Shown: piece after piece, positions 1 to 64,000 of the stretch | Numbering within the stretch: the first letter of the stretch is position 1 | Layout of the letters: every line of letters begins with the position of its first letter | IMG/VR virus record: IMGVR_UViG_3300021979_000004 | Location: 64,001 to 128,000 of that record | DNA from: a virus | Taxonomy: Duplodnaviria; Caudoviricetes | Length of the DNA stretch: 64,000 bases | Reading direction: 5' to 3' (one strand) | Notes under the pieces: model-generated | Database searches by the model: none | Told to the model about the DNA's origin: nothing | What the model saw: only the letters and a program-made list of their open reading frames with translations | Translations under genes and position numbers: made by a program

Positions 1-317
1 CATTATTTGAGTATAAAGGTGAAAATGGTATTCCAGAATCTGTAGGATTACAACTATCGCTTACTATCGAATTCCAAGATACAAGTGGAGAAGTTGTGTA
101 TAGAGTATTTAACTTAGATGGTAACAGTCCAAGTGTAGATTCATATTTCTATCCGCCTGCTAATGGGGAACCCGTTACAGTAGTATCTGATCCTGTTCCA
201 TCATCAGATATAAAATCGGTGGCGTTATTTAATAACTATGGCGCATCCCAACCCTTTAAAATAATTAATGCCGAACTGGTAAATCCTTTTGGTGAAGGTG
301 CCGAAGGCGGACCATAA
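1..317 (+). CDS. Hypothetical protein, 3' part (5' truncated by window edge), possibly virion-structural
   Basis: The frame of ORF 96..317 stays open back to position 3 (LFEYKGENGIPESVG...); beta-rich composition. Confidence 0.6.
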   Translation, partial: LFEYKGENGIPESVGLQLSLTIEFQDTSGEVVYRVFNLDGNSPSVDSYFYPPANGEPVTVVSDPVPSSDIKSVALFNNYGASQPFKIINAELVNPFGEGAEGGP

Positions 318-332
318 TTAAGGAGATTAAAA

Positions 333-650
333 ATGATTAATAGTTGCCAATTAGAATCTGTCGTAGAACGTTTAAATACTGCGTTTGAAAAAACAGAAAA
401 AGACTACGATAAAATTCTTAAAGATATTAGCTTAAATGAGTCTACGTTAATGAACAAGATTGAATCTGATCTGGATGACCTTTCTAGGAAGTTTGAGGCC
501 GCTAAGAGAGGACTTCAGCTTGTAAACAAGCTTTCCATGGGGATGACAAAACTAAAGCATACACAGCGTGTGATGAGCAATCTAAGCACTCTTAGAAGCA
601 GTATCTTAAACCTAGAGAAGAAGGTAAAAGAAATGCTTTCTAAAGCTTAA
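333..650 (+). CDS. Coiled-coil hypothetical protein
   Basis: AAGGAG RBS upstream; heptad-rich helical sequence. Confidence 0.7.
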   Translation: MINSCQLESVVERLNTAFEKTEKDYDKILKDISLNESTLMNKIESDLDDLSRKFEAAKRGLQLVNKLSMGMTKLKHTQRVMSNLSTLRSSILNLEKKVKEMLSKA

Positions 651-1021
651 ACAATGTGAACAAACTTCTTTAGAAATTGACTTTCATTATCCCTCATGTA
701 TTCATACTTCGAGGGATTTGTTATTTTAATGCGGTTATTATCGTGAACACTTATCAATAGTTTACAACGTATAACAAACTCTTTATAAACTGTGTCGTCG
801 GTAGGAATATAACTGGTAACCGTAGTACTATCTTTACTGCTTTCAAAACAATCAACCTGTACTTTGAAGCCACATGGTATTTGCATTACATCCTTAAAGT
901 ATTCTCGAATGTATTCCTGTATCAAGTGTTTGTAATCAGAAATGTCAGACGAAGCAGATTCATGGATAGAAACAATAACCATACCAAAATTGTAATAGTA
1001 ATGACGAAATTCTTCACTCAC
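647..1021 (-). CDS. KLKxP-motif family hypothetical protein
   Basis: C-terminal HDNNRIKITNPSKY; overlaps neighbours in a tight operon. Confidence 0.75.
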   Translation of the reverse strand: MSEEFRHYYYNFGMVIVSIHESASSDISDYKHLIQEYIREYFKDVMQIPCGFKVQVDCFESSKDSTTVTSYIPTDDTVYKEFVIRCKLLISVHDNNRIKITNPSKYEYMRDNESQFLKKFVHIV

Positions 1022-1347
1022 AAAAAGTCTTCCTTACATACTAATTGAGGGTGTTCTTTTCTCAAGTTTACATAAAGGTTCATATGTTTTAATTTAAAAT
1101 ATTGTAGAGAACGTTTATTTAAAAACTGTACTCTTATAACATATGCATCATAATGTCTACTGTAAAAAACATTCCCATAACTACTTTTAATTGTTGGATA
1201 GGTTATTTTAGTGAAAGCGTACCCGTAAAGTATTTGGTTGATACTTTTCACTTTCTGATTCATGTCATCTTCAGAAACATGATCAGGCTTCTTTATCTTG
1301 TAGTAATACGTCAGTTCTTTCTTCATTACTCGACAAATACCTTCCAA
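1018..1347 (-). CDS. KLKxP-motif family hypothetical protein
   Basis: C-terminal SLQYFKLKHMNLY. Confidence 0.75.
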   Translation of the reverse strand: MEGICRVMKKELTYYYKIKKPDHVSEDDMNQKVKSINQILYGYAFTKITYPTIKSSYGNVFYSRHYDAYVIRVQFLNKRSLQYFKLKHMNLYVNLRKEHPQLVCKEDFL

Positions 1348-1822
1348 GATATTTATCGTTTTGAGTAATGATCATCTTGTTGATTCTATTGGAATTGTCA
1401 AAGTTAAGCTCAAACACAACGTAAGATTCTATGGCTAACAAGGTATACCGTTTATGTTCACTATCTGCAATCACACAGTCTATAGACCTTGAGTTATCCA
1501 TATAATGCTGAACCTTAGAATCTGGGTCTGTTTGGCATCTTCGGAAAGATACAAACCCTTCGAAATCAGACATATCTCTTTTTGAAAAATGCTCCCTAAC
1601 TTCTCTGTAAATTTCTTCAGACACATTTTTACGATTAGAGTTATCCGAGACTTCAGGAATAAGTAAAGTAATCATCATAGAAAATAATACTTCAATTGAC
1701 GTGTCGCCTGTACGTATAAAAGAAACTGGCTTAAACTTTATATACTTGTCATGTATAGACATTTCACTGCATAATCCACCAGACCGGAGCAAACATTTAT
1801 GGTATAAGTTAAAATGTTTCAT
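1283..1822 (-). CDS. KLKxP-motif family hypothetical protein (weak motif)
   Basis: C-terminal RINKMIITQNDKY; start uncertain. Confidence 0.65.
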   Translation of the reverse strand: MKHFNLYHKCLLRSGGLCSEMSIHDKYIKFKPVSFIRTGDTSIEVLFSMMITLLIPEVSDNSNRKNVSEEIYREVREHFSKRDMSDFEGFVSFRRCQTDPDSKVQHYMDNSRSIDCVIADSEHKRYTLLAIESYVVFELNFDNSNRINKMIITQNDKYLGRYLSSNEERTDVLLQDKEA

Positions 1823-1823
1823 A

Positions 1824-2153
1824 TCAGATAACTCCCAAAAATACTATAATGTAGTCCTGCTCACCGTCGTTTTTTATATCACGTTTGTATAGTTCTAACA
1901 ATTCTATCTTGTTGAGAAGCTTAAGCTTATTGAATATTGAAGATTTCTTGTCATTGAATGTTACGGTAGCTTCCATACTACTAAGAATATCTTTTCGATC
2001 AAACATATCAGTCGCGTCTTCGTTTACTTCAACCGTTTCGACTGAAGAATTGCTAGGTAAAAAAGATGTTATCAAGTAATCTTGTATAAATCCTGCGGTA
2101 GGAGGTGCATCACTCCTAGCCACAAAATACATTTTAAACTTAAGCGTATACAC
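1824..2153 (-). CDS. KLKxP-motif family hypothetical protein
   Basis: IFNKLKLLNKIEL near the C-terminus. Confidence 0.7.
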   Translation of the reverse strand: MYTLKFKMYFVARSDAPPTAGFIQDYLITSFLPSNSSVETVEVNEDATDMFDRKDILSSMEATVTFNDKKSSIFNKLKLLNKIELLELYKRDIKNDGEQDYIIVFLGVI

Positions 2154-2545
2154 TAATCGATCACCTTCATTTTTGAAAACATTTGATACTCATCTGGGTT
2201 GGACAATTTAAACTTATTTAACTCTTTCTGTGACTCGAATGCTAACGTGACTACTGCGTCAATCTGCATATAACAGTCAAATGTACTGATGTAGTAATCA
2301 TCAATGTAGTAGTCTTCTATTGACATCATGCGGTATATATCATGTTTAAAATTGTCTGACAAAAATCGATCAATATGACACTCTGCTACTTCGTATATAA
2401 GGTCAACAAAAATTTCTGACCTAGCGAACTCTTCCGTAATAACTTCGTGGAAGGGTTCTGTAGCATCTAACATTATCTTTGCAGAAAGCGTTACCTTTTT
2501 AGATTCGGATGTCATAGCACTTCTTAATCTTATCGGCCAAGTCAT
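2153..2545 (-). CDS. KLKxP-motif family hypothetical protein
   Basis: C-terminal ELNKFKLSNPDEY. Confidence 0.8.
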   Translation of the reverse strand: MTWPIRLRSAMTSESKKVTLSAKIMLDATEPFHEVITEEFARSEIFVDLIYEVAECHIDRFLSDNFKHDIYRMMSIEDYYIDDYYISTFDCYMQIDAVVTLAFESQKELNKFKLSNPDEYQMFSKMKVID

Positions 2546-2876
2546 AGTTAATGAGTTTAATACGATTCAAATCAGATGCGTTGGAAATTTCGAATCCAAT
2601 CTTAACTTCACACTTACTTATAACGTTTCGCAAAACTTGTGGATAGCGACTAATTACAATTTTATCAAACCGCACTTCCTTACGGATATGATTTTCCAAT
2701 AACTCGTAAGCTTCGTCCATACTTTCCGATGACATTAGGTTGACTAACGACTTCAAGAACGTATGATCTGTGATACTGACAGGTAGGATAGGAGCCTTCA
2801 TCACACTAAACTTCATTCGAATAATATCATCTTTTTCAAGCTTCATAACTATTCCTCTTTTACAACATTGTAACAT
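2499..2876 (-). CDS. KLKxP-motif family hypothetical protein
   Basis: C-terminal DLNRIKLINYDLA; probable start MKLEKDD. Confidence 0.75.
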   Translation of the reverse strand: MLQCCKRGIVMKLEKDDIIRMKFSVMKAPILPVSITDHTFLKSLVNLMSSESMDEAYELLENHIRKEVRFDKIVISRYPQVLRNVISKCEVKIGFEISNASDLNRIKLINYDLADKIKKCYDIRI

Positions 2877-2896
2877 ATCGACTTAAGTAATGCACC

Positions 2897-3379
2897 TCAA
2901 TTAGGAAGAACCATATCAATATCTATTGAGTACATAGTGGGTCCAGTTCCTTTTAAAATCTCTTGGTATATTTTTGCGTTTTTTAATTTAGCATAATTAT
3001 GATTAGAAAAGTCAGCGATATTGAATTTCACAGTGCTATATATAATATAATCATCTACCCATTCGTTAGGTCGTACCAGTGTATGTTCCAAAGGCTTACC
3101 TTTAAGACCGTTATCATCGATCCATTTCTGAGACTCTTTAGTAATCTCTTTCATGAAGTTTTTAATAGCAGTATCTTCGTCTACACCTTTCTCGCCTTTG
3201 AGATAATTATGCAATGCAAGACTGATATCAAATAAATCATCCTCACCATTAGAAGGATCAACAGTCTCGTCACCAATGGTGATTTTTTTTATAGAAAAGT
3301 TTAAGGTGATAAGAATACTTTCTTTTTGTTCAACTACATATACAATATTACCATTGTCTAGCTTTACAACTTCAGGCAT
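2897..3379 (-). CDS. KLKxP-motif family hypothetical protein
   Basis: HNYAKLKNAKIY near the C-terminus. Confidence 0.75.
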   Translation of the reverse strand: MPEVVKLDNGNIVYVVEQKESILITLNFSIKKITIGDETVDPSNGEDDLFDISLALHNYLKGEKGVDEDTAIKNFMKEITKESQKWIDDNGLKGKPLEHTLVRPNEWVDDYIIYSTVKFNIADFSNHNYAKLKNAKIYQEILKGTGPTMYSIDIDMVLPN

Positions 3380-3900
3380 TAGTACTTCCCCATTATATAC
3401 CTTATTATGGATTCATTAGATAAGTCTTCTGATAAAACAGTATGAAGTGTTTTATCTTTTATCTTCATTAGATGTGCTTGCTTTTTAGGAATTTTAATAC
3501 AAATACGGTCGTATATTAGAAAACCAACTTCGTAAGCAAATGTCTGATGTATCTTTACTACACCTTGTCTGACAACATTTGAAAATGACGCAGAATGTTT
3601 CTGTCTGAATACATATGGTGATAGAAAGTCAGACATAGCAGAATACTCTTCATCCATACCCGAAACGACTTTTCTCTTTACTGTCATTTTGTAATCGTAT
3701 CCTTTTAGGAAATCCCTGATCATATTGTTTATCTTTCTATCTCGGTCTAGGTCTTTTACGAAGCTTTCTTTTAAGGTATTAACATATTTTTCAACTTTTT
3801 CTTCATTTTCAAAGTTATGATAATCGACATTTATCATTTCGTGGTCTACCATTTTTAGTAGATACATATAGTAATCTTCATTTTTCGATTTTATAGACAT
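3379..3900 (-). CDS. KLKxP-motif family hypothetical protein
   Basis: QAHLMKIKDKTLH near the C-terminus; TAATG coupling. Confidence 0.75.
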   Translation of the reverse strand: MSIKSKNEDYYMYLLKMVDHEMINVDYHNFENEEKVEKYVNTLKESFVKDLDRDRKINNMIRDFLKGYDYKMTVKRKVVSGMDEEYSAMSDFLSPYVFRQKHSASFSNVVRQGVVKIHQTFAYEVGFLIYDRICIKIPKKQAHLMKIKDKTLHTVLSEDLSNESIIRYIMGKY

Positions 3901-4190
3901 TATGATTTTATTTCCACTATGTTATCTAATTGTGACATGAACTTGATTTTAAACTTATTAACATTATAAGTATCAGGGAATTGTAAAATTACCGTGCATG
4001 ATATTCGATAATCATGGCATTCAGTTGCTGTTTTATCAAAAAGCATTGGGTGGACTGTACACAATCCATCAAATTCATCCCCAACCCTATCTGAAATCAT
4101 TTGACGAATTTTAAAATCACTAAGGTCGTCTGGGTCGGGGATATGGTAAGTTCCTTTATGTTCCATAAGGAACAATCGTTCATCACTCAA
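3900..4190 (-). CDS. KLKxP-motif family hypothetical protein
   Basis: NVNKFKIKFMSQL near the C-terminus. Confidence 0.75.
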   Translation of the reverse strand: MSDERLFLMEHKGTYHIPDPDDLSDFKIRQMISDRVGDEFDGLCTVHPMLFDKTATECHDYRISCTVILQFPDTYNVNKFKIKFMSQLDNIVEIKS

Positions 4191-4482
4191 CTTCTCTCTC
4201 CCTTATTTCATCTTCAAGTAAATTATATAAGTCAGGCTCTTTCATTTTAAGTAAGTTGAGCTTATTCTTTTCGAAATACAAGGTGAACCAAATATCAAAA
4301 ATAGATTGCTTTCTATCTCTCATATCCATATACATTTTCTTTTCTATAATGCAGTATTTTGAGAACTGTTCATTGATGGTATCAGAAGCATTACTCATTT
4401 CTGTACCTAAATCTACCTGCTTTATTTTTGCAATGCGATAATAGTTTATCACTGTTACGCATGTATATTTTGTAATAGTCAT
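4183..4482 (-). CDS. KLKxP-motif family hypothetical protein
   Basis: KLNLLKMKEPDLY. Confidence 0.8.
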   Translation of the reverse strand: MTITKYTCVTVINYYRIAKIKQVDLGTEMSNASDTINEQFSKYCIIEKKMYMDMRDRKQSIFDIWFTLYFEKNKLNLLKMKEPDLYNLLEDEIREREVE

Positions 4483-4895
4483 AACTTTAACTTGTTTAAT
4501 AAATGTAACCTTTCGGAAAATAATTCATTATATGTTTTGGGGTTTTTCAACTTATATAAGTTCATTTCACGGTCAGATTCAAACGTAAAACGAAACTCTA
4601 TATACATTGCTTTATTAGGGAAAGAATACGCGCTGGTTAATGATTCAAGATATTCACTATTATATCCCATAGAAACAACTTCAAAGCTATCTGTGTCAGT
4701 CAATGACTTAATTAATGACTGACACACCCAATCCATACCTATATCTTCAGGTTTCATATCGTGCACATCGACACCATATAATTCCATGATACGGGCAGCA
4801 ATTACTTTTTCAGGAACTAGTGTGCCAAGTATTTTCGAGTTTATGTTCTCAAACATTTCACTTTCATTCAAGACCGGCTTTTTTACGCAACGCAT
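4479..4895 (-). CDS. KLKxP-motif family hypothetical protein
   Basis: EMNLYKLKNPKTY. Confidence 0.8.
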   Translation of the reverse strand: MRCVKKPVLNESEMFENINSKILGTLVPEKVIAARIMELYGVDVHDMKPEDIGMDWVCQSLIKSLTDTDSFEVVSMGYNSEYLESLTSAYSFPNKAMYIEFRFTFESDREMNLYKLKNPKTYNELFSERLHLLNKLKL

Positions 4896-5460
4896 TTACT
4901 GTTCCTCTGTCGTCAATACTATCTTTTGATTCTTGTATTATAACTTTATTAAACCATTCTTTGATTTTTTCTTCATTCTCATTATATTCGCCATTGAACA
5001 AACCGATATTTGTTAGTTCTGGATGCTTGAGCTTAAATTGGTTTTTATGTTTTCCTTCCTTGAGTCTTAGCTTATACGTATGTACTACCATCACATAGAC
5101 TGTGGTGGACTCTGCATAAAACTCATCGTCGTCATCGTCATCCCACGAATGAGATTCGACTTCACTGTGAACCGCTATGTTACGATCAACATCAATGTAT
5201 GATCCATATCTTTCTTCAATGATATCTGCAACTTTTTTTGAATAGTGGTTTACAAAACCACCATAAGCTTTTTCACAACGTTCACAAAAATCATCAATAA
5301 AGAATGCACGACATTCCTTTGTTCCATAGTGTATACGAAATCGCCTAAAACGCTTCAGTATCAGTTGTTCATTTTCATCATAACCACTTTCTTCGTCACG
5401 TTGATTAAGATACTCTATATACGGCGTTGGAGTTAACAACTCTACATTGATTGAATCCAC
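4864..5460 (-). CDS. KLKxP-motif family hypothetical protein
   Basis: HKNQFKLKHPEL; acidic poly-Asp tract. Confidence 0.8.
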   Translation of the reverse strand: MDSINVELLTPTPYIEYLNQRDEESGYDENEQLILKRFRRFRIHYGTKECRAFFIDDFCERCEKAYGGFVNHYSKKVADIIEERYGSYIDVDRNIAVHSEVESHSWDDDDDDEFYAESTTVYVMVVHTYKLRLKEGKHKNQFKLKHPELTNIGLFNGEYNENEEKIKEWFNKVIIQESKDSIDDRGTVNALRKKAGLE

Positions 5461-5930
5461 TCTTTATACTCCCAATAAGCCATTCTTTTATCAATACATT
5501 CTTGGTGAACAAACGCAGTAACAACTTCGAATGATTCGTCATACAAGTCATCACGGTAATGTTTTCCGTGTTTCAATTTTATACGATTGAGGGATTCCTT
5601 GTCAACGGTATTGGCCGTTATGATAGTGTTATAAACATAGGAATCATATATTCTTGTGGCAATCATATGCTCATCACCGTCGTCATCAACCTCTTGTTTT
5701 TTATCAAAATACTCTAAGAAGTCAGGATCATTAAAGAAAAGCTTAGACATAGCATGATTATTAGCTTTCATATAATCAGCAAACTGTCCATAACTAAGAT
5801 TTACCGACGACTTATAATCATCGACGTAATCTATATCAATACGTTTCAATGTGGTTTCAGTATTATCCTCATTAACTTCTTCAATGTAGTAGAGAAAGCA
5901 CATGTAATGCTCGTCGTCTACTTTAATCAT
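5442..5930 (-). CDS. KLKxP-motif family hypothetical protein
   Basis: SLNRIKLKHGKHY. Confidence 0.8.
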   Translation of the reverse strand: MIKVDDEHYMCFLYYIEEVNEDNTETTLKRIDIDYVDDYKSSVNLSYGQFADYMKANNHAMSKLFFNDPDFLEYFDKKQEVDDDGDEHMIATRIYDSYVYNTIITANTVDKESLNRIKLKHGKHYRDDLYDESFEVVTAFVHQECIDKRMAYWEYKEWIQSM

Positions 5931-6268
5931 AAGTATTCTCCTACTAAATCGTGAACCCCGTATCTTTCACTGTTGTACGGAATTTCATATGGTTTTTCAT
6001 TAGGCGCTGATCTAAACTTTTGATATAGGTCAGGATATTTTAATTTGATTTTTCTAAACAATACTTCATTAAAAATTTCAACATCCATACTAACGTAACA
6101 TAGAGGATACGCTTTTGTTCCTCGAACTTCAATATCTGTAATTAAAATAAAAGAACAGTTTAATAGTTCTTCTAAAAACCCATGGTACTCAATCAATAGT
6201 TGTGACTTAAGCCACTCTGGGTTTTTGTAACCCAACAATATAATTCTATGCTTTGTTTCAAATATCAT
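5927..6268 (-). CDS. KLKxP-motif family hypothetical protein
   Basis: LFRKIKLKYPDLY. Confidence 0.8.
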   Translation of the reverse strand: MIFETKHRIILLGYKNPEWLKSQLLIEYHGFLEELLNCSFILITDIEVRGTKAYPLCYVSMDVEIFNEVLFRKIKLKYPDLYQKFRSAPNEKPYEIPYNSERYGVHDLVGEYL

Positions 6269-6677
6269 CAGTATCTTCGACTCTATAATCCTTGTAATAA
6301 TTTGGGTCTTTCAGTTTTATCAAGTTAATATTTTTACTACCCTTTGCTACAACCGCTTTTATAAAATATGTTACTGTGATGGTGTTGGGAGAGTCAAGCC
6401 TTCTCATGCCAGTATGACCCCAATTAGCTTCTACGTTTATAAAATCCATTTGTGATTCTCTAGAATACGAAACCGGATCGCAAATAATTTCTATTGGTTT
6501 TAGTTCATATCTAGCCCACAATTCTATAGCAGCTTGCTTTTTAACTTTTTTAATAATAGACTCTGCCATTAGGCATTCTTTTTCACTACTATTAAGCAAC
6601 AGTTCTACATCACTACCAGTGAACATGTCAGGAGTAATGCAAAAAACTATTGTATGTGGTCTGTATAATATTTTCAT
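6258..6677 (-). CDS. KLKxP-motif family hypothetical protein
   Basis: NINLIKLKDPNYY. Confidence 0.8.
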   Translation of the reverse strand: MKILYRPHTIVFCITPDMFTGSDVELLLNSSEKECLMAESIIKKVKKQAAIELWARYELKPIEIICDPVSYSRESQMDFINVEANWGHTGMRRLDSPNTITVTYFIKAVVAKGSKNINLIKLKDPNYYKDYRVEDTDDI

Positions 6678-7108
6678 GTTTTATGTGAGCAATCTATCCC
6701 ATAGAAATACGAACCGTCACTGGTTGAAAAGTTTGCATATTTATGATTAATTAGCTTAGTCATAAAGTTATTTTGAATCTTTAATCTGTTAAAAGATTTG
6801 TTAGAAATCCACACTTTATAACACAACGTAAATGTACAGCATATCCCATCTGCTATAAAAAAGTATTCTGATCTAAAGTTTTCGGATAATTCAAAATCAT
6901 CGAAATCATCTACGAGCCAATCAGGTAAGCCACTATTATCAAAAACATAATTACGATTTTTGAATTCCCATTCTCTAATTATCTGGCTCATGTTTTTTAT
7001 AATTGAAACTTTCTTGAATTCCATAGGTATGAGAACATTCATTACTCGGAATTTTAGATACAAAAAGTTTTCATTGCTTGAAACTAAAGAAGGTTTGGTA
7101 GTAGTCAT
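6674..7108 (-). CDS. KLKxP-motif family hypothetical protein
   Basis: SFNRLKIQNNFM. Confidence 0.7.
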   Translation of the reverse strand: MTTTKPSLVSSNENFLYLKFRVMNVLIPMEFKKVSIIKNMSQIIREWEFKNRNYVFDNSGLPDWLVDDFDDFELSENFRSEYFFIADGICCTFTLCYKVWISNKSFNRLKIQNNFMTKLINHKYANFSTSDGSYFYGIDCSHKT

Positions 7109-7475
7109 AATCCTTGATCTTTAACAAACGTAATTCGTTTTCACTTAGAGAAAGCTTGATTATTCCAGTTACATTAAAGTATAGCATAGCCCTTTGATTC
7201 TGTCCGGTGTTTACTTCACTTGACGCTATACTAAAGCTATTTGTCGTCAACGGGCTTACACATTCTAGAATTGCGCCATACTCTATATCATTCTGATATG
7301 CATGACCGTGTTCAATTAAAAACTTTAAATCAACACGATGTTTATATGCTTCCTCATAGTAATGGTTTGGATCGCCACACTTAGCTTTGTAATGTTGTTC
7401 TTGTATCTCATTACGTATAAAATTCGTGCTAGCTTTATACATAAATGTTCGATAAAGATTTATTGTTTTATCCAT
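7071..7475 (-). CDS. KLKxP-motif family hypothetical protein (first gene of the array)
   Basis: ELRLLKIKDYDYY; the track start at 7541 overlaps the promoter, so MDKTINL (about 7475) is the more likely start. Confidence 0.7.
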   Translation of the reverse strand: MDKTINLYRTFMYKASTNFIRNEIQEQHYKAKCGDPNHYYEEAYKHRVDLKFLIEHGHAYQNDIEYGAILECVSPLTTNSFSIASSEVNTGQNQRAMLYFNVTGIIKLSLSENELRLLKIKDYDYYQTFFSFKQ

Positions 7476-7512
7476 ATTTTTATAATGTGAGTAATGGAAT
7501 TCCCAACCTAAG

Positions 7513-7541
7513 AATATACTCCTAGAGCCTTGTACTGTCAA
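7513..7541 (-). promoter_or_regulatory. sigma70-type early promoter for the 17-gene array
   Basis: Minus strand TTGACA-17 nt-TATATT. Confidence 0.75.
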
Positions 7542-7545
7542 GGTC

Positions 7546-7553
7546 TATAAATA
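7546..7553 (+). promoter_or_regulatory. T4-like late promoter
   Basis: TATAAATA 25 nt upstream of the AGGAG-ATG start of the terminase fragment. Confidence 0.75.
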
Positions 7554-7578
7554 ATGTTATAGATTTATAGGAGTGATC

Positions 7579-7908
7579 ATGAAATCTAATGAGAAGTATG
7601 AAATCTTAACGCCCACAGGATGGAAAGATTTTACAGGCGTTGAATATACTGGAATGAAACAAACATTGAAGATTACCTTAGATTCGGGTAAAGATATTGT
7701 ATGCACCCCAGAGCATAAACTGAAAGTTAATGACAAATATCTTACCGCAGAAAAGATTAAAGTTGGAGACACGATATCATCTGTGTCTTCGGATGTCCAT
7801 AAAGTAACTTCAATAACTGAACATGGAACATCTGCCTGCTATGATTTGGTAAATGTAGAAAATGATGATCACTCTTTTGTAATTCAAAATGATTTAATAT
7901 CTAGTAAC
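7579..7908 (+). mobile_element. Atypical split intein, C-fragment (IntC, 110 aa)
   Basis: Has block B CTPEH, block F CYDLVNV and block G ISSN/C but no block A; start EILTPTGWKDFTG resembles AceL-TerL IntC as I recall it. Confidence 0.8.
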
Positions 7909-9663
7909 TGCGATGAGCTTGCATTCGTTAACAAACGTATTGCTCTCGAATTCTGGACCTCTGTATTCCCCACTCTTTCCTGTGTAACTTACGATACTAT
8001 TATCCTGACTAAAGATGGTTTCATGAGAATTGGAGACGTTTTCAAAGATGTTGATTATAAACCGGGAGACTATTTCACCTTAGATAATTTCGAAGTATGG
8101 GGTAAGTATGGATTTGAAAAAGTATCACATGGTTATATCTCACCAAGTTCCGAAACTGTCATTGTTAGTCTGAAGAATGGACAGTCAGTTGAAGTAACAA
8201 AAGACCATCCATTGTTTGCTAACCGTAATGGTGGTGAAATGGTTCGTGCTGAAGATTTAAAAGTTGGTGATAAACTACGCGTAGATAAAGGCATGATGGT
8301 CGATTTCGGTGGGTTTACAGATTTCAAATGTTTAATTGAAACGGCACACGAAAATCCTGAAATAATACTTAATATGAGCTTCGAATGTTTCAAAAACCTT
8401 ATAGATTTCTTAGACTATAAAATTTATTGCGACAATCAACAAATGATGAATTGCTTTACGCAGGTTCTTAATAACTATGGGTATAATTATGAGTGTAAAG
8501 TTACTACGTTACACGTAAAAGAATGTGTTAGACAATATCGAACTGAATGGGTTGATATCGAATATATTTCCCAAGGCTGTACTAAAGTAACTTATGACTT
8601 TACGGTTCCTGCAACAAAAAGCTTTTTACAAAATGGTATTCTGGGTAGTAACACTGGCGGTTCATGTATTATCACTTCCACACCTACGGACGATGAAACT
8701 CTATTCGCTGACATATGGAAGAAAGCCAATGAAACTATGGATGAGTTCGGTAACACCACTGAGGTAGGTAGTAATGGTTTCAAAGCACTAAAAGTAAAGT
8801 GGGATGAACACCCTGATCGCGGTGAAGAATTCAAAGATTTAATGATTAAGCAGTTTGGTGAAGAGAAATTCAGACGTGAACATGAACTTGATTTCGTTGC
8901 AGAAGATGAAACCCTAATATCACCATTGTACTTGAGTGAAATGAAACACCAAGAACCTATAAAGAAAACAGGTCAGGTAAGATGGTATAAAAAGCTTGAT
9001 CGCAATAAAGTTTATTTTATAGGCTATGATCCAAGTCTAGGTACTGGTGGCGATAACTCTGCTATTCAAATATTTGAATTTCCAAGTATGGAACAAGTAG
9101 GTGAGTGGATGCATAATAAATCTGACGTTCCTACACAATTAAAAGTGTTGAAAAATATACTTAAAATGTTCGAGGATGCCGGTTTCGAAGAAGACAATGT
9201 ACGTTGGACTCTCGAAAATAATTCCATTGGTGAAGCACCATTGGTTCTTATTGAAGAATATGGTGAAGACGAATTCTTTGGATACTTCATGAGCGAACCA
9301 TACAATCCACGTCAACCTAGAGCGCGTTCTAGATTCAGAAAAGGGTTCAATACCAGCAACAGTAGTAAGCTTACTGCGTGTACTCGTTTCAAGCGTTGGG
9401 TTGAGAATGATAAGATGTTAATACATAGTAAGCCTATGATTAAAGAACTAAAAGGTTTCGTATCTCGTGGTAGAACATATAAAGCACGTGCTGGTGATAA
9501 CGATGACTTGGTTATGGCTACACTTCTATGTGTGAGGATGGCTATGATTACTATGCAGGAAGAAGATGAGTATATGGATGCGCTTGGTGTAGGCAATGAG
9601 ATAGATGACACTGAAAGTGATGACGATAGTGATTGGGATCAGCCATTGCCGGTTGTATTTTAA
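7579..9663 (+). CDS. terL: Large terminase C-terminal half (Walker B, coupling motif, RNase H-like nuclease) fused to an N-terminal split-intein C-fragment and containing a cis intein
   Basis: CDELAF Walker B, IITSTP motif C, FIGYDPSLG and DDLVMA nuclease motifs; no Walker A; in-frame TAA at 7552-7554; AGGAG RBS before ATG 7579. Confidence 0.9.
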   Translation: MKSNEKYEILTPTGWKDFTGVEYTGMKQTLKITLDSGKDIVCTPEHKLKVNDKYLTAEKIKVGDTISSVSSDVHKVTSITEHGTSACYDLVNVENDDHSFVIQNDLISSNCDELAFVNKRIALEFWTSVFPTLSCVTYDTIILTKDGFMRIGDVFKDVDYKPGDYFTLDNFEVWGKYGFEKVSHGYISPSSETVIVSLKNGQSVEVTKDHPLFANRNGGEMVRAEDLKVGDKLRVDKGMMVDFGGFTDFKCLIETAHENPEIILNMSFECFKNLIDFLDYKIYCDNQQMMNCFTQVLNNYGYNYECKVTTLHVKECVRQYRTEWVDIEYISQGCTKVTYDFTVPATKSFLQNGILGSNTGGSCIITSTPTDDETLFADIWKKANETMDEFGNTTEVGSNGFKALKVKWDEHPDRGEEFKDLMIKQFGEEKFRREHELDFVAEDETLISPLYLSEMKHQEPIKKTGQVRWYKKLDRNKVYFIGYDPSLGTGGDNSAIQIFEFPSMEQVGEWMHNKSDVPTQLKVLKNILKMFEDAGFEEDNVRWTLENNSIGEAPLVLIEEYGEDEFFGYFMSEPYNPRQPRARSRFRKGFNTSNSSKLTACTRFKRWVENDKMLIHSKPMIKELKGFVSRGRTYKARAGDNDDLVMATLLCVRMAMITMQEEDEYMDALGVGNEIDDTESDDDSDWDQPLPVVF
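7981..8652 (+). mobile_element. Cis intein (224 aa) with degenerate endonuclease remnant
   Basis: Block A CVTYDT, block B VTKDHP, block F TYDFTV, block G LGSN/T. Confidence 0.88.
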
Positions 9664-9734
9664 AAGTATTAATATAACTTAGACTCATTAATAATAAATA
9701 TTAAATATTAATACAAAATATAGGAATACTTATA

Positions 9735-10379
9735 ATGGCTGTAAAAATTTTCAATGTTAGTTTAAAAGATGTTAAGCTTTCCAAAGGAAACCCACCTTTT
9801 TTATACAACATCCAAGAGTACAATGGTAGTCCATTAAACTACCAGTTTGAAGAGGTTGATTCTTCATTTAACGACCCTATAAATACCACAACTTATGCGG
9901 AAATGAGTAGCTTGGCAAACCAAAACTATACCTATCGTCTTTCTAATACAGGCGATGAAAGTGGTGGGTTTTATGATATAAGCAATGCTTCTGAAATTGA
10001 TCTATCATATGACTGGAAAAGGTTTGACTATGCATCAAACTATCAAACAACACTTATTCTCGGAAACGTTTTTAGTATGGATTGGCTTCGTGCTGGATCA
10101 TACGGGACAGAGCCGGGGAATCTGGATATTTACACATTGGCAGGAACTGACGCAAACTATCCAATATTAAGTAACGTAACTCTATACACTTGGAGTACTT
10201 ACAGATTTGTTATCAACTCAGAAGGCTTAAAGTTCTATATAAATGATACACTGTATCGTGATCTACCTTCCTACACGTTAGATGAGGTGCGCAATAGAGG
10301 GATTAACGTAACGTCATTAACTGTTTATACAAGCTCTAATAAAGTTAATATTAGAAACTTGAGTCTAGTTATAAAATAA
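9735..10379 (+). CDS. Late protein with shared N-terminal peptide and lectin/ConA-like C-terminal region
   Basis: AATAAATA at 9693-9700; MAVKIFNV N-terminus like 55527; WSTYRFVINSEGLKFYIND strand pattern. Confidence 0.6.
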   Translation: MAVKIFNVSLKDVKLSKGNPPFLYNIQEYNGSPLNYQFEEVDSSFNDPINTTTYAEMSSLANQNYTYRLSNTGDESGGFYDISNASEIDLSYDWKRFDYASNYQTTLILGNVFSMDWLRAGSYGTEPGNLDIYTLAGTDANYPILSNVTLYTWSTYRFVINSEGLKFYINDTLYRDLPSYTLDEVRNRGINVTSLTVYTSSNKVNIRNLSLVIK

Positions 10380-10437
10380 AATTTGATTTATATTCGTCGG
10401 ATGTGTTAAAATAGTATTATCAAAAGAGGGTGATACT

Positions 10438-10824
10438 ATGACAGTTTACACAGAAACCACACGACGTAAAGAAATCATTTATAAAACCACCTTTCGCAAT
10501 GGTGGTTTTATTATGTATTGGAAGTTGTATTTCCAATTTATTCCTACCTACAATCAGGCAGTAAAGTCATTCCCGTTTCTCAAAAAGACTTGGGCATGGA
10601 TTACATTCTTCTTTAAAACATTTTGGTGGCTTTTGATCAAACCTTTTGGTGTGATTTACAAACGTAAACGTATTATGAAAGGTGATATTTTGATTAAAAA
10701 TGGTCAGGTTGTTGCCAAAAATACTAAGGTCAAGAAAACCAATATCCATTATCTTTTTTGGATTCCTGTATTTGCTAATCCTTGGTATCTTACTGAAGAA
10801 GATTGGAACGATATTTTAAAGTGA
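10438..10824 (+). CDS. Basic, aromatic-rich hypothetical membrane-associated protein
   Basis: GAGG RBS; Trp/Phe-rich segments. Confidence 0.65.
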   Translation: MTVYTETTRRKEIIYKTTFRNGGFIMYWKLYFQFIPTYNQAVKSFPFLKKTWAWITFFFKTFWWLLIKPFGVIYKRKRIMKGDILIKNGQVVAKNTKVKKTNIHYLFWIPVFANPWYLTEEDWNDILK

Positions 10825-10841
10825 GGGATATACCCTCACTT
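10819..10841. terminator. Hairpin between convergent genes
   Basis: AAGTGAGGG-atata-CCCTCACTT inverted repeat. Confidence 0.65.
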
Positions 10842-10849
10842 ATACATCC

Positions 10850-11482
10850 TTATAGTTTTTGTTCCTTTACTTTCTTATATTTATCATCCTCAAAACTTCC
10901 TTCATATGTTAATTTAATGGGCTTGCGGTAGTAGTAATAGTTTGGATGTTTCAACTTATGCAGTCGTTCTAATCTATCTGCTTCTACTTCCATTGAAATA
11001 AAATGTGCGTCAACTGCACTATTCAAGAAATCAAAATCATCTATGAAAATCTTAACATCAAATGCATAGTTCATTGCCAAATAAAGTTCGCCATCTTTCA
11101 TATATTTTACAGAGCTTCCACCACCCGAGCCAAGATTCACACCAGCAACTGAGTGTGCGCCTCGGTTTCCAAACATACCACTACATGACGATATACGATG
11201 GTTATTGATAATAGTGAACTCTATTCTTCCCTGAAGACCCTTGTAATATAATGGCTTTGAATTATCTCTCATGAAGTTCTCAACACCATCGATAGGGCAG
11301 GAATGGGAGTTGCTAACTTCTTTCTTATATTCGACACTGTACTGTAAGCTGATAATATCTGCGTCAAAGTTTTCTTTTATAGCCTCTGGGAGATACTTGA
11401 AAATATCACCCACTTCTTTTGCATCCTCACACAACTTTATTAGAACAAACCTATCAGGCTTCTTACTTACTTTTGGAAACAT
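10850..11482 (-). CDS. Hypothetical protein with KLKxP motif
   Basis: AGGAGG RBS before MFPKVSKK; RLHKLKHPNYY near the C-terminus. Confidence 0.75.
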   Translation of the reverse strand: MFPKVSKKPDRFVLIKLCEDAKEVGDIFKYLPEAIKENFDADIISLQYSVEYKKEVSNSHSCPIDGVENFMRDNSKPLYYKGLQGRIEFTIINNHRISSCSGMFGNRGAHSVAGVNLGSGGGSSVKYMKDGELYLAMNYAFDVKIFIDDFDFLNSAVDAHFISMEVEADRLERLHKLKHPNYYYYRKPIKLTYEGSFEDDKYKKVKEQKL

Positions 11483-11565
11483 GAAATACCTCCTGAAATA
11501 AGAAAGTATAACATCGGCGTTGGTACGAATCAATAAATACTGTAAACAATAATGGAGTTGAAAGT

Positions 11566-12159
11566 ATGAGTTTAAAAAAATATGTAGAACTTTTAGAATC
11601 TGCATCCCAAAGTGGTAAAAATCAGGAAGACACGATACAGGAAGAATTGTTTCTGGTTTTTCAACAAGAAGTTAAAAAACACTTTGGTGATAAAATAGAA
11701 TCATCTGGTTATGAATTTACGTATAATGGCACTGATAAGAATGGTGGTCTTGTTGATGTTTATTATCTTAATGACGAAAAGAATGATAAAATTTCTATTA
11801 GTTTGAATACCGAAGTTTTATCTATTGAAGATAAAGACTACGATGATGAAGAAGCAACTAACATGGAGAAGAAGAGTAATGTTGTTATTAGTCTTCGATT
11901 TGAAGGAACTCTATCTGTATTCTTTGAAACTGAAGTGGGCGATGTAGAAATAACATCTGTACCGGTCAACGAAGAATATGGATTGGTAGTCAAGAAATAC
12001 AATGATCATCTTGGAGCGTATTGGGATAGTCTACTGGATACAAAGAGTGAACAGGACATTGTAGACGATATGAACGCCTACCATGTTGCCTTAGACACCT
12101 TCTTTAAAGAAGCACAGTATGACATACCAAATTATATAAAGATGTACTACGGCTCTTAA
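11566..12159 (+). CDS. Acidic late hypothetical protein
   Basis: AATAAATA at 11532-11539, GGAG RBS; MSLKKYVELLES start. Confidence 0.7.
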   Translation: MSLKKYVELLESASQSGKNQEDTIQEELFLVFQQEVKKHFGDKIESSGYEFTYNGTDKNGGLVDVYYLNDEKNDKISISLNTEVLSIEDKDYDDEEATNMEKKSNVVISLRFEGTLSVFFETEVGDVEITSVPVNEEYGLVVKKYNDHLGAYWDSLLDTKSEQDIVDDMNAYHVALDTFFKEAQYDIPNYIKMYYGS

Positions 12160-12566
12160 AAGAAGTCTGAGATATATTCTATTTTGTGTTTAGTGGCATC
12201 ATAAACACATGCACTATGTACTAATCCACTGAATTCACAAAGTTTATGCTGTACGTGGAGAACAAACTTAATGATGGGATTTATATTGTAGTTACGAATC
12301 CATACATCCGCGTATAGAGACATTATGTTACGGTCACAGAATAAAACCTCGTGGCCGTTTTCTTCAATCTTTTTAGAAAAGTTTTTTATAAAATGTATAT
12401 CTTCTTCTAGCAAACGTATTTTATAAAGAAAGGACAACTTTTTATTTTCATCAAAAAGATATCCATAACAAAGTTCAAACTTTTCAGGATACGCACCCAC
12501 TTTATTGAGGATGCGCCTGACTAGATATCCATGTAAAAGAAAATTACGGTCTTCAATGCTTTTCAT
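12156..12566 (-). CDS. Hypothetical protein
   Basis: ORF track; probable start MKSIEDRN. Confidence 0.6.
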   Translation of the reverse strand: MKSIEDRNFLLHGYLVRRILNKVGAYPEKFELCYGYLFDENKKLSFLYKIRLLEEDIHFIKNFSKKIEENGHEVLFCDRNIMSLYADVWIRNYNINPIIKFVLHVQHKLCEFSGLVHSACVYDATKHKIEYISDFF

Positions 12567-12963
12567 CAACGCGACCTTTAACACCTTCTTTAAAACACTT
12601 ATCAGCACTACCTTTGATCTTATGGAGATTAAGAGTACGACGAATGTTAGGGTAGTGTTCAAGGTTTAAAACGATTTCAACGTTTTCGATGTAGATACGT
12701 TTACCTTTCAGTTCACCAATACCGAATGCACCTTTGGAACGTGACTTGCATTTAGCTGATGCAATTTCCAGATCAGCATCTTTCCAAAGAGGATACTTTT
12801 CAACATCTTCACAGTAAATTTTCCCAACAATAACAACACTTTTCTTTTCATCTGAATAGATGGATTTGAGGTTTACCTTGACTACATCAACTCCGATAGA
12901 GTCTTTGAAGGCTGTAGGAAGGTCTTCGTTGATAACCGTTTCAATGTTCTTTGCCTCAGACAT
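12553..12963 (-). CDS. Hypothetical protein with KLKxP-like motif
   Basis: TLNLHKIKGS; AAGGGG RBS; TTGCAA-17-TATAAT promoter at 12993-13021. Confidence 0.7.
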   Translation of the reverse strand: MSEAKNIETVINEDLPTAFKDSIGVDVVKVNLKSIYSDEKKSVVIVGKIYCEDVEKYPLWKDADLEIASAKCKSRSKGAFGIGELKGKRIYIENVEIVLNLEHYPNIRRTLNLHKIKGSADKCFKEGVKGRVDEKH

Positions 12964-13033
12964 GAAAAATCCCCTTACGACTATTTCCATCTATTATAGA
13001 GGATACGTAAGGGGATTGCAAGCTATTTTACAA

Positions 13034-14203
13034 TTATGTTGTTAGAGTGAAAAACTCATAAGCGTTTGTATAAGTTTGTATATAGAATCGCTGATCGTCT
13101 ACACGATTTATCACTGTCCCGTTATAGAAATTAGACATTGTTGTATAATATCCAGCATAGTTGGAAGTAACAATAACACCGTCAGTACCGTTGCTATTAT
13201 CAGAAACGTATGCATAGTTTTCATCAACTATTTTCACAACCCTAGCATATATGTTGCTATCTTGTGCAGAGCTTTGATAACCCGGCTTATCAAATATGAT
13301 CATGTGTTGGTCATCTAGCTTAAATGTTTCAAGTATACGGCCTGCATCTTGAAATATTGGCGCAATTGAGCTTACTGTTGGTATAAACTGGCTGTATGGC
13401 CCTGAGTTTATACTGGAACGAGTCGGTAAAGATGATTGTAAAGAATACTGTAAAGTTGCAGTATTATTTTCATAACGTACAATAGCATACTTGTTTTCTA
13501 AAAGCTTACAAACATAAGGAAAATATGACATTGGGTTCGTGTCAAAATTATCCGTTGTAATATCGTATTCAAAAGTTTGTCCATACGAGTAACATGAATT
13601 TCGTAGATATAATTTATCATCAACTATATTTAAAGAATGATTAGAAGAATGATAGTATGGGCTATCAAAAATACTAGTACTATTCATGGTATAGATAGTT
13701 GTTGTTGTTGCTGTACCAGAGCCAAACACTATTTTAATCAAAGAGGCAGAAGTATTTGGGTCTGCCGCTACAATGAATACTGTGTCTTGACCGTATGGCT
13801 GGATACACAAATAATTGTAGTTTGAATTATTCATTTGAGTATTTGATAAATATATTTCATCACTTTTAATAAAGGTATTGTTTACGTCGTCATATTCAAT
13901 AATAAATGCATGGTAAAAGTTTGTGCTATATTGCTTAGCAAAAACAACAATTCTACCATCACCTAATTGCGTTATTTTTATTCCCGTATAGGATCGTCCT
14001 GCATAAAGAACTTCAGAGCATATTTGTGTGGTTGTTGCATTATTATCAAATACATCTGATGTCTCGTACATAACTCCAATTGTTGAATCGTTATCTCTTT
14101 GAGAGACAAGACGGAAAAATCTATTATTTCCTACGTAAGCGCTTGCGTCACCTACCGAGACTCCTCCATAGAAAGGAAAGTCACCTAAATTAATTTCTGC
14201 CAT
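13034..14203 (-). CDS. Beta-propeller-like late/virion accessory protein (paralog of 14216)
   Basis: Shares GNNRF(F/V)RL, LDxQH and VxDENY(A/G)xVSDNS with the neighbour; Asn/Ser/Tyr-rich. Confidence 0.65.
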   Translation of the reverse strand: MAEINLGDFPFYGGVSVGDASAYVGNNRFFRLVSQRDNDSTIGVMYETSDVFDNNATTTQICSEVLYAGRSYTGIKITQLGDGRIVVFAKQYSTNFYHAFIIEYDDVNNTFIKSDEIYLSNTQMNNSNYNYLCIQPYGQDTVFIVAADPNTSASLIKIVFGSGTATTTTIYTMNSTSIFDSPYYHSSNHSLNIVDDKLYLRNSCYSYGQTFEYDITTDNFDTNPMSYFPYVCKLLENKYAIVRYENNTATLQYSLQSSLPTRSSINSGPYSQFIPTVSSIAPIFQDAGRILETFKLDDQHMIIFDKPGYQSSAQDSNIYARVVKIVDENYAYVSDNSNGTDGVIVTSNYAGYYTTMSNFYNGTVINRVDDQRFYIQTYTNAYEFFTLTT

Positions 14204-14215
14204 ATTAAATACCCC

Positions 14216-15370
14216 TTATGATGTACTCATTGTTAAAAATGTAAATTCGTTTGTGTTAGTCTGTAGCCAGAATTGAGTTGGTGAAATCTGGTTGATCATT
14301 CTTCCAGTATGATAATCATTAATATTATTGCCATTCTGAGTTATATTACATACAAAAATTCCGTTTCCTGCTGCTGGTGATCCAGCTTGGCTATTGTCGG
14401 AAACAAAACCATAGTTTTCGTCTATTACTTTTAAGAACAATGCATAGACTGAATCACCATTTTCTGGTCTGTAAAAGTAAATAATATGCTGCCTATCAAG
14501 ACCAATAATGTCACACATTCTGTCATCATCGGTCGAAACACCTAAGTCAACCAATGGAGCGAACAAAACAGAACCCGAAAGACTAGAAGTCTCAAGTCCA
14601 CTAGTTTTTATTTTAAACCGCAAGTATGCACTATTATCGACCATTATACTTAAATACCTGTCAGTATCTAATTTTATAGCGGAATTGTAGTAAGTAAACC
14701 TATTCATAATCGAGGTTTTGTTGACCATATCAACCGCAAATCCTTGATATGAGGCTTGAGAACTTAATGATAAGAAAATATTATCATCAATAACTCTTGT
14801 ATAAACTGAACGTTCTGTAAAATAAGCATCTGCTGAGCTATCGTTTATAACTAAATTTTTTGTTATTGTTCCTGTGGTCAGCCCTTCAAAAATATATGCC
14901 ATGAAAGTACTTCCGCTATTACCAAACACAAGAATAGAATCATCATTATATATCTCAAAACAATATTCATAAAAGTTATATACGTTAGCATCACCTAATG
15001 TTATGTCATAATCTCCAACAATCTCGAATAGTCCATTAACATCATTATACGTGAGAATTATTGCACTATTTAAATAAGTACCTAATCCACTTTGTTTACT
15101 ACCAAGGATTAACAAGTTTCCATTTGATAATTGTTTCATTTTAAAATATCGTATGTAATCGTTATTGATAATTACTTGTTCGTGGACGTTAGTAAGTGTT
15201 TGTGTTCCACTAAAAACATCTGAAGATTCAGAAAGTACTGCAATAGTTCTATCAGGATTGCTTTGTGTCAGTAGCCTAACAAATCTATTGTTTCCTATAT
15301 AAATGCTTTTTTCTTCGGTTGTGGTGCCTTCTCCTGTTGGGTAAGCACCTAAGTTAATTGTATTTGCCAT
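14216..15370 (-). CDS. Beta-propeller-like late/virion accessory protein (paralog of 13034)
   Basis: End-to-end motif similarity to 13034..14203. Confidence 0.65.
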   Translation of the reverse strand: MANTINLGAYPTGEGTTTEEKSIYIGNNRFVRLLTQSNPDRTIAVLSESSDVFSGTQTLTNVHEQVIINNDYIRYFKMKQLSNGNLLILGSKQSGLGTYLNSAIILTYNDVNGLFEIVGDYDITLGDANVYNFYEYCFEIYNDDSILVFGNSGSTFMAYIFEGLTTGTITKNLVINDSSADAYFTERSVYTRVIDDNIFLSLSSQASYQGFAVDMVNKTSIMNRFTYYNSAIKLDTDRYLSIMVDNSAYLRFKIKTSGLETSSLSGSVLFAPLVDLGVSTDDDRMCDIIGLDRQHIIYFYRPENGDSVYALFLKVIDENYGFVSDNSQAGSPAAGNGIFVCNITQNGNNINDYHTGRMINQISPTQFWLQTNTNEFTFLTMSTS

Positions 15371-15383
15371 TATTCAAATCCTA

Positions 15384-16016
15384 TTAGAATGTTACTGTTG
15401 TTGCGTCGTAATATGTGTTTGTTAATATTGTTTCGTCCGTATAGCCTTCAACGTTATCTACTGAATTGGTATTAGATATAACATTTGCAGTGAATGTAGT
15501 CGTACCATCATAGTAAGTGTTATTTAGTAGCGTCTCGTCTGTATAGCCTTCAACGTTATCTATTGAGTTAGTATTAGCTATAACATTTGCAGTGAATGTA
15601 GTCGTACCATCATAGTAAGTGTTACTTTGTACTGGCTCTGTTGTTTCACCAGTAATATTAGTTACAGTAGCTGATGTGTCTTTGCTAGATACATTAAATG
15701 TTAATGTAGCAGCATCGTAGGTGCTGTTGGCTCGGATAGTATCTTCGGTAAATCCAGTAACGTTAGTTACAGTAGCTGACGTGTCTTTGCTAGATACATT
15801 GAATGTTAATGTAGCAGCATCGTAGGTGCTATTAGCTCTGATAGTATCTTCAGTAAATCCGGTGATATCAGTTACAGTAGCTGATGTGTCTTTCGAAGAA
15901 ACAACTATTTTCGACATTAAGTTTTCAGCTTCGAAAATAGTTCTTCCGAGTTGAGGATATCGCGGCCCAAACTTTAGTGTTGGAAGGTGTACACCACCAT
16001 AAAATTTTATACCCAT
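15384..16016 (-). CDS. Thr-rich repeat late protein with shared N-terminal peptide
   Basis: MGIKFYGGVHLPT start like 21066; 34-35 aa repeats. Confidence 0.75.
   Translation of the reverse strand: MGIKFYGGVHLPTLKFGPRYPQLGRTIFEAENLMSKIVVSSKDTSATVTDITGFTEDTIRANSTYDAATLTFNVSSKDTSATVTNVTGFTEDTIRANSTYDAATLTFNVSSKDTSATVTNITGETTEPVQSNTYYDGTTTFTANVIANTNSIDNVEGYTDETLLNNTYYDGTTTFTANVISNTNSVDNVEGYTDETILTNTYYDATTVTF
15387..15902 (-). repeat. Intragenic tandem repeats, 105-nt then 102-nt period (about 5 units)
   Basis: VSSKDTSATVT at aa 39/74/109; NTYYD at aa 132/166/200. Confidence 0.9.
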
Positions 16017-16036
16017 ATTTAAAACCCTTTTAGTTT

Positions 16037-16044
16037 TATTTATA
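16037..16044 (-). promoter_or_regulatory. T4-like late promoter
   Basis: TATAAATA on the minus strand upstream of the 16016 start. Confidence 0.75.
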
Positions 16045-16060
16045 GGTATATAATTTGAGT

Positions 16061-16378
16061 TTACATATAATATTTCTCAACGATTTTCATTAAATCGTCA
16101 AATGTATCTGCATATTTCTCAAATGGTGGCATATCATTATGGCGTTTTTGATTTATGATATAAGTCATTTCTTCTTCGGATCGGTGCCAGCACTTTTCAC
16201 AAGGTATGAAGCCGGTTCCCATAAATGGATTGTCGTCACCTCGTGTGTCCTTAACAATAAGTCCATGAGGGCCATCGCACTCGACATGTTCTTTAATACA
16301 GCACTCTGGATAACCGTATAAAGTACCAAACAACCACCCACGTTCTTTATAGTCCATTTCCTTGAATGTTTTACTCAT
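16061..16378 (-). CDS. Cys-motif hypothetical protein (GYPECC ... GFIPCxxC)
   Basis: Probable metal-binding Cys clusters. Confidence 0.65.
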   Translation of the reverse strand: MSKTFKEMDYKERGWLFGTLYGYPECCIKEHVECDGPHGLIVKDTRGDDNPFMGTGFIPCEKCWHRSEEEMTYIINQKRHNDMPPFEKYADTFDDLMKIVEKYYM

Positions 16379-16923
16379 TAGTATTTACCACCGTTTTTAT
16401 TACTGTATTTCCGGTAAGCTTCCCAAATGTCGTCTGATGGTAAATGTTCATCTTCGTCTTTTACATAATCATCATAGTTATACATCGACTTTATAATTTC
16501 TTCTTTCTGCTTAAGAGCTTCCGTATACTTGTCTTTCATTGCAGTTATCATTTTTACTTTTTCTAAATACTGCCTTTCTTCTTCACGTTGCCTTGCTCGA
16601 CTATCGTCAAAGAACTTTGGATTAGACATCTTCATGAAATTTCTGGCTTTTACAAATGAATCTGAGTCACCACATACTTTCTCAATGGTTGAAACATCTT
16701 CAATATGCTCCACTGACTTCATGATATCTATCATTGTTGAACGATTTATTGCATTTCCTACGTTTGGTCGTACATCGTCTTCAAGGTAACCAAATGCCCC
16801 ATCTACTGATACCTTACTCATTTCAAGACAGGATTTTACTAAATCATTAACTTCATCAATACTGTTTGTTCTTACTAAGGAATTGATAGCCATTCCTAAA
16901 ATCTTTTCACTATCTTTAGCCAC
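16378..16923 (-). CDS. Helical hypothetical protein
   Basis: ORF track; coupled to neighbours. Confidence 0.65.
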   Translation of the reverse strand: MAKDSEKILGMAINSLVRTNSIDEVNDLVKSCLEMSKVSVDGAFGYLEDDVRPNVGNAINRSTMIDIMKSVEHIEDVSTIEKVCGDSDSFVKARNFMKMSNPKFFDDSRARQREEERQYLEKVKMITAMKDKYTEALKQKEEIIKSMYNYDDYVKDEDEHLPSDDIWEAYRKYSNKNGGKY

Positions 16924-17527
16924 GGAATCCTCCTAGCGATTTCATAGTTGGTATATCACATGCTGATAATACCTCAATTCTACACTGATCCGACCTGACT
17001 TTTTCAGGTACGCTTGAAAACAAAATTTCTATTCTCAATAGTTCAACATTAATTTTCCCCGGTGTATCCATACCACCAAGTAATGTACAATTAGGTTTTT
17101 TCAATTTTAAATAATTTAACGTCCTTTTAATATCTTCAGAGTCTTTATTTATAACAAATACAGACTCCAAATCTATAAGATAAAAACCATCGTAAACATC
17201 TTCCAACATAATAAACTTTGCAATAATCTTGTTGCTGATTAATGGACCATAGTTACCTAACCCAAAGCAATAGTGGTTATTCAGAACATAACTTATGTAA
17301 TGCTTTATTAGGTCTTCTTTAATAACCCTTTCAGTGCAATATGCCATTGCATTTTCGAATGTATCTCCCTTATCAATCATATCCTTGCAGATTGCTAGAA
17401 TTGTGTAAATTCTAGTAGATTGTAAAGCTTTACGATATTTCTCAAGTGGTGCAAAATTTATGCCATATTTCAAGTTATTTCTAACATTCTTAGCTATAAC
17501 TTTTTTGAATGTATAAATGTCCATCAC
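16916..17527 (-). CDS. Paralog triplet member with KLKxP motif
   Basis: KRTLNYLKLKKP. Confidence 0.75.
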   Translation of the reverse strand: MMDIYTFKKVIAKNVRNNLKYGINFAPLEKYRKALQSTRIYTILAICKDMIDKGDTFENAMAYCTERVIKEDLIKHYISYVLNNHYCFGLGNYGPLISNKIIAKFIMLEDVYDGFYLIDLESVFVINKDSEDIKRTLNYLKLKKPNCTLLGGMDTPGKINVELLRIEILFSSVPEKVRSDQCRIEVLSACDIPTMKSLGGFRG

Positions 17528-17955
17528 ACGAATACCTTAGTCTTGGGACTTTTGATTTTCATATAGTTTAGTGCTTTCTTCACACAATTGGTATTTCTTA
17601 GTATTTCCCAAATAAGAACACCTTGACTATCTTTGCCCAACGCTGAACTTAGATATATCCCATTAGGGAAGTTCGTGGTTATATCACATGAAATAGCCTT
17701 TTTAATAAGAGCTTCAGCGAAAGTTGGTGTGAATATTAAATGAATATTTTCCTTAACAATCTTTGGTATGTAGCAACCTGTCAAACGATATAGAACCATG
17801 TCAATTACCATATCATTTTCAATGATACGCTTTCGGACTATGTTAAAAACATTGTCTCTAGACTTTCCTTGTGTTTTCCGTACCAAGGAATCCTCTATAA
17901 GGCGCATAGATTGATAGATGTAAAGCATACGATGTTTTGAATTAGATATTTCCAA
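17524..17955 (-). CDS. Paralog triplet member with KLKxP motif
   Basis: KKALNYMKIKSP. Confidence 0.75.
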   Translation of the reverse strand: MEISNSKHRMLYIYQSMRLIEDSLVRKTQGKSRDNVFNIVRKRIIENDMVIDMVLYRLTGCYIPKIVKENIHLIFTPTFAEALIKKAISCDITTNFPNGIYLSSALGKDSQGVLIWEILRNTNCVKKALNYMKIKSPKTKVFV

Positions 17956-17957
17956 TG

Positions 17958-18422
17958 TTATTCTCCCAAATCTAAGTCTTCACGAGGAAACTTTATCTTG
18001 ACGTAGTTTATTGACTTCTTCATAGAATCATGGTCTTTATTGTTTGGATACCAAGTATACCAAGATAGCCCTTGTTGGTTTCTAAACATGGTTCCCAACA
18101 TACACGCAAGATTACATGGGCCTTCTAGATAAGTGCCAGTTTGTTTAAGTAGGCATGTAGGTACTCTCTTTATGAACCTAGAAACAATCTCAGAAGTTAC
18201 AAAGTATGGCATGTTTATTCCAACTTTTCTTGGAATGAACTTGTTTTGGTTAATGTCCGTAAAATAGCAGAAAAATCGTATAAGGTTGAGGTCATCCCCG
18301 ACAAATTCATCGAATGTTTTCTTAGCCACATCAAACCCATAAAGTGACAGATCACTTTCAACAGTTTGTAGAAAGTAATACACTCTTAAGGCGTCAACTT
18401 TTTTCTTTGCTATTTCTTCCAT
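17958..18422 (-). CDS. Paralog triplet member with KLKxP motif
   Basis: KKSINYVKIKFP. Confidence 0.75.
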   Translation of the reverse strand: MEEIAKKKVDALRVYYFLQTVESDLSLYGFDVAKKTFDEFVGDDLNLIRFFCYFTDINQNKFIPRKVGINMPYFVTSEIVSRFIKRVPTCLLKQTGTYLEGPCNLACMLGTMFRNQQGLSWYTWYPNNKDHDSMKKSINYVKIKFPREDLDLGE

Positions 18423-18428
18423 AGGAAG

Positions 18429-18457
18429 ATGTTATCAGGAAATTTTAGGAAGGTCAA
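18429..18457 (-). promoter_or_regulatory. sigma70-type promoter
   Basis: TTGACC-17-TAACAT. Confidence 0.55.
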
Positions 18458-18458
18458 T

Positions 18459-18486
18459 AAAAAAGGATGAGCTTTTGACTCATCCT
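18459..18486 (-). terminator. Rho-independent terminator
   Basis: AGGATGAG/CTCATCCT stem followed by a U-tract on the minus strand. Confidence 0.7.
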
Positions 18487-18638
18487 CTACGTACATGGTA
18501 GAAATTGCTTGGGCGAACAGTTCTTTTTGAATCGAAGATAGTATCTTTGGTAGCCCAATAGCTGATCCCGACAGATGCAAATCCTAAAGCAACTATAAGC
18601 CCAACAACTCCAACGTATAGAAGTGCTGCGCTAAACAT
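18480..18638 (-). CDS. 52-aa single-pass membrane protein (not in ORF track)
   Basis: AGGAG RBS; MFSAALLYVGVVGLIVALGFASVGISYW...; CATAAATA-like element upstream. Confidence 0.7.
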   Translation of the reverse strand: MFSAALLYVGVVGLIVALGFASVGISYWATKDTIFDSKRTVRPSNFYHVRRG

Positions 18639-18686
18639 AAATAATCTCCTAAATAGCCTAATTATTTATGTTCAAAATACGCTATT

Positions 18687-19250
18687 TTAAGCAGCTTGTG
18701 AATCAGTATTTGCACTTACAGGCATCAGTGAAAGATAGTCCACTATTTCATAGATAAAGCATAGGAAGCTCACCTTATCGATATAGACTCTTTCCATATC
18801 ATCCTCTCTCTCAACACCACTGCGAATGATTATTGGAAGGTCTAGTATATCTTGAATACCATAGTCGAGAATATTTTCCTCAACGTCGTTACCAATTCCA
18901 GAGTATACACTGATATTGGTATACGTTTCAGTACGGCACACACTCTCTTCATTGTAATAAAGCTCATGAATATATTCAAACGATAGGTAATTCAAACGAT
19001 GATTTCTGCCTAGTATATTTGAAGATTCCGTCATATTGATAAGCTCTTCTATAAAGCTATGAACCTTTTGTAGTTCAGGATACGCCTTAAGAGTCATTAT
19101 CAAGTCACGTACTGAATAAGTACGTTCCAGTTCAATACTCTCCTGAAGATACTGAATAATTGACGCATCCATGATTGGTGTGTTGATTATTTCTGGTTCT
19201 TCATAAGTGAATGCAATATTACCTTTCTTGTATAGAGATATATGTTCCAT
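18687..19250 (-). CDS. Acidic hypothetical protein
   Basis: AAGGA RBS; ORF track. Confidence 0.7.
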   Translation of the reverse strand: MEHISLYKKGNIAFTYEEPEIINTPIMDASIIQYLQESIELERTYSVRDLIMTLKAYPELQKVHSFIEELINMTESSNILGRNHRLNYLSFEYIHELYYNEESVCRTETYTNISVYSGIGNDVEENILDYGIQDILDLPIIIRSGVEREDDMERVYIDKVSFLCFIYEIVDYLSLMPVSANTDSQAA

Positions 19251-19277
19251 ACCATGTTCCTTCTATTATAATAGTAA

Positions 19278-19421
19278 TTATTTAAAGATTTTGAACCACC
19301 AACGATTAGAATACTTTTCGTAGAATGAATCGCTTACTGTGATGATTCTATAACAAAATAGGAGCTTGGTCGTGCAAAGACCAGCGAAGAGAATGAGTAG
19401 TGATAGGATGAGAATTGCCAT
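19278..19421 (-). CDS. 47-aa membrane protein (not in ORF track)
   Basis: GGAGG RBS; MAILILSLLILFAGLC...RWWFKIFK. Confidence 0.65.
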   Translation of the reverse strand: MAILILSLLILFAGLCTTKLLFCYRIITVSDSFYEKYSNRWWFKIFK

Positions 19422-19487
19422 AGGAACCTCCCAATATATAACGTAAGTAAAAACACTAATATACTAAGATAATATATCAGTAACTAG

Positions 19488-19516
19488 AAAAAAGCAAGGG
19501 AGCGTCAAGCTCCCTT
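19488..19516 (-). terminator. Rho-independent terminator after nadV
   Basis: AAGGGAGC/GCTCCCTT stem plus U-tract. Confidence 0.75.
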
Positions 19517-19518
19517 TA

Positions 19519-20883
19519 TTACGCGGCTAGTTCTCTTATTTCATCGAAGGTTTGACGACGCTTAATCACACCATCTTCATACACTACTTCAAGTAGGTTG
19601 GAATCACCAGCAAAACTCTCTGGGACTGTCTTGTAGCCTTCATCCACATCTGGGACTAGTGCTAACCTACCTTTCTTAGAAGTCTTACCAGCGTCGGTCA
19701 CAGGGTCTTTAAAGACGTTTCGACCCTCGCCATTGACTTCGATGTAAGAGCATTTCATAGCGAACTTCTGAGTGTCACGGTTGTGGTCTTGTAGAAGTTT
19801 ACCACCCATACCGAATACAACATTCTCAACAGACCATCCGTTAGTTTTTAGGTTCTCGCAGATTCTACGGATCATTTCGATATCGATACCGTCACCCTGT
19901 AGAACACGAACCTTATCATTTAGAACTTTGTATCCTTTGGTATTCTTATAAGAACCAAACTTCTCATCTAGAGCGGTGATAACATCATAAACAACTTCAA
20001 TCGGATTGCCACTATCAGGACGAACTACTAACACACCGTCACGCTTTAGAATTTTATCTTTAAGCTTCTCACCAAAGATGTTGCTAACTGCATTGTAAAT
20101 GTCATAGCTATCTGCAACGATAGATAGAATACCAGTTGGGTTTTCATCAATTAGTTTCTCGTATGCAGCCGCTTCACCATCTTTACCGTGGGAGGTGATT
20201 GTGCTGTGTTCTGCCGCAACAACACTGTAAGCGCACACGTTAGAATCGTAGTAGCGCATAGCTGTTAGAATACCTTCCATAGTATCTGTACCGCTGAAGT
20301 TGATAAGGTGCGCTGCACCACCAATACCAGCAGTGGTATCAGAAGAAGCACCACGATAGCCGAAATCATGTAGTTTGAATGGTAGGCTATCGGTATTATC
20401 AGATGTTAGTTCTAGATATTTTTTAATAATTTTCTTGCATTCTTTACTGTAAGTTGCTACAGTAGATGCATACCATACGGCAGAAAGTAGACGTGGCTCT
20501 AAGAAAGATGGTAGCCAGTAAAATTCTGGTAGGGTATTTTCAATAACAGCAAGTACGTTTTTGACAGGTAGTACCATACCTTCTTTTACAGCACTGATCT
20601 TAATAGGTAGGTAGCCTAACTCAACGAGTGCTTTAGCACCTTCGTAGTTAAATGGTACGCCGTGTAGCTCAGTGAATGTTTTAGCTTCTTCAACATCCGC
20701 CATGGTTGGAAAATTGTCATTGATATCTTGAATAGCTTTCTGTAGGCCGAAGAATAATACTTCGTCAAACTTGCCGCCACGGCTTTCAATGTAAGAATAT
20801 ACTTTAGTAGTACCAGTTGGGTACTGGCTGAAGTGGGATAGTTTGTAGGAATCTGTTTTTAGAAAAAAGTTATTATAGTTCAT
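19519..20883 (-). CDS. nadV: Nicotinamide phosphoribosyltransferase (NAMPT)
   Basis: TDSYK, LHDFGYRG, AAEHST, VRPDSG, QGDG, GMGGKLLQ and KKGRL motifs. Confidence 0.95.
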   Translation of the reverse strand: MNYNNFFLKTDSYKLSHFSQYPTGTTKVYSYIESRGGKFDEVLFFGLQKAIQDINDNFPTMADVEEAKTFTELHGVPFNYEGAKALVELGYLPIKISAVKEGMVLPVKNVLAVIENTLPEFYWLPSFLEPRLLSAVWYASTVATYSKECKKIIKKYLELTSDNTDSLPFKLHDFGYRGASSDTTAGIGGAAHLINFSGTDTMEGILTAMRYYDSNVCAYSVVAAEHSTITSHGKDGEAAAYEKLIDENPTGILSIVADSYDIYNAVSNIFGEKLKDKILKRDGVLVVRPDSGNPIEVVYDVITALDEKFGSYKNTKGYKVLNDKVRVLQGDGIDIEMIRRICENLKTNGWSVENVVFGMGGKLLQDHNRDTQKFAMKCSYIEVNGEGRNVFKDPVTDAGKTSKKGRLALVPDVDEGYKTVPESFAGDSNLLEVVYEDGVIKRRQTFDEIRELAA

Positions 20884-20972
20884 GATATTATCTCCTAATT
20901 TTGGTTTGGCTCTTTCGCCGTAATATAAGACCTTTGGTCTTTTTGGATGGGTCTTTCTGACCTCTGATAATA

Positions 20973-21000
20973 TTTATACCACGAACAACAATTCTGTCAA
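20973..21000 (-). promoter_or_regulatory. sigma70-type promoter of nadV
   Basis: TTGACA-16-TATAAA. Confidence 0.65.
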
Positions 21001-21025
21001 CCCCCTTTCTGAATTTTTTCATCAT

Positions 21026-21033
21026 CATAAATA
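21026..21033 (+). promoter_or_regulatory. T4-like late promoter
   Basis: CATAAATA upstream of the AAGGA-ATG start at 21066. Confidence 0.6.
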
Positions 21034-21065
21034 CTATAAAATAATGTAAAATAAAAAGGACGGTT

Positions 21066-22448
21066 ATGGGTGTGCGATTTTATGGTAACGTACAGTTACC
21101 AACCATTATAATTGGTAAGGGTAGAGGAAGGTTTGCTACCATCTATCTTTTATCAGCCAATGAAGACGGTACATTTTTCAGACAGAGTATAAGTAATGGT
21201 TCGATAACTTGGAGTGACACGTTAACTGAAGCTTCAATACCAGTCGCTATTGATGGTAATGCTTATACGAATTATTCTTATATAGCTTATCAAAATAAGT
21301 TTGTAAAAAAGTTTGATATTAGAGGAACAGAGCTTTGGAGTAATACACTTACATATATTCCAACAGACTTGGCATTGGGTTCCAATAATAAAGTATACGT
21401 AGTTCAAAACAGTAATACGATTTCAGTGTTTGATACTGACACTGGTGAAAAAGAAACTGACATTACTATTGAAAATGTTTCGAAGGTAGCAGCCAAGTAC
21501 GGCTTACATGTTGGTACAACTAATGGATATGTACATTATGTGGATCAAGATGGTGTAATACAATCATCATATAATACTGGTAGTTCTGTTATTGATCTAC
21601 AAAATAATAAAGATGGGAGTGTTATATCATTATCATCAAATAAGATATCAAGGATATCTAACACAAGTAATCTCGTATGGTCGTATAACGATACGTCTTA
21701 CGGAACTTTCAAATCATTTACATATGATCCCTTTGATAAATTTACCTACGTGGGAACAACGTCTGGGAATATCATTAAGATAAACGACTCTGGACAATAT
21801 ATAAACCATTTTAATGTATCATCCAATCCAATGAATGCTATATCATTCTGGTATGATACGTTATATGTAGCCGACTCAAACGGAAATGTGTCAGCCTATG
21901 ATGAATCATTTGTTGAGAAATGGTATAGGGAAGGTAGCTCTATTGCTAAGGTGGATTTGCATGTGACTCAATCACAAGAATCCATTCACCCACCGATTAA
22001 AACTATCAATAAAGGATCACTTAGTAATGTGGTTGTATCGCCACAAGTTAATGAGTCTTATTCTGTTTTAGTAAGCGATTATACAGAAACCGACTATGCT
22101 AATACGTTACTACCAACCGAGTTTGATGTATCTAAAGGTATAGCGGTAACAACCAAGCCACTGTCTAATGAAGCCTACGAAGTGGTATCTAATTATAGCG
22201 ATCAAACCAGTGTTTATAATGATACTTTGCTACGAACTGAATTTGATATATCTAAGGACATTGTGGTTGTTACTAAGCCGTTGTCTAACGAATCTTATGA
22301 AGTAGTAGCTAATTACACAGACAACACACAAACTTATAATGACACTTTAATATCACCTATGGTGGATATTAATACTTCTTCGTCATTCAATACGAAACCA
22401 GTCATTAACCGATCATACGAATTAAATATTAATTACACAGGGGAATAA
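21066..22448 (+). CDS. Late protein: shared N-peptide, PQQ-like beta-propeller, C-terminal repeats
   Basis: Blade-like repeats ending in GTELWS/NLVWSY/VEKWY; MGVRFYG start. Confidence 0.65.
   Translation: MGVRFYGNVQLPTIIIGKGRGRFATIYLLSANEDGTFFRQSISNGSITWSDTLTEASIPVAIDGNAYTNYSYIAYQNKFVKKFDIRGTELWSNTLTYIPTDLALGSNNKVYVVQNSNTISVFDTDTGEKETDITIENVSKVAAKYGLHVGTTNGYVHYVDQDGVIQSSYNTGSSVIDLQNNKDGSVISLSSNKISRISNTSNLVWSYNDTSYGTFKSFTYDPFDKFTYVGTTSGNIIKINDSGQYINHFNVSSNPMNAISFWYDTLYVADSNGNVSAYDESFVEKWYREGSSIAKVDLHVTQSQESIHPPIKTINKGSLSNVVVSPQVNESYSVLVSDYTETDYANTLLPTEFDVSKGIAVTTKPLSNEAYEVVSNYSDQTSVYNDTLLRTEFDISKDIVVVTKPLSNESYEVVANYTDNTQTYNDTLISPMVDINTSSSFNTKPVINRSYELNINYTGE
22029..22445 (+). repeat. Intragenic 39-40 aa tandem repeats (about 3.5 units)
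   Basis: NE(S/A)Y-like motifs at nt about 22050/22167/22287/22407; TKPLSNE and YNDTL recur. Confidence 0.85.
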
Positions 22449-22451
22449 GAA

Positions 22452-23684
22452 ATGCCTTCTATAATAATAAATTTAAGTTGGGTTGATACCAACCGTGTAG
22501 AGGATGGATACCGAGTATATAAAAGTACTAGTCCCATGGACCCAGAAGTATCTATGCCTGCACCAATTGCTACACTAGACCCAAATAGCGAGTCTTATGT
22601 AGACACTGATGTAGTCTATGGTCAAACCTATTACTACATTGTAAGCTCATTTAATAACTTACAAGCCAATGAAGTTTTTTCTGAAAACAAAGAAGTTGTT
22701 TGTGAAGAAAATATTTACGCAATATCTGTTGATGGTGAGACGCATAAGTTAGACACTAACGGAAATAGAATATTTGTTGATAAAACGACTAACTTGTTTG
22801 GTTCCATAAGAGCAGAGTTCACAATGGATATGGATTACAAAGGAAACTTTTATTACGTTTCTGGAAATACTATTAAAAAGGTAGACAAAAATTTCCAAGA
22901 GGTTTGGACGTATGACTTTGCACCATATACTCTGTATAATAATAATTTTGCATTTTATGTTGGCGTTGATGAGTGTGTTTATGTAATTAACACCTACTAT
23001 CAAAATTATAGCGCAGGAACACAAATCTTTAAAATTAATAAAAATGGTACTGAGGGTGATATTATCGATAGTTTTTCTGGGACTTCGTTTTCTAATCCGT
23101 CAATTACATTATCCCCAGATATGTCAATGTTGGCTACAGAGATAACTTCTGGTAGTACTACATATACACATTTATATGATACGCTTACTGGATATAAATA
23201 TACATATATCAAGGGCGGCAACCAAAACAATACGTATGCACCTCAAAGGGGTATAGCTATTGATAAAGAAAATAATGTGTATAGTAGTGGTTTAGACTAT
23301 TACTCTTCTTGTGATAAGTATGGCGATGAAAGGTGGTCGGTTAACTCTTCTAATTATAATCAATCTTATGGTTCAGTTCTCTCGATGGACGACGCATTTG
23401 TATACTCAATTAACGATAATAAAAGAAGACTATACCGCTTCAATACATCTAATGGGTCTGCGGTGAGTAATGCTTTTCAATATGAAATGACTGATATCTG
23501 TATTGATAGTAATAATAACATTTATGTGTGTACGCATTACAATAATGATGGAGTTATTAGAAAGTATGATAATACCCTATCACCAGTGTGGTCTTATAAT
23601 ACACTATCGACAGGGTTCGATTTCATATTAATCGAACCGGGGATGCATTATCAATCGATACATAAAAGCTTAGGAGACGAATAA
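22452..23684 (+). CDS. FN3-like domain plus beta-propeller late protein
   Basis: LSWxD...GYRVYKS...YVDTDVVYGQTYYYIVSS FN3 pattern, then propeller blades. Confidence 0.7.
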   Translation: MPSIIINLSWVDTNRVEDGYRVYKSTSPMDPEVSMPAPIATLDPNSESYVDTDVVYGQTYYYIVSSFNNLQANEVFSENKEVVCEENIYAISVDGETHKLDTNGNRIFVDKTTNLFGSIRAEFTMDMDYKGNFYYVSGNTIKKVDKNFQEVWTYDFAPYTLYNNNFAFYVGVDECVYVINTYYQNYSAGTQIFKINKNGTEGDIIDSFSGTSFSNPSITLSPDMSMLATEITSGSTTYTHLYDTLTGYKYTYIKGGNQNNTYAPQRGIAIDKENNVYSSGLDYYSSCDKYGDERWSVNSSNYNQSYGSVLSMDDAFVYSINDNKRRLYRFNTSNGSAVSNAFQYEMTDICIDSNNNIYVCTHYNNDGVIRKYDNTLSPVWSYNTLSTGFDFILIEPGMHYQSIHKSLGDE

Positions 23685-23685
23685 A

Positions 23686-24831
23686 ATGAGTGTAAATATA
23701 AAAATAAACTTTTTTTCAAGTGAAGATGCTGACAGCATCAATATTTATCGTGCAACACCAAGTATAAATGTAAACAGCTTACCGGCTCCTATCGCAAACA
23801 TTCCATCAACATCTAAAGAATATCAGGACAGCGGTTTAACAAAGAATACAACATATCAATATGTCGTGGGGTCTGTATACGGTTCTGAAGAAAAAATATC
23901 TGATGTAATTAATGTCAATACGTCCGAACCTATTATTGGAACATACTCGAATCTCGTTTATAAACTTGATCAAGACTTTAATTTATTTTACTATAACAAT
24001 ATTAACACCCTTTCAGGAACAGCATATGCAGTTGACATGGATTCTGATGGAAACTATTATGCAGTTGGAGCTACTAATATTGTTAAAACTGACAAGGATA
24101 ATAATTTAGTCTGGGAATACATATACGATACTGAAACCGTGTGGGGAGATACTATAGTAAAGGGACAAGATGGTTATGTATATGTTGGTCTTAGGGACGG
24201 TAGAGTCTTAAAAATAAACGATGCCGATGGTACAATAGTTTGGACTAATACTGATCATACGCTACAAGTCAACCAATTGGTCGTATCTTTTAGCGGCAAT
24301 GTATACACCGCTTCTGACGATGATTCTATTAAAAAAATACTCCCTGATGGAACAGTGTCTTGGACTTTTGATTTATTTACAAACAATGTTAGAGGTATAT
24401 GTATGGATGAGAATGAAAACATATACGCACATGGTAGTGACAACACATTCAGAAAAATAAGCCCAAGCGGCACCGAACTATGGAGTAAATCTGGTGCATA
24501 CCTTACGTATTACCGAAGAATGTTTTATAGAGCAGACAGCGGGATTTTATACTTAATTAGTTCTAACAATTTGTATAATGTAAATAAGCAAGATGGATCT
24601 TTAACACTTTTGTTCAGCTTAAACTTATATAACAATGCTGCGTCTTTAATCGATATGTTTGTTTATGACAACGGTAATATATTATTAACAACATCATATA
24701 CTAATGATGGATTCTATATTTTTTATGATCCTACGGGCAATATTCTCCATTCTGGAACTGAATTCGGGAGGATTGATAGAATTGCTTCAAGTCCCGGTAC
24801 ACAATCCATACAATTAGGATTACATACTTAA
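23686..24831 (+). CDS. FN3-like domain plus beta-propeller late protein (paralog of 22452)
   Basis: INIYRA...YQDSGLTKNTTYQYVVGS FN3 pattern; DGTIVW/GTELW blades. Confidence 0.7.
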   Translation: MSVNIKINFFSSEDADSINIYRATPSINVNSLPAPIANIPSTSKEYQDSGLTKNTTYQYVVGSVYGSEEKISDVINVNTSEPIIGTYSNLVYKLDQDFNLFYYNNINTLSGTAYAVDMDSDGNYYAVGATNIVKTDKDNNLVWEYIYDTETVWGDTIVKGQDGYVYVGLRDGRVLKINDADGTIVWTNTDHTLQVNQLVVSFSGNVYTASDDDSIKKILPDGTVSWTFDLFTNNVRGICMDENENIYAHGSDNTFRKISPSGTELWSKSGAYLTYYRRMFYRADSGILYLISSNNLYNVNKQDGSLTLLFSLNLYNNAASLIDMFVYDNGNILLTTSYTNDGFYIFYDPTGNILHSGTEFGRIDRIASSPGTQSIQLGLHT

Positions 24832-24832
24832 C

Positions 24833-24857
24833 AAAAGGCTCCATATGGAGCCTTTTT
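24833..24857. terminator. Bidirectional terminator
   Basis: AAAAGGCTCC-atat-GGAGCCTTTT between convergent genes. Confidence 0.8.
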
Positions 24858-25260
24858 AATTATTTACAATTTTGACCATATTCAAGGTTGGTTCAAGTCC
24901 ATGGTACAAAGCGTATTCAAATTGAGACTTGTCGTATTTTGGTATACATGGAAGCAACCCCTGAAGATCAATCTTATAATAATTAGGGTTCTTTTCATAA
25001 TGGTATTCAAGTTCTAAAAGAACCTCGTAAAAGTCTAAACCAATTTTAGCTGTACCATAACTATAACTTATATCAATTCCATCGTGGTAACAAAACTTGA
25101 TTTTTTGAATCATCATATCAATTTTGTCTTGAACCCTATCATAATATGGAGCATCACTATCTAAAGAGCCTTTCATATCAAAACCAATAGTAAGGGATTT
25201 GAGAAGACTGGTATTTCCATATTCTTCATAACGGACAATGGTTACTAATGTATTATTCAT
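24856..25260 (-). CDS. Hypothetical protein
   Basis: ORF track; probable start MNNTLVT with ATGA-type overlap. Confidence 0.65.
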   Translation of the reverse strand: MNNTLVTIVRYEEYGNTSLLKSLTIGFDMKGSLDSDAPYYDRVQDKIDMMIQKIKFCYHDGIDISYSYGTAKIGLDFYEVLLELEYHYEKNPNYYKIDLQGLLPCIPKYDKSQFEYALYHGLEPTLNMVKIVNN

Positions 25261-25727
25261 TTCATAATCCTTACAATATCCAATGCTGAATTGAAGTTTG
25301 TTTTGTCGATCAAACTCACGTTTACGTCCATTGTCATCAAAGGTTTTACTGATGCACATATAATTTTATAATATCTCATTATCTCATTCAAGTTTTCTTT
25401 ACATCCTTCAAGATCAAATATATAAATTTCAAGCTCACTTATTTTATATACCTTGCGTGTAACCAATCCTTGTTCTTCATAAGAAAATTTCAGACTAACA
25501 TATTCATTAGAAAGATGTTTAACTGCTTCATAAAACTTTGGCATCTTATATGCTGTCTTGTCGTCAATTGAAGAGACATTAATCTGGAACATCAAATACG
25601 ATCCCGGTTTGTACATTTCCTTGTCAGTACAGATATCATGTTCCCACAAGGTGTACTTGTAAGAGTCTTCTATCATGTCGGACAACAAAGTATAGTCGGG
25701 TAACTCTTTCTTTTTCAGTTTGGTCAT
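25257..25727 (-). CDS. Hypothetical protein
   Basis: ORF track. Confidence 0.65.
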   Translation of the reverse strand: MTKLKKKELPDYTLLSDMIEDSYKYTLWEHDICTDKEMYKPGSYLMFQINVSSIDDKTAYKMPKFYEAVKHLSNEYVSLKFSYEEQGLVTRKVYKISELEIYIFDLEGCKENLNEIMRYYKIICASVKPLMTMDVNVSLIDKTNFNSALDIVRIMK

Positions 25728-25770
25728 AATAAAAAGGGGAGCTTACGCCCCCCAAACCTCAATATTGGTG

Positions 25771-26343
25771 TTAGTTAATATTGATTGCACTGTCTGTACC
25801 AGATTCAAATTCTTGGCGGGTAGATTCAGCAACAATAGTGTTGTACTCATCAAGGTTAATCTTTGGAAAGTCGTTAACACTTGTCATGAAGAAGCCACTA
25901 AAGAAGCTGTTCAGTTCACGGTTATAGATACGCTTAGTATCAAGGAAGCGAGTCTGTGCGTTCTGAAATTCTGCACGACCAGCTTTAATAGTCACTTGAA
26001 TCTCTTTATACATACCCGGATCAAGGTTGATATTCTGTTCCTGAATCCACTGGAACATAGCTTGTGAACCGTCTTCACCATAACGGCCTTCGAAGGTTGC
26101 ATCAACAATTTCACTCAGGTCTTCTTTGTACTTGTCAGTGACTTGTACAATCTCCTGAACCTTAAGAGTGTAATTAGACTTGATGTTCTGAAGATCATCA
26201 TATTGTGCAACAATCTGTGACTCAAGATCAACGGCACGGTCGTTATACGAAACGTACATACCGCCGAAGGTTGCACCCACTGCGATTAGAACACCCAGAA
26301 GGGACAATACTGCAATGATTGCGATTTTAGCACCTGTACTCAT
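25771..26343 (-). CDS. LemA-like membrane-anchored coiled-coil protein
   Basis: N-terminal TM, SYN...ESQI motif, R..YNxELNSF-like C-terminal motif. Confidence 0.6.
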   Translation of the reverse strand: MSTGAKIAIIAVLSLLGVLIAVGATFGGMYVSYNDRAVDLESQIVAQYDDLQNIKSNYTLKVQEIVQVTDKYKEDLSEIVDATFEGRYGEDGSQAMFQWIQEQNINLDPGMYKEIQVTIKAGRAEFQNAQTRFLDTKRIYNRELNSFFSGFFMTSVNDFPKINLDEYNTIVAESTRQEFESGTDSAININ

Positions 26344-26345
26344 AA

Positions 26346-26600
26346 TTACTTTTTCCTATAGTGTTTGTGTAAGTTTTTAAGTTTGAATCTACCCATTGCA
26401 TGGGTGTCATCTTCTAGTATTATAACATGCACCTCTAAAAGTGCAACATCATTTCCAATTCCAATCATGTGTCTTGTGTAGAAACCGATGCCTTCAATCT
26501 CTCGGTCTACATACCTAAGAGAGTTTTCAATACCATTCTCAACACATCGACACTCGATACCTCGGATGTTGGTTATTTGTTTAGTTAGGAACCAATTCAT
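26346..26600 (-). CDS. Small protein with KLK motif
   Basis: MGRFKLKNLHKHY at the C-terminus. Confidence 0.6.
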   Translation of the reverse strand: MNWFLTKQITNIRGIECRCVENGIENSLRYVDREIEGIGFYTRHMIGIGNDVALLEVHVIILEDDTHAMGRFKLKNLHKHYRKK

Positions 26601-26685
26601 TTTCCGTTTTTGGAAACACGATGAACATATGTCTATTTTACATTCTTTAACATATGTCCATTCGTTGTAAGGTATATCTAACTTT

Positions 26686-27744
26686 TCACACTTCGTTTTT
26701 GTAGAAATAAACAGCCGCTCCTACGTTGACAGCAATTTGTAGAATAATAACAAGCAGGAATGTCCACCAACTAATTTTGTTTTCCCAAAGATAGCTTTTG
26801 AATTCTTCCATTGGACGACGCTTAAAATCACGCACTACGTTGTTTTTAACAATAAGCGCAAGCTTACCAGCAGTTAGGGTATCAACTTCACTAAGATCAT
26901 AGTCGATAGCCGGATTAACCTCTTGGTTTTTAGACCAGCCGAACGAGTAAGACCATGACACTTCAGGGAAATTCGGCGCACCGATAACAACTACCTGATC
27001 ATTCTTACGGCCATTACGCCATTCGTTACGCAGGTATTCACCGAACTCAGAGCGATCACTATTAACAATGACAACCACAACATTGACTTGTTTTTGACCA
27101 CCGATTTCTTTTAGAACATTACGCATAGCCAAATTATATTCTTCTTGCGTAGCTTTATTAGCACTTACACCACGGAAGATTACAGGCTTGGCACGGTAAT
27201 AGTCGTACACACTCGGATAGTTCGGAACCAGCTTTTGAAGGTCTGGATCGACACGATGATTCTTACGATATAGAAGTGAAGAATCTACGCCCTTAAGGTA
27301 ATCAACATAAGAGTTTTCCATCGCTACGTGTTCACCAACAATAACTTTAGAAAATCGTGGTGGTTCTTCAGTACCCTGACGATCTACACGATTAATACGA
27401 ATATCACCAACTGTAGTACGAACCATCCAGTCATAATCCCAATTGTGGTCATAATACGTAGTACAAACTCGGTTGTTACCAGTACCGCTACAGATTTCAT
27501 AGCTATGTTCACAACTTACTTGTACCTGCTCTTTCCCAACTACTTTTCCGTTTAGAATTTCGGTGTTGAACTTTCCACCAAATAGAACAACCAGAGTACA
27601 AACAACACTGAAAAGAACTGAGATAATTACGCTGATTCCAACTTCACGCCACGAGACTTTGTGAGGGAATGCAAAACGCATTACAAATGGTGCGACAATA
27701 GCAACCACTGTAATTCCAACAATAAGCCAAATAAATCCAATCAT
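26686..27744 (-). CDS. Membrane protein with periplasmic TPM-like domain
   Basis: 2 N-terminal TM plus 1 C-terminal TM; NVVVVIV...WRNGRKNDQVVVIG resembles TPM domains. Confidence 0.55.
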   Translation of the reverse strand: MIGFIWLIVGITVVAIVAPFVMRFAFPHKVSWREVGISVIISVLFSVVCTLVVLFGGKFNTEILNGKVVGKEQVQVSCEHSYEICSGTGNNRVCTTYYDHNWDYDWMVRTTVGDIRINRVDRQGTEEPPRFSKVIVGEHVAMENSYVDYLKGVDSSLLYRKNHRVDPDLQKLVPNYPSVYDYYRAKPVIFRGVSANKATQEEYNLAMRNVLKEIGGQKQVNVVVVIVNSDRSEFGEYLRNEWRNGRKNDQVVVIGAPNFPEVSWSYSFGWSKNQEVNPAIDYDLSEVDTLTAGKLALIVKNNVVRDFKRRPMEEFKSYLWENKISWWTFLLVIILQIAVNVGAAVYFYKNEV

Positions 27745-27803
27745 ACTTTCACCCTTTTAGTTTATTACCAGATAAGTATACCAAAGGGTGAAAGTTATGT
27801 AAA
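27745..27803 (-). promoter_or_regulatory. sigma70 promoter nested in an RBS-sequestering inverted repeat
   Basis: 13-bp perfect inverted repeat 27745-27757 / 27783-27795; TTTACA-17-TATACT at 27775-27803. Confidence 0.6.
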
Positions 27804-27805
27804 GG

Positions 27806-28243
27806 TTAACCATTCAAAACATTAAGAACAACGGTCTTTGCTACCTTACCATCGAACCGACCTTTGTAATTTTTAGACAGATGACCCATTACTTGACCCA
27901 TTGCCTTATTACCTTCGGGTAGTTCATTGTTGTTAACAAACTCGTTAACGATGTTCTTGATATCGTCTTCAGAAAGTTGCTTAGGTAGGAACTCTTCTAA
28001 GATTTCCATTTCTTTATCAACTTCCGACACATCTTGATTTCGCTCAACATAGATAGCACGGTTGTCTCTTAAATTTTTGTAAAACTTTCCAACCTTTTCC
28101 TCTACGTCGGCATCCGTTACGGTTTGATTTCCTGATGGGGAAGCTTCACCGATAACTGTAGTAAGCAGTGACGCACGTAATGTATCTTTAGCTTTTCTAG
28201 CTAGTAATTGTTCTTTTTTGATTTTATTTAATAGATCAGACAT
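27806..28243 (-). CDS. YqeY/GatB-like protein
   Basis: A.KAKD..R..LL, E.EILEEFLPKQLSE and MG.VM...KGRFDGK motifs. Confidence 0.85.
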   Translation of the reverse strand: MSDLLNKIKKEQLLARKAKDTLRASLLTTVIGEASPSGNQTVTDADVEEKVGKFYKNLRDNRAIYVERNQDVSEVDKEMEILEEFLPKQLSEDDIKNIVNEFVNNNELPEGNKAMGQVMGHLSKNYKGRFDGKVAKTVVLNVLNG

Positions 28244-28276
28244 ATAATACCTCCATGAGGTATAGATTATAAGACT

Positions 28277-28768
28277 TTATTGTTTCTTGTCAATATCTAT
28301 ATTTGAATGAATTTTGACAACACCAGAAAGGGCGTAAACGTATCCGAATGCATTATTACATTTAATTGCGTTAGCTAAAATAGTACAATCTTTGATATAA
28401 TGGGTGTAGTTTTTATTAGGAACAAAATCACTAAGATTCTCTATAGTATATGTTGGACAATCACCACATGTTTCATAGATTTTTTGTATTGAATCCATTG
28501 CTGAAATAGGATTTTCTGTATAAACTATCATACCATCAAGTTGTTCATTGAGTTTTCGAGAGACAAAGGAAGTTGTAAGGCCATATTCTATACAGTCTTT
28601 ATAGGTGGGCTTGCAGCCAGTACTTATTCCATCATGTTCCCAATAGTCAGAGGGTTTTATGACATAATAGGCACCTTTTTTTGTGTTGGTGTCATACCAC
28701 GCAACACATACTGGAATTGTTCGTATTCCAGTGTTACTTGTACCAAAATGTATAATTATCATTTTCAA
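28277..28768 (-). CDS. DnaQ/DEDD-like exonuclease homolog, apparently catalytically degenerate
   Basis: IIHFGTS...PVCVAW...YVIKP..W...LN..L.G..VY..NP pattern; ExoI D-x-E replaced by H-x-G. Confidence 0.4.
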   Translation of the reverse strand: MKMIIIHFGTSNTGIRTIPVCVAWYDTNTKKGAYYVIKPSDYWEHDGISTGCKPTYKDCIEYGLTTSFVSRKLNEQLDGMIVYTENPISAMDSIQKIYETCGDCPTYTIENLSDFVPNKNYTHYIKDCTILANAIKCNNAFGYVYALSGVVKIHSNIDIDKKQ

Positions 28769-28821
28769 CTCACAACTATGTTGTAATTTACAATCTTACA
28801 ACATTATTTATAAACAAAAAC

Positions 28822-28846
28822 AAAAAAGAGGGCATAGCCCTCTTTT
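28822..28846 (-). terminator. Rho-independent terminator
   Basis: AAGAGGGC-ata-GCCCTCTT plus U-tract, directly after the clpP remnant. Confidence 0.75.
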
Positions 28847-28849
28847 AAT

Positions 28850-29020
28850 TTAACCATTCAGTTTGTTCTTATCCATGATTTCATCAACAAGGCCAAACGC
28901 TAGAGCTTCTTCTGCAACCATGTAATTGTCACGGTCACATGCAGCGTGAACTTCCTCTAGTGTCTTTCCAGTACAATCAGCATAGATTTCTTCTAGCCTT
29001 TGACGTGTACGTAGAATTAT
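28850..29020 (-). pseudogene. clpP: Orphan 3' fragment of a second clpP allele
   Basis: [38 protein letters not shown] aligns with [38 protein letters not shown]. Confidence 0.85.
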
Positions 29021-29512
29021 TACAGGAATACTAAGTACACCCTTGATGAAATTATTGAAAAGTTTAAAAAAGTTCACGGTGAAAAATATAGTTACAGATA
29101 TGTTAAATATTCTGGAATATTTAATTTAGTGAAAATAGAATGCCCTTTTCATGGTATGTATGAGCAATCGCCTAAAAACCACATATCAGGAAACGGTTGC
29201 CCTAATTGTACTGGTCGTGTTTCGAAGTCTTCAAACAAATGGTTAGATTCGTTTGAGAATAAAAACATTATCTATGAATATTCGATACCTGAAAATAAAA
29301 ACCTTATAGTAGATGGATATGACCCCACTACCAACACTGTTTATCAATATCATGGAGACTATTGGCACGGCAACCCCCGAAAATATAATCCAAATGATAT
29401 AAACTCGCATAATGGAGAACGTTTTGGGGAGTTATACAAAAAGACTTTAGAAAACGATAATTTTCTAAAGTCTTGTGGTTACCAACTCATTGTGAAGTGG
29501 GAAAGTGAATAA
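29015..29512 (+). mobile_element. 5'-truncated free-standing endonuclease (DUF723-like Zn repeat plus Vsr/PD-(D/E)xK-like nuclease)
   Basis: Open frame from 29015: KFKKVHGEKYSY...ECPFHG...GCPNC...VDGYD...YHGDYWHG; no start codon before the repeat. Confidence 0.7.
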
Positions 29513-29538
29513 TATACCATATCACAATTTCTATAACT

Positions 29539-30135
29539 TTATGGCTTTTTCATTTGGTCTGGGTACATAACCGCGTCTGCTAAACCAAAGTCAACAGCTT
29601 CTTCGGCGGTCATAAAGTTATCGCGATCACAAGCCGCATGAATTTCTTCTAGTGTCTTACCAGTGCATTCTGCATATATAGTCTCCAAACGCTTTCTGGT
29701 TCGTTGAATATGCTTTGCATGAATTTCAATATCACTAGACTGACCTTGAAAACCGCCCAAAGGCTGATGGATCATGTTCTCTGCCATTGGAAGCATGTAA
29801 CGCTTGCCTTGTGTACCACCACATGCTGCAAGGAAGCTACCCATAGACGCTGCCATACCGGTTACAACAGTAGTAATGTCTGGCGTGACATACTTCATAG
29901 TGTCGTAAATCGCCATACCTGCGGTTACAGAGCCACCGGGGCTGTTAATGTACACATGAATGTCTTTATTAGCGTCTTGGTTTTCAAGATACAGAAGCTG
30001 TGCACAAATTAGCGATGCCATTTCATCATTGACACCACCGGTCATCATAATCACACGTTCCTCTAGAAGACGTGAATAGATGTCCATTGAGCGTTCACCG
30101 TTAGAGGTGCGTTGGATTACCATAGGTACTAGCAT
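29539..30135 (-). CDS. clpP: ClpP protease proteolytic subunit
   Basis: [14 protein letters not shown], catalytic Ser AASMGS, His MIHQP, Asp DRDNFM. Confidence 0.97.
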
Positions 30136-30169
30136 ATTATATTTCTCCTGATTTATGTTTGTGATTACA

Positions 30170-30198
30170 TCTTAACGTATTCATAAGGTTTTGTAAAC
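30170..30198 (-). promoter_or_regulatory. sigma70-type promoter of clpP
   Basis: TTTACA-17-TAAGAT. Confidence 0.55.
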
Positions 30199-30208
30199 CC
30201 TACAAATT

Positions 30209-30649
30209 TTATTCAAAATACTTATCAACGAATAGTTTCGATCTTTTAATATTGAAAAGATCATCGCGATCAAGTTCAATGATAGAATTGAAAAAGTCGG
30301 CGTTTTCAATATCACCAAATGTAACCGATTCGCCTTTTATAGCGGTATACTTAAGACCACTATAATCGATTAAATATTTCATGGTTTTACAAAAGTCTTC
30401 TGCGCCATCAAGGTCACAGAGAAATTCAATCTGGTCTGCTCCAAGCTGAACTTTATCATTTACTAAATCCGCATAGAAATCCCTGTCGGATTTAGGAACC
30501 TTACGGAATATTTCTTTACGCTCGGATGGATAAATTTTCTTTGCTCTGTCTACAAATATCTGTGCATAATTATCAACGTAATACTTTACCCTTTCATAAA
30601 GAACAATATTATCTTTAATAAAATTACCAACGGTGTATTTTACAATCAT
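30209..30649 (-). CDS. Hypothetical protein
   Basis: ORF track. Confidence 0.65.
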   Translation of the reverse strand: MIVKYTVGNFIKDNIVLYERVKYYVDNYAQIFVDRAKKIYPSERKEIFRKVPKSDRDFYADLVNDKVQLGADQIEFLCDLDGAEDFCKTMKYLIDYSGLKYTAIKGESVTFGDIENADFFNSIIELDRDDLFNIKRSKLFVDKYFE

Positions 30650-30650
30650 A

Positions 30651-31685
30651 TCAATTCTCTTCTGTTATTGAATCAATTCCCTTCTTAATCTTCATGTAAT
30701 TAAGGACTTTAGAAGGACTATACCGTACATGCCCACTATTATCAAGCTTTGCATCTTTTAAGTGCCGCACAATTTTATCTGTGTTACGTCTCTTTAACAC
30801 TAACTGATTGATAATTCGTGTTTTATCATCATTAGACACTTTTGAAATTCCAGTAAACTTGCAACCTTTATGCTCAAGGAATGTGTTACTGACCATAGCC
30901 AAGTCTTGCATACGTGATATCAATGCCTCCATGTGATATTCAATCACTGATTCATAATTACTTTCCTTGAGATTATTAATCACACGACTGGAATCACCTT
31001 TCAAAAATGAAAACTTCAAATACAAAGACAGAAGTGCATTGGGCATCTTACCATTTCTGATATTCTTTTCGTAATATTCAGAACCTTTAACAATAGAATT
31101 CTTAAAGAATTCCAGTGACAGCTTAGTCAGAATTTGATCTTTCATCATTCCATTAATAATTTCCCGATACTCTTCTGTACTGGTTTCATTATAAAGCATT
31201 TCTTTTGCTTTAGTAAACTCTTCGCGTGTCTTATCGTTCTCCACTTGATTTAGATACTTATCAAATTTGAGAAGATGACGTGCACATTCTTTGCCATACT
31301 TTTTATAAATTTTTACTAACTTCTTCTTGTAACATTTTAAAAAGTAATTTAACTCATCTACGTTTGAGATATGTAGCAAGTCCGCATCAATATAGTAATC
31401 CATGATGTGACTATCAATCCAAAGGTATAAGGAATACGATACAAATACCGTGAGCATATCAAGAGTTTGAAAGCACTCTGGGATTTCTCCGTTTTTGACA
31501 CACTCAGATACAGTTTCGTAATCAATATATTTTGAGATAACACCTATACACTCTTTGTTTCTACTAAGGCTTATATCAGTCATAGGCTGACTATCCATGG
31601 GATTATTCTTTCTAAGCTTCTTCAAAGAATCGATTTTGAAGTTCTCAGCAGTAAGCATATAGTTATATCTAATAAAAAGATTCAT
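30651..31685 (-). CDS. Helical hypothetical protein with C-terminal KIK motif
   Basis: Ends KVLNYMKIKKG. Confidence 0.7.
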   Translation of the reverse strand: MNLFIRYNYMLTAENFKIDSLKKLRKNNPMDSQPMTDISLSRNKECIGVISKYIDYETVSECVKNGEIPECFQTLDMLTVFVSYSLYLWIDSHIMDYYIDADLLHISNVDELNYFLKCYKKKLVKIYKKYGKECARHLLKFDKYLNQVENDKTREEFTKAKEMLYNETSTEEYREIINGMMKDQILTKLSLEFFKNSIVKGSEYYEKNIRNGKMPNALLSLYLKFSFLKGDSSRVINNLKESNYESVIEYHMEALISRMQDLAMVSNTFLEHKGCKFTGISKVSNDDKTRIINQLVLKRRNTDKIVRHLKDAKLDNSGHVRYSPSKVLNYMKIKKGIDSITEEN

Positions 31686-32182
31686 TACACTTCCTTATAC
31701 TTAATAATTGACATTATCTTTAGTAAGAATGATACCATGTAATACACAATACAAGCAATGATAATATGACCAACAGATGACATCATTACAGCCGGATTAT
31801 AAAATATTGCAGCATTTACGAATATTGAAATAATAAGCATAAACGAGAGAAACATTACGGTCCTAAAGATCATAGTAACATTATAAATCAATCTCAGTTT
31901 CTTATTATGGGTCTTATCTTGTGTGTCTGATAGAGAGACTTTCGATGTATCCATTACTAGACTAACATTATTAATCACAAAGTTTGACTCAGTGTCAATA
32001 TGATAGTCATAGTAAGATTTCAAGCAACATGCAATGAAAAGCGTAGTAACGAACACAGTGTAGACTAGTGATAGGCCCGATACACCCAAAAATGTTATTG
32101 ATCCACCAAATACACCGAAAGCATACCAAGGGATATAGCGCATGTTTCGATGTGTTATAATTTTATCAATTTGATCGCTCAT
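31685..32182 (-). CDS. 4-TM membrane protein
   Basis: Two hydrophobic hairpins separated by a polar loop. Confidence 0.7.
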   Translation of the reverse strand: MSDQIDKIITHRNMRYIPWYAFGVFGGSITFLGVSGLSLVYTVFVTTLFIACCLKSYYDYHIDTESNFVINNVSLVMDTSKVSLSDTQDKTHNKKLRLIYNVTMIFRTVMFLSFMLIISIFVNAAIFYNPAVMMSSVGHIIIACIVYYMVSFLLKIMSIIKYKEV

Positions 32183-32939
32183 CTAATTTCCTTTCTTCGT
32201 TAAGTTCATCTGCACGTTCTTTCAGACTAGTAATTAAGTTTTCCTTAATACCAGCAAAATATATCACGATGGATTTGTACATTTTTCCTTGTGCCACAAA
32301 GCATGATACCACTGTGATCAATAAAGCTAACGACGTGATGGAAACCGTGAGAGCTTGTGTCATGGCAATAAGCATCAAACACATAACACCCATAATGATT
32401 ATAAATGGCATATGGTTTTTATGTTTGAGAATGACAGCACCTAGTAGCTGCTTGGAATTAAATATTGCCACAAACTTTGCAATTAATCCCAATGACTTAG
32501 CAACCTCTTGGTCGTTTGAAGTCATGTATGATACATTAAGTGGCTGTGATTTGTCGCCAAAATCATTATGTTCATAAATGATTAAGTCACTATCAATAGC
32601 ATGTTTTATATTAAGTATTGAGTTCATAACATTCTTGTATTCTTTTACAGAATTCAATCCCAACCAAATAAACAAAAGTTCAACCAGTGCGATATAAGCC
32701 ACAACACCTATAGTACCAAAGATTGAATAACTGAGGGCACCAAATGCAAAGAACACAATGGCGATAATCCAAGAAACCAGAGTATGGGTTAGAAGATCGA
32801 AATTCTTAGTAACCCCATACAGACTGGTTTTTAGGTGACCATCATTAAATGTAAGGACATTCATGAAATTGAGTTTTCCGCTTTTCTCAATTTCACTCAA
32901 TGCCTTTATTTGCTCACTTAATGGAGTATCATTGTTCAT
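32166..32939 (-). CDS. 4-TM membrane protein
   Basis: Same 2TM-loop-2TM layout; VLTFN motif. Confidence 0.7.
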   Translation of the reverse strand: MNNDTPLSEQIKALSEIEKSGKLNFMNVLTFNDGHLKTSLYGVTKNFDLLTHTLVSWIIAIVFFAFGALSYSIFGTIGVVAYIALVELLFIWLGLNSVKEYKNVMNSILNIKHAIDSDLIIYEHNDFGDKSQPLNVSYMTSNDQEVAKSLGLIAKFVAIFNSKQLLGAVILKHKNHMPFIIIMGVMCLMLIAMTQALTVSITSLALLITVVSCFVAQGKMYKSIVIYFAGIKENLITSLKERADELNEERKLDERSN

Positions 32940-33726
32940 TTATCTCTTCCTTAGTCATACCCATACTTTTAAGTGATGCTTTAATCTCAACCTTGTAATC
33001 TACGCCAAGGTTAACAAGCTTAAGAACATTAATGAAACTCAGCTTATCAAATGAGATTTCAAAGCCGGTAATCTGCTCATCACCAAACGGGTGTCTCTGT
33101 GTAATAGTCTTGACATTTTCACCGCCAAACTTCTTTCCAAGTTGGATACGAACGTCAGAAATCTTCTCTTCCATTTGCTCACGATCCGGGCGACCAAACA
33201 TACTAACGCGCTGTAGGCCAATCTTGGCAAGGAAGTTTTTACCATTAAAGCTAAAACGGTTGCTATATGAAATATTATAGCTGTTACCGTCCACCGCATA
33301 AAACATGTCCCTTGACACAGATGGTAAGAAATGTACTACCACAATAAAAGACTTAGAACATGATTCAACATAGGATCGAACTTCGTCTGGGGTATCCATA
33401 ATCTTTTGTTCTACGCCAGCATCGTTAACATTCAAAACAAGACAATGCTCATCACATTCCTTGTCGTGAATTTCTTCGAAGTACGATTCAAATGCCTTGG
33501 CTAGTGGGCTTACATAACTAATGATAGGGCCATCGAAGCGTGAAGAAATAAAGTCACGGACTAGCTTTTCATTAGCAAATGACATAACACCACTGACTTT
33601 TTCTTTACCCATTGCATGATACTCGGGTACGATACCAAACAAAGATCGTACCATACAACGGTTTTCATCAGTGCTACGGTTGCATTCAGTGAAAGATTTT
33701 TTTACGTCACCTTTGGTAAATTTCAT
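32929..33726 (-). CDS. Hypothetical protein
   Basis: ORF track; TTGTAA-17-TATAAT promoter at 33758-33786. Confidence 0.7.
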   Translation of the reverse strand: MKFTKGDVKKSFTECNRSTDENRCMVRSLFGIVPEYHAMGKEKVSGVMSFANEKLVRDFISSRFDGPIISYVSPLAKAFESYFEEIHDKECDEHCLVLNVNDAGVEQKIMDTPDEVRSYVESCSKSFIVVVHFLPSVSRDMFYAVDGNSYNISYSNRFSFNGKNFLAKIGLQRVSMFGRPDREQMEEKISDVRIQLGKKFGGENVKTITQRHPFGDEQITGFEISFDKLSFINVLKLVNLGVDYKVEIKASLKSMGMTKEEINEQ

Positions 33727-33791
33727 AACAATAACCTGTGTCTGTAAGTTTTATACCATTATAAAGCAATTATTTTGTAATTACAAGTGCT

Positions 33792-33814
33792 AAAAAGAGC
33801 CTTTAAGGCTCTTT
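33792..33814 (-). terminator. Rho-independent terminator
   Basis: AAAGAGCCT-tta-AGGCTCTTT. Confidence 0.7.
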
Positions 33815-34495
33815 GATTTCTTCGTCATCTTCGTTGGCGGCTTCGTTAAGGTCAGCTACAATACCAACCATAAGCCGTGTATACTTTAGCCGCACAACCT
33901 CATAGAGGAACCTAGAGGCAAAATATACATTAAATGCAATTGCGACTGCAAATGATGGTGTGTGGAAAACAATGAAACAAGTCACCAATACCAGAATAGC
34001 CATAGATGTAGTAAACGATGCCATGCTATTCTTTAACGAGTCATAAAGAACGTCGTCATAAAGGTAGTGTGAATATAGTATAAGTTGTTTAAACTTACTC
34101 TTAGCCTCTTCTGACTTCGCTACAATATATGGTGATTTAATTTCATAGTCACCGTTTTCAACAATCTTATGATACGGATATTCTTCATCAATCATAACTT
34201 TACGACGACGGTACATAGTATAGGCAGACCACAGAGTACCAAGTGTTAAAATACCATAAAGTACAATAAGTCCGCTTGCGCCATATATAAAGAAAACACC
34301 TAACATAAGGCCAACCAACAATACTGTGTTAATCTTATCAATACTATTCATACCCATAATGTCAAAATTAAAGGTAAGAATGTATCCACTTCGATCAAGT
34401 CTTTCTTGTGGAAGATTTTTAATAATATCACTATTAAGGCGTCCTTCTGACATATCTTCAGTAATAGCCTTAACTGAATTCATAAATTCTTTCAT
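33803..34495 (-). CDS. 4-TM membrane protein
   Basis: ILTFN motif and 2TM-loop-2TM layout like 32166. Confidence 0.7.
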   Translation of the reverse strand: MKEFMNSVKAITEDMSEGRLNSDIIKNLPQERLDRSGYILTFNFDIMGMNSIDKINTVLLVGLMLGVFFIYGASGLIVLYGILTLGTLWSAYTMYRRRKVMIDEEYPYHKIVENGDYEIKSPYIVAKSEEAKSKFKQLILYSHYLYDDVLYDSLKNSMASFTTSMAILVLVTCFIVFHTPSFAVAIAFNVYFASRFLYEVVRLKYTRLMVGIVADLNEAANEDDEEIKEP

Positions 34496-34497
34496 AG

Positions 34498-35001
34498 TTA
34501 TTCACCGTTCTTCGAAATGTTGGTAACTTTCTCAAGTATACTCAACGCAGTTTTATCAGTCAATATCTCTTCTAGTCCATAATGAAGTGGGCTAGGCCAA
34601 TTACCAAACTCAAACCAGTGTGCGTCACTACTCTCCCAATTTAACACAGGAAGAAACTCATCACTAACGATTCCTACATAGGTTGTGTATTTGAATCCTT
34701 TGGATTCGTCAGTATAAGTATACAATACTTCTAAGCTTGAAGGATCAATTTTCTTACCTGCTTCTTCATGTACTTCACGCGCTACCGCCTGTTTTTCATT
34801 TTCTTCAGGGTCAACAGCACCCCCAAAAACTCCCCATGTTCCGGGTTCTAGTACTAGGGCAGATCGTTTAGGAATCAATATCTTACCAGTCTTCATGGAA
34901 ACCAGAAGGCATCCTGCACCTTTACTCCCCCAATATCCAGTTTTCTGCAATACCTTATCATGTACTTCATCATGATCGTGGTTCATCGTATACTTCCTCA
35001 T
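34498..35001 (-). CDS. Nudix hydrolase
   Basis: Nudix box GGAVDPEENEKQAVAREVHEEAG. Confidence 0.92.
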   Translation of the reverse strand: MRKYTMNHDHDEVHDKVLQKTGYWGSKGAGCLLVSMKTGKILIPKRSALVLEPGTWGVFGGAVDPEENEKQAVAREVHEEAGKKIDPSSLEVLYTYTDESKGFKYTTYVGIVSDEFLPVLNWESSDAHWFEFGNWPSPLHYGLEEILTDKTALSILEKVTNISKNGE

Positions 35002-35419
35002 TTACATTTGTATATATTTTTAATTCTTTAGTTTTTTCTTCGACATTTATTCTTAATGAAAAAGGGTCTAGTTCAAAACTGCTCATCATGTCGTCTATCA
35101 TATCTTTACTGATATAGGGTTTTTCAGATTCAAGTATGTCTTTGAATGTCATCACAAAAAAGGTCGTATGCTTCAACTCGTCCATTAACATATCATAATG
35201 GTTTTTGTGTTTAGAGTTCATAAAATAAATTATTTTGGCATTTCGACTTCGTATATGTCTTACATGAAATATTTCATTTACCTTATCAGGTATAACGTTG
35301 TTCACGTAGTTATCTACCTGCTCCGAAGTTCTTTCTGGTGTAAAACGGTATTCAAATAGTCTGAATACATTATATAACTTATCGACAAACTCTTTTGTTG
35401 AATAACACTCTTTACTCAT
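34970..35419 (-). CDS. Hypothetical protein
   Basis: ORF track. Confidence 0.65.
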   Translation of the reverse strand: MSKECYSTKEFVDKLYNVFRLFEYRFTPERTSEQVDNYVNNVIPDKVNEIFHVRHIRSRNAKIIYFMNSKHKNHYDMLMDELKHTTFFVMTFKDILESEKPYISKDMIDDMMSSFELDPFSLRINVEEKTKELKIYTNVNEEVYDEPRS

Positions 35420-35972
35420 ACTCTACACGGTCGTAAATGAACTTAACTAGTAATGCTTTCGCGTCACTTAATGCCTGCTCTTCAGTGACTGGCTTTTCAT
35501 AGTTCAATACTTCTTTATGATAGATGGTGTTCATGCTAACTTCAATTTGGGTTGTATCACCATGGCTCACAATTACACCGGAGTTGAAATTAAAAATCTC
35601 TTTTCGATTCTCAAACTCATATCCACCATAGTTAAATGTATAATGCTTCTCAAAAAGAAAGTTACTATCTTCGTCCTTTTCTTCCATGCGTTTAAATTCC
35701 CAAAATCCATTTTTAACAATGTACGACACAAACTTACCCGCCCATTGTAAGTATCCAAGCTTTCTATCAAGAGTCCATTCAGTGTCGTCGCGATCATCAC
35801 TCACGCTTTGAAGCTCGTTTCTAAGATCGGTGACCTCTTCCTGAAGTTCTTCCTGATTCTCATTCCAACGTGACACCAGAGCATTATATAATGGATCAGC
35901 AGAATGATCCCTTTCAATTTCAATCAACAGTTCATCAAATGAAAGATTTCTCAATAGTGGTTCTTTAATCAT
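35412..35972 (-). CDS. Hypothetical protein with N-terminal coiled coil
   Basis: ORF track. Confidence 0.65.
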   Translation of the reverse strand: MIKEPLLRNLSFDELLIEIERDHSADPLYNALVSRWNENQEELQEEVTDLRNELQSVSDDRDDTEWTLDRKLGYLQWAGKFVSYIVKNGFWEFKRMEEKDEDSNFLFEKHYTFNYGGYEFENRKEIFNFNSGVIVSHGDTTQIEVSMNTIYHKEVLNYEKPVTEEQALSDAKALLVKFIYDRVEYE

Positions 35973-35981
35973 AATAACCTC

Positions 35982-37139
35982 TTACAAGTACATATTCCAA
36001 GGATATCTATAAACCGGTTCCCCAGAAATTTCATCGTTTCTTGTTGTTTTTTCATGCAATCCCAATATCATTTCGGAAAGCTTTTGTGAGGTTAACATTT
36101 TTGCAACCGTATAAGCACTTTCCATCTTTCTCTTAGAATACACGTTTTTTATGATTTGTAAATCATTAAGTGTTATATCGTGACCATATACCTCTATTAA
36201 CTTTTTAAAGCGAAGTATGTGTGCATTGACATTTAGCTGACGATATACATCACTCTCTTCCTTGGAGAGTTTATAATTGTTTGGATACAGAACCATACTG
36301 TTAGGAACATTACTTAACTCTTTGGTATATCCTCGAACCTTCATATAGTTTTCTTCTTCTACATTAACATAGTCGTTTTTCTTTAACGCGACTTTGAAAT
36401 AAGTACCTGTACTTTTTATATCTCTGTTCTGATGGAAAGCACGTTGAGTGACTTCCATATATTTCATACCATAATCTTTAAGAACATAACCAGATGACGT
36501 ATAAAAGTTAGTTCCCTTAAAATTATAAATGGCATCCTCTTTGGTATTCGAAGCTTTTCTATAAAAGTCAACATAAAGATACTGTGCAGCAATTGCAGAT
36601 ACAATAGGGCTACAAATAGGATCAGTTCTGTTTAATCCAACTACCCTAGATGGTAAATATTCAATTTCATCAGGATCACTATCATACAGAATGCTATCTA
36701 CAAATTCTTTTAATAAAATCGGATAATCATATATCTCTTCAGTAGCAAATTCTGTTAAAATGGTCAGAATCATATTGTAGATATCACGGTGCATATTCCA
36801 GTCAGTATCATGACGAATTCCCGCTATCTTTGTTTTTCTTGAGCTTGAAGACACTGGATACGAAAGAGTGAAAAAGTTATGATATTCTAAACCGTTATAG
36901 AAATCATTACTGGCAAGAATTCTTTTGGTTGTTTCATGATCTACCGTTGTGTGTATAGTTCCTTCAAGACCATAAAACTTTTCAAAATTCCCATCATTAA
37001 TAGTTTTCATATCAATACCGTTACATTCTATGCGTGGGTATCGATAATCACCATCCTTCATAAAGAATTCAGATTTAATATTAATCTTTGAGTTTTCTAA
37101 TAGTTTAATAAGATTTGAAAGTTTTAAACGGTTAATCAT
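35982..37139 (-). CDS. Hypothetical protein (385 aa)
   Basis: ORF track; N-terminal INRLKLSN resembles the KLK motif. Confidence 0.7.
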   Translation of the reverse strand: MINRLKLSNLIKLLENSKINIKSEFFMKDGDYRYPRIECNGIDMKTINDGNFEKFYGLEGTIHTTVDHETTKRILASNDFYNGLEYHNFFTLSYPVSSSSRKTKIAGIRHDTDWNMHRDIYNMILTILTEFATEEIYDYPILLKEFVDSILYDSDPDEIEYLPSRVVGLNRTDPICSPIVSAIAAQYLYVDFYRKASNTKEDAIYNFKGTNFYTSSGYVLKDYGMKYMEVTQRAFHQNRDIKSTGTYFKVALKKNDYVNVEEENYMKVRGYTKELSNVPNSMVLYPNNYKLSKEESDVYRQLNVNAHILRFKKLIEVYGHDITLNDLQIIKNVYSKRKMESAYTVAKMLTSQKLSEMILGLHEKTTRNDEISGEPVYRYPWNMYL

Positions 37140-37930
37140 ACCATGCTCTTAAAGAGTTCCTTAATATCAATTCCTTTTTCTTTTGCTACCGATTCTGCCC
37201 ATGTGCTGTTAATAAGCACAAACTTTTCTGAATGGATATGAAGCTCTTCTTTTTTAACATCGCCAAGATTAACATTGTCAACGACGTTACCCTTAATCAT
37301 ACGATCAACGTGATTGAGGATTTCTTTTTTAACCAGTTTAACAAAGCTGTCGCTAAGAATCTTGTTTCTTAGGCTCTTAGACAGAAATTCACGATTAGCG
37401 AGAACAATACGCTGGCGGGTATCTTCCTCGTCAATTAGTTCAATATTATCACTAATGCTATCGATAAGGTGTGAAACATATACTGGTTCCATATCACCAA
37501 CATCAAGCTTAGATACGATAGAATCAGCAATCACATCAAGGTCTTGCAGGAGTTGAAGATAAAAGTCTGTGATGCCTTTAACATACATCATATCCAGATT
37601 ATCTCCTGCTGGAATAACATAGTACAAACCTTTAGTGGCATCATTCACGTTACGCACATAGGTAAACAGTGATTCAGAACGATACGCAACACCATACTGA
37701 TATTCATATACAGTATCGATATAGTCATGAATGAATTCAGGGGTATTAGTAGGTGTACGGTTTGACTTATTCTTGACGACAGAAAAAGTACTAACCGACA
37801 TTTTCTTACTATAGTGAACACCGATATTTCCAGAAGCAACTACATTTTTAAGGTAGGATGAAGAAACTGGTGATGCCTTTACAATAGACTTCAGTTCTTC
37901 ATAGCTCTTTACAATATCATCTACTTTCAT
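37136..37930 (-). CDS. Hypothetical protein, possibly of an ART-like phage family
   Basis: NRTPTNTP..IH...YG..YRSESLFT...YYVIP pattern; fold not verified. Confidence 0.5.
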   Translation of the reverse strand: MKVDDIVKSYEELKSIVKASPVSSSYLKNVVASGNIGVHYSKKMSVSTFSVVKNKSNRTPTNTPEFIHDYIDTVYEYQYGVAYRSESLFTYVRNVNDATKGLYYVIPAGDNLDMMYVKGITDFYLQLLQDLDVIADSIVSKLDVGDMEPVYVSHLIDSISDNIELIDEEDTRQRIVLANREFLSKSLRNKILSDSFVKLVKKEILNHVDRMIKGNVVDNVNLGDVKKEELHIHSEKFVLINSTWAESVAKEKGIDIKELFKSMV

Positions 37931-37956
37931 TCTGTATCCTCTATAGTAAGGGTTAG

Positions 37957-37986
37957 AAAAGGGGCGAGGTTACCGAAGTAACCTCT
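37957..37986 (-). terminator. Terminator with C(UUCG)G tetraloop
   Basis: Minus strand GAGGTTAC-TTCG-GTAACCTC then GCCCCTTTT. Confidence 0.75.
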
Positions 37987-38002
37987 CACTGGCAGTGTTG
38001 AA

Positions 38003-38146
38003 TTATTTACAAAAGTCTGCGTACATGACGTTGAGCTTGATCCATTGTTTACGGCTCATGACCAGAGGCGTAGTGTTCTTACCGATCCGCTCACACATAC
38101 GAGCAAGTTTTGATTCTTTGCGAGTATTGGCGTTTACAATTTTCAT
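38003..38146 (-). CDS. 47-aa basic early protein (not in ORF track)
   Basis: GAGAGGA RBS; MKIVNANTRKESKLARMCERIGKNTTPLVMSRKQWIKLNVMYADFCK; own promoter and terminator. Confidence 0.75.
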   Translation of the reverse strand: MKIVNANTRKESKLARMCERIGKNTTPLVMSRKQWIKLNVMYADFCK

Positions 38147-38175
38147 AACAATGTCCTCTCTCAAGTGTTATAAAC

Positions 38176-38205
38176 ATTATAACATTAAAATTGAAAGAGG
38201 GTCAA
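38176..38205 (-). promoter_or_regulatory. sigma70-type promoter
   Basis: TTGACC-18-TATAAT. Confidence 0.7.
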
Positions 38206-38438
38206 GGATTATCTAGATTAATTGATAATGTTCTTGTAAAAAATTCACCTTCACGATCTTTATTCTGGTACTTAAGCTCAAACTCAAAGGTCGATCCTTC
38301 TTCGTTATAATGGGCTTTTACTCCAACAAGACCTTCTTCTTTATAGTTATTAACCAATCGTTCAATATCAGTTAAGGCTTCTTCCGTGACCAATACTTTT
38401 TTGATTCGGTAAGGGTTGCTCATATTGTCACCACTCAT
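38202..38438 (-). CDS. Hypothetical protein
   Basis: ORF track. Confidence 0.6.
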   Translation of the reverse strand: MSGDNMSNPYRIKKVLVTEEALTDIERLVNNYKEEGLVGVKAHYNEEGSTFEFELKYQNKDREGEFFTRTLSINLDNP

Positions 38439-38646
38439 TAAATATCAAATCGTTTTTTAAATTCATTCCATGAAGCATGTGGATATTCGGACTCACAAAC
38501 CATATGAGTATCAGGAATATCTTTAAACGCCTTAAGTTTATTGTACTGACTACCAAATACACTTTCGTTTAGATAGTTAATCATATCATCATACTCAGAT
38601 TCAGGCAAGTTATAAACGATACAACCTTCTTCAGCAACGTTTTCAT

Positions 38647-38961
38647 TTACAACGTATTTTCGTAAACAGGATCATCGTTTTTGGTCATTTCTTTGAAGAA
38701 CTCTTCAGCATCTTCAACAGTGTCAAAGTCCATGCCTTCATATTCTTCAAAGCTAGGCTCAGCGTCACAGAACTCATACTGTCCATCTTCTTTCTTCTCA
38801 AGCTTACCAATACGAGTACCACCGTGAATAGTAACGGTATAATCGTCTTCATCTTTAATAACAGCAGCCACGTCTAATGGATTCTCACGTGTAGCATTTT
38901 CTACAAGCTGAATCATTTCTTTCATGTTTTTCATAATATTTTTTCCCTTGTTATGTACCAT
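38647..38961 (-). CDS. Acidic hypothetical protein
   Basis: ORF track; likely start MKNMKEMIQLVE. Confidence 0.65.
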   Translation of the reverse strand: MVHNKGKNIMKNMKEMIQLVENATRENPLDVAAVIKDEDDYTVTIHGGTRIGKLEKKEDGQYEFCDAEPSFEEYEGMDFDTVEDAEEFFKEMTKNDDPVYENTL

Positions 38962-39454
38962 TATTTAGGGAATGTGTGAAATCTGACATTATTAATAGTC
39001 TTCCACCAAAGGCTTCAGACAAAAACTTATACATGCTACGATTAGAAATCTTAACACGGTTTAGTGCATCTTTGTTTACATTAAAAACAATTCTGGTCAC
39101 ATAGTATTCATCAAAGTGAATCTGATGCGTTACAGGGCATGAAGGATAACCAACCAATTCTGACGAAGATAATCCTAACTTAAAATCTTTCTTATCAATC
39201 TCTTGCTCAAGATAACATTGAAAGTTCACTAGGGCTTGATGCTCAAAATTAGAAAGATCATCCAGTGTATCATATCCCATACGCTTAACTTCGTTCGCAG
39301 ATGCACATAGAAAAAGAACTGAATGTTGGGCACTACGACTGTTTTTAGGTTTTACAATCTCAGGTTTACAATCCATATCATTCACCGTTAATAAGTTCAT
39401 CCAGAATATCTTCCAACCATTTTTCACGCTCTTGATATTCCTTTTCATGATCAC
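38951..39454 (-). CDS. KLKxP-motif family hypothetical protein
   Basis: RIVFNVNKDALNRVKISNRSMY; likely start MDCKPE. Confidence 0.7.
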   Translation of the reverse strand: MIMKRNIKSVKNGWKIFWMNLLTVNDMDCKPEIVKPKNSRSAQHSVLFLCASANEVKRMGYDTLDDLSNFEHQALVNFQCYLEQEIDKKDFKLGLSSSELVGYPSCPVTHQIHFDEYYVTRIVFNVNKDALNRVKISNRSMYKFLSEAFGGRLLIMSDFTHSLNNGT

Positions 39455-39818
39455 TCAGGAAAGTCCAAAGGCGCTCAAATGGTTCAATTTCTTTAATAAT
39501 ACAACTACGGGTATACTCTTTCGTACCGACATATTTGATAATTGCTAACGTTGAGAAATTGTTTACATTATCAACGTAAAATACAAGTTCTGTACCTTTT
39601 ACTTTGTAAAGATAATAGTATCCTTTCTCAATGGTTCTATGTGAATACGGGTTAAGATCAAACCAAAGTTTATTCACTTTTGTAGGTGATCTTCCACTAA
39701 GGGCCTTGATAACTTTATCAACAATATTATTTTCTTTATAAAGATCAGAGCTTTCATACTTAACCTTCTGGTATAAACGCTCTGCTTCTTCTGTTGGGTC
39801 TACTGGTTTAAACGACAT
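39378..39818 (-). CDS. Hypothetical protein
   Basis: ORF track. Confidence 0.65.
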   Translation of the reverse strand: MSFKPVDPTEEAERLYQKVKYESSDLYKENNIVDKVIKALSGRSPTKVNKLWFDLNPYSHRTIEKGYYYLYKVKGTELVFYVDNVNNFSTLAIIKYVGTKEYTRSCIIKEIEPFERLWTFLSDHEKEYQEREKWLEDILDELINGE

Positions 39819-39827
39819 ATGCTATCC

Positions 39828-40910
39828 TCAGTACTCAGGAAATTCCCTTGAAATGTAATTACTACCATACTTCCAAAGCTGATCTACCGTTCGGGTCATG
39901 ATCAGGCATCCATGACCTCTTAGGTTGACTACAACAACCTCTTCATCCGGTGATGGGTAAAGCTCTACCACCTCATCAAACTCTTCTAGAAAGCCACATG
40001 GAACCTTGCTGGAAGTCATCTTAGCACCTTCGATGTATACATGCCCATGCACCATGTAATTAATGTTTGGATAATAATTGAACAACTTAACCTGAATCGG
40101 TGTGTCTACTGAAGGTTTACGATCACCATAGTAAAGAACTGACCCATTGAATTCAGGACTCACTTCTACAAACCCATCTGTTTCGATTAGTTTCTTATCG
40201 ATATTACGCTGTGTGACAAAGATACGATCTTGCTGTCTCTCAGCAGGAAACCCAAACATACAACGTGTACTTGCGTTACCCAATAGACGGTTAGGGTTAA
40301 CAGCGTTTACGTACTTAGTGAATTCATTAGCTGAATATTTAACAAACTCAATAAACTCTGGATCGATAGTGAACTCACGTTCTTCATCGATTTTTTTACT
40401 AGGCACACGAGTCATTGAGAACAATTGATTAATACGATTTAAGATAGTATCTGCCAATTCTTCGATTGAACAGGTATCAACATACAAGTTACCAAGAGGA
40501 TCAAGCAGTTTAAACTTATAAAGGTTCTTGGGCTTGGTAATCATGATTCCAAGGTTACTTTTTGATTTAAGTAGTCGGCCAATTACATCAGACTCTTTGT
40601 ATTCTTTTTCAACCACACGCTTAGAGCTAATAAGCAATGCTCTAGGTGCTTCTTCTTTAATTCTCGGAAGAATCTTATCTTCATCATTAGAAATATTTGG
40701 CATCCAGATAATAACATCGTAACGACTATACTTAAGGTCATCAGTAAGGATACTTAATGCACCACCATTGACCCAATCACATTCAAATCCTGAATGCTCA
40801 TCCATGTACTCAGTGAATTTTAAAATAACACTAGATACATTAGAGTCTTTATATTCATTTGGATCATCAAGGTGTTCAAATGTACCACCAACAATTAGCA
40901 TTTTTTTCAT
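39828..40910 (-). CDS. Two-domain protein with class II aldolase/adducin-like C-terminal domain
   Basis: PSVDTPIQ, YMVHGHVY, VNLRGHGCLI Zn-site motifs. Confidence 0.65.
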   Translation of the reverse strand: MKKMLIVGGTFEHLDDPNEYKDSNVSSVILKFTEYMDEHSGFECDWVNGGALSILTDDLKYSRYDVIIWMPNISNDEDKILPRIKEEAPRALLISSKRVVEKEYKESDVIGRLLKSKSNLGIMITKPKNLYKFKLLDPLGNLYVDTCSIEELADTILNRINQLFSMTRVPSKKIDEEREFTIDPEFIEFVKYSANEFTKYVNAVNPNRLLGNASTRCMFGFPAERQQDRIFVTQRNIDKKLIETDGFVEVSPEFNGSVLYYGDRKPSVDTPIQVKLFNYYPNINYMVHGHVYIEGAKMTSSKVPCGFLEEFDEVVELYPSPDEEVVVVNLRGHGCLIMTRTVDQLWKYGSNYISREFPEY

Positions 40911-41626
40911 ACATTATCTCCAAATCGTTTGCGATATTCTCTCATAATTTTACTGTGTCGGTTTTTATTGACATGATACCGCTCTAGGTTTATACCGTTG
41001 AGCTTGTCGTACATTGTACAAACAATGTAATCCATATGTCCATCATAAACTTTGTCAACAAACACTTTAGAAGGAATTGATTTGTTTAATCTGATTTTTT
41101 TGAAATCATAAGCCCTTCCTTCAGTAGTCTCAGTGACAACCGGACAGGATACTGAATAAGTATAGCGTGTGCCTTTTGTTACCTCACGCTTGTAAGCTAC
41201 CTTACTTGCAATTTTATTTTTATCTAAATCCCCAACCAAGCGGGTATAGATATGCATGATTCTTGGACTAACTTCGACAAGATTACCATGATAGCAATTC
41301 TTAGAATTACCATCTACATGTAAAATATTTCCAGTAGGCCAATCTCCATAAACCAAAAGCCAGATCAAACGACTTCGTAGCATTTTATATTGCTTACCAT
41401 TGAGTTTAAAATCTACTGTAAGGTATTCGTATGTTGCACCAGTTGGGGTAGTCATAACTTGTGAAGTTAGGGGTAAAGGACGATCAAAATACTTCTTACC
41501 TATAGCACTTACGGAGTATGGCGTGTTTTTATTATAAAACAAACTACCAGTTCCATCGTAATAATAATGCGCTAAACAAAATTGTTTCAGTCGTTCATTG
41601 TCTTCTTTATTCCTTAGTCGGGGCAT
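40907..41626 (-). CDS. Degenerate HNH endonuclease-like protein
   Basis: RSRLIWLLVYGDWPTGNILHVDGNSKNCYHGNL resembles HRLxW...IDHIDGNxxNN. Confidence 0.6.
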   Translation of the reverse strand: MPRLRNKEDNERLKQFCLAHYYYDGTGSLFYNKNTPYSVSAIGKKYFDRPLPLTSQVMTTPTGATYEYLTVDFKLNGKQYKMLRSRLIWLLVYGDWPTGNILHVDGNSKNCYHGNLVEVSPRIMHIYTRLVGDLDKNKIASKVAYKREVTKGTRYTYSVSCPVVTETTEGRAYDFKKIRLNKSIPSKVFVDKVYDGHMDYIVCTMYDKLNGINLERYHVNKNRHSKIMREYRKRFGDNV

Positions 41627-42123
41627 TATTCTATCCTCATAAGTTTATCAATCGTATATCCAGTAATCTTATGATACACATTTGGTATTTTAATTTTTAG
41701 ATAATTAAGATCATGTTTATTAATGGCAACCTTATAGCGAACGATTACCATATAAGAGTTCATGTTAACTTCTGTCTGTACTCGGTTTTCTAGAAAAGGA
41801 ATACCTTTCTTACAATAAGGCTTTATTACATCAATCATGCCATTTAGATGACCTCGGACAAATTCATCCAATTTATTAAAATGCTCATCCCTTCCTGTAT
41901 TATATGTTTCAGTCATGAACTGGTTATGAAAGGTGTACATTGTGCTTGTAACATGAATCGCAATACTAGTCCGATCTACCATCCAATCCTTTATATAAGA
42001 ATTAAATTCCTCACGGCTATGATTGGACATCAAATCATCTACGTTAAGATTTTCGATATCACCGGATTCTAGCTGTTGCCACGCTCTTTTAATTCTTTCT
42101 CTTTCTGAACTATTCTCCGACAT
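41626..42123 (-). CDS. KLKxP-motif family hypothetical protein
   Basis: DLNYLKIKIPNVY. Confidence 0.75.
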   Translation of the reverse strand: MSENSSERERIKRAWQQLESGDIENLNVDDLMSNHSREEFNSYIKDWMVDRTSIAIHVTSTMYTFHNQFMTETYNTGRDEHFNKLDEFVRGHLNGMIDVIKPYCKKGIPFLENRVQTEVNMNSYMVIVRYKVAINKHDLNYLKIKIPNVYHKITGYTIDKLMRIE

Positions 42124-42478
42124 TACAAAAAACCTTTTGATTGTATTGACCCGAAACTGTATCTAGATATTGTTCCATGCTTTTTAGTTTCCAAAAATTT
42201 GCTTCACGGCTTGATATGGATAAACTGACTCTTACTAACGTATGATTATCATCAACAATACCATCACCGTAAAACAGGTTATTTGAGGCATACTTCGCGA
42301 ATGATGAGAGATTTCTAACATCACGCTTGTAAATCCTAGACATTGATCTTTGCGCACGTACCTTTACACCATAAAACTTTAAAAATGATTTTTCAACACC
42401 ATCACAGGCTTTATTGATGATCATGTTACCATCTTTAGAAACAAGGTCTACGCGTACAATTACCTTAAACTCTTTCAT
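42110..42478 (-). CDS. KLKxP-motif family hypothetical protein
   Basis: EANFWKLKSMEQY. Confidence 0.7.
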   Translation of the reverse strand: MKEFKVIVRVDLVSKDGNMIINKACDGVEKSFLKFYGVKVRAQRSMSRIYKRDVRNLSSFAKYASNNLFYGDGIVDDNHTLVRVSLSISSREANFWKLKSMEQYLDTVSGQYNQKVFCNVGE

Positions 42479-42762
42479 ACGTTAACTACAGTAAACACGT
42501 CAGGGTCTAAAAAATAGTTAAGAGGTTTTCCAGTATGGTAGTCAACACAAACGGTATCATAAAAATCGGCACTTGTTGAGTGTTTTGTGTGCGCAGCATA
42601 GCATATGTTTACTGAAACAAATCCATCTTCTTCTGATAGCTCGTCTACTTCAAACAACACAGCATCACCCGAAATACCAAGCATTTCAATATCTTTAGTC
42701 CAATCAATACTCATGTGTCCCTCAATCTTGCCCCAAGGCTTCACTTGATAATGGATGAACAT
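42475..42762 (-). CDS. Hypothetical protein
   Basis: ORF track. Confidence 0.6.
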   Translation of the reverse strand: MFIHYQVKPWGKIEGHMSIDWTKDIEMLGISGDAVLFEVDELSEEDGFVSVNICYAAHTKHSTSADFYDTVCVDYHTGKPLNYFLDPDVFTVVNV

Positions 42763-43057
42763 CTAACGTATTATACGCTTCTAGTTCATCCTCAATAGTC
42801 ATAAATTCTGGATACTCATTTCGCATAGTATCGTAGAAGTACTCTTCGGAGATAGTACCATCATTAAATGCATCACACAAGTGCTGAAAACGACGTTCCT
42901 TGGAAAGTTTCGGTCGGCCACCGCACTTCTTAGCTTGTGCTTTCGCTTTACACGATTTACTGTAATACTTCCCCCAACCACGCTTTAGGTCTGCGGTGCG
43001 AACACTTTTTTGTCGTCCGCATCCACACGCACATGTTACCATTTGAGTTGATGCCAT
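42722..43057 (-). CDS. Zn-ribbon-like phage protein
   Basis: GAGG RBS before MASTQ; CACGCG...VRTADLKRGWGKYYSKSCKA. Confidence 0.7.
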   Translation of the reverse strand: MASTQMVTCACGCGRQKSVRTADLKRGWGKYYSKSCKAKAQAKKCGGRPKLSKERRFQHLCDAFNDGTISEEYFYDTMRNEYPEFMTIEDELEAYNTLDVHPLSSEALGQD

Positions 43058-43058
43058 T

Positions 43059-43481
43059 TTACACCTCTTTCTTTTTGAATTTTGCGATAAAAGTGAATAA
43101 CGAAATTGTAGTGAGTACGGTCCATGCAACAATAACCGTAGTGATCCACCATCCACTATAAATTGCAATACCAAGGATAGCCAGATTAATAGACACAATA
43201 GTAGTCAGTACTTTAAATGCTTGGGGGTCCATTGGATTTTTAGGATCGTAAACAATCTTATCATTATGTTGATCAAGGTACGATTTCGTAAAACGGTCTT
43301 TATTAATAACTACACTTGTTAGCCCAATAGCAAGAAAAGCATAAAGACACAGCGTAATGAAATGTACCGATTCTACTATAAACGTACCAACAGTCCCAAT
43401 AGCAACAGGGTTGACAAAAAGAAACAAGCTGGTAATCAAAGTGATGGTAGAAACATAACTAAGGTTAAAATTTAATTTCAT
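43059..43481 (-). CDS. Membrane protein
   Basis: 4 hydrophobic segments; GGAG RBS; TTGACT-18-TATAAT promoter at 43508-43537. Confidence 0.7.
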   Translation of the reverse strand: MKLNFNLSYVSTITLITSLFLFVNPVAIGTVGTFIVESVHFITLCLYAFLAIGLTSVVINKDRFTKSYLDQHNDKIVYDPKNPMDPQAFKVLTTIVSINLAILGIAIYSGWWITTVIVAWTVLTTISLFTFIAKFKKKEV

Positions 43482-43542
43482 AGTCTATCTCCTAATTAAC
43501 TATACATATTATAATTGATATTGATATGCACAGTCAAGGACT

Positions 43543-43962
43543 TTAAGTCAAAAATCTTGTATGTTTTAACTTAAAATGATTTTTCGTGTTATTGTTAGTG
43601 AATTCCAAATTTATCATAAAGTAAATATTTTTCACATTCATAGATGATCTTAACTGTTCAAGCAAATCATCAAAGTCTTCTTCAAAGTTATAAATTTTCT
43701 CAACCCAAGCATTATTTGATGTCATACTATCCGCAAGGGTTTCTACTAGAAAGCCACTATAGATATCCTCACGCTTAAACAACTCCATTGGTAGAAATTG
43801 AGTCATTGCAAACGTTGGCTCAACTGAAAGGTTTAGATTATTATCTTTAATAATTTGTTCCAACTCATAGGCATCAAAAAACAACATCAAGAAGTTTTTA
43901 TCTTCTTTCTCCCAGAGTTTAGTATACATAATACTATTTGTTATCTCATGATTATAAAGCAT
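43543..43962 (-). CDS. KLKxP-motif family hypothetical protein
   Basis: Ends INLEFTNNNTKNHFKLKHTRFLT. Confidence 0.7.
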   Translation of the reverse strand: MLYNHEITNSIMYTKLWEKEDKNFLMLFFDAYELEQIIKDNNLNLSVEPTFAMTQFLPMELFKREDIYSGFLVETLADSMTSNNAWVEKIYNFEEDFDDLLEQLRSSMNVKNIYFMINLEFTNNNTKNHFKLKHTRFLT

Positions 43963-43977
43963 AATGAGTCCTCACCG

Positions 43978-44145
43978 TCACACTAATCTAGCACGTGCCA
44001 ACCACGTTGTCCAATGCCCATTTACCCGAACATCGGCATACTGACCATCTGGCTTCTTATGGAGCCTAGCACCATACTTTGTGCATAGCTTTCTGGTTGA
44101 AATCCACTGCTCAAACAGTTTATGTTCTTTATCATAGTCGATCAT
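43978..44145 (-). CDS. 55-aa hypothetical protein (not in ORF track)
   Basis: AGGA RBS; MIDYDKEHKLFEQW...HWTTWLARARLV. Confidence 0.6.
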   Translation of the reverse strand: MIDYDKEHKLFEQWISTRKLCTKYGARLHKKPDGQYADVRVNGHWTTWLARARLV

Positions 44146-44681
44146 ATATTTCCTAACGTTCCATCTGTAACAAATTCAGTAGTTTCTCTAAAATAATACG
44201 ATACCTTATCTGGCCCTAAATATACAACTCCATTAGCATATGAAAATCCATCTTCTTCCTCAACCATTTCATTTTCAATATACTTGGAATAAATTTCGTC
44301 AAATAGCTCAACAAAAGGATTGAGATTAATCATCAAATTGTTCTGATGTACATACTGTGCGTGTCTAAGAAAATTAATATTTCTATACCACGCTTTGTTA
44401 TAAGAATCTAAGGTTGCAAAGTTAAACCCACCATCTGAGCTTTCTACACATCGGAGATACGGCATAAAAACATTCTCTTCAGGAAGGTATACAATTTCAA
44501 TCCTTTTCTTAATTCCTTTTTCTGATTGATATTCCCAATACTCAAGGCGATGATCAACATGTTCGTATCCAAGGCACTTAGCATCTTTGTCAACTTCTAA
44601 GAACCTGATAACGGCACCTGATTGATTATAATAAATATGTTTTTCTTCCCAAGAATAGTAGGACCAACCTCGCTGTTCCAT
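44142..44681 (-). CDS. Hypothetical protein
   Basis: ORF track. Confidence 0.65.
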   Translation of the reverse strand: MEQRGWSYYSWEEKHIYYNQSGAVIRFLEVDKDAKCLGYEHVDHRLEYWEYQSEKGIKKRIEIVYLPEENVFMPYLRCVESSDGGFNFATLDSYNKAWYRNINFLRHAQYVHQNNLMINLNPFVELFDEIYSKYIENEMVEEEDGFSYANGVVYLGPDKVSYYFRETTEFVTDGTLGNI

Positions 44682-44684
44682 GTA

Positions 44685-45059
44685 TCACCAACCCTTTACT
44701 TTATATTCTTTAAGCAATTTATTTTTATCTTCTAGTGCTTCAACTGATGGATCATCACTGAGAAATATCTTTTCGATGTGGACAAAGTTACAAAAGTCAG
44801 GTTCCTTCAAGTTAAAGTAATTAAGTATCTTGCTAACATTTTTCTGTAATTCATTTTGAGGAACACGTATACCTATAACCGACGTAAGAATTTTTTTCTT
44901 ATCAACAAAAGGGTAAAATTCTAGGATAGAAAATTCGTTATAAATCATACCATTATTTTTCACATACTTACGTAGACAGTGCTTTGCATCGTTTACTAAG
45001 CGTATCAGAATAAGGGTGCTTTTATCATCAGACATTAGAATACCTCTAAAAATTACCAT
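44685..45059 (-). CDS. KLKxP-motif family hypothetical protein
   Basis: KILNYFNLKEPDF. Confidence 0.7.
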   Translation of the reverse strand: MVIFRGILMSDDKSTLILIRLVNDAKHCLRKYVKNNGMIYNEFSILEFYPFVDKKKILTSVIGIRVPQNELQKNVSKILNYFNLKEPDFCNFVHIEKIFLSDDPSVEALEDKNKLLKEYKVKGW

Positions 45060-45086
45060 AGCTTAACATAATTTTTCTGATGTATC

Positions 45087-45115
45087 AAAAAAAGAGAGGC
45101 TAAGCCTCTCTTTTT
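45087..45115. terminator. Rho-independent terminator
   Basis: AAAAAGAGAGGC-taa-GCCTCTCTTTTT. Confidence 0.8.
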
Positions 45116-45507
45116 CATTCCTGAATCCAATAATCGTATACCATCTTATTCGAACTGTCCCACACATCACACAAGTTGCCATCAACCACTGCCGCGAAGT
45201 GCTTTGCCATGTGAGCTACGATTCGACCTTTAGGAAGATCGTAGTAACGTGCTTTACGTCCTTCGATCTTAGGTGCTGATCTACGCACAAATCCATACTT
45301 CTTCAAAGCTGCTTCCATATCTTCTTTATAGATACCACGCGCAATTGCTGCACTGCCCATCTTGCCGTTCTTTGAAGCTTCTTTCAGAGCCTTACGTGCT
45401 TCAGTGTAAGGAATGTTACAGGCAATTGCCATAGCACGAATACCACAATCAGTTTTCGTCTTCATGCCTGCTTCTGCACGTCCACCATCAGTATAGATAT
45501 AAGTCAT
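45115..45507 (-). CDS. Conserved phage protein (DCxIRA motif)
   Basis: DCGIRAMAIA...HFAAVVDG..CDVWDS, a possible Cys-His-Asp triad. Confidence 0.65.
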   Translation of the reverse strand: MTYIYTDGGRAEAGMKTKTDCGIRAMAIACNIPYTEARKALKEASKNGKMGSAAIARGIYKEDMEAALKKYGFVRRSAPKIEGRKARYYDLPKGRIVAHMAKHFAAVVDGNLCDVWDSSNKMVYDYWIQE

Positions 45508-45517
45508 GATAAGTTCC

Positions 45518-45895
45518 TTATGCGTTAGTCATTGAGTCTTCGCGTGTTACGAAGGATTCTTTTTTGCTTGCCAGTTCAGCCAGTGCATCAGGATCAAGAT
45601 GTGGGTTATAAATGCTACGACCTTTGTAGCGAAACCATTCATGAATCTCATGAAGTTCGGCATCTTTAATCAGTGCAAATACAACACCTACGATTTCCTG
45701 TTTACACATAAACTCACTCAAGTAGCGTTTACCACTGACCCAAGGTTGAGGCTTACCCGTTACAGAGCAAATGCCATTTGCATTGTATAGCTGAATGTAG
45801 ACACCTCGTTCATCATTATGCTTAACACGAATTTCCCATCCCGGCTTATAAGAGCAGAGTTGAGTAAGTTCTTTAACAGTGTCGATAAATGCCAT
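45518..45895 (-). CDS. Hypothetical phage protein
   Basis: GGAG RBS before MAFIDTV; ELHEIHEWFRYKG motif. Confidence 0.7.
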   Translation of the reverse strand: MAFIDTVKELTQLCSYKPGWEIRVKHNDERGVYIQLYNANGICSVTGKPQPWVSGKRYLSEFMCKQEIVGVVFALIKDAELHEIHEWFRYKGRSIYNPHLDPDALAELASKKESFVTREDSMTNA

Positions 45896-45946
45896 AATGA
45901 TATCTCCATTTGATAATATCATTATAGCATACCTTTAAATTAAAAA

Positions 45947-46342
45947 TCAACTATGTCGCGGATATTTTTCATCAACCATTCCCAAAAACTGGTTCCGAAA
46001 GGTTCTTTTATAGCGTACATAAACTAAACGGTCCTTGCCATAGGTACACGTGCGCGAATATTCTTTAGATTTAGTTGTATTCACAAAACCTTTATCATTC
46101 TTCTTAATAATCCCATTTGATATTAAAATAGAATTAACATCACGTGGAGCCAACTCTAAACCACGCGACACATAAACAAACTCTGCTAATACTTTTGCAG
46201 TATCAGGGAATGAAGTGAATACATTATTTTTTGGTACATTATATTTCTTCAGCTTTTTATTTCTACGTTTCTTATGGGCATTACCCGACAAATGGTATTT
46301 CCATGTATCGGGCATCATCTTACTAGACATTAATCTTCCCAC
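45947..46342 (-). CDS. Basic protein, possibly antirepressor-like DNA-binding
   Basis: DVNSILISNGII...TTKSKEY resembles ANT/KilAC-type segments. Confidence 0.4.
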   Translation of the reverse strand: MGRLMSSKMMPDTWKYHLSGNAHKKRRNKKLKKYNVPKNNVFTSFPDTAKVLAEFVYVSRGLELAPRDVNSILISNGIIKKNDKGFVNTTKSKEYSRTCTYGKDRLVYVRYKRTFRNQFLGMVDEKYPRHS

Positions 46343-46920
46343 TCTATTGAATTGTCAATTGTTTTTCTATCACAGTCGGTATATATCTCACCGTTAATCT
46401 CAATTAAAAAATATACATTTCCTGAAGCCATCGATGTATGACGGAATTGTTTAAATACACGGTCGTAATCTCTATATTCAACGCGTTCTACTAGATTACC
46501 ATTCATTGCTTGTTTCTTATTAATAGAATCGATAATAAGATATGTTAGCATTTTAGCTAACAGTAAATCATCAATTTCATAATAAAGATCAAATTTCACA
46601 TCTACTGGACCATAGTCTTGCTGTATAACAAGAATATCATTACGCGGTTCTTTTGTTGTGACAGGCAATACGCTATATCCATTGTTTTCATAGACAACTA
46701 CTTTTCTTTCACAAAATACATAACCACTGTGTAAGAAGTTAACCATGATAGTACGATAGCCTTCTTTATGTTGTGAGTATTCACCAACCGTACTATGACA
46801 TACTTTGTTAATGTCAACTTCCAACGTTATTCGGGGATCGTCAGTTAGGTAGAAATGATGCTTGAACTTATCATCAGGTATTCGGCCTACTTCCCAATCG
46901 TTTTCATCGAGACTTAGCAT
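46330..46920 (-). CDS. Hypothetical protein
   Basis: ORF track. Confidence 0.65.
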   Translation of the reverse strand: MLSLDENDWEVGRIPDDKFKHHFYLTDDPRITLEVDINKVCHSTVGEYSQHKEGYRTIMVNFLHSGYVFCERKVVVYENNGYSVLPVTTKEPRNDILVIQQDYGPVDVKFDLYYEIDDLLLAKMLTYLIIDSINKKQAMNGNLVERVEYRDYDRVFKQFRHTSMASGNVYFLIEINGEIYTDCDRKTIDNSIEWED

Positions 46921-47242
46921 TGTTCAATTCCTCTTCCAACTGTTTTGCCTGCCTACGTAAAGACTCGGCTCTTTCTTTTATCTCTATCATATTGGTATGA
47001 ATCTGTCTGGTGTTCTGATGTATTTCATTCAAATCTTTGCTTATATTGTCCAACTCTTTCAAGTTATTTTCAAAGACTTCAAACTGTTGCTCATAGTGAG
47101 CATCCATTCGTTGAATACCATAATTAACCGATAAGGCTACGCCAGCAAGAAACAATAGAAAAATAACCATATAAACGTAAGGCAGATTATGTTCACCTAC
47201 CTTCTTAACAAACTTATCTATGGCACGTGTATAAAAGTTCAT
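46904..47242 (-). CDS. Single-TM coiled-coil protein
   Basis: One TM followed by heptad repeats. Confidence 0.7.
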   Translation of the reverse strand: MNFYTRAIDKFVKKVGEHNLPYVYMVIFLLFLAGVALSVNYGIQRMDAHYEQQFEVFENNLKELDNISKDLNEIHQNTRQIHTNMIEIKERAESLRRQAKQLEEELNNAKSR

Positions 47243-47310
47243 AATTCCTCACATTGATTAACATTTTAAGATAGTGTATCATAGATCATAATTTAGACAA
47301 GGGTTAAAGA

Positions 47311-47571
47311 ATGAGTATTGAAAATATTTTGATTATGCTTGGCTATTCGCTAGGGAAGTGCTTTAAGGTATCGAGTCCTATCCTTGGACTACTAGTGTTT
47401 TGTTCCATGGTTGATCCGACACTGAGTGTTCAAACTGCCCTCAGTATCTATTCCTTGGTGTATGTTGTTATTCTATCAGGAGACGTGTTTGGGTATGCTT
47501 ACTCAGCAGCTATGTACTGGAAGTTTCATGGTAAGAATCTTCGTAAACTAATACTGGATGAAGACTGTTAA
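47311..47571 (+). CDS. Small membrane protein
   Basis: Hydrophobic ORF filling the gap between opposite-strand genes. Confidence 0.55.
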   Translation: MSIENILIMLGYSLGKCFKVSSPILGLLVFCSMVDPTLSVQTALSIYSLVYVVILSGDVFGYAYSAAMYWKFHGKNLRKLILDEDC

Positions 47572-47960
47572 TCTTCATCCTCTTCTTCGCCCCAATAAGG
47601 GTTAATGTCTTTTCCAACGTAGGCTTTGATCTTAGTTTTGCCGATAAGGTTTAGTGCATTTGCTCTATGAGTACCATCAATTATAGAGCCATCATCTGGA
47701 TCGTATACAATAGGATGATAGCCTTCTTTTTCAATACGCTTGGAAAGTTCTTCAACAAAGTCTTCGTCTACTTCCCATTCGTCTAGATTAAGGTCATCGA
47801 TATCCATTACTGTTTTTTCGTAGGTATCAAACTTGTTTATGCGATGTACAAGATCACCTTCGTCAAAATCTTCAGGGCGTCCATGAATATCTTGGACCAT
47901 ATCTAGCACTGTTCGAGAATCTACTACCGTATTCTCGTTGAGGATGTGTTCGATTAACAT
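47568..47960 (-). CDS. Standalone ParB/sulfiredoxin-like domain protein
   Basis: HPIVYD....IIDGTHRANAL motif; GGAG RBS. Confidence 0.75.
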   Translation of the reverse strand: MLIEHILNENTVVDSRTVLDMVQDIHGRPEDFDEGDLVHRINKFDTYEKTVMDIDDLNLDEWEVDEDFVEELSKRIEKEGYHPIVYDPDDGSIIDGTHRANALNLIGKTKIKAYVGKDINPYWGEEEDED

Positions 47961-47980
47961 AATATACTCCTATTTTAGTA

Positions 47981-47988
47981 TATTTATA
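47981..47988 (-). promoter_or_regulatory. T4-like late promoter
   Basis: TATAAATA upstream of the ParB-like gene. Confidence 0.7.
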
Positions 47989-48240
47989 TCAATCCCATTC
48001 TGTCCAATCTTCTAAGTCTTCAGGAGTTGCGTTCGCTAATAGTTCACTACCCTTTTTAGCTATCTCTGCCAGCCTTTCCTTAGACGGTCTGAAGCTTCCT
48101 TTAAAGGTGACAACGCCAGACACCTTACGATAGACTCTCAGGTATTCTTCTCTCGTGCAGTTATCCAGACAATGAGAACGTACATGTTCCCTTGTTTTAG
48201 ATAATGGTATTCGTTGATAACAAATATGACAGAAAATCAT
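47989..48240 (-). CDS. C2H2 Zn-finger-like small protein
   Basis: CHIC...H...HC motif. Confidence 0.55.
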   Translation of the reverse strand: MIFCHICYQRIPLSKTREHVRSHCLDNCTREEYLRVYRKVSGVVTFKGSFRPSKERLAEIAKKGSELLANATPEDLEDWTEWD

Positions 48241-48248
48241 AATAAAGA

Positions 48249-48602
48249 TTAATCCATTTCTAAAACAGTTACTGATGGTGTTTGTGGCAGGGGAGTAAAA
48301 TGTATTCCCTTTTCTTTAACGTAGGTTTGAAAACTATTAATATAATTTCCTTTTAAATCAAATGTTTGTACTTTGACTAGATAAACATCATCTTGTATAG
48401 CTTCGATTACTATATCTGACTCTATATTTACATCATCAAACATGTAAAGGTGATTACGGTTTACGGTTAATATAATGTAGTGAACTGGGTCTTGTCCTCG
48501 TAACCATACGTCATTTATTACTGATGGACTTCGTTCCTGAATGTATTTTCCATTTGGGTCTTTTTCAATTTTCCACGACAGAGTTCGTATATTCATTTTC
48601 AT
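48249..48602 (-). CDS. Hypothetical protein
   Basis: AAGGA RBS; ORF track. Confidence 0.65.
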   Translation of the reverse strand: MKMNIRTLSWKIEKDPNGKYIQERSPSVINDVWLRGQDPVHYIILTVNRNHLYMFDDVNIESDIVIEAIQDDVYLVKVQTFDLKGNYINSFQTYVKEKGIHFTPLPQTPSVTVLEMD

Positions 48603-48685
48603 ATCCTTTCTATTTGCAATCGTGAAACATTATTGTATCATACCGTTGAATAATGTAAATGATAAATTGATTTTTCTAAGTCAAT

Positions 48686-48710
48686 AAAAAAGGGAGCCAA
48701 TTGGCTCCCT
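48686..48710 (-). terminator. Terminator after tail sheath
   Basis: AGGGAGCC-aatt-GGCTCCCT plus U-tract. Confidence 0.8.
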
Positions 48711-48734
48711 AGTCTTTTCTTTATCTTCCAGCTA

Positions 48735-51608
48735 TTATAGTTCGCCAGTGTTAAGCAAACGTACTGGAATAAAGATGAATTCCACACTCTTAGTAGGAAT
48801 GATTGCTACGTCACACCATAGTTCGTTACGGTCGATACGTGCAGGGGTGTTGTTGCTCTCATCACAACGTACCACGAAATCTGTGATACCACGCTTCTGT
48901 ACGATATCCGCTAGGAACTTCTCAACAACGTTTACAACCGCTTGACGTGTCTGTGCATCGTTCTGTTCGAATAGGAACGGACGTGTGATGCGATCTAGCA
49001 TGTAGCGTAGATATGCAGTCAAACGAGATACGTTGATGCGATCCATTGAAGAGCTAACAGATGTTAGTGTCTTCTGACCCCAAACTTTAATACCTTCGTT
49101 AGGGAAGTTAATGATTGGGTTGATGTTGTTGATGTATAGAGTATCAACTAGTCCATCGTCAATTTGTGCAACACGGAACTCACCGTCTTCTACATAACCA
49201 ATCGCAGAGGTTGCAGGAACCAGACCACGAGTATCACCAGCAGGCGCATACCATGGATATGCAATACGGTCATTCTGAATTAGAACATCTAGAGCCATTA
49301 CGTCAGATGGTACAGAAACTAGGTTTCCATCAGCATCAGACTGTAGACCAGCGAATGCCCAAGTAGCAGACATGTTGTTGAAGGTCACTAGACCATCTTC
49401 ACCGTCTTGGAATGCACCAGCTTGGTTAGTAGCCCAATTCTGAACTGCGTTACCGTTAGCCTGTAGGCGCATTGGAGAAGAACCAACTACGAAAGCGGTT
49501 TGCTTCTTAGCTACGTTTAGGCTGTTTAGTTCAGGTAGTAGCTCAATGTAACCGGGAGCCGCGATTAGGTTAAAGTACTTGTCACGTGCACGAATCTCAG
49601 AAGAGTTAAGTACAGCACGTTTCATAGCACGTACAACCATTTGACGCTGTGCTTTACGGCCCATATATGGAGAACCATCTGGACGGTTGCCGGATACTGC
49701 TACCCATTCGCCATTGCCTTGATATTCTTTAACGTTATTAGTAGAATAGTCCATGTTGAAGAAAAGGATTCCTTCGGGATATTCTTGAGCATTAGGAACA
49801 ACGTTTTCTACAGTAGCGCTTGGACCTTCAGGACGTGCATTACCTTCGTCGTCATATGGTGCATCGTAATGATAGTTACCGAATACAACACCCATGTTTG
49901 TAACCTGATCAGTGTTATCTAGTAGAACCCACTGGTTGTTTACATACTTGTAAAGTGTTGGGTAATTTTCTTGGTCGTCGCTATCTAGCCAGATGTCACC
50001 AGCGCTTGGAGATTCAGGAGCAGATGAACGAATAGATAGCTTAGCGGTAAGCATTTCGTTAACATCTTCTGACCATGCGTAAGAGCGCCACTTCATTTCA
50101 TTATCTTGTGTGTCGAAGTAAGCTTCTAGAAGTTCAGCACGTAGATCAGTGTTGTACCATAGGGTATTAATTTCTGCTTCAGCAGTTGGTTCAGTAGTAG
50201 AAGCAACATACTCTAGAACTTCCCAATTGGAAGTACGGTGATAAGCAGACTGACCAGCACCAGCGTTTTTAGCAAAACCTAGTTGTGGTAGAACGTTGTT
50301 AGGATCGGAAGCAGGATAGTCGCCACCATTCTTAACAACAATGTCTAGACCCTGAGTATTGATGAAACGAATCTTCTTGCCAGCTAGTTCAGTACGGATG
50401 TTTGCCGCCTGTAGGTCTGGGTTACCCTGTAGGGCAATTACTATTTCTTCAACAGTTACTTTGTTAGGATCGGTAGACGCTGCATTTTGCATAGAAGCAT
50501 CAATAGTAATAACCACATCGTTTACGATGAAGTTGTAAGCAGCTTGGACGGATAGATCGAAGTCAACCACATCTTTATTACTTAGAGAAACAGTAGTAGA
50601 CTGACCGTTGAAACGCTTAAGGGTAAACGCAGCAACACCATCAGAAGCTTTTGGAGTACCAGCATTATAGTTATAATCTGGGTTTAGAGTACTGTCATTG
50701 TCGATCTGTGCATAAACCTGACCTTCGTCTAGTTCACCGATACCGTCAAAGTAGCGGGTAGCGTCATCGTTAGCCATGTAGAAAGGAACTTCTTTAGTTA
50801 CGAATTGACCAGAATCAGCGTTGTAAGAGCTAACGTCAAAGAATGCACCGTTACGTGGAACAGTAGTCTTAATGTATAGGTCGCCTTCTTCTAGGGCACT
50901 AGTACCATCGGCACGACGTGCAGGAACGCGGGTATGTGGAGCGAACTGGAAGTCACGGCTGGAACCGGTTTCAGCACCTAGCATGATCCAAGTACCACCA
51001 ACTTTCTCGTAAACAACGATTGGAGTCTGTACAGTAACAGCAGCGAAATCACCATTAACACCGATAGTGTCTTTAGGCTGTGCAACACCGTTTACTTGCT
51101 GTACGCTTTCCATGGAATTGATGATATCAACTTCAGCTTCTTCCCATGCAGAAGTAGTGCTGTTCCACATAAACAGACCAAAGTTAGAGCGAGAGATATC
51201 AAACCAATGAGTACCGGAATCAACAGCTTGTGTTGGTTCGTTGATCATAGGCTCTAGTTGCTCTAGGTCGATGTTTGCGTTTAGAATGTAAGCTTGGTTG
51301 GTTTGATTTAGTACGCGCCATGCAGCGTGTAGACCATATTCGTTGGTTTCGTCACCGTGGATTACAGTGCCATTGTTAACCTTGAACTGTGGCTTACCAA
51401 AACGAGATACCAGATCATTACGACTAGTAACTAGAGTTAGTGAATCGCCCATTTCTGGTAGAGTACCAGATGCAAGCTCACCTTGCTCGTTTAGTTTATT
51501 TTGTCGGGTTGCAGTTACAATTAGAGGAACCGTACCGCTTCCTGAAGGAGCGTAGATAGATTCATCTATTACTGTTACGCTAACACCCGGAGATTGTAAA
51601 GTAGCCAT
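48735..51608 (-). CDS. Contractile tail sheath protein (957 aa)
   Basis: SPGVSVTVIDES N-terminus; NLIAAPGY, WYAPAG..RG, NINPI, GQKTL, RINVSRL, FEQND...TR and VEFIFIP sheath motifs. Confidence 0.95.
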   Translation of the reverse strand: MATLQSPGVSVTVIDESIYAPSGSGTVPLIVTATRQNKLNEQGELASGTLPEMGDSLTLVTSRNDLVSRFGKPQFKVNNGTVIHGDETNEYGLHAAWRVLNQTNQAYILNANIDLEQLEPMINEPTQAVDSGTHWFDISRSNFGLFMWNSTTSAWEEAEVDIINSMESVQQVNGVAQPKDTIGVNGDFAAVTVQTPIVVYEKVGGTWIMLGAETGSSRDFQFAPHTRVPARRADGTSALEEGDLYIKTTVPRNGAFFDVSSYNADSGQFVTKEVPFYMANDDATRYFDGIGELDEGQVYAQIDNDSTLNPDYNYNAGTPKASDGVAAFTLKRFNGQSTTVSLSNKDVVDFDLSVQAAYNFIVNDVVITIDASMQNAASTDPNKVTVEEIVIALQGNPDLQAANIRTELAGKKIRFINTQGLDIVVKNGGDYPASDPNNVLPQLGFAKNAGAGQSAYHRTSNWEVLEYVASTTEPTAEAEINTLWYNTDLRAELLEAYFDTQDNEMKWRSYAWSEDVNEMLTAKLSIRSSAPESPSAGDIWLDSDDQENYPTLYKYVNNQWVLLDNTDQVTNMGVVFGNYHYDAPYDDEGNARPEGPSATVENVVPNAQEYPEGILFFNMDYSTNNVKEYQGNGEWVAVSGNRPDGSPYMGRKAQRQMVVRAMKRAVLNSSEIRARDKYFNLIAAPGYIELLPELNSLNVAKKQTAFVVGSSPMRLQANGNAVQNWATNQAGAFQDGEDGLVTFNNMSATWAFAGLQSDADGNLVSVPSDVMALDVLIQNDRIAYPWYAPAGDTRGLVPATSAIGYVEDGEFRVAQIDDGLVDTLYINNINPIINFPNEGIKVWGQKTLTSVSSSMDRINVSRLTAYLRYMLDRITRPFLFEQNDAQTRQAVVNVVEKFLADIVQKRGITDFVVRCDESNNTPARIDRNELWCDVAIIPTKSVEFIFIPVRLLNTGEL

Positions 51609-51662
51609 TGAAATAATTCTCCTTGTTTTTTGAATATTTTCAGTTAAAATTCTTTATATAGT

Positions 51663-51670
51663 TATTTATA
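51663..51670 (-). promoter_or_regulatory. T4-like late promoter
   Basis: TATAAATA about 55 nt upstream of the sheath start. Confidence 0.75.
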
Positions 51671-51695
51671 GGTAATCATATTATGCATTTATTCT

Positions 51696-52325
51696 TTAGC
51701 GATTTATGATTGTTCTCTCAACATTTATCGCTAGATCGGAGAAGCTACCCGTATTTTCGATTTCAGATTCATAGTTGCAGGACAACCATGCCCATTCAGA
51801 TTCATGTACTTCCATATCATCCAAAGTAACAATAGCATCTTGATCACCATAAGCCGCTTTGATACCAATGTTTTCCCACTCAGGTGTAAAGCGTCGTACA
51901 CGATATATAGATGAGTTTTCAAACTTTTCTATATAACGATGTTCATTTGGGAAGCGGATATCAGTTACCACTACATTCCCCTTTATATTATTTATTTTAT
52001 TTACTAGAGCATATACCCAGATATTCTCATCGAAATGTTTGCGAAATAAATCTGTACCGATCTTGGTCATTGCTAATCTAGGTGTGAAATTAGGAATACC
52101 AAGTTTTTCAGCCCACCAGTGATCCACTTCATCACGCCATTTACGTGACTCGGGGGTATGACCGTTTATCATTTCCATGTCCCAACCAAAAATCACACAA
52201 AGACATTGCTTTAGTGTTTCGGCATATGATAGAATAGAGTAATCGTATTCAGATAGGATATTAGCAACAGTGTCTTTACCACTGCCTTTGAAGCCCATAA
52301 GGCCGACAATTTTTTTATTATTCAT
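51696..52325 (-). CDS. Deoxynucleoside monophosphate kinase (T4 gp1-like)
   Basis: GFKGSGKDT P-loop, PRLAMTKIGTD, DIRFPNE, HESE. Confidence 0.92.
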   Translation of the reverse strand: MNNKKIVGLMGFKGSGKDTVANILSEYDYSILSYAETLKQCLCVIFGWDMEMINGHTPESRKWRDEVDHWWAEKLGIPNFTPRLAMTKIGTDLFRKHFDENIWVYALVNKINNIKGNVVVTDIRFPNEHRYIEKFENSSIYRVRRFTPEWENIGIKAAYGDQDAIVTLDDMEVHESEWAWLSCNYESEIENTGSFSDLAINVERTIINR

Positions 52326-52388
52326 TGTTGTTATTCTCCAAAATTAAAACTTTATCATAAAACCTTTATCCGTCAAGGGAGACAGTAC

Positions 52389-52949
52389 ATGACACCGGGA
52401 TATATTATCGTAAAATACCCATCAGGAAATTCAGTAGTTAATATCTATCTGAAAGACAGTGCTATGGTACAGAATGTTTGTGATTTCTTTGCAGAGCATT
52501 TTGGTCAGTCTGTTAAAATGCCACGAGACTTATTTCATGATCTTTGTAGTGATCGATATAAGGGAACTCTCAGTCCAGAAGAACGACCAAAAACCATGCA
52601 AGATTATATGAATTTTACTATTCCCGAATCAGAACGTTATGCTGAATATTATCGTAACGATTACGATGAAGATTTCATCATCGTGCGTAATTCATTTGAT
52701 AATATTAATTCTCTGGCGGCTAACATTGTTCATAAATTGTTTAGTGAATATAATAATGTTCTCAATGGTGATGCGGTAAGAATTGTACCTGAAGTTGATA
52801 TTAAGCTTGTGCCTTATGTTTATACTGTAGAAGTTTTCAGGGATCAAGATCGTCTCGAACGCCCATACCTCACGGCAAAGTCATCTGATGGTATTGAGTT
52901 TGCAGGGTTTGTATCTAAAATTAAAGTTGTTGAGGAAGACGATGAGTAA
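52389..52949 (+). CDS. Hypothetical protein
   Basis: GGGAG RBS; ORF track. Confidence 0.7.
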   Translation: MTPGYIIVKYPSGNSVVNIYLKDSAMVQNVCDFFAEHFGQSVKMPRDLFHDLCSDRYKGTLSPEERPKTMQDYMNFTIPESERYAEYYRNDYDEDFIIVRNSFDNINSLAANIVHKLFSEYNNVLNGDAVRIVPEVDIKLVPYVYTVEVFRDQDRLERPYLTAKSSDGIEFAGFVSKIKVVEEDDE

Positions 52950-54087
52950 AATTACCCCTACATTCAATTCCAAGATGTCTCAAAGAATTGATAAAATGGT
53001 TCGGTGTCTCGATCCTAAAAACCAAACATCGGTTGTTTCTGGTGAATACCGCGCAATTTTATTAGAAATTGGTAGTGCTATGCTGTCGGGAACTGACGTT
53101 GACCCCAGAGTTAAAAATTTTGTTCAAGACCATATGACGTACTTTCGTAGACATGTACCAGAAATGCACTACATTCTTCTTCTGATTCTTTCTCTTCGTG
53201 ATGATGATATTTCCAAAAATATCACAGATACACATATTCAGGATGCAGCAACGGAAGCTTTTATTTCATTATCTAAAAGACATAGCCTGATTCTGTCAAC
53301 CAAGCTTCGAGATATTTTATTACAGCAATATCAAGCTACCTTGAGTTACCTGACACATACCGTTTTATCATTTACCATTGATATCAAAGATGCATTTCCA
53401 ATATCAAGCATTGATAATTCAGAAAGGTTTATAATGATCAATAAAGCAAAAGTATTCACAGTTAACGCTTTTAAATATATGATCGAAAACAACATTCCTT
53501 ACCTGTTGAATATTCTAGATAATATTCCGATAACATGGGAAAGTGCACCTATACATCATTCCATGTTCGAACAAAAAAATAATAACGAAGACATAAGCAA
53601 ATATCAGAAAAAATTTAATTACAAGAATGATTGTAAAAACTATTCAACGGTCAACCCTAATTGTGTTGAGGCTGTGTCTCATAGAACTACATCATACAAC
53701 GATATGATTGAAGAAATTAACAAGTACGTCACAACTGAGTATGCCGTTATTGATATTCATTCTATGTTTATGATTCAAAAGCATATTGATTCATGCTCTA
53801 CCGATAAGCCCACGACACACCAAACACTGTCATGCTCATACCATGTTGGACTTTCCATCGTGTATTATTATGAAGTGCTTGGAGTAGATATATCAGAAAT
53901 GCTTACAGAAGAATATATTAAATTTATATTCAAGATGAATGGCAATACCAAGAATGATGCTAACGACAACTTTATTACAGTACACAACTGTATCGCGTAT
54001 CTGGATAGGAAGTTTGGGTATGATCAGGAAGTAATGAAGGCTTTAAACAAATATCGTAACTACTTGAAACTAGCAAAATTAATTTAA
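52942..54087 (+). CDS. Helical hypothetical protein ending in a KL motif
   Basis: GAGG RBS before MSKITP; ends YRNYLKLAKLI. Confidence 0.7.
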   Translation: MSKITPTFNSKMSQRIDKMVRCLDPKNQTSVVSGEYRAILLEIGSAMLSGTDVDPRVKNFVQDHMTYFRRHVPEMHYILLLILSLRDDDISKNITDTHIQDAATEAFISLSKRHSLILSTKLRDILLQQYQATLSYLTHTVLSFTIDIKDAFPISSIDNSERFIMINKAKVFTVNAFKYMIENNIPYLLNILDNIPITWESAPIHHSMFEQKNNNEDISKYQKKFNYKNDCKNYSTVNPNCVEAVSHRTTSYNDMIEEINKYVTTEYAVIDIHSMFMIQKHIDSCSTDKPTTHQTLSCSYHVGLSIVYYYEVLGVDISEMLTEEYIKFIFKMNGNTKNDANDNFITVHNCIAYLDRKFGYDQEVMKALNKYRNYLKLAKLI

Positions 54088-54109
54088 GAGGGCCTAAGCC
54101 CTCTTTTTT
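54086..54109. terminator. Terminator between convergent genes
   Basis: AAGAGGGC-ctaa-GCCCTCTTTTTT. Confidence 0.8.
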
Positions 54110-54446
54110 ATAGATTCAGCAAACGTCTAGCATATGACTCAGCTTCGTTCTTATTGGCCTTAAAGTAGAAATAGCTCTGCTCACGACCAGTATCCAACCT
54201 CGTTTTATACTCAGGTTTTAAAATACCATCTTTAACAAGATTGTTCAGTGCTTGAACTACTTGTCTGTGTGGTGCATTGAAGCGCTTCACATATTGTTCT
54301 GGTGTGACGAAATATTTCCCTTTTGATGGGGAGAGAATTTCTACCAGAACTTGCTCAGTCACCTGTGCTTTTAGTTCTTTGAAATTTTTCTTGCTCAGTA
54401 CTGTACCTGCAAATGATTGTACGTGTTGCATATGAATTCCCTCCAT
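54108..54446 (-). CDS. Winged-helix DNA-binding protein (putative)
   Basis: TPEQYVKRFNAPHRQVVQALNNLVKDGIL HTH/wing pattern; GGAGG RBS. Confidence 0.55.
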   Translation of the reverse strand: MEGIHMQHVQSFAGTVLSKKNFKELKAQVTEQVLVEILSPSKGKYFVTPEQYVKRFNAPHRQVVQALNNLVKDGILKPEYKTRLDTGREQSYFYFKANKNEAESYARRLLNL

Positions 54447-54461
54447 AACTTAAAAATATGA

Positions 54462-54491
54462 ATTATATCAATGGTTGTTTCTCTCTGTCAA
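54462..54491 (-). promoter_or_regulatory. Consensus sigma70 promoter
   Basis: TTGACA-18-TATAAT. Confidence 0.75.
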
Positions 54492-54776
54492 GTGAATTCG
54501 AAGAATTCATAGTGAGGTGTTTACGCCTCACTAATAACAATAGAGAAATTATATTTATAGGAGTTATATGTATAGATAACTTTTATTATCTGTATTCCAT
54601 TTCATTCCATACAGATATGAAATATCATTCTGATATTTCTATTACATAACTCTTACTTTTTCTTTATAAAGAAATATAAGAACTAGGTTAGAGTTTTGAG
54701 GTTAGAGTTTTCGAGTACCTAGACAAATTCAATATCTATGGTAGATTTGATTAATTACAAAAACAGGAGATAAGTA

Positions 54777-55502
54777 ATGACAGTAGAACGTAAAGAACTG
54801 CAACCGCTAATTGAGAACGTATATGATATGGATGCAGCAGGACAGGTTTATTTCATTAATGAGATATTTGGTAATAAGTTTGGTGGAAACACTCAAGATA
54901 AAGTTATTGCACAAACCGAAAACATCTATGATGAAGCAGAAGAGTTTGTAAAAGATGGACTTGAGCATAACAATCGTAAGGAAGTTATTGATGCTATCGG
55001 TGATCTTCTAACCTTTGGGTATGGTATTGGGTATCTACTTGGCCTAGATAGTAAGGTTGTATATAACTATGATTACTATGAGAATCGTCCTGATATTACA
55101 AATGAACAGATGATTAGACTTGTTGTGTATCAAACAGATGAATTGATTGATGCATTAAATTTAAAAGATGGTAAGGATTATTTGAAAGAGTATGAAAAGC
55201 TCATGGGATTGATCAAGACACTTTGTACTCTCAATGATGTTGGTGAAGATCGTTTGATGACAAGAATCACTGTTAGTAATCTAACTAAAATCTGTTCTAC
55301 CTTTGATGAGTGTCAGGCTACCATAGATAAGTATACAGATATTGGCGTAGATGTTTATTCTAAATACTTTAAAGTGCAAGGTAACTGGATTCACGTTGTA
55401 TATTCTTCAAAAGAACAGGTAGTTAAAGGCAAAATGTATCGCCCACATAAGTTCTTGAAATGCATTTATTTCAAAGAGCCAGTTCTTGATGACCTTGTAT
55501 AA
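54777..55502 (+). CDS. MazG/PRA-PH-like all-alpha NTP pyrophosphohydrolase
   Basis: DEAEE...EVIDAIGDL ExxE/ExxD metal motif; VSNLTK motif; C-terminal GK..K...EP. Confidence 0.75.
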   Translation: MTVERKELQPLIENVYDMDAAGQVYFINEIFGNKFGGNTQDKVIAQTENIYDEAEEFVKDGLEHNNRKEVIDAIGDLLTFGYGIGYLLGLDSKVVYNYDYYENRPDITNEQMIRLVVYQTDELIDALNLKDGKDYLKEYEKLMGLIKTLCTLNDVGEDRLMTRITVSNLTKICSTFDECQATIDKYTDIGVDVYSKYFKVQGNWIHVVYSSKEQVVKGKMYRPHKFLKCIYFKEPVLDDLV

Positions 55503-55526
55503 ATATAAGTAAATGAGGAATCTATC

Positions 55527-56225
55527 ATGGCAGTGAAAATATATAATGTAATCAATAAAGGTGTACGTATTAGTGATGGTGTATTTACTGGACCGTCTCT
55601 GATAACAGACGCAGGGCTGTACATTGAAAGTGCTGGTGGATACTATGCAGGTGGAAATATTTTAGTAGATGGTACTGAATATAAGGTCATTGTCGCACCT
55701 AAAGAACTAGGTGAAGCAGTGAGTACTGAATGGAAAGTAAATAATACGACATCTGGCACTTTTAGTAAATATGACGGTAAGTCAAATATGCAAACAATTA
55801 TAAACTCTGGTGGGATTACCTCTCATCCAGCGTTTAATTTTTGTAACAACTTGAATATAAATGGATTTAGTGATTGGCACTTACCGTCGCCGGATGAATT
55901 AGAGCTATGTTATAGGTTTCTTAAGCCGAACACAATTGATAATTACGTAAGTTCAAGGCCGTTGCATAATGAAACTAATGGTTTTAATCCAAACTCTAAT
56001 CCATTGGGTGGTGGATATACCGTTTCGTCCCCAACACTAACAGTCTCTTCAGAATTCCAATCTGGTAACTCACAGGCGTTCATTGGGGGCGCATATTGGA
56101 CTTCATACGAGCCAGATAGTGTTTCGACTGCTGCATATTATCAGCGTTTTAGTGATGGTCTACAAAATACAACTCTGAAAGATGGAAATTATTATGTGAG
56201 AGCCGTTAGGTGGGTAGAAGTATAA
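55527..56225 (+). CDS. Late protein with DUF1566/Lcl-like C-type-lectin-fold domain
   Basis: DWHLPSPDEL, YWTS and YVRAVR motifs; TATAAATA at 55498-55505; MAVKIYNV start. Confidence 0.75.
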   Translation: MAVKIYNVINKGVRISDGVFTGPSLITDAGLYIESAGGYYAGGNILVDGTEYKVIVAPKELGEAVSTEWKVNNTTSGTFSKYDGKSNMQTIINSGGITSHPAFNFCNNLNINGFSDWHLPSPDELELCYRFLKPNTIDNYVSSRPLHNETNGFNPNSNPLGGGYTVSSPTLTVSSEFQSGNSQAFIGGAYWTSYEPDSVSTAAYYQRFSDGLQNTTLKDGNYYVRAVRWVEV

Positions 56226-56226
56226 T

Positions 56227-56607
56227 ATGATTTTATTTGAATACGATTATGACATGTGTAACTTACCACTCAATGAGAGTATCCAACAGTTAAATGAAGA
56301 AGATTTGGAACGCTTATTCGTAAGTAGTTCCAATGTACATAGTTTCTGGTTTAAAGATAGTGGTAATGGTATTGGTACTTTAACAATAGAATTCAACAAC
56401 GGTGCTGAGTATGAGTATTATCAAGTTCCCTATACTTTAGTCAAATACTTTACAGTAGCACCATCATTTGGTCGATTTGTATGGAAAAACATTCGTGGAC
56501 GTTTCCCATACAAACGTGTAGATGTAAAAGGATATCCATTGATCAAACCACGAGTTAAAGTCAGTACCTCTGGAAAAGAGAAACGCTGGCGTAAGAAGAA
56601 AAAATAA
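56227..56607 (+). CDS. KTSC-domain protein
   Basis: VSSSNVHS...LTIEFNNGAEYEYYQVP...APSFGRFVWKNIRGRFPY. Confidence 0.85.
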   Translation: MILFEYDYDMCNLPLNESIQQLNEEDLERLFVSSSNVHSFWFKDSGNGIGTLTIEFNNGAEYEYYQVPYTLVKYFTVAPSFGRFVWKNIRGRFPYKRVDVKGYPLIKPRVKVSTSGKEKRWRKKKK

Positions 56608-56678
56608 AATCTCTCCGAAGAGAGATTTTTCATTTCTAGAAATCCATAAATATTCTTAAAGATAAAAAGGATATTATA

Positions 56679-58418
56679 ATGACTAAAAAGATTTTCGAAG
56701 GCGTTAAGTTTGGGGATAAAGAAAAAGCTCTGATACTTAAGAATGCCAAAGATTTTAATGTTGGTATAGAATATGAAATGCATTACCGACCTCCCATTGA
56801 TTTTCATGAGTTAGCTTCAGAAGGGTATGAATTTCTTGTTGCAAAAATGGAAGACAATGACCTTCGTGAAGAAATGGAAGATATATATAACTCGGCATTA
56901 GATAGTGATAGTTACCTTACCAATATCACCGCTGACTTTCCAACCATTTTAAAGATGATGTATGCATTGTATGATTATGAGCAGTTTGTTAAGAAAAATG
57001 TAAGACCTGATATTGATGTTGATGCAGCATTCGGTGGTGAGCAAGATGAACTTATTGATGACGAGAAAACACCTGAACTATTTCTAAGGGCTTTGAAGAA
57101 AACCTTTGAAGATCATGAAATAAAATGGGAAGATGCCAAAGAAGTACTTACCAACCTTAAATCTAATTCTCCACAGTACGAAGACATTATACTATTAATG
57201 GATGCGTACTTTGATGGTGATCTGTTTGACGACGATGGCTCTATGGGTATGTATTCGGATTACCTTATGATATTAACCAACGTTGTTACTTCTGATGATG
57301 AGAAGACGATTGCTGGTATGGTCGATAGTATGGCGAACACTGAAATAGGTCCGCCTACCCCTGAAGAAGAGCTTGACTTTACAATGGGAAAGGTTAGTTC
57401 AGATACAATAAAGTACGAGGATTATAATTCATATCGCTTAAGTAAAGAGCCAATCGAAGTCATTGAAGAAATAGTATTAGATTATTTCCGAGAACATGGT
57501 AGTGATTACGTACATGAAATGACCGGTGACGATGAGGGTATACCTACGGAAGGTAACCTTGCTGACAATGGTGTAGATACTACTGTAATAAATGCTATAT
57601 CTACTGATCATGGTGGGCAAGCTGAAGTTATTACAGAACAGATGGATGTCATTGAAGCGTTTGAAAATATATCACAGATGTTTTATTTTATCGAAAACCA
57701 TGCAGAAACTAGTAACATATCTGGTATGCACGTTTCGATTTCAACAAACAAGTATGATCTTGATGATTTCAACATGATGAAATATGTAGCAATGCTTGAT
57801 ATGGATCACATTTTAGAAATGTTTCCAGAAAGACAATATGTATATGACTTAAGTGGGATAATCAATGGTGCTATACAAGATGAAATGGCAGGAACCATTG
57901 AAGAAGAATATATAAACAGTAAAGGTAGAATGTCCGCTGCGAACTTAGTTAAAAGTCTTGCACGTGCAGCAAAATATATGATCGACACTGAGAAATACCA
58001 ATCTATAAAGTTTGGTGACTATCGTATTATGGATGGGCGTATTGAATTAAGGTTCTTTGGTGGCGAAGATTACCATACAATGGAAAACGAAATTAAACAC
58101 CATATTCTTAGAGCATTGTATCTATTAAATTTTGCATACACTGATGAATACAATAATGTTTATTATAAAAAGATTGCAAAGATGGTCAATAGTAATATAA
58201 AAGATCAGTATGGTGTATCTATAAGTACGCTGGTTTCAGCAATTGAGAAAGTAAACAAGATGTTCCCTGAGAAGATAACAGGAATGTATGAGCGATATGT
58301 TGATAGCCTTGGTGGTTATCAATCTGATGATTTGAAAATGTTTGACAGATTTATGAAAAAGACCTTCGGCAACGAATGGTATAGGAAGTTAGATTTTTTA
58401 AGGGGTTTATATGACTAA
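56679..58418 (+). CDS. Putative amidoligase (COOH-NH2 ligase type 2 fold), paralog 1
   Basis: VGIEYE, AEV, SGMHVSIS, KYQSI and RIELRFFGG motifs; CATAAATA at 56645-56652. Confidence 0.75.
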   Translation: MTKKIFEGVKFGDKEKALILKNAKDFNVGIEYEMHYRPPIDFHELASEGYEFLVAKMEDNDLREEMEDIYNSALDSDSYLTNITADFPTILKMMYALYDYEQFVKKNVRPDIDVDAAFGGEQDELIDDEKTPELFLRALKKTFEDHEIKWEDAKEVLTNLKSNSPQYEDIILLMDAYFDGDLFDDDGSMGMYSDYLMILTNVVTSDDEKTIAGMVDSMANTEIGPPTPEEELDFTMGKVSSDTIKYEDYNSYRLSKEPIEVIEEIVLDYFREHGSDYVHEMTGDDEGIPTEGNLADNGVDTTVINAISTDHGGQAEVITEQMDVIEAFENISQMFYFIENHAETSNISGMHVSISTNKYDLDDFNMMKYVAMLDMDHILEMFPERQYVYDLSGIINGAIQDEMAGTIEEEYINSKGRMSAANLVKSLARAAKYMIDTEKYQSIKFGDYRIMDGRIELRFFGGEDYHTMENEIKHHILRALYLLNFAYTDEYNNVYYKKIAKMVNSNIKDQYGVSISTLVSAIEKVNKMFPEKITGMYERYVDSLGGYQSDDLKMFDRFMKKTFGNEWYRKLDFLRGLYD

Positions 58419-60186
58419 GAAGTTATGGGAAGGTATTAAGTTTGGTGATCGTGAGAAGAAAGTAGTTCTCCAAAACTCTGAGGATTACTATGTTGGTATC
58501 GAGTATGAGTTTAATATCAACGAAGAAGAACCTAAATCAGTACGCGACCTTGTTGATTTTGAGCAAGACCCAGATGATATCATTCGTGACATGGTTAGTG
58601 TCAGTGAAGATAATGACGTAGACTTAGATTCGGACTATGCATCATATATGATAAACTATTTGGAATCCACGTTTAATATTGAAGATTATGTACCAAGTGT
58701 CTGCATGGACTTGTTTTATGTTATAAGACACCTTACAGAAAAACTAACCGATAGTGAACCAGAAGATACAGAAACAGAAGATATGTTTCCTGATGAGAAA
58801 AAGGACGCATACTTTAAAATCTATCGTGACCTTTTCTTTGAACAATCCAAACAGGGTGAAATAGATTTAAATAATATCTATGAGTTGTTTAACTCTGAAG
58901 CTATAGGCACACATGCGTTCTATGCGATATGTAAAGTACTAGACGTGTATTACGATGGTAATTTATTTGAAGGTCAGACAACCCTTATGGAAGACTTCTA
59001 TGAATTCTATAGTTTGAACTTAGAATTAAACCCTGAATTCTTCGATATTAGAAATTCTGAAGATAATATAAGAGAACTAGAAGATATAGACAGTACCAAT
59101 AAAACAATAATTCAAATAGTTGACCATCTTAGAAAGTCTTCCTTAAAAAACTTTTTCACAAAAGATGATGAGTTATCATATACAGTCGATGAGAATGGAT
59201 TTAGTTTAAGTGATTTTGATATTAGTGATTATATAAAGTACGTAGAAGAGTACGGTAATATCCCTGACGTAACTAATTTCTTGGTTGATTCTTTTACTGA
59301 CTATGTTGATGGTGGGTATTTTGAAAATGAAACCCCAGACTTAGATGAAGATGAGTTACATTCTCAGGTTGCGTTCATAGATCGTATAGTAGATGAACAT
59401 GACGATATGAAAGAAGTTATAACTGAAAAGATGACTGTTATGGATGCAATCGAAAACATTCAGGATATGTTTAGGTTTATGAGTAACAACACCCACGTGG
59501 AGCATTATGCAGGAATGCATATTTCCATATCAACAACTAAGTATGATCTTGATGATTTTAATCTAGCTAAGTTTATCACAATAATGGATATCGACCATAT
59601 CCGTGATTATTTCCCAGACCGTGGACATGTGTCTGACCTCCAAGAAATAGTGATGAATATTATTAATGAAAATATTCATGGTGTTATATTACGTCATGTC
59701 GATAGAAAAGAGAAGTCTATGGTGGGAGTTATTAAGGACATTGAATATGGTATTGACAAAGGAACGTCTGAACATAAGTATCAAACTATAAACTTCGGGG
59801 ATTATAAATTTCATGATGGTCGTATAGAGCTAAGATTCTTTGGTGGTGAAAATTACCATGAACGATATGAAGACATACTGACCCATTTGCTACGCGCACT
59901 GTATCTACTTAACTTCGCATATACTGATGAGCATAACAAGGATTACTATAAGAAGATAACCAAAATGGTTAATGCTGTAGTAAAAGAAAAGTATAACTTT
60001 TCGTTTTCATATATGTATAGCTCTTTGATGAAAATATCCGAACAGATTGATATTTTGGAATTCTTAAATGATCTTGGTTTAGGTGATCATGATCCTAAAC
60101 ACTTCGATTTGTTTAAAAGGTACTTTAAAAACAATACGGTTGATATATTAGATAAGCTTTATGTAGCAGCACGATATAGTATGTAA
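58411..60186 (+). CDS. Putative amidoligase, paralog 2
   Basis: VGIEYE, AGMHISIS, KYQTI, RIELRFFGG; N-terminus MTKKLWEGIKFGD nearly identical to paralog 1. Confidence 0.75.
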   Translation: MTKKLWEGIKFGDREKKVVLQNSEDYYVGIEYEFNINEEEPKSVRDLVDFEQDPDDIIRDMVSVSEDNDVDLDSDYASYMINYLESTFNIEDYVPSVCMDLFYVIRHLTEKLTDSEPEDTETEDMFPDEKKDAYFKIYRDLFFEQSKQGEIDLNNIYELFNSEAIGTHAFYAICKVLDVYYDGNLFEGQTTLMEDFYEFYSLNLELNPEFFDIRNSEDNIRELEDIDSTNKTIIQIVDHLRKSSLKNFFTKDDELSYTVDENGFSLSDFDISDYIKYVEEYGNIPDVTNFLVDSFTDYVDGGYFENETPDLDEDELHSQVAFIDRIVDEHDDMKEVITEKMTVMDAIENIQDMFRFMSNNTHVEHYAGMHISISTTKYDLDDFNLAKFITIMDIDHIRDYFPDRGHVSDLQEIVMNIINENIHGVILRHVDRKEKSMVGVIKDIEYGIDKGTSEHKYQTINFGDYKFHDGRIELRFFGGENYHERYEDILTHLLRALYLLNFAYTDEHNKDYYKKITKMVNAVVKEKYNFSFSYMYSSLMKISEQIDILEFLNDLGLGDHDPKHFDLFKRYFKNNTVDILDKLYVAARYSM

Positions 60187-60241
60187 TCTCTATCTAAAAA
60201 TAGGAAACTATGTTATACTGGATTCTTTTAGGAGGTCCAGT

Positions 60242-60487
60242 ATGTTTTTTATTGAAGTACTAGGTTTGATTGCAACTGCGTTTGTAGTTCTAAGCTTTAC
60301 CTTTAAGAAATTAAGAACCGTGAGAATTGTTAACCTTGTTGGTTCGATTCTCTTTATAGTCTATGGTGTTCTTCTAGCGATGAATGCCGGAACCATCGTA
60401 GGGTTTGTTTCGATCATCTTAGTAAATGCCATTCTTCTTATGATCAACGGTACACATCTATTGCGTAAAACTGATCAAGCTTATTAA
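60242..60487 (+). CDS. YgjV-like small inner-membrane protein
   Basis: LGLIATAFVVLSF...LRTVRIVNLVGSILFIVYG; AGGAGG RBS. Confidence 0.7.
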   Translation: MFFIEVLGLIATAFVVLSFTFKKLRTVRIVNLVGSILFIVYGVLLAMNAGTIVGFVSIILVNAILLMINGTHLLRKTDQAY

Positions 60488-60550
60488 CAAAACCTATTAG
60501 ATTTTCTCCGTTTATTAAGATATTCTATACTAAATATAATAAACGGAGAA

Positions 60551-60775
60551 ATGATTATGCTTATTAAATACGAAAGCTTTTTTAAGACACTTACATTTTG
60601 CGTCATACATTTCATTGTAGGGTTTACAGTAGCCTATATGTTTACCGGCTCTATAGCTATTGCTGGTGGGATAGCACTAGTGGAGCCTATGGCAAATACA
60701 GTAGTCTACTATTTCCACGAGAAGGTGTGGAAGAAGATTAATAAGCAGGCAAAGAACTCTTTTACTATCGCTTGA
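60551..60775 (+). CDS. DUF2061-like small membrane protein
   Basis: KTLTF...TGS..IAGGIALVEP..NTVVYYFHEKVW. Confidence 0.8.
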   Translation: MIMLIKYESFFKTLTFCVIHFIVGFTVAYMFTGSIAIAGGIALVEPMANTVVYYFHEKVWKKINKQAKNSFTIA

Positions 60776-60917
60776 ATTTTTCTTTAAACGAAGAAAGACA
60801 CTTCTTACAACCAGAACAAATTTCATAGTCTGTTGCAAGTTGCTTCAGACTTTTTTGTTCTTTCTTGTATTGCTCAACTGTGTTATCATTTATGTTTTTA
60901 CAGATACAAATGATCAT
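60765..60917 (-). CDS. bfd: Bfd-like [2Fe-2S] protein, 50 aa (not in ORF track)
   Basis: MIICICKNIND...CSGCKKC: N-terminal CxC plus distal Cys cluster typical of BFD; AGGA RBS. Confidence 0.7.
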   Translation of the reverse strand: MIICICKNINDNTVEQYKKEQKSLKQLATDYEICSGCKKCLSSFKEKFKR

Positions 60918-60944
60918 AAATAATCCTATAAGTTGGAGTAATAT

Positions 60945-61136
60945 ATGTATACCGTACTAGTTACATTTATACTAATTTTCATAATTAAGTTATTATATCA
61001 TAGTAATAAAATAAATCAAATAAAACGTGCAGGCGGTAAAGGTGACTTCCACCAGTTTGTTGTTAATGGTTCTTATAAGAAAAACCTTGAACGCGAACGT
61101 CGAGCAAGAGGAAAGAATAAACGTAAGCGTAGGTAG
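60945..61136 (+). CDS. Small basic membrane-anchored protein
   Basis: GGAG RBS; N-terminal TM, Arg/Lys-rich tail. Confidence 0.6.
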   Translation: MYTVLVTFILIFIIKLLYHSNKINQIKRAGGKGDFHQFVVNGSYKKNLERERRARGKNKRKRR

Positions 61137-61137
61137 C

Positions 61138-61166
61138 TTGACATAATTCATTTTGTATGTATTATC
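61138..61166 (+). promoter_or_regulatory. sigma70-type promoter
   Basis: TTGACA-17-TATTAT. Confidence 0.7.
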
Positions 61167-61190
61167 TTTCTTAAAGAATAGGGGAAAATT

Positions 61191-61667
61191 ATGCCCAAAA
61201 TAAGAGAAGACAATAAAGGGAAATATTTTGTTTCCGAAGGTCGAATTGTTAGACCAGTAGAAAATACAAGCTTTGAATCGGATACATCAGTCGATGCGTC
61301 ACAATGTAAAGGCACACCTATCTATGGTGTAGGCAAAGATGATAGTTGTGGACGTGGCGAGTATCTTGAAGCATGGTTTGATACCGGTCTTGAAAGTAGT
61401 GTACATTCATCCTTAGTTGAGGGGAAAATTAACGAAGATGATCCTTTACTAAAGGTAGAAGATGTTCAACGTATGATTTTAGAAGATTATCCAATATCTT
61501 ATGTTGACAACAAGGTATCTTTTGTTACCATCAAGAATAATCATAAAGAAGTCGTTGATAATGGCAATTCCAGTATTGCGAAAGCTCTTAAGGAATCCTT
61601 ATCAAACGAAATGGGAGATATCCCACCATTGAATATTTTTGATGATAACGGTGAAGATAATGTTTAA
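61191..61667 (+). CDS. Hypothetical protein
   Basis: GGGG RBS; ORF track. Confidence 0.65.
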   Translation: MPKIREDNKGKYFVSEGRIVRPVENTSFESDTSVDASQCKGTPIYGVGKDDSCGRGEYLEAWFDTGLESSVHSSLVEGKINEDDPLLKVEDVQRMILEDYPISYVDNKVSFVTIKNNHKEVVDNGNSSIAKALKESLSNEMGDIPPLNIFDDNGEDNV

Positions 61668-61929
61668 GACTTTGAATGATAAAGACAGATATAGTGAAGT
61701 ACCTGAATTTCTGAAAGACGCAATCCGTAATCTTCTATTCGAAGGCCAATCGGTTGTATATGACTTTGATGCACATTACTCACCCGCAAGGGCACAGAGA
61801 AAAGCGCATATTATTAGTGATGAAAAGCCGGATGGCACAGTAACTATTAAGCGATACATCGTTAATTACGTAACTAACTGTGGTGTAGTCGAAGTATTCA
61901 ATATTACAGAAGATAAAAATACTTGGTGA
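61639..61929 (+). CDS. Hypothetical protein
   Basis: ORF track; probable start MFKTLND. Confidence 0.6.
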   Translation: MMITVKIMFKTLNDKDRYSEVPEFLKDAIRNLLFEGQSVVYDFDAHYSPARAQRKAHIISDEKPDGTVTIKRYIVNYVTNCGVVEVFNITEDKNTW

Positions 61930-61935
61930 ATTATA

Positions 61936-63291
61936 ATGAAAAATGTTTATGACGCTATTCAAGCAATGGCTTCAACCACTAAAAGAAAAGAAAAAGAATC
62001 AATCCTTGAGGATATTAAAGCATCCTCTCTTAATGACACATTTAAACGTGTAGCCTTTCTTGCACTAGACCCCAGACATAACTTCAACATCGTTGAGTAT
62101 GATCAACAGGAATTCCTTGCAGAAAGCTCTAGTGAATCATGTACGTTGGACGAAGCTCTAGATATTCTTGAAGACAAGATTCTCAATGAAGGTGTTCGTG
62201 GGAATGCTGCAAAAGATTTACTATTTGATTTATCAGGTAAGCTATTACCAGAAGATCAGTACGTTCTAAAATGTATTATTGATAGAACCCTACGTTGTGG
62301 TGTTAGTGATAAGACCGTGAATAAAATTTGGGGTGACTTAATCTATATTCATCCATATCGTCGCTGCTCGTCATTCTCTGAGAAAAATATAAAGAGTATC
62401 AATCTACCTGCCATTTCTCAATTAAAAGAAGATGGTATGTATGTTGATATTGTAGTGCACGATGGCAAAGTGGAATACCGTTCTCGTAGTGGTGGTTACT
62501 TCGCTTGGCATACAGAAGAGAATGATACCCTTCTTAAGTCAAACTGCGAAGGTAATGTTCTTATGGGCGAAGCATTGGTTAAGGACGAAGACGGTAATAT
62601 CATGGAGCGTCAAGCTGGTAATGGTTACTTGAACGGCGATGAGGTTGATCCTAAGCGAATTATCTTTAGTCTATGGGATATCATACCCTATGATGAATGG
62701 CGCAATGGTAAGTCTACACAGCCCTATTCAAAGACATATGATAGACTGCTTGATATAGTACCAAAGCTGAACTATGCGTTTCGTATTGTTGATACACGCA
62801 TTGTTGAAACTGTTGATGATATCATTCAGCATTTTAAATCAAACATTGCTCAAGGTCTTGAAGGTAGTGTTATTAAGAACCTAGATAGTGTTTGGAAAGA
62901 TGGAACCAGTAACGACCAAGTAAAAGTTAAGCTAATCTTCGAGGTGGAACTTGAAGTAGTCTCAGTTTATGAAGGTGAGAAAGGCCGTAAGTATGAAGGT
63001 AAGCTAGGTGGTGTTACTGCGAAAACATCTGATGGACTACTTATGTCCGATGTTGGTGGTGGTTGGAAAGACGCAGAGCGTGAAAAATACTTCAATAATC
63101 CTGAACTGATTGAAGGTAAAATTATTACAGTTAAGGCATGTGATATTTCTAAGAGTGATGACAATGAATACTTTGCTTTAAGTAATCCACGTTTCATAGA
63201 AATACGTAGTGATAAGTCTGAATCTGATTCATTTGAACGTGTCAAAGAACAAAAGCAGGCATCAGTAGAAAGCTTGAATATTATTACATAA
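61936..63291 (+). CDS. lig: ATP-dependent DNA ligase (T4 gp30-like)
   Basis: Adenylation motif KEDG, LMGEAL, EGSVIK, KVK, and C-terminal PRFIEIRSDK. Confidence 0.95.
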   Translation: MKNVYDAIQAMASTTKRKEKESILEDIKASSLNDTFKRVAFLALDPRHNFNIVEYDQQEFLAESSSESCTLDEALDILEDKILNEGVRGNAAKDLLFDLSGKLLPEDQYVLKCIIDRTLRCGVSDKTVNKIWGDLIYIHPYRRCSSFSEKNIKSINLPAISQLKEDGMYVDIVVHDGKVEYRSRSGGYFAWHTEENDTLLKSNCEGNVLMGEALVKDEDGNIMERQAGNGYLNGDEVDPKRIIFSLWDIIPYDEWRNGKSTQPYSKTYDRLLDIVPKLNYAFRIVDTRIVETVDDIIQHFKSNIAQGLEGSVIKNLDSVWKDGTSNDQVKVKLIFEVELEVVSVYEGEKGRKYEGKLGGVTAKTSDGLLMSDVGGGWKDAEREKYFNNPELIEGKIITVKACDISKSDDNEYFALSNPRFIEIRSDKSESDSFERVKEQKQASVESLNIIT

Positions 63292-63300
63292 GGAAAATAT

Positions 63301-63633
63301 ATGGATTGGATTACTATTGTCGGTATTATAGCTGCTTCATTTACTATTATTTCAACTGTATATCTAGTCGTTTCTAAGGTTCGCCGCTTTATGAAAGCGG
63401 TGGATACCCGACTTGTTGCACTAGAAGATAGTTTTAAAATAAGAGAAGAGCTTATATTAACCGAAGAAATTGTTGTTCTCAATGAAGATAATAATAGAAC
63501 ATACACATTAAGAGAAGGTACGGTAGTTATAGTTTACAATATCGTAGATGACATTGTAGAGTTTGTAACTAAAGATCGTCTTATAACCGCAAAAGCAAAT
63601 ATTAAAAATTTTAGACAAGAGGAAATAAAATGA
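63301..63633 (+). CDS. Single-TM hypothetical protein
   Basis: AAGGA RBS; N-terminal TM. Confidence 0.65.
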   Translation: MDWITIVGIIAASFTIISTVYLVVSKVRRFMKAVDTRLVALEDSFKIREELILTEEIVVLNEDNNRTYTLREGTVVIVYNIVDDIVEFVTKDRLITAKANIKNFRQEEIK

Positions 63634-64000
63634 CTTGTATTGTAGGTGTTGAAGTTGGAAATAAAGTAGTATTAGCTGGTGACATTCAAGGTAGTGGCGG
63701 AAACAATAAAATTGTCCACACGCAACCCAAAGTGTTTAAGAATGGAGAAATGGGTTTTGGTTACACAACCTCATACCGTTTTGGTCAGCTAATCGAACAC
63801 TCAGTTACTAAAGAATTTGTTCCACAAAGTGAAGACATGATTTATCCATGGCTTATCAAAGAGTTTGTGCCACACTGTAAGAAGACTCTACAGGAAGGTG
63901 GTTATGATGGTGGTGGTATGTGTCTAATCGGTGTTAAAGGCCAACTCTGGGAGCTACAAAGTGAGTTTTCCATTCTACGTAGCACTAAAGGATTTAATGC
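63630..64000 (+). CDS. HslV/proteasome-like Ntn-hydrolase (3' truncated by window)
   Basis: MTCIVG...VLAGD...PKVF...GFG: N-terminal Thr nucleophile and conserved Lys; GAGG RBS. Confidence 0.7.
   Translation, partial: MTCIVGVEVGNKVVLAGDIQGSGGNNKIVHTQPKVFKNGEMGFGYTTSYRFGQLIEHSVTKEFVPQSEDMIYPWLIKEFVPHCKKTLQEGGYDGGGMCLIGVKGQLWELQSEFSILRSTKGFN

What the first reader, a model, noticed from the sequence alone, without database searches (positions are those of the whole stretch)
647..7541. Array of 17 co-transcribed genes whose products share a C-terminal LNxxKLKxPxxY module
Seen directly: the consecutive, translationally coupled minus-strand ORFs (about 96-198 aa) have no obvious N-terminal similarity. 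About 14 of them clearly, and the rest weakly, carry the same element near the C-terminus: an alternating hydrophobic beta-strand, a short helix, then N-x-(I/F/Y/L)-K-(L/I/M)-K-x-P-x-x-Y. Examples: LAFESQKELNKFKLSNPDEY, FTFESDREMNLYKLKNPKTY, LYFEKNKLNLLKMKEPDLY, EIFNEVLFRKIKLKYPDLY, KNINLIKLKDPNYY, SLNRIKLKHGKHY. One sigma70 promoter (7513-7541) heads the array. Inference: variable N-terminus plus constant docking tag is the architecture of an adaptor or effector repertoire, analogous to poxvirus ANK/F-box proteins. The tag could bind one common partner (the phage ClpP or HslV-like protease, a host chaperone, RNA polymerase, or a packaging factor) while the variable parts engage different host targets such as defence proteins. 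I know no named family for it.
Basis: partly seen in the sequence, partly recalled or inferred. Interest (0 to 1): 0.92.

Follow-up and report, generated by a model that had tools for sequence, protein, structure and literature searches.

The report
Expanded family of small phage proteins
An uncultured jumbo phage gives about a tenth of its genes, including a 17-gene early operon, to one undescribed family of small proteins that share only a 30-residue strand-helix-helix block near the C-terminus; the family is real and new, but its function is not known.

Summary
Seventeen tightly packed minus-strand genes (647-7475/7541) all carry the block: hydrophobic beta-strand, N-cap, [LF]-N-x-phi-K-[LI]-K-x-P-x-x-Y. 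A block-only HMM finds 34 ORFs in the 218-kb phage contig against 0 in shuffled ORFs. Synonymous codons vary, so conservation is at protein level. The N-terminal parts show no similarity by phmmer, leave-one-out HMM or profile-profile comparison.

The family is wider than reported. There are at least 32 paralogs in this genome (about 9% of ORFs), an array of 20 or more in another metagenomic phage contig, and seven genes in cultured Salicola phage SCTP-2. Pfam, PHROGs, NCBIfam and PDB give no match. Only 19 hits appear among 1.84 billion representative proteins.

The "detachable docking tag" reading is weakened. AlphaFold puts the block inside a compact ferredoxin-like alpha+beta domain, where it is the best-predicted part. 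The SCTP-2 paralogs are similar over their full length, which points to whole-gene duplication. Orthologous arrays are syntenic and under purifying selection throughout.

The sigma70-type promoter hexamers are invariant in a diverged relative, so this is probably an early operon. My best reading is a lineage-specific expansion of early effector-like proteins with one constant and one variable face. The scan noted the same stretch once before, on the same DNA only.

The parts
7513..7541 (-). sigma70-type promoter heading the array (TTGACA-17 nt-TATATT)
   Evidence: Best promoter-like match in 1-8000, 11 of 12. It lies in the 97-nt spacer between g17 and terL. Both hexamers are invariant in relative L015, while the spacer and 5'UTR carry substitutions and coding dS is above 1.
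7071..7475 (-). g17, family member (134 aa from ATG 7475; listed ORF reaches TTG 7541)
   Evidence: Block at 7089-7181...LSENELRLLKIKDYDYYQ. Ortholog in L015 at 73% identity.
6674..7108 (-). g16, family member (144 aa; orthologs suggest a start at 7042, 122 aa); weak motif
   Evidence: Block at 6749-6841...SNKSFNRLKIQNN. Leave-one-out 1/100. dN/dS 0.12 against L015.
6258..6677 (-). g15, family member (139 aa)
   Evidence: Block at 6285-6377...KNINLIKLKDPNYY. dN/dS 0.08.
5927..6268 (-). g14, family member (113 aa)
   Evidence: Block at 6014-6109...FRKIKLKYPDLY.
5442..5930 (-). g13, family member (162 aa)
   Evidence: Block at 5547-5642...SLNRIKLKHGKHY. dN/dS 0.07.
4864..5460 (-). g12, family member (198 aa, GTG start)
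   Evidence: Block at 5002-5097...KNQFKLKHPEL. Its ortholog is 199 aa.
4479..4895 (-). g11, family member (138 aa)
   Evidence: Block at 4521-4616, FTFESDREMNLYKLKNPKTY. AlphaFold model has pLDDT 60 overall and 82-88 in the block.
4183..4482 (-). g10, family member (99 aa), the minimal domain
   Evidence: Block at 4216-4308. AlphaFold: pLDDT 77, pTM 0.60, topology b1-a1-b2-b3-aA-aB, block pLDDT about 93. dN/dS 0.04.
3900..4190 (-). g09, family member (96 aa)
   Evidence: Block at 3918-4013...NVNKFKIKFMSQL. 86% identical to its ortholog.
3379..3900 (-). g08, family member (173 aa); weak motif (H in place of N)
   Evidence: Block at 3433-3525...AHLMKIKDKTLH. Leave-one-out 2/100.
2897..3379 (-). 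g07, family member (160 aa)
   Evidence: Block at 2957-3052...NHNYAKLKNAKIY. dN/dS 0.18.
2499..2846 (-). g06, family member (115 aa from ATG 2846; listed ORF reaches 2876)
   Evidence: Block at 2526-2621...DLNRIKLINYDL. Ortholog P0005 starts at the equivalent of 2846.
2153..2545 (-). g05, family member (130 aa)
   Evidence: Block at 2177-2272, LAFESQKELNKFKLSNPDEY. Best block score, E 2e-10.
1824..2153 (-). g04, family member (109 aa); weakest motif
   Evidence: Block at 1890-1985...IFNKLKLLNK. Leave-one-out 8/100.
1283..1822 (-). g03, family member (179 aa); K to I at the near-invariant Lys
   Evidence: Block at 1340-1435...INKMIITQNDKY. Ortholog P0008 at 82%.
1018..1347 (-). g02, family member (109 aa; probably 102 aa from ATG 1326)
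   Evidence: Block at 1063-1158...LQYFKLKHMNLY. dN/dS 0.12 against L018.
647..1021 (-). g01, last gene of the array (124 aa)
   Evidence: Block at 695-787...NNRIKITNPSKY. dN/dS 0.14 against L018.
16916..17527 (-). dispersed family member (203 aa) inside a second small cluster
   Evidence: Iterated family HMM E 1e-11. Block ...RTLNYLKLKKPN.
38951..39454 (-). dispersed family member (167 aa)
   Evidence: Family HMM E 2e-16.
41626..42123 (-). dispersed family member (165 aa)
   Evidence: Family HMM E 6e-17. Block ...DLNYLKIKIPNVY.
42110..42478 (-). dispersed family member (122 aa)
   Evidence: Family HMM E 2e-8. Block ...ANFWKLKSMEQY.
43543..43962 (-). probable member (139 aa)
   Evidence: First-round family HMM E 0.0014. 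C-terminus reads ...IYFMINLEFTNNNTKNHFKLKH.

Best explanation
The array is the largest cluster of a lineage-specific multigene family: at least 32 copies here, about 9% of ORFs. The family occurs in a small clade of SCTP-2-like jumbo phages.

Each gene encodes one small, soluble, compact alpha+beta protein with a ferredoxin-like layout: b1-a1-b2-b3-aA-aB, and a further strand after aB in the longer members. The conserved block is not a free tail. It is the central strand b3 plus the kinked helix pair packed on the sheet.

The family grew by whole-gene tandem duplication. After duplication, the b1-a1-b2 half and its inserts diverged beyond recognition between paralogs. The b3-aA-aB half kept its core residues and a near-invariant polar set: Asn, Lys at +3, and often Lys at +5 and Pro at +7. 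Each paralog is then held by purifying selection in related phages.

The operon is read early from a host sigma70-type promoter.

Inferred, not shown: these are early host-directed effector proteins (host takeover or counter-defence). They would have one constant face that meets a shared partner or ligand and one variable face that gives each paralog its own target.
For: Shown:
- The family is real and far above chance, and conservation is at protein level.
- Conservation is extremely uneven between paralogs.
- Logo from 66 instances in four phage lineages: N 56/66, K+3 65/66, L/I+4 63/66, K+5 42/64, P+7 31/60, Y+10 31/47.
- The g10 model (pLDDT 77, pTM 0.60) places the block as b3-aA-aB of a single domain at pLDDT about 93. 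The weaker g11 model has the same order of elements.
- The minimal members have only 53-59 residues before the block.
- At least 19 of 32 members show a hydrophobic strand-like segment after aB (alignment).
- The six SCTP-2 paralogs align over residues 1-150 at E 1e-18 to 1e-5, and one L013 sub-cluster keeps N-terminal similarity. Both point to whole-gene duplication.
- Orthologous arrays in L015-L018 are gene-for-gene syntenic. dS is above 1 and dN/dS is 0.04-0.40.
- Ortholog identity is 65% in the N-part, 73% in the block and 67% in the tail.
- The promoter hexamers are invariant in L015. No TATAAATA lies inside the array, while terL next door has one.
- sigma70-like sites also precede the 182-184 kb trio and the 304-aa motif-bearing protein.

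Inferred:
- The effector role rests on early-type promoters, small orphan genes, tandem expansion and varied charge (pI 4.6-9.5).
Against: - No function was tested.
- Only two members were modelled, one poorly (pLDDT 60), and b1 of the good model is itself low (pLDDT 53-58).
- Fold searches give only generic alpha+beta sandwiches (Z <= 5.9, TM about 0.5), so 'ferredoxin-like' describes the topology and is not a match.
- I had no coordinates, so I did not measure whether N, K and K are exposed.
- Low dN/dS and stable synteny do not look like a current arms race.
- The logo is biased, because members were found with a model that rewards those residues.
- The motif helix also occurs at the very C-terminus of a 304-aa protein without the aB part. 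That fits a portable motif better than a fold core.
- Expression timing is inferred from promoter sequence only.
Confidence: 0.5

Rival explanations
1. Detachable docking module. Unrelated N-terminal domains are each fused to a portable C-terminal module that plugs into one hub (protease, chaperone, RNAP or packaging factor), as with poxvirus ANK/PRANC adaptors.
For: N-terminal parts show no detectable homology by any test, while the block is recognised at E 1e-5 to 1e-10. The conserved residues are polar. The helix part of the motif ends a 304-aa protein and is invariant in orthologs down to 52% identity. There is an excess of weak block hits, three of them at the C-terminal end of 304-382-aa proteins: 8 hits at E 0.01-0.2 against about 1 expected.
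Against: A 30-residue strand-helix-helix unit cannot fold alone, and in the g10 model its strand pairs within the same chain. No linker separates it from the rest. The minimal proteins are 96-99 aa in total. The SCTP-2 paralogs are homologous over their full length. No known docking domain matches. No partner was identified.
Confidence: 0.2
2. Conservation is purely structural. The block is the folding nucleus of a fast-evolving small fold, there is no common partner, and the paralogs have unrelated or minor functions.
For: Most conserved positions are hydrophobic or capping residues: the alternating strand, an S/D/N N-cap, phi at -1, +2 and +4, Pro at a helix start, and Tyr. The block is the best-predicted part of both models. 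The fold class is generic.
Against: Lys at +3 in 65 of 66 instances and Asn in 56 of 66, across paralogs that share nothing else, is more than folding usually demands. Ferredoxin-like families rarely keep surface Lys or Asn. The motif is kept at the end of a 304-aa protein that lacks the rest of the block.
Confidence: 0.2
3. A family of nucleic-acid-binding regulators. The strand-helix-helix block would work like a ribbon-helix-helix dimer, or the sheet like an RRM surface, with the Lys residues contacting phosphates.
For: The strand-helix-turn-helix order and size resemble RHH (sequence inspection). Lys residues are conserved. Strands b1 and b3 are rich in aromatics.
Against: No RHH or RRM model matches at E<=0.1. 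The model pairs the strand within the chain, not across a dimer. Strand residues are largely hydrophobic on both faces. Half the members are acidic, with pI 4.6-6 and net charge down to -17.
Confidence: 0.07
4. Virion-packaged internal or ejected proteins that share a packaging signal, as T4 internal proteins share a capsid-targeting sequence.
For: Variable proteins with one short shared element recall the T4 IP loci (established knowledge). The array lies next to terL.
Against: The array has a sigma70-type promoter and no late TATAAATA promoter. The shared element is C-terminal and folded, with no conserved protease-type cleavage site. Members are scattered among clusters of small early-type genes.
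Confidence: 0.03

Closest known systems
Lineage-specific expansions of small domains in jumbo phages (for example about 35 zinc-ribbon copies in Bacillus phage G; Iyer et al. 2021, PMC7824862)
   Same: Tens of paralogs of one small domain in one jumbo-phage lineage, function unknown, proposed regulators or conflict proteins.
   Different: The domain here has no known family. Only its C-terminal half is recognisable between paralogs. Half of the copies sit in one 17-gene operon. The paper does not mention this family.
Poxvirus ankyrin/PRANC (F-box-like) host-range proteins
   Same: A viral multigene family with a variable target-binding part and a constant C-terminal element. This is an analogy of architecture only.
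   Different: No ANK repeats and no PRANC or F-box match. The constant element here is predicted to be part of the same small domain, not a separate one. No hub partner is known.
Phage T4 internal proteins (IPI-III and polymorphic IP loci) sharing a capsid-targeting sequence
   Same: Unrelated or diverged small proteins in a T4-related phage that share one short conserved element (established knowledge, not tested here).
   Different: The T4 signal is N-terminal, about 10 residues, and cleaved by the prohead protease. Here the element is C-terminal, about 30 residues, folded, and the operon has an early-type promoter.
Early-gene 'hyperplastic regions' of T4-superfamily phages and the SPO1 host-takeover module
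   Same: Tightly packed small orphan genes behind host-type early promoters, thought to act on the host (established knowledge).
   Different: Those clusters are mixtures of unrelated genes. Here all 17 are paralogs, and the array is stably syntenic between relatives.
Ferredoxin-like alpha+beta sandwiches (ribosomal protein S6, DABB/ABM, MinE-like)
   Same: Predicted order b-a-b-b-a(-b) with helices on one face of the sheet. These proteins fill the weak structural hit lists.
   Different: Z <= 5.9 and TM about 0.5 are within the background for such small folds. There is no sequence match. The second helix is split by an N/D-P kink, and the short members lack the last strand.

Membership tests
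Poxvirus-type ANK/PRANC adaptor | N-terminal ankyrin repeats | tested here: not met
   Pfam scan of all 17 at E<=0.1 gives no ANK family.
Poxvirus-type ANK/PRANC adaptor | C-terminal PRANC/F-box-like domain that binds Skp1 | tested here: not met
   No PRANC or F-box match. Bacterial hosts have no SCF. Binding could not be tested.
Ribbon-helix-helix DNA-binding proteins | Sequence match to an RHH family model | tested here: not met
   No RHH family at E<=0.1 in Pfam or NCBIfam. The PDB profile search has no RHH entry.
Ribbon-helix-helix DNA-binding proteins | The strand forms an intermolecular two-stranded ribbon in an obligate dimer | tested here: inconclusive
   The monomer model pairs the strand with b2 of the same chain. 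No dimer was modelled.
Ferredoxin-like alpha+beta sandwich fold | b-a-b-b-a-b order with helices on one face of an antiparallel sheet | tested here: inconclusive
   g10 has the order b1-a1-b2-b3-aA-aB. A strand-like segment follows aB in at least 19 of 32 members. Best structural matches are only Z 5.9 and TM about 0.5.
T4 internal proteins with a capsid-targeting sequence | Shared N-terminal targeting peptide ending in a prohead-protease site | tested here: not met
   N-termini share nothing. The shared element is C-terminal.
T4 internal proteins with a capsid-targeting sequence | Presence in the virion | not testable with these tools
   Needs mass spectrometry of virions, for example of SCTP-2.
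Lineage-specific tandem multigene family (descriptive class) | Many paralogs in one lineage, in tandem, few or none in sister lineages | tested here: met
   At least 32 copies here. 20 or more on L013 and 7 on SCTP-2. None in PA5oct and one marginal hit in Atu_ph07. 19 hits in 1.84 billion representatives.
Lineage-specific tandem multigene family (descriptive class) | Origin by whole-gene duplication | tested here: met
   SCTP-2 paralogs are similar over their full length, and an L013 sub-cluster keeps N-terminal similarity. For the window's own 17 genes this is inferred.

The most novel reading that the evidence does not exclude
The roughly 35-40 paralogs form a phage adaptor repertoire. Every member presents the same invariant Asn/Lys/Lys surface of the b3-aA-aB element to one hub, which could be a host or phage machine such as a protease, chaperone or polymerase, or the members could bind one another as mixed oligomers. 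The diverged half of each member would recruit or block a different host target. This would be a bacterial-virus counterpart of poxvirus ANK/PRANC or ASFV multigene families. The same motif at the C-terminus of larger proteins would be a minimal form of the docking element.
Probability: 0.15. Interest if true: 0.85.

Novelty: new variant of a known kind. Interest (0 to 1): 0.55.

Why it matters
Jumbo phages are full of orphan genes, and here about one gene in ten belongs to a single unannotated family. Defining the family gives a handle on a large block of this clade's unannotated genes: a 30-residue signature, a minimal 96-99-aa domain, and conserved Asn and Lys residues to mutate. One carrier, Salicola phage SCTP-2 (genes 340-345 and 348), is cultured, so the family can be studied at the bench.

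The pattern is one half frozen across all paralogs and the other half diverged beyond recognition, yet each paralog is conserved between phages. That is the pattern expected of proteins with a shared function and individual targets. If a common partner exists, it would point to a central host or phage process that this clade manipulates in many ways.

If no partner exists, the family is still a clear natural example of how far sequence can drift within one small fold.

Tried and rejected
- **DNA-level motif (promoter, terminator or RNA element inside the genes):** rejected. Synonymous codons vary freely, and the distance from the motif Asn to the end of the protein ranges from 19 to 66 codons.
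- **Chance in Lys/Asn-rich ORFs:** rejected.
- **Known families:** Pfam, PHROGs, NCBIfam and a PDB profile search gave nothing credible. The best PDB row, the Npl4 ubiquitin-like domain at E 0.19, is not significant.
- **Language-model atlas search:** one unnamed viral cluster at 0.76, below the useful range.
- **Fold searches with the poor g11 model** were meaningless. With the g10 model, five libraries gave only generic alpha+beta sandwiches.
- **N-terminal homology:** sought by phmmer, leave-one-out HMM, hhalign of ortholog profiles and the SCTP-2 N-terminal profile. None was found.
- **tblastn of the three largest paralogs against 50,697 phage records:** no match.
- **Megablast of the region against phages:** no match.
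- **Larger motif-bearing proteins (304, 344 and 382 aa):** no Pfam or PHROG family.
- **Literature:** no description of the family.
Dimerisation and transcription therefore remain untested.

Full report
**Setting.** The window is bases 64001-128000 of a 217,982-bp IMG/VR virus record, estimated 73% complete, with about 34% G+C. By large-terminase similarity the closest named phage is Salicola phage SCTP-2 (52% identity over 96% of the protein), followed by the PA5oct group and Atu_ph07. This is an uncultured jumbo myovirus of the distant T4-like group. A protein 99% identical to g10 lies on a 401-kb contig, so the complete genome may be about 400 kb.

**The observation.**
- Seventeen minus-strand ORFs fill 647-7541 with overlapping or abutting stops and starts.
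- In a leave-one-out test of the 32-residue block, 29 of 32 genome members beat all 100 of their own shuffles. Within the array 14 are clear and g04, g08 and g16 are weak.
- A block-only HMM finds 34 ORFs at E<=0.01 in the genome and none in a five-fold shuffled ORF set.
- Codons at the conserved residues vary synonymously, so a nucleotide-level element is excluded.
- The N-terminal parts give no cross-hit by phmmer at E<=10. Leave-one-out scores equal shuffles. hhalign probabilities between ortholog-based profiles are at most 2%.

**The family is larger than the finding.**
- Iterated HMM searches of all ORFs of the genome converge on 32 members, about 9% of roughly 361 non-overlapping ORFs.
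- Dispersed members in the window lie at 16916-17527, 38951-39454, 41626-42123 and 42110-42478, with a probable one at 43543-43962.
- Weaker variants bring the total towards 40.
- Outside this genome the family is rare. A profile search of 1.84 billion representative proteins gave 19 hits. Most of those I compared are orthologs from related metagenomic phages.
- A 51.7-kb Logan contig (L013) carries at least 20 tandem members, another contig type (L010) carries four, and SCTP-2 carries genes 340-345 plus 348, all annotated 'hypothetical protein'.
- PA5oct has none and Atu_ph07 has one marginal hit.
- From 66 instances the signature is N 56/66, K(+3) 65/66, L/I(+4) 63/66, K(+5) 42/64, P(+7) 31/60, Y(+10) 31/47. 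These counts are inflated by the way members were found.

**What the proteins look like.**
- Pfam, PHROGs, NCBIfam and a PDB profile search give nothing.
- AlphaFold2 on g11 with 51 sequences was poor (pLDDT 60) except in the block (82-88).
- On the 99-aa g10 with 70 sequences it reached pLDDT 77 and pTM 0.60. The topology is b1(5-10), a1(25-40), b2(44-56), b3(59-71), aA(72-81), aB(83-97).
- The conserved block is b3 + aA + aB and is the most confident part (about 93). The N/D-P step is the kink between the two helices. The S/D/N before the motif is the helix N-cap.
- In most paralogs a second strand precedes b3 as a hairpin (sequence inspection). At least 19 of 32 have a hydrophobic strand-like stretch after aB. 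That would complete a b-a-b-b-a-b, ferredoxin-like layout.
- Five structure libraries returned only generic two-layer alpha+beta proteins (MinE, S6, DABB/ABM) at Z <= 5.9 or TM about 0.5, within background. The viral library also ranked several proteins with A0A248S-series accessions near the top. I take these to be SCTP-2 paralogs from the accession series and their sizes, but this was not checked.
- The fold assignment is therefore descriptive only. I had no coordinates and could not measure burial.

**How the family evolved.**
- The six SCTP-2 paralogs align over their whole length (E 1e-18 to 1e-5), and an L013 sub-cluster retains N-terminal similarity. The family therefore grows by whole-gene tandem duplication.
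- In the window's array the duplications are old. Contigs L015-L018 from other samples carry the same genes in the same order, one to one, from g17 to g01.
- Synonymous sites are saturated (dS above 1) and dN/dS is 0.04-0.40.
- Ortholog identity is nearly as high in the N-terminal part (65%) as in the block (73%).
- Each paralog is thus individually maintained. The N-terminal halves differ between paralogs but not between phages. This argues against pseudogenes and against a currently fast arms race. It argues for 17 distinct conserved functions built on a common element.

**Expression.**
- The best sigma70-type match of the region (TTGACA-17-TATATT, 7541-7513) lies in the 97-nt spacer shared with the divergent terL gene, which has a T4-type late TATAAATA box at 7546-7553.
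- In L015 both hexamers are invariant, while the spacer and the 5'UTR have changed. I read this as a sequence footprint of a working promoter.
- There is no TATAAATA and no predicted terminator inside the array.
- Similar sites precede the 182-184 kb trio and the 304-aa protein.
- Early transcription by host RNA polymerase is therefore likely, but it is inferred.
- Promoter-like sites as a class are not enriched (39 against 40 expected).

**Interpretation.**
The 'docking tag' as a separable unit is not supported, for four reasons:
  - The block needs a partner strand.
  - It is modelled inside one domain.
  - The smallest proteins have no room for a second domain.
  - The SCTP-2 copies are full-length homologs.
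- Two facts keep a shared-interaction idea alive.
  - The conserved positions include polar Asn and Lys residues that a fold alone seldom fixes.
  - The helix part (F-x-N-K-M-K-L-K) ends a 304-aa protein and is invariant in orthologs down to 52% identity.
- I therefore favour a single small domain with one constant and one variable face, made early and acting on the host (confidence 0.5 for the package).
- The rivals are a detachable module (0.2), purely structural conservation (0.2), nucleic-acid binding (0.07) and virion cargo (0.03).
- Charges range from -17 to +9, which speaks against a uniform DNA-binding or DNA-mimic role.

**Novelty and score.** Lineage-specific expansions of small domains are known in jumbo phages, for example about 35 zinc ribbons in phage G (PMC7824862). 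This family, its signature and its scale are not described in the libraries or papers searched. I rate it a new variant of a known kind, interest 0.55. It is a solid, testable family with a cultured carrier, but with no demonstrated function. Nothing similar was noted on other DNA.

Noticed in passing
window 16378-18422 (minus strand): A second small cluster of four genes next to member 16916-17527. The genes at 17524-17955 and 17958-18422 end in a variant motif KK[AS][LI]NY[MV]KIK.P (block HMM E 3e-4 and 1e-3), and the gene at 16378-16923 has ARNFMKMSNPKFF mid-protein (E 0.012). This is probably a diverged subfamily.
   Followed up: partly
L021:299-1213 (genome 146299-147213) and window 30651-31685; genome 176081-177229: Three larger proteins (304, 344 and 382 aa, no Pfam or PHROG family) carry the helix part of the motif in their last 10-30 residues. 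In the 304-aa protein, ...RDFANFINKMKLK[HY]GV is invariant in four orthologs down to 52% identity.
   Followed up: partly
window 7573-9663 (+): The large-terminase ORF starts with a Hint/intein-like sequence. PA5oct-type terminases match only residues 360-677, whereas SCTP-2 matches residues 6-673. Other first-reader notes call this a split-intein terminase. I did not examine it.
   Followed up: no
window 7476-7572: A 97-nt divergent control region holds a T4-type late box TATAAATA (7546-7553, + strand, for terL) five bases from the -35 hexamer of the early-type promoter of the array. It is almost fully conserved in L015 although coding dS is above 1.
   Followed up: partly
window 5576-5605 (minus strand): A second 11-of-12 sigma70-like match (TTGACA-18-TAAAAT) lies inside g13. 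It could be an internal promoter or chance.
   Followed up: no
L013:330-13256: A 51.7-kb Logan contig from another sample holds about 30 same-strand small genes, of which at least 20 carry the block. This is a longer array of the family than the one in the window, and only 13 kb of it was read.
   Followed up: partly
P0024 (99% identical to g10): This protein is on record on a 401,220-bp contig, so a near-complete genome of this phage, about twice the length of the IMG/VR record, probably exists in the public assemblies.
   Followed up: no
window 333-650 (+): A convergent 105-aa, apparently helix-rich ORF ends at 650 and overlaps the stop of g01 (647-649). No terminator is predicted between the two converging units.
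   Followed up: no

Follow-up and report, generated by a model that had tools for sequence, protein, structure and literature searches.

A large-terminase gene that opens with an intein C-half: probable third piece of a three-piece TerL in an SCTP-2-like jumbo phage

How can a phage obtain a working large terminase (TerL) from a gene that begins in the middle of an intein and lacks the Walker A motif of the ATPase? The question is raised by ORF 7579-9663 (+ strand, 694 aa) of the window, by which we mean the whole stretch of 64,000 nt analysed here. Judged from its sequence, the ORF is very probably the third piece of a three-piece TerL of an SCTP-2-like jumbo phage (genome of about 440-460 kb), the pieces being joined by two split inteins.

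Anatomy of the terminase gene

The ORF starts at ATG 7579, 5 nt behind a ribosome-binding site AGGAG (7569-7573, + strand) read directly from the sequence. An in-frame TAA lies further upstream at 7552-7554, followed in the upstream direction by 17 minus-strand ORFs of at least 90 aa that occupy positions 647-7541; no endonuclease gene was found beside the terminase ORF among them. The stop codon, the exact number and opposite orientation of the upstream genes and the lack of an endonuclease all agree with the first-pass annotation. Neither of the neighbouring ORFs, 7071-7541 and 9735-10379, had a Pfam match. A late promoter of its own had also been proposed for the gene. A putative T4-type late-promoter-like motif, TATAAATA, is located on the + strand at 7546-7553, 25 nt 5' of the ATG, and the motif recurs 26 nt 5' of the start of the middle piece described below. 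The number of such motifs in the window is at chance level (11 observed versus 11.4 expected), but their placement is non-random: 19 of the 34 sites on the contig (56%) lie 5-45 nt upstream of an ORF ATG, compared with a mean of 11.6% in permuted sequences of the same composition. The proposal holds in that a late-promoter-like motif belongs to the gene itself.

The first 110 residues (7579-7908, + strand) constitute the C-terminal half (IntC) of a split intein, termed intein B. As had been noted, the ORF begins mid-intein with blocks B, F and G and without block A: the HINT blocks N2, B, N4, F and G were all located in this segment, with block B reading C42-T43-P-E-H46 (CTPEH), block F (ACYDLVNV) starting at residue 86 and the half ending in S-S-N110. 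The T/S-x-x-H of block B is kept in 20 of 20 homologues. In a PDB sequence search the best match was CatC (PDB 6DSL_B; query residues 5-112, E = 9.8e-8), and gp41-1 matched with E = 3e-4. Cat is a consensus of AceL-TerL and GOS-TerL, two atypically split terminase inteins (Dassa et al. 2009, PMC2677866; PMC11766414; PDB 6DSL), in line with the earlier assignment of the segment to this type.

Directly after N110 follows an extein segment of 24 aa (7909-7980, + strand). It opens with the +1 Cys, C111, and the Walker B residues D112-E113 (CDELAF..., as previously read) and runs to ...PTLS, collinear with ...SLVYLDEMAF...SPTLS of the PA5oct TerL. The adjoining 224 aa (7981-8652, + strand) form a contiguous (cis) intein, intein C, that extends from C135 to G-S-N358 with a +1 Thr and is placed directly before ATPase motif III (TGGSCIITSTP). 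In the Pfam scan it matched Intein_splicing (E = 2.8e-10) and PT-HINT (E = 1.6e-6) and had no intact homing-endonuclease domain; its removal from the ORF restores collinearity with the PA5oct TerL. The earlier observation on the split terminase had not included this intein. In both IntC-B and the cis intein, Ser and not His precedes the terminal Asn. The remaining C-extein (8653-9663, + strand, 336 aa) comprises the end of the ATPase domain and the RNaseH-like nuclease domain of a large terminase, followed by the stop codon. It contains a Terminase_6C match (Pfam, E = 1.8e-5) and is 65% identical to SCTP-2 gp224 and 46% to the PA5oct TerL, and the ORF matches phrog_36964 with E = 1.3e-67. Walker B, motif III and nuclease are all within this ORF. 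Walker A is indeed missing, both from the ORF and from the other terminase-like matches of the window; its Thr opens the middle piece.

The other pieces and their relatives

The middle piece was located by a contig search with phrog_36964 (E = 9e-28) at contig positions 138,653-139,546 (+ strand), 65 kb downstream of ORF 7579-9663 and outside the window. It opens with the IntC of a further split intein (intein A); then follow an extein of 87 aa, which begins with the Walker A Thr and ends in ...SISLLY, and the 95-aa N-terminal half of intein B (IntN-B), whose Cys1 is C211 of the middle piece and whose +1 Cys is C111 of ORF 7579-9663. IntC-A is closest to VidaL and CatC, and its structure model fits VidaL with a Z-score of 8.9. 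An intein C-half ending in SHN/T or SHN/S (the slash marks the splice junction) opens at least 96 of the best 120 relatives of the middle piece, and shorter relatives carry a C-terminal IntN of 31-52 aa. The direct partner of our ORF had been expected to be a Walker A-bearing N-terminal part of TerL with a short IntN; the partner found is instead this 87-aa middle fragment with its IntN of 95 aa. Inteins A and B are paralogous (IntC halves 32% identical over 63 aa, IntN cores 40% over 30 aa), so that mis-pairing between them is conceivable. Between our middle piece and one relative, dN was 0.03-0.04 in the extein and IntN-B, with dS at or beyond saturation; for two regions the saturated dS precluded a dN/dS ratio. 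Overall, sequence comparison indicates strong purifying selection on exteins and intein halves. All homologues compared retain C1, the T-x-x-H of block B, Asn or Gln as the last intein residue and Cys or Thr at +1.

In relatives, piece 1 comprises an N-extein of about 87 aa ending in ...RQLGK and an IntN of 35-47 aa, and stand-alone genes for such a piece, ending in RQ.GK/C plus a short IntN, are present in metagenomes. On our 217,982-bp contig piece 1 is absent: tblastn with SCTP-2 piece 1 gave a best E value of 0.17, no RQxGK motif and no PF03237 match were found, and regular expressions for Walker A and IntN matched only IntN-B and the IntN of a clamp-loader gene. Comparing the contig by synteny with the surroundings of piece 1 in SCTP-2, L030, L032 and L034 did not reveal the locus either. 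Within IMG/VR, one single-protein scan for piece 1 returned no relatives and the other a single match of 29% identity covering the N-extein only, and a degenerate DNA pattern for MLARQLGKC had no match. Among related IMG/VR contigs, L004-L006 are short and lack piece 1, and the more distant L007 and L012 hold the N-part inside open frames of 523 and 530 aa, respectively. The contig represents under half a genome, since a close relative spans 458 kb. The earlier prediction of a Walker A-bearing TerL-N ORF with a short IntN elsewhere in the genome is thus borne out in relatives (piece 1 with ...RQLGK), but none is encoded on the 218-kb contig. For this genome, therefore, a complete set of three pieces is a presumption.

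All three pieces are present in SCTP-2 (MF360958), an isolated Salicola phage (host according to the record, Salicola sp. PV4), with gp534 at 429 kb, a 297-aa middle piece at 257 kb and gp224 at 216 kb. Its complete genome contains a single Terminase_6C match, no TerL_ATPase match and no TerL besides the three pieces. Virtual splicing of the SCTP-2 exteins yields 531 aa that are collinear with the uninterrupted PA5oct TerL (531 aa; 259 of 522 residues identical), with no gaps at the splice junctions, and our pieces 2 and 3 fit the PA5oct TerL as well as those of SCTP-2 do. Furthermore, the 694-aa gene and its minus-strand neighbours recur in three independent assemblies, one of them the 457,965-bp scaffold of the close relative, with up to 99% amino acid identity in the flanks. 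Putative endonuclease genes occur after piece 1 in L034 (T5orf172/GIY-YIG-like) and before piece 3 in SCTP-2 (weakly HNH-like).

Relation to known split inteins and the long IntN-B

The inteins of the AceL/GOS group have an IntC of 104-122 aa and an IntN of 25-37 aa (PMC2677866; PMC11766414). Intein B resembles AceL, GOS and Cat in its host protein, TerL, and in its long IntC (110 aa) with all splicing blocks but A, and it shares the nucleophiles Cys1 and Cys+1 with AceL-TerL; the 31-52-aa IntNs of the shorter middle-piece relatives also resemble those of AceL and GOS in length. In contrast to that group, the partner IntN is 95 aa long, composed of a short-IntN-like core and a HINT-like tail of 60 aa, and the order of the halves is inverted, with a distance of 65 kb and no endonuclease gene between the two. 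Moreover, the partner on the N side is incomplete in turn and requires a second split intein, and a third, cis intein follows 24 residues further on in our ORF.

In a fractured gene, an N-part with IntN, a free-standing homing endonuclease gene and an IntC with the C-part lie adjacent on one strand (Dassa et al. 2009, PMC2677866). The terminase shares the element type and the phage context with these genes; however, its pieces are neither adjacent nor separated by an endonuclease gene, but independent late genes at distant loci. The adjacent layout with an intervening endonuclease is found on the same contig in a clamp-loader gene (209,972-212,936, - strand), where a 502-aa gene, in which a Vsr-like motif was recognized by eye, separates a 31-aa IntN from a 131-aa IntC. 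Cyanobacterial DnaE and Nanoarchaeum equitans PolB are likewise listed as split inteins (PMC11766414). These are two-piece, canonically split and cellular systems with an IntN of about 100 aa and an IntC of about 35 aa, whereas the terminase is viral, comes in three pieces and has, besides a cis intein, two atypically split inteins that are paralogous. The halves of the DnaE and N. equitans PolB split inteins are encoded at distant loci, and the terminase would be similar to them in that an essential enzyme is joined by protein trans-splicing from separate, distant genes. Our literature search yielded only the 'fractured' terminase of two adjacent pieces (Dassa et al. 2009) with its biochemical follow-ups, and no natural three-piece dispersed terminase. 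New here are the distance of at least 65 kb over which the TerL pieces are dispersed, the link to an isolated phage, SCTP-2, and the overlapping tail of IntN-B.

The first approximately 30 residues of IntN-B match the short IntNs of relatives, and its last 60 repeat a HINT segment with blocks N2, B and N4, which IntC-B carries as well. This homology had to be established by profile comparison because pairwise BLASTP between tail and IntC-B was weak (E = 0.006). The tail's copy of this N2-B-N4 segment is under selection and catalytically dead. In the PDB sequence search the core alone had no match, and the only match of the whole IntN-B, to ComR (E = 0.012), was rejected as spurious. The middle regions of the IntN-B/IntC-B pair are redundant, which obscures how the HINT fold would assemble and counts against the splicing proposed below. 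A tentative reading, which we regard as possible though doubtful, is that the tail evolved into an inherent control on trans-splicing: acting within the molecule as a cage or chaperone, it would hold the IntN core folded and unavailable. It would thus block a cis reaction of the core with the paralogous IntC-A on the same middle piece, by which the piece would cyclise in the manner of SICLOPPS, and the cognate IntC-B would displace the tail by strand exchange. If true, the tail would parallel, in nature, the caged split inteins that have been engineered, and would record an intein caught between canonical and atypical split sites. A use of the intein as a new protein-ligation tool, as once suggested, is a weak prospect for this pair because IntN-B is long; the short-IntN relatives are more attractive.

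Assembly of the terminase

Most likely, the three pieces are joined after translation by the two split inteins. All of them would be made late in infection. The Cys1-bearing IntN-B and IntC-B would then associate to one HINT fold, to which IntC-B supplies T43/H46, Asn110 and Cys+1, and class-1 trans-splicing would join LLY to CDE and thereby rebuild the Walker B strand. Intein A would trans-splice likewise at GK/T in the P-loop and the cis intein would excise just before motif III, giving a TerL of about 531 aa. The earlier proposal that TerL is assembled by trans-splicing with the product of a distant locus gains weight from the middle fragment 65 kb away and from SCTP-2 and the independent assemblies, in which the arrangement recurs. 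Trans-splicing itself we infer. The case for it is built on the anatomy of the genes, on exteins that are collinear and catalytic residues that are conserved, on purifying selection, and on SCTP-2, an isolate that shares the layout and lacks any other TerL.

Three other explanations have to be weighed against this assembly. Split proteins that function without ligation exist, and the intein halves might merely dock the pieces of a permanently split ATPase, with no peptide bond formed. The Ser before the terminal Asn in both inteins of ORF 7579-9663 and the catalytically dead HINT segment of IntN-B would suit such non-covalent assembly. It is nevertheless improbable given that C1, T-x-x-H, Asn/Gln and Cys/Thr at the splicing positions are invariably kept, and that the insertions fall within the P-loop (GK/T) and at the end of the Walker B strand (LLY/CDE), where, judging from the extein alignment, some 200 unremoved residues would disrupt the nucleotide site. 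In addition, the close homologues of IntC-B, namely AceL-TerL, GOS-TerL and Cat, splice in vitro (PMC11766414).

Slightly more remote is the idea that mobile elements broke the terminase, whose pieces are now decaying, and that an intact terminase in the unsequenced half of the genome packages the DNA. That the contig holds less than half of the genome and lacks piece 1 would leave room for such a gene; the strong purifying selection on exteins and intein halves, the intact 694-aa ORF in several assemblies and the promoter-like motif and ribosome-binding site of each piece speak against decay, and in the complete SCTP-2 genome nothing but these pieces matches a TerL nuclease or ATPase. An assembly error or frameshift in a gene that is truly contiguous with its N-terminal part has nothing in its favour beyond the metagenomic origin of the contig. 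The in-frame stop, the ribosome-binding site, the divergent upstream gene cluster and the identical gene boundaries in three other assemblies and the SCTP-2 isolate genome leave it a negligible probability and refute it for practical purposes.

Under trans-splicing as the favoured reading, SCTP-2 offers a culturable system for the order of assembly, the orthogonality of both inteins and the timing of the reactions. The overlapping tail of IntN-B represents a natural experiment on the movement of split sites and the avoidance of mis-pairing, and bears on the design of orthogonal and conditional split inteins. In this clade the terminase is the sole motor required for DNA packaging. As it is encoded here and in SCTP-2 only as three separate fragments, virion production should require two trans-splicing reactions, in a set order, plus a cis-splicing reaction, and the three of them fall inside the ATPase active site.

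The C-terminal terminase gene of the window

The large-terminase (TerL) gene of the window (piece 3, 7579-9663) encodes a protein of 694 amino acid residues. As proposed in the first-pass annotation, it opens with an atypical C-intein half, IntC-B (residues 1-110), which has block B (T43, H46), block F and the terminal S-S-N110 but no block A. Its best PDB sequence match is CatC (6DSL_B; residues 5-112 aligned, E 9.8e-8), the C-half of Cat, an atypical split intein designed as the consensus of AceL-TerL and GOS-TerL; gp41-1 is the second match. Two further details noted earlier are also confirmed, namely the in-frame TAA stop closing the upstream frame (7552-7554) and the +1 Cys that starts C111-D-E-L-A-F directly after N110. 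An AGGAG (7569-7573) lies 5 nt before the ATG at 7579. Only 24 extein residues separate IntC-B from a contiguous cis intein of 224 aa (residues 135-358, nt 7981-8652; Intein_splicing E 2.8e-10). The last 336 aa complete the ATPase domain and add the RNaseH-like nuclease domain, both of the T4 terminase type (Terminase_6C E 1.8e-5; terminase profile phrog_36964 E 1.3e-67).

The motif TATAAATA (7546-7553), located 25 nt before the ATG and formerly taken as the gene's own late promoter, is not over-represented in the window (11 observed, 11.4 expected), whereas its placement is non-random. Nineteen of the 34 contig copies lie 5-45 nt upstream of an ATG opening an ORF of at least 60 aa, against a mean of 11.6% for same-composition permutations, of which the two next-best are overlapping variants of TATAAATA. 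The motif also occurs 26 nt before the start of the middle piece. By its placement, TATAAATA is consistent with a putative T4-type late promoter.

The minus-strand ORFs of at least 90 aa upstream of piece 3 number exactly 17, as reported before. Several of the small minus-strand ORFs (647-7541), together with one downstream (10850-11605, minus), carry the motif [RK]-h-K-L-K-[HYD]-P-x-x-Y towards the C-terminus (e.g. LKHPNYY, KLKYPDLY and KLKDPNYY) and may be paralogues of one another; a Pfam scan of one member gave no match.

A terminase probably encoded in three dispersed pieces

A search of the whole contig with phrog_36964 revealed, besides piece 3, a terminase match at contig 138,941-139,267 (E 9e-28). 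The corresponding gene (piece 2; contig 138,653-139,546, plus strand; L002:1213-2106 in the piece-2 region) lies outside the window, 65 kb downstream of piece 3. It consists of an N-terminal IntC-A ending in VSHN then T, an 87-aa extein (TACASLYLLWYAMF...GRGLSISLLY) and a C-terminal IntN-B of 95 aa starting with CLDAGT. The sequence of IntC-A matches best VidaL (E 5.6e-6) and then CatC (E 1.9e-5), both atypically split inteins. Its predicted structure also fits VidaL best (Z 8.9, 93 residues), and that of the extein fits the ATPase domain of T4 gp17 (Z 7.2). Hence, the distant partner locus anticipated for IntC-B exists, but the direct partner is a middle fragment without Walker A and with a 95-aa IntN, not the expected Walker A-bearing TerL-N with a short IntN, and the pieces number three instead of two.

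An ORF with RQxGK or a terminase N-terminus was not found on the 217,982-bp IMG/VR contig, of which the window represents bases 64,001-128,000; the N-piece of SCTP-2, a Salicola phage and the nearest isolated relative, gave only E 0.17 as best tblastn match on it. The CheckV completeness of 73% for this contig is too generous. Because a scaffold that shares the gene order, with flanking genes of up to 99% amino-acid identity, spans 457,965 bp and the SCTP-2 genome 440,001 bp, the contig is less than half of a genome. The N-terminal piece with a short IntN postulated earlier was found in SCTP-2 as gp534 (130 aa; 87 aa ending in ...ARQLGK and a 43-aa IntN starting with CVDYET) and in metagenomes as stand-alone genes of 122-134 aa built like gp534. 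The SCTP-2 N-piece segment has 56% identity to the TerL of Pseudomonas phage PA5oct, and over 2,000 phage records match it. One stand-alone gene, on JGI contig Ga0209300_1000076 (region L034), is followed by a T5orf172 (GIY-YIG-like) gene and lies near a 92-aa gene with 94.6% identity to our contig 56,988-57,263. Our contig holds two copies of the latter (56,988-57,263, plus; 217,299-217,541, minus), ending in ...AGAIKQVASVPVQKAGKA.RGRPLAVYEKA.

The SCTP-2 terminase genes are located at about 429 kb (minus), 257 kb (plus) and 216 kb (minus). Removal of the inteins in silico yields 87 + 87 + 24 + 333 = 531 aa, and the joined exteins align with the uninterrupted 531-aa TerL of PA5oct with 259/522 identical residues and no gaps at the splice junctions; our pieces 2 and 3 align equally well. 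Split intein A, which would join pieces 1 and 2, is inserted between GK and T in Walker A, split intein B, which would join pieces 2 and 3, between LLY and CDE at Walker B, and the cis intein between TLS and TGG immediately ahead of motif III. Searches of the complete SCTP-2 genome gave one match to Terminase_6C and none to TerL_ATPase, and SCTP-2 therefore appears to be without any other terminase.

A frameshift or an assembly error, raised previously as a possible source of the truncated N-terminus, and likewise a pseudogene are very unlikely, because the 694-aa gene recurs with unchanged boundaries in three independent assemblies, the catalytic residues are conserved and dN is low. All 20 aligned piece-3 homologues keep T/S-x-x-H in block B, Asn or Gln at the end of the intein and Cys at +1, and C1 is invariant in the aligned middle pieces (sets of 30 and 40). 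Compared with a relative of 86% identity, our middle piece has a dN of 0.03-0.04 (extein, IntN) with a dS of 1.5 or saturated. Assembly of the terminase by trans-splicing is thus highly probable; splicing itself we infer because homologous inteins splice in vitro (PMC11766414). The initial observation is confirmed, and its first reading is supported with three corrections: three pieces, a long partner IntN and an additional cis intein.

IntC-B ends in Gln in SCTP-2 gp224 (L016:2870-4951) and in several metagenomic relatives (VSQ, VLQ or VVQ then C, including the homologues P0143-P0146); the window copy ends in SSN then C.

Database searches gave 5,392 relatives of the middle piece with E values of 1e-5 or better. 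Among the best 120 of these, 40 share the long-IntN build of ours (297-314 aa, except one partial entry of 209 aa), at least 40 have a short IntN (31-52 aa; whole piece about 240-290 aa) as in AceL and GOS, and 16 have the same IntC with no IntN visible at Walker B. The P-loop split intein A is hence widespread among large uncultured phages.

Overlapping halves of intein B

The first ~30 residues of IntN-B match the short IntNs of relatives, and the last ~60 (middle-piece residues 241-305) form a tail conserved in the SCTP-2-like clade only. Profile comparisons showed the tail to be homologous to residues 25-79 of IntC-B (block N2-B-N4; hhalign probability 95%, E 3.8e-8, 54 columns). Since the matches to IntC-A (20%, 29 columns) and to the cis intein (66%, 43 columns) were weaker, the tail seems to derive from intein B itself. 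Modelled alone, it is folded (pLDDT >90) and superposes on gp41-1 residues 43-100 and Pho PolII 73-138 (each Z 8.7, 1.7 A, 56 residues); all 50 structure matches listed are HINT domains. In the tail the block B Thr is missing; the block B His is missing in ours (VPESY) and unconserved in relatives. Nevertheless, its dN of 0.041, with saturated dS, is lower than that of IntC-A (0.155); the tail is under selection, a dead copy that is maintained. The halves of intein B thus overlap: both contain the middle of the fold, with the catalytic residues in the IntC copy only.

The tail may be left over from a move of the split site between its canonical and atypical positions and have since taken on a structural role, or it could act as an inbuilt cage or chaperone of the IntN core. 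Alternatively, it could keep IntN-B from reacting with the paralogous IntC-A of its own polypeptide; IntC-A and IntC-B are 32% identical over 63 aa, and the cores of IntN-A and IntN-B 40% over 30 aa. The order IntC-extein-IntN of piece 2 is also the topology of SICLOPPS, which cyclises the extein.

Dispersed and fractured genes

The characterised atypical TerL split inteins are AceL-TerL (IntN 25, IntC 104, Cys1/Cys+1), GOS-TerL (IntN 37, IntC 115, Ser1/Cys+1) and Cat (IntN 30, IntC 104) (PMC11766414). IntC-B belongs with them in sequence, length and block content, whereas the intein B pair differs from these short-IntN systems in its 95-aa IntN. One terminase "fractured gene" was reported by Dassa et al. 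(2009), with a C-intein part of 122 residues containing all motifs but N1 and with adjacent halves separated by an endonuclease gene (PMC2677866). In contrast, the terminase pair described here has neither adjacent halves nor an intervening endonuclease. In the papers searched, whose coverage was incomplete, neither a dispersed or three-piece terminase nor inteins in the terminase of SCTP-2 were found described; this is absence of evidence only.

In relatives, putative free-standing endonuclease genes still adjoin terminase pieces. SCTP-2 gp225 (L016:1761-2783), directly upstream of piece 3, has a weak HNH/GmrSD_C-like match (E 0.004, below the cut-off), and the T5orf172 gene (L034:4362-5669; 23.1 bits, above the cut-off) overlaps the 3' end of the piece-1 gene. 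No counterpart of either gene adjoins piece 3 of the window. The PhoH-like ATPase of SCTP-2 (L020:1204-2811, about 61.5-63.2 kb; 535 aa) appears to contain an intein, which would explain why it matched the intein portion of phrog_36964.

The clamp-loader (RFC/gp44-like) gene of the same contig (contig 209,972-212,936, minus strand; outside the window, at 145,972-148,936 if counted in window coordinates) is a textbook example of the fractured gene. It comprises an 81-aa N-piece with GPPGTGK followed by a 31-aa IntN starting with CLDGSEY, a free-standing gene of 502 aa with a Vsr-like motif (...EYYGSFWH..., read by eye), and a C-piece of 393 aa, which opens with an IntC of 131 aa ending in HHN then T. 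Therefore, fractured and dispersed arrangements coexist in one phage.

Follow-up and report, generated by a model that had tools for sequence, protein, structure and literature searches.

A recurrent C-terminal motif as the probable signature of a tandemly duplicated small-protein family in a giant marine myovirus

Why should one short peptide recur near the C-termini of about 30 dissimilar phage proteins? The question is raised by a window of 64,000 nt, the whole stretch of DNA analyzed here, which spans positions 64,001–128,000 of the 218-kb contig IMGVR_UViG_3300021979_000004 (Duplodnaviria; Caudoviricetes). The repeated element has the consensus L-N-x-Φ-K-Φ-K-x-P-x-x-Y. Our curation yields ~30 carriers in the window, in agreement with the total of the preliminary description, and 42 in the contig. 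In the window, 28 of 28 carriers lie on the minus strand, and carrier sizes run from 84 to 344 aa rather than to the 380 aa proposed earlier. The motif was not found in TerL, the tail sheath, NAMPT, ClpP, or DNA ligase of this phage, in line with its reported absence from recognizable structural genes and enzymes.

In the contig, the pattern N-x-Φ-K-[LIM]-K has 26 matches, compared with 1.7 ± 1.3 in shuffles (maximum 6), and Φ-K-[LIM]-K-x-P occurs 16 times with 0.8 expected. The proteome scan also bore out the suggested C-terminal position, as 23 of the 26 core-pattern matches start no earlier than 65% along the protein; among the 42 curated carriers, 10–66 residues separate the motif from the C-terminus. 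Strings of the K-L-K type could recur by chance and composition in a proteome rich in Lys, Asn, Leu, and Ile, and both the roughly twofold enrichment of the loosest pattern, Φ-K-[LIM]-K (61 versus 28), and the low scores of the weakest sites (12553, 26346, and 52942) fit such an account. However, the fuller patterns are enriched fifteen- to twentyfold, the motif is biased toward the C-terminus, it co-occurs with an upstream strand, and it is conserved in orthologues, so that chance is refuted for the sites taken together and, as its general explanation, is highly improbable.

The motif is real and under selection, and this selection acts on the protein while synonymous codons are free to vary. 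The motif Asn is encoded by AAC 18 times and by AAT 17 times, the first Lys by AAA 23 times and by AAG 17 times, and all 42 of the 18-base motif cores differ from one another. In 36 pairwise orthologue alignments (20 carriers, each against up to two relatives), identity in the six-residue core is 0.79 versus ~0.5 elsewhere, with per-residue values of 0.92 for N, 0.94 and 0.81 for the two K, 0.75 for P, and 0.78 for Y; the hydrophobic positions −1, +2, +4, and +13 are also conserved. The even codon use and the 81–94% identity of N, K, and K sustain the earlier view of a selected protein-level feature. A DNA or RNA element in gene 3′ ends (promoter, terminator, or recombination site) that happens to translate into similar peptides might be suspected from the AT-richness of the motif (AAx, TTx, and AAA codons) and from its location, in closely spaced operons, 30–200 nt ahead of the following gene. 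This possibility, to which we give almost no weight, is refuted by the codon analysis, i.e., by the near-even synonymous codon use and the divergence of the cores, by an information content that is higher at codon positions 1 and 2 (0.42 and 0.70 bits) than at position 3 (0.21 bits), and by a reversed-pattern control with 1 match versus 12.

Individual sites were evaluated by leave-one-out profile scoring against a null of shuffled proteins (95th, 99th, and 99.9th percentiles at 1.9, 3.8, and 7.2 bits). Twelve of the 13 sites listed previously carry the motif, with scores of 2.5–18.3 bits, all 12 above the 95th percentile and 10 above the 99th. The highest values belong to carriers of 167 aa (38951..39454; LNRVKISNRSMY, LNRVKISN, at 39029-39064; 18.3 bits), also matched by a profile of proteins gp340-345 of Salicola phage SCTP-2 (E = 0.0013), and of 165 aa (41626..42123; LNYLKIKIPNVY at 41674-41709; 17.9 bits), whose orthologues, down to 44% identity, are best conserved in the block AINKHDLNY-KIK-P--YHK. 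Three carriers lie together at 16916-18422, namely 16916..17527 (203 aa; LNYLKLKKPNCT, LNYLKLKKP, at 17084-17119; 17.2 bits), 17524..17955 (143 aa; LNYMKIKSPKTK, LNYMKIKSP, at 17536-17571, 14 residues from the C-terminus; 16.2 bits), and 17958..18422 (154 aa; INYVKIKFPRED, INYVKIKFP, at 17976-18011; 9.2 bits). Directly upstream of the last are a terminator-like hairpin (18488-18462) and a promoter-like site, TTGACC-17-TAACAT (18457-18429). Adjoining the trio is an additional weak carrier of 181 aa (16378..16923), missing from the earlier list, with RNFMKMSNPKFF in mid-protein (8.8 bits with the family profile).

Among the remaining sites, 43543..43962 (139 aa; KNHFKLKHTRFL, NHFKLKH, at 43549-43584) scores 8.3 bits and carries the motif 12 residues from its C-terminus, and 10850..11605 (251 aa; ERLHKLKHPNYY, RLHKLKHPNYY, at 10934-10969) scores 6.8 bits, has an orthologue of 61% identity in the Tara relative L015, and matches phrog_12523 weakly over residues 82-165. 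In 44685..45059 (124 aa; LNYFNLKEPDFC, LNYFNLKEPDF, at 44790-44825; 5.3 bits), Asn stands in place of the first Lys; the orthologue in L002 reads LNYFKLKEPEY, with the canonical NYFKLK. Orthologues of 42110..42478 (122 aa; ANFWKLKSMEQY, NFWKLKS, at 42167-42202) show NYWKLKS and NRWKLKN at the motif. The two lowest-scoring supported sites are 26346..26600 (84 aa; MGRFKLKNLHKH, GRFKLKN, at 26361-26396), a weak carrier at 3.0 bits (~98th null percentile) with Gly replacing the Asn and the strand ALLEVHVIIL upstream, and 12553..12990 (LNLHKIKG at 12598-12633; 2.5 bits), which has the strand IYIENVEIVLNL upstream of its motif and a block, IRRTLNLHKIKG, invariant in four orthologues (58–82% identity). 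The latter is listed at 145 aa, and its true start is likely Met10, giving 136 aa. The thirteenth listed site, at 52942 (NYLKLAK), did not hold up. It belongs to a plus-strand protein of 399 aa (52888..54087) that ends in NYLKLAKLI, scores −3.3 bits, and lacks both the upstream strand and the second Lys; the gene adjoins that of the tail sheath on the strand opposite to the carriers, and the protein has no Pfam or PHROG match. For this site alone, chance is still the likely explanation.

What the carriers have in common extends beyond the motif. A hydrophobic strand precedes it in 90% of carriers versus 47% of controls (p = 3e-10), and when three-sequence alignments were compared with hhalign, almost all of the best pairs were in register at the motif over 20–67 columns, with probabilities of at most 88%. 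The SCTP-2 gp340-345 profile ranks window carriers first and matches them over ~33–72 C-terminal residues (mostly 40–60) at E = 4e-5 to 4e-3. Moreover, adjacent pairs of carriers number 19, compared with 4.3 expected and a maximum of 12 in 5000 shuffles. BLASTP among the carriers of this genome yields no pair at E < 1e-3, consistent with the earlier impression of helical and alpha/beta proteins alike; their N-terminal halves show no detectable similarity, and tests for a common N-terminal strand (p = 0.07) and for a final strand downstream of the motif (p = 0.08) were not significant. The argument that this diversity speaks against a single paralogous domain is nevertheless not supported; in most carriers, the conserved unit exceeds the 12-residue motif. 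The upstream strand, the long in-register alignments, the tandem clusters, and the full-length paralogues of SCTP-2 all weigh against it. In our reading, the motif chiefly marks a single family of small proteins that evolves fast and has been duplicated in tandem.

Tandem duplication is also apparent outside the range covered by the preliminary description (10850-54087), where 17 genes of the motif family form a head-to-tail array on the minus strand (647..7541), with orthologous arrays in L015 and L019. Array orthologues average 58% identity versus ~80% for flanking genes, cross-paralogue hits set aside. One array holds only about half of the carriers, and the others occur in scattered small groups. 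At the head of the array, on the same strand, is a sigma-70-like promoter, TTGACA-17-TATATT (7513..7541), known from its consensus match alone (11 of 12 positions). No promoter-like sequence in window positions 1-20000 matches better; overall, such sites are no more numerous in the region than expected by chance. The −35 hexamer includes the TTG listed as the start of the first array gene, whose L015 orthologue is shorter (133 aa). Upstream of TerL, the sheath, and further genes stands the T4-type late motif TATAAATA, which is found before only one of 41 carriers; the contrast in late promoters between carriers and other genes is not significant (p = 0.49). Judged from these upstream sequences, the carriers are probably expressed early.

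Two members have predicted structures. AlphaFold2 models 1018-1323 with a mean pLDDT of 66 and places the motif in a helix (residues 70–79) followed by a second (81–89); Pro +7 falls at the predicted break between them, and the best-scoring blocks cover residues 61–80 (pLDDT 77–82). The model's top matches among solved structures are, with few exceptions, dimeric proteins of the ferredoxin-like, ABM, or Dabb type, with Z of at most 6.5 and TM ~0.55, and such similarity (Z < 8) may mirror a common arrangement only. ESM Atlas models of the sequence-unrelated 1018-1347 and 42110-42478 have the same kind of structural neighbors, those of the latter (pLDDT only 0.47) being ACT, ABM, and SIMPL. These models, of low to moderate confidence, suggest a ferredoxin-like alpha+beta fold for the small carriers. 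Both are predicted to have the strand-helix-strand-strand-helix order, over ~100 residues, of dimeric alpha+beta barrels (ABM, Dabb, and EthD, e.g., SnoaB 3kg0, LsrG 2gff, and At3g17210 1q4r), from which they differ in sequence (4–10% identity, no Pfam match) and in a final strand that is not clearly present; the resemblance is one of fold class, not membership, and implies no catalytic residues.

A real family could conserve the motif on purely structural grounds, with Asn capping a helix, Pro introducing the kink, and Tyr packing, so that the motif nucleates or stabilizes the fold and no common partner exists. The motif does coincide with the region that AlphaFold2 predicts best, the hydrophobic positions are conserved along with the polar ones, and the Pro is at the helix break. 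However, two Lys of solvent type are conserved at 81–94% in orthologues otherwise ~50% identical, and the pair is kept across ~40 paralogues that retain no other similarity. In a 344-aa protein, these residues stay unchanged on an unstructured tail, where there is no fold to stabilize, and we consider the structural explanation doubtful.

This 344-aa protein (30651..31685, minus strand; LNYMKIKKGIDS, LNYMKIKK, at 30669-30704) is all-helical and is the clearest case of the motif on a different protein body. Y322, N329, K332, and K334 are invariant in five relatives (30–97% identity), and the N, K, and K are kept even at 30–42% identity. Its AlphaFold2 model (mean pLDDT 72), for which no fold match was found, has a core at residues 40–265 mostly at 75–95, with residues 297–344 below 50; unlike in the small alpha+beta carriers, the motif is on this low-confidence C-terminal tail (pLDDT < 40). 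An all-helical core with the motif on its tail implies that a module able to sit on a different body exists. The observation that helical and alpha/beta proteins both carry the motif thus stands for this protein, while most carriers share the longer unit.

The preliminary description had taken the element for a portable signal, a peptide of 10–15 residues on many unrelated proteins that gives them a common fate through one trans-acting machine (a protease, a packaging or localization system, or a modifying enzyme). The lack of BLAST-level similarity among carriers would fit, as would fixed polar residues (N, K, K, and Y) more suited to a recognition site than to a hydrophobic core, the invariant motif on the tail of the 344-aa protein, four proteins with the motif 10–16 residues from the end, and the phage's own ClpP gene in the window. 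ssrA-type/ClpX C-terminal degrons and the N-terminal capsid-targeting sequence of T4 internal proteins likewise occur as short peptides on otherwise dissimilar carriers; these signals are strictly terminal, on ends that are accessible and unstructured, and they function when transplanted. In contrast, the present motif is 10–66 residues from the C-terminus, usually in a predicted folded element (the best-predicted helix of the modeled small member rather than a disordered tail), and has a longer conserved flank. The carriers are, moreover, tandem duplicates, with full-length paralogues in SCTP-2. We therefore regard a general portable signal as unlikely; the 344-aa carrier may reflect limited portability, and most carriers share a longer unit and tandem descent.

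In Salicola phage SCTP-2, a member of the same clade (tail sheath 54.5% identical), gp340-345 (phrog_16508) are six full-length tandem paralogues, arranged like the window carriers, with the same C-terminal element, a strand followed by s-Q-H-D-L-N-R-L-K-L-x-D-x-x-F/Y. Two array proteins, 4183-4482 and 647-1021, match phrog_16508 weakly (E = 0.009–0.017) and in its C-terminal third only (positions 88-142 of 153). The second Lys is usually replaced in SCTP-2, its N-terminal MT-x-x-R-R and Y-W-x-x-V blocks are absent from the window carriers, and it has ~7–10 carriers, compared with ~42 in 218 kb here. The jumbo phages G and 121Q have arrays in which more than 30 similar genes follow one another in tandem (Hua et al. 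2017, PMC5646251). Theirs, like this one, are giant-phage genomes that grew as small genes with no assigned function were duplicated in tandem; the protein family and motif here are different and unrelated, the copies are far more diverged, without BLAST similarity, and only about half are gathered in one array.

Taken together, the results make it probable that a giant marine myovirus related to SCTP-2 has one lineage-specific multigene family, with small and probably early products, and that the motif is the family's signature. A family of this kind, with typical members of ~100–200 aa, would have grown by tandem duplication and diverged quickly while keeping in all copies a C-terminal block of ~45–60 residues, made up of a hydrophobic beta-strand, a short loop, and the helix-kink-helix that reads as the consensus. 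In small members, this block may form part of a compact ferredoxin-like alpha+beta domain, and the motif would be near the C-terminus because it is among the last elements of the fold, not a terminal tag. A few larger carriers (344 aa and 304 aa) have the helix part only, at the extreme C-terminus, and may represent fusions of the module to another body. The conserved polar helix probably provides a binding surface common to the family, on which the fixed Asn, two Lys, and Tyr would engage one partner or ligand, and the variable rest of each carrier would confer different specificities. The best reading is thus a new, lineage-specific early multigene family, which, if the surface is indeed shared, would have the expected look of a battery of host-takeover or counter-defence proteins.

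The L-N-x-Φ-K-Φ-K-x-P-x-x-Y motif recurs in the proteins of this phage well beyond chance. Among the 385 ORFs of a simple gene set for the contig that holds the window, the core pattern N-x-Φ-K-[LIM]-K is observed 26 times against 1.7 +/- 1.3 expected from residue shuffles, and Φ-K-[LIM]-K-x-P 16 times against 0.8. Curation yields 42 motif-bearing proteins (carriers), ~11% of the predicted proteins of the contig (42/385); 28 of these lie in the window, where two further weak ones are found, in agreement with the "about 30" genes of the preliminary description. All 13 sites singled out there were read, and 12 carry the motif as described, with leave-one-out profile scores of 2.5-18.3 bits against null percentiles of 1.9 (95th), 3.8 (99th) and 7.2 bits (99.9th); a profile of the module gives leave-one-out scores of 2-28 bits. 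The weak site at 12553 is backed by orthologues in which IRRTLNLHKIKG is invariant, 44685 has an orthologue with the canonical Lys, and at 30651 the N, K and K are invariant in orthologues at 30-42% identity. The exception is 52942, which scores -3.3 bits, is without the other features, is encoded next to the sheath gene on the opposite strand and is treated as chance. For the motif in general, shuffling and the null score distributions rule out a chance origin. The C-terminal bias seen earlier also holds, with 23 of the 26 core-pattern matches starting at 65% or more of the protein length.

The motif codons are used near-evenly among synonyms (Asn, AAC 18 and AAT 17; first Lys, AAA 23 and AAG 17; Pro, CCT, CCA and CCC; Tyr, TAT and TAC), all 42 of the 42 eighteen-base motif cores are distinct, and the information resides in codon positions 1 and 2. 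The constraint therefore acts on the protein, and a DNA-level explanation is ruled out. Selection was gauged in 36 pairwise alignments of 32-83% identity, in which 20 carriers were set against their orthologues in four partial relatives (L015, L019, L001 and L002). Mean orthologue identity is 0.79 in the six-residue core vs ~0.5 along the proteins, and reaches 0.92 for N, 0.94 and 0.81 for the two K, 0.75 for P and 0.78 for Y. In the family of the carrier at 41626, the most conserved part of the protein is the block around the motif; an IMG/VR scan with this family found no relatives.

The preliminary description took the motif for a portable signal as opposed to a paralogous domain, a view that suits few of the carriers. 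A hydrophobic, strand-like stretch ends 6-10 residues before the motif in 90% of carriers vs 47% at random positions (p = 3e-10). When three-sequence orthologue alignments of 16 carriers are compared using hhalign, nearly all top pairs match up over 20-67 columns with their motifs in register, and the alignments extend ~50 residues upstream of it, with probabilities up to 88%. Carriers are also tandemly clustered (19 adjacent pairs vs 4.3 expected), and the order of the 17-gene head-to-tail array at 647-7541 on the minus strand is conserved in two relatives. Because of this upstream strand, the hhalign register, the tandem clustering and the full-length paralogues of a cultured relative described below, we conclude that what is conserved extends beyond the motif. 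The profile alignments between carriers span at most about half of a protein, and BLASTP among carriers gives no pair at E < 1e-3. The motif lies anywhere from 10 to 66 residues before the C-terminus, with no fixed position relative to it; the tails after the motif show neither acidic nor basic bias, and neither a shared N-terminal strand in small carriers (p = 0.07) nor a strand after the motif at the protein end (p = 0.08) is significant. The carrier 1018-1347 has a second motif-like string, Y-Y-Y-K-I-K-K-P-D-H, at its first predicted strand-to-helix transition, which may point to strand-helix units repeated within the protein, a feature not seen in other carriers.

Our structural predictions place the motif in two settings. 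An AlphaFold2 model of 1018-1323, built with five orthologues (mean pLDDT 66; last 11 residues unmodelled), is arranged as strand, helix, four strands and two helices (residues 70-79 and 81-89); the ferredoxin-like topology of the ABM/Dabb/EthD superfamily is beta-alpha-beta-beta-alpha-beta. The motif (residues 73-84) lies within the first of the two helices and across the break into the second; the best-predicted part is residues 61-80 (pLDDT 77-82). In this predicted fold the motif helix is among the last elements, which would explain why the motif is biased towards the C-terminus. For this model, the top matches in Foldseek and VIA-align are dimeric ferredoxin-like proteins (ABM, Dabb, EthD, MLMI, OAC), with weak scores (Foldseek E = 0.01-0.07, TM ~0.55, Z up to 6.5); the best of them, to ABM/Dabb (Z 6.5, rmsd 3.2-3.5 Å over 78-83 residues), fall short of the level needed to tell kinship from a shared arrangement. 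ESM Atlas models of the small carrier 1018-1347 and of the sequence-unrelated 42110-42478 have the same kind of structural neighbours. A search of 29 carriers against Pfam (E up to 0.05-1) gives no ABM, Dabb or EthD match, and the small model finds only weak matches, to uncharacterised proteins, in a viral structure library. The models are moderate evidence that the small carriers share a predicted ferredoxin-like alpha+beta fold class, as distinct from membership of any named family.

The 344-aa carrier 30651-31685, modelled using AlphaFold2 with six sequences, has a confident all-helical core (pLDDT mostly 75-95), followed by a hairpin and a low-confidence C-terminal stretch. Its motif is on residues 297-344, where pLDDT is below 50, and the motif tail is below 40; fold searches with this model return no known-fold match. 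Between the only two AlphaFold2 models the setting of the motif therefore differs, from the best-predicted helix in 1018-1323 to a low-confidence tail in 30651-31685, and because this all-helical protein holds the motif on its tail, the motif can sit on a quite different body. A 304-aa protein outside the window (contig 146299-147213), with the motif 10 residues from its end and without the upstream strand, resembles the 344-aa case. For a few such large carriers, the portable signal of the preliminary description is possible. Extended to the whole set, the motif helix would be a true recognition element for one trans-acting machine, moved among unrelated bodies (small alpha+beta proteins; all-helical proteins of 344 and 304 aa), so that ~45 early proteins share one fate. 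One possibility for that fate would be timed clearance by a ClpP-based protease, the phage having a ClpP of its own in the window (29539-30135), and another would be recruitment to one host or phage hub. We regard this extension as improbable.

The contig is linear, viral and 217,982 bp long, with a CheckV completeness of 73%; the window covers its bases 64001-128000. The window encodes, among others, a tail sheath of 957 aa, a large terminase fragment with an intein, NAMPT and an ATP-dependent DNA ligase. Its closest cultured relative is Salicola phage SCTP-2 (440 kb; sheath identity 54.5%), followed by PA5oct-like and Rak2-like jumbo phages; a nucleotide search of cultured phages gives no match. 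Marine contigs of 401-462 kb, from Tara Oceans and others, encode near-identical and ~80%-identical proteins. Based on the SCTP-2-like sheath and these close proteins, the window is a portion of a giant marine myovirus whose whole genome is probably ~460 kb.

In SCTP-2, the six paralogues gp340-345, and probably also gp348, share the element s-Q-H-D-L-N-R-L-K-L-x-D-x-x-F/Y. The six are mutually homologous over their full length (E down to 4e-19) and constitute phrog_16508, a group annotated as of unknown function. Its 153-position profile matches SCTP-2 gp340-343 at E ~1e-55 over positions 1-153, and window proteins only over positions 88-142 (E = 0.0087 for 4183-4482; E = 0.017 for 647-1021); no window protein matches it over most of its length, and most carriers give no match to it. 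With a profile of gp340-345, the top-ranked matches are window carriers (E = 3.7e-5 to 4.4e-3), whose alignments have the motif in register and are confined to the C-terminal 33-72 residues, mostly 40-60. A C-terminal strand plus the L-N-x-Φ-K-Φ element is thus common to the window carriers and to gp340-345. A six-frame profile search of SCTP-2 returns one match, an undercount, since half of the known carriers went undetected when their own contig was searched in this way. Two carriers searched against cultured-phage proteins give nothing significant, searches of 29 carriers against Pfam (E up to 0.05-1) and 24 against PHROGs give only weak phrog_16508 and phrog_12523 matches, and we found no description of the motif family in the published literature on SCTP-2. 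Tandem arrays of small paralogues are present in jumbo phages G and 121Q (Hua et al. 2017, PMC5646251); like these, the carriers are clustered head-to-tail, but any similarity among them stops short of covering most of each protein. The carriers are a new, undescribed family, while small-paralogue tandem arrays as such are already known in jumbo phages.

We infer early expression of the carriers from their predicted upstream signals. Of the sigma-70-like sites within the first 20 kb, the best one (TTGACA-17-TATATT) is placed precisely where the 17-gene array begins, and the TTG listed as start codon of the first array gene probably belongs to the -35 hexamer. In the spacer at 7513-7572, divergent promoter-like sites lie few bases apart, the sigma-70-like one for the minus-strand array and a TATAAATA late-type one (7546-7553) for the plus-strand terminase fragment. 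A terminator-like hairpin and then a promoter-like site precede the three carriers at 16916-18422. TerL, the sheath and 19 further genes have the T4-type late motif TATAAATA upstream, as does a single carrier; depletion of this motif upstream of carriers (1/41 vs 21/344) is not significant. Array genes are 58% identical to those of the Tara relative vs ~80% for their neighbours, with cross-paralogue hits set aside, and thus the array diverges faster.

The full-length ClpP gene (29539-30135, minus strand; Pfam CLP_protease, E = 5e-78) is accompanied by a 75-aa ORF at 28850-29077 (minus) that repeats only the last ~50 residues of ClpP; between them, on the opposite strand, lies a 127-aa ORF (29129-29512) with no family match. 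The region 28850-30135 looks like a duplicated ClpP gene end left after a mobile-gene insertion. It is adjoined by a YqeY-like (GatB/YqeY) protein at 27806-28243 (Pfam YqeY, E = 4e-21). An HNH endonuclease gene (40907-41626; Pfam HNH_3, E = 2e-8) is directly downstream of the carrier 41626-42123, and occupies the same place in the relative L003. Seven paralogues of 226-349 aa form a separate family, found at contig positions 13029-20684, 57542-59259 and 101136-101930 (the last being window 37136-37930). Several of them begin with M-K-I-K-H-L-L-E-type leaders, and one leader, MNYMKIKHLL (contig 19827), is a chance mimic of the motif. Five further paralogues of 452-607 aa, with mutual identity of 33-41% and no Pfam match, lie at window 56679-60186 and contig 179637-192555.

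In giant phages, early genes that are small, evolve fast and have no known function take up large portions of the genome. The carriers are most likely a lineage-specific, tandemly amplified and fast-diverging family of small early proteins, in which the strand plus helix-kink-helix would be the surviving signature. The invariant polar positions may form a binding surface that the carriers share, directed at a common partner or ligand, while the rest of each carrier, which varies, would supply specificity; such a surface is favoured because the invariant positions are polar and are kept even in the 344-aa protein, where they lie on an unstructured tail. Conservation of the signature in gp340-345 of the cultured SCTP-2 provides an experimental entry point, and the fixed polar N, K, K and Y are an obvious mutagenesis or pull-down target for the question of a shared partner. 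If the partner is shared, the family would consist of adaptors linking one hub to many targets, and would be a useful model of diversification in the host-takeover or counter-defence functions of giant phages.
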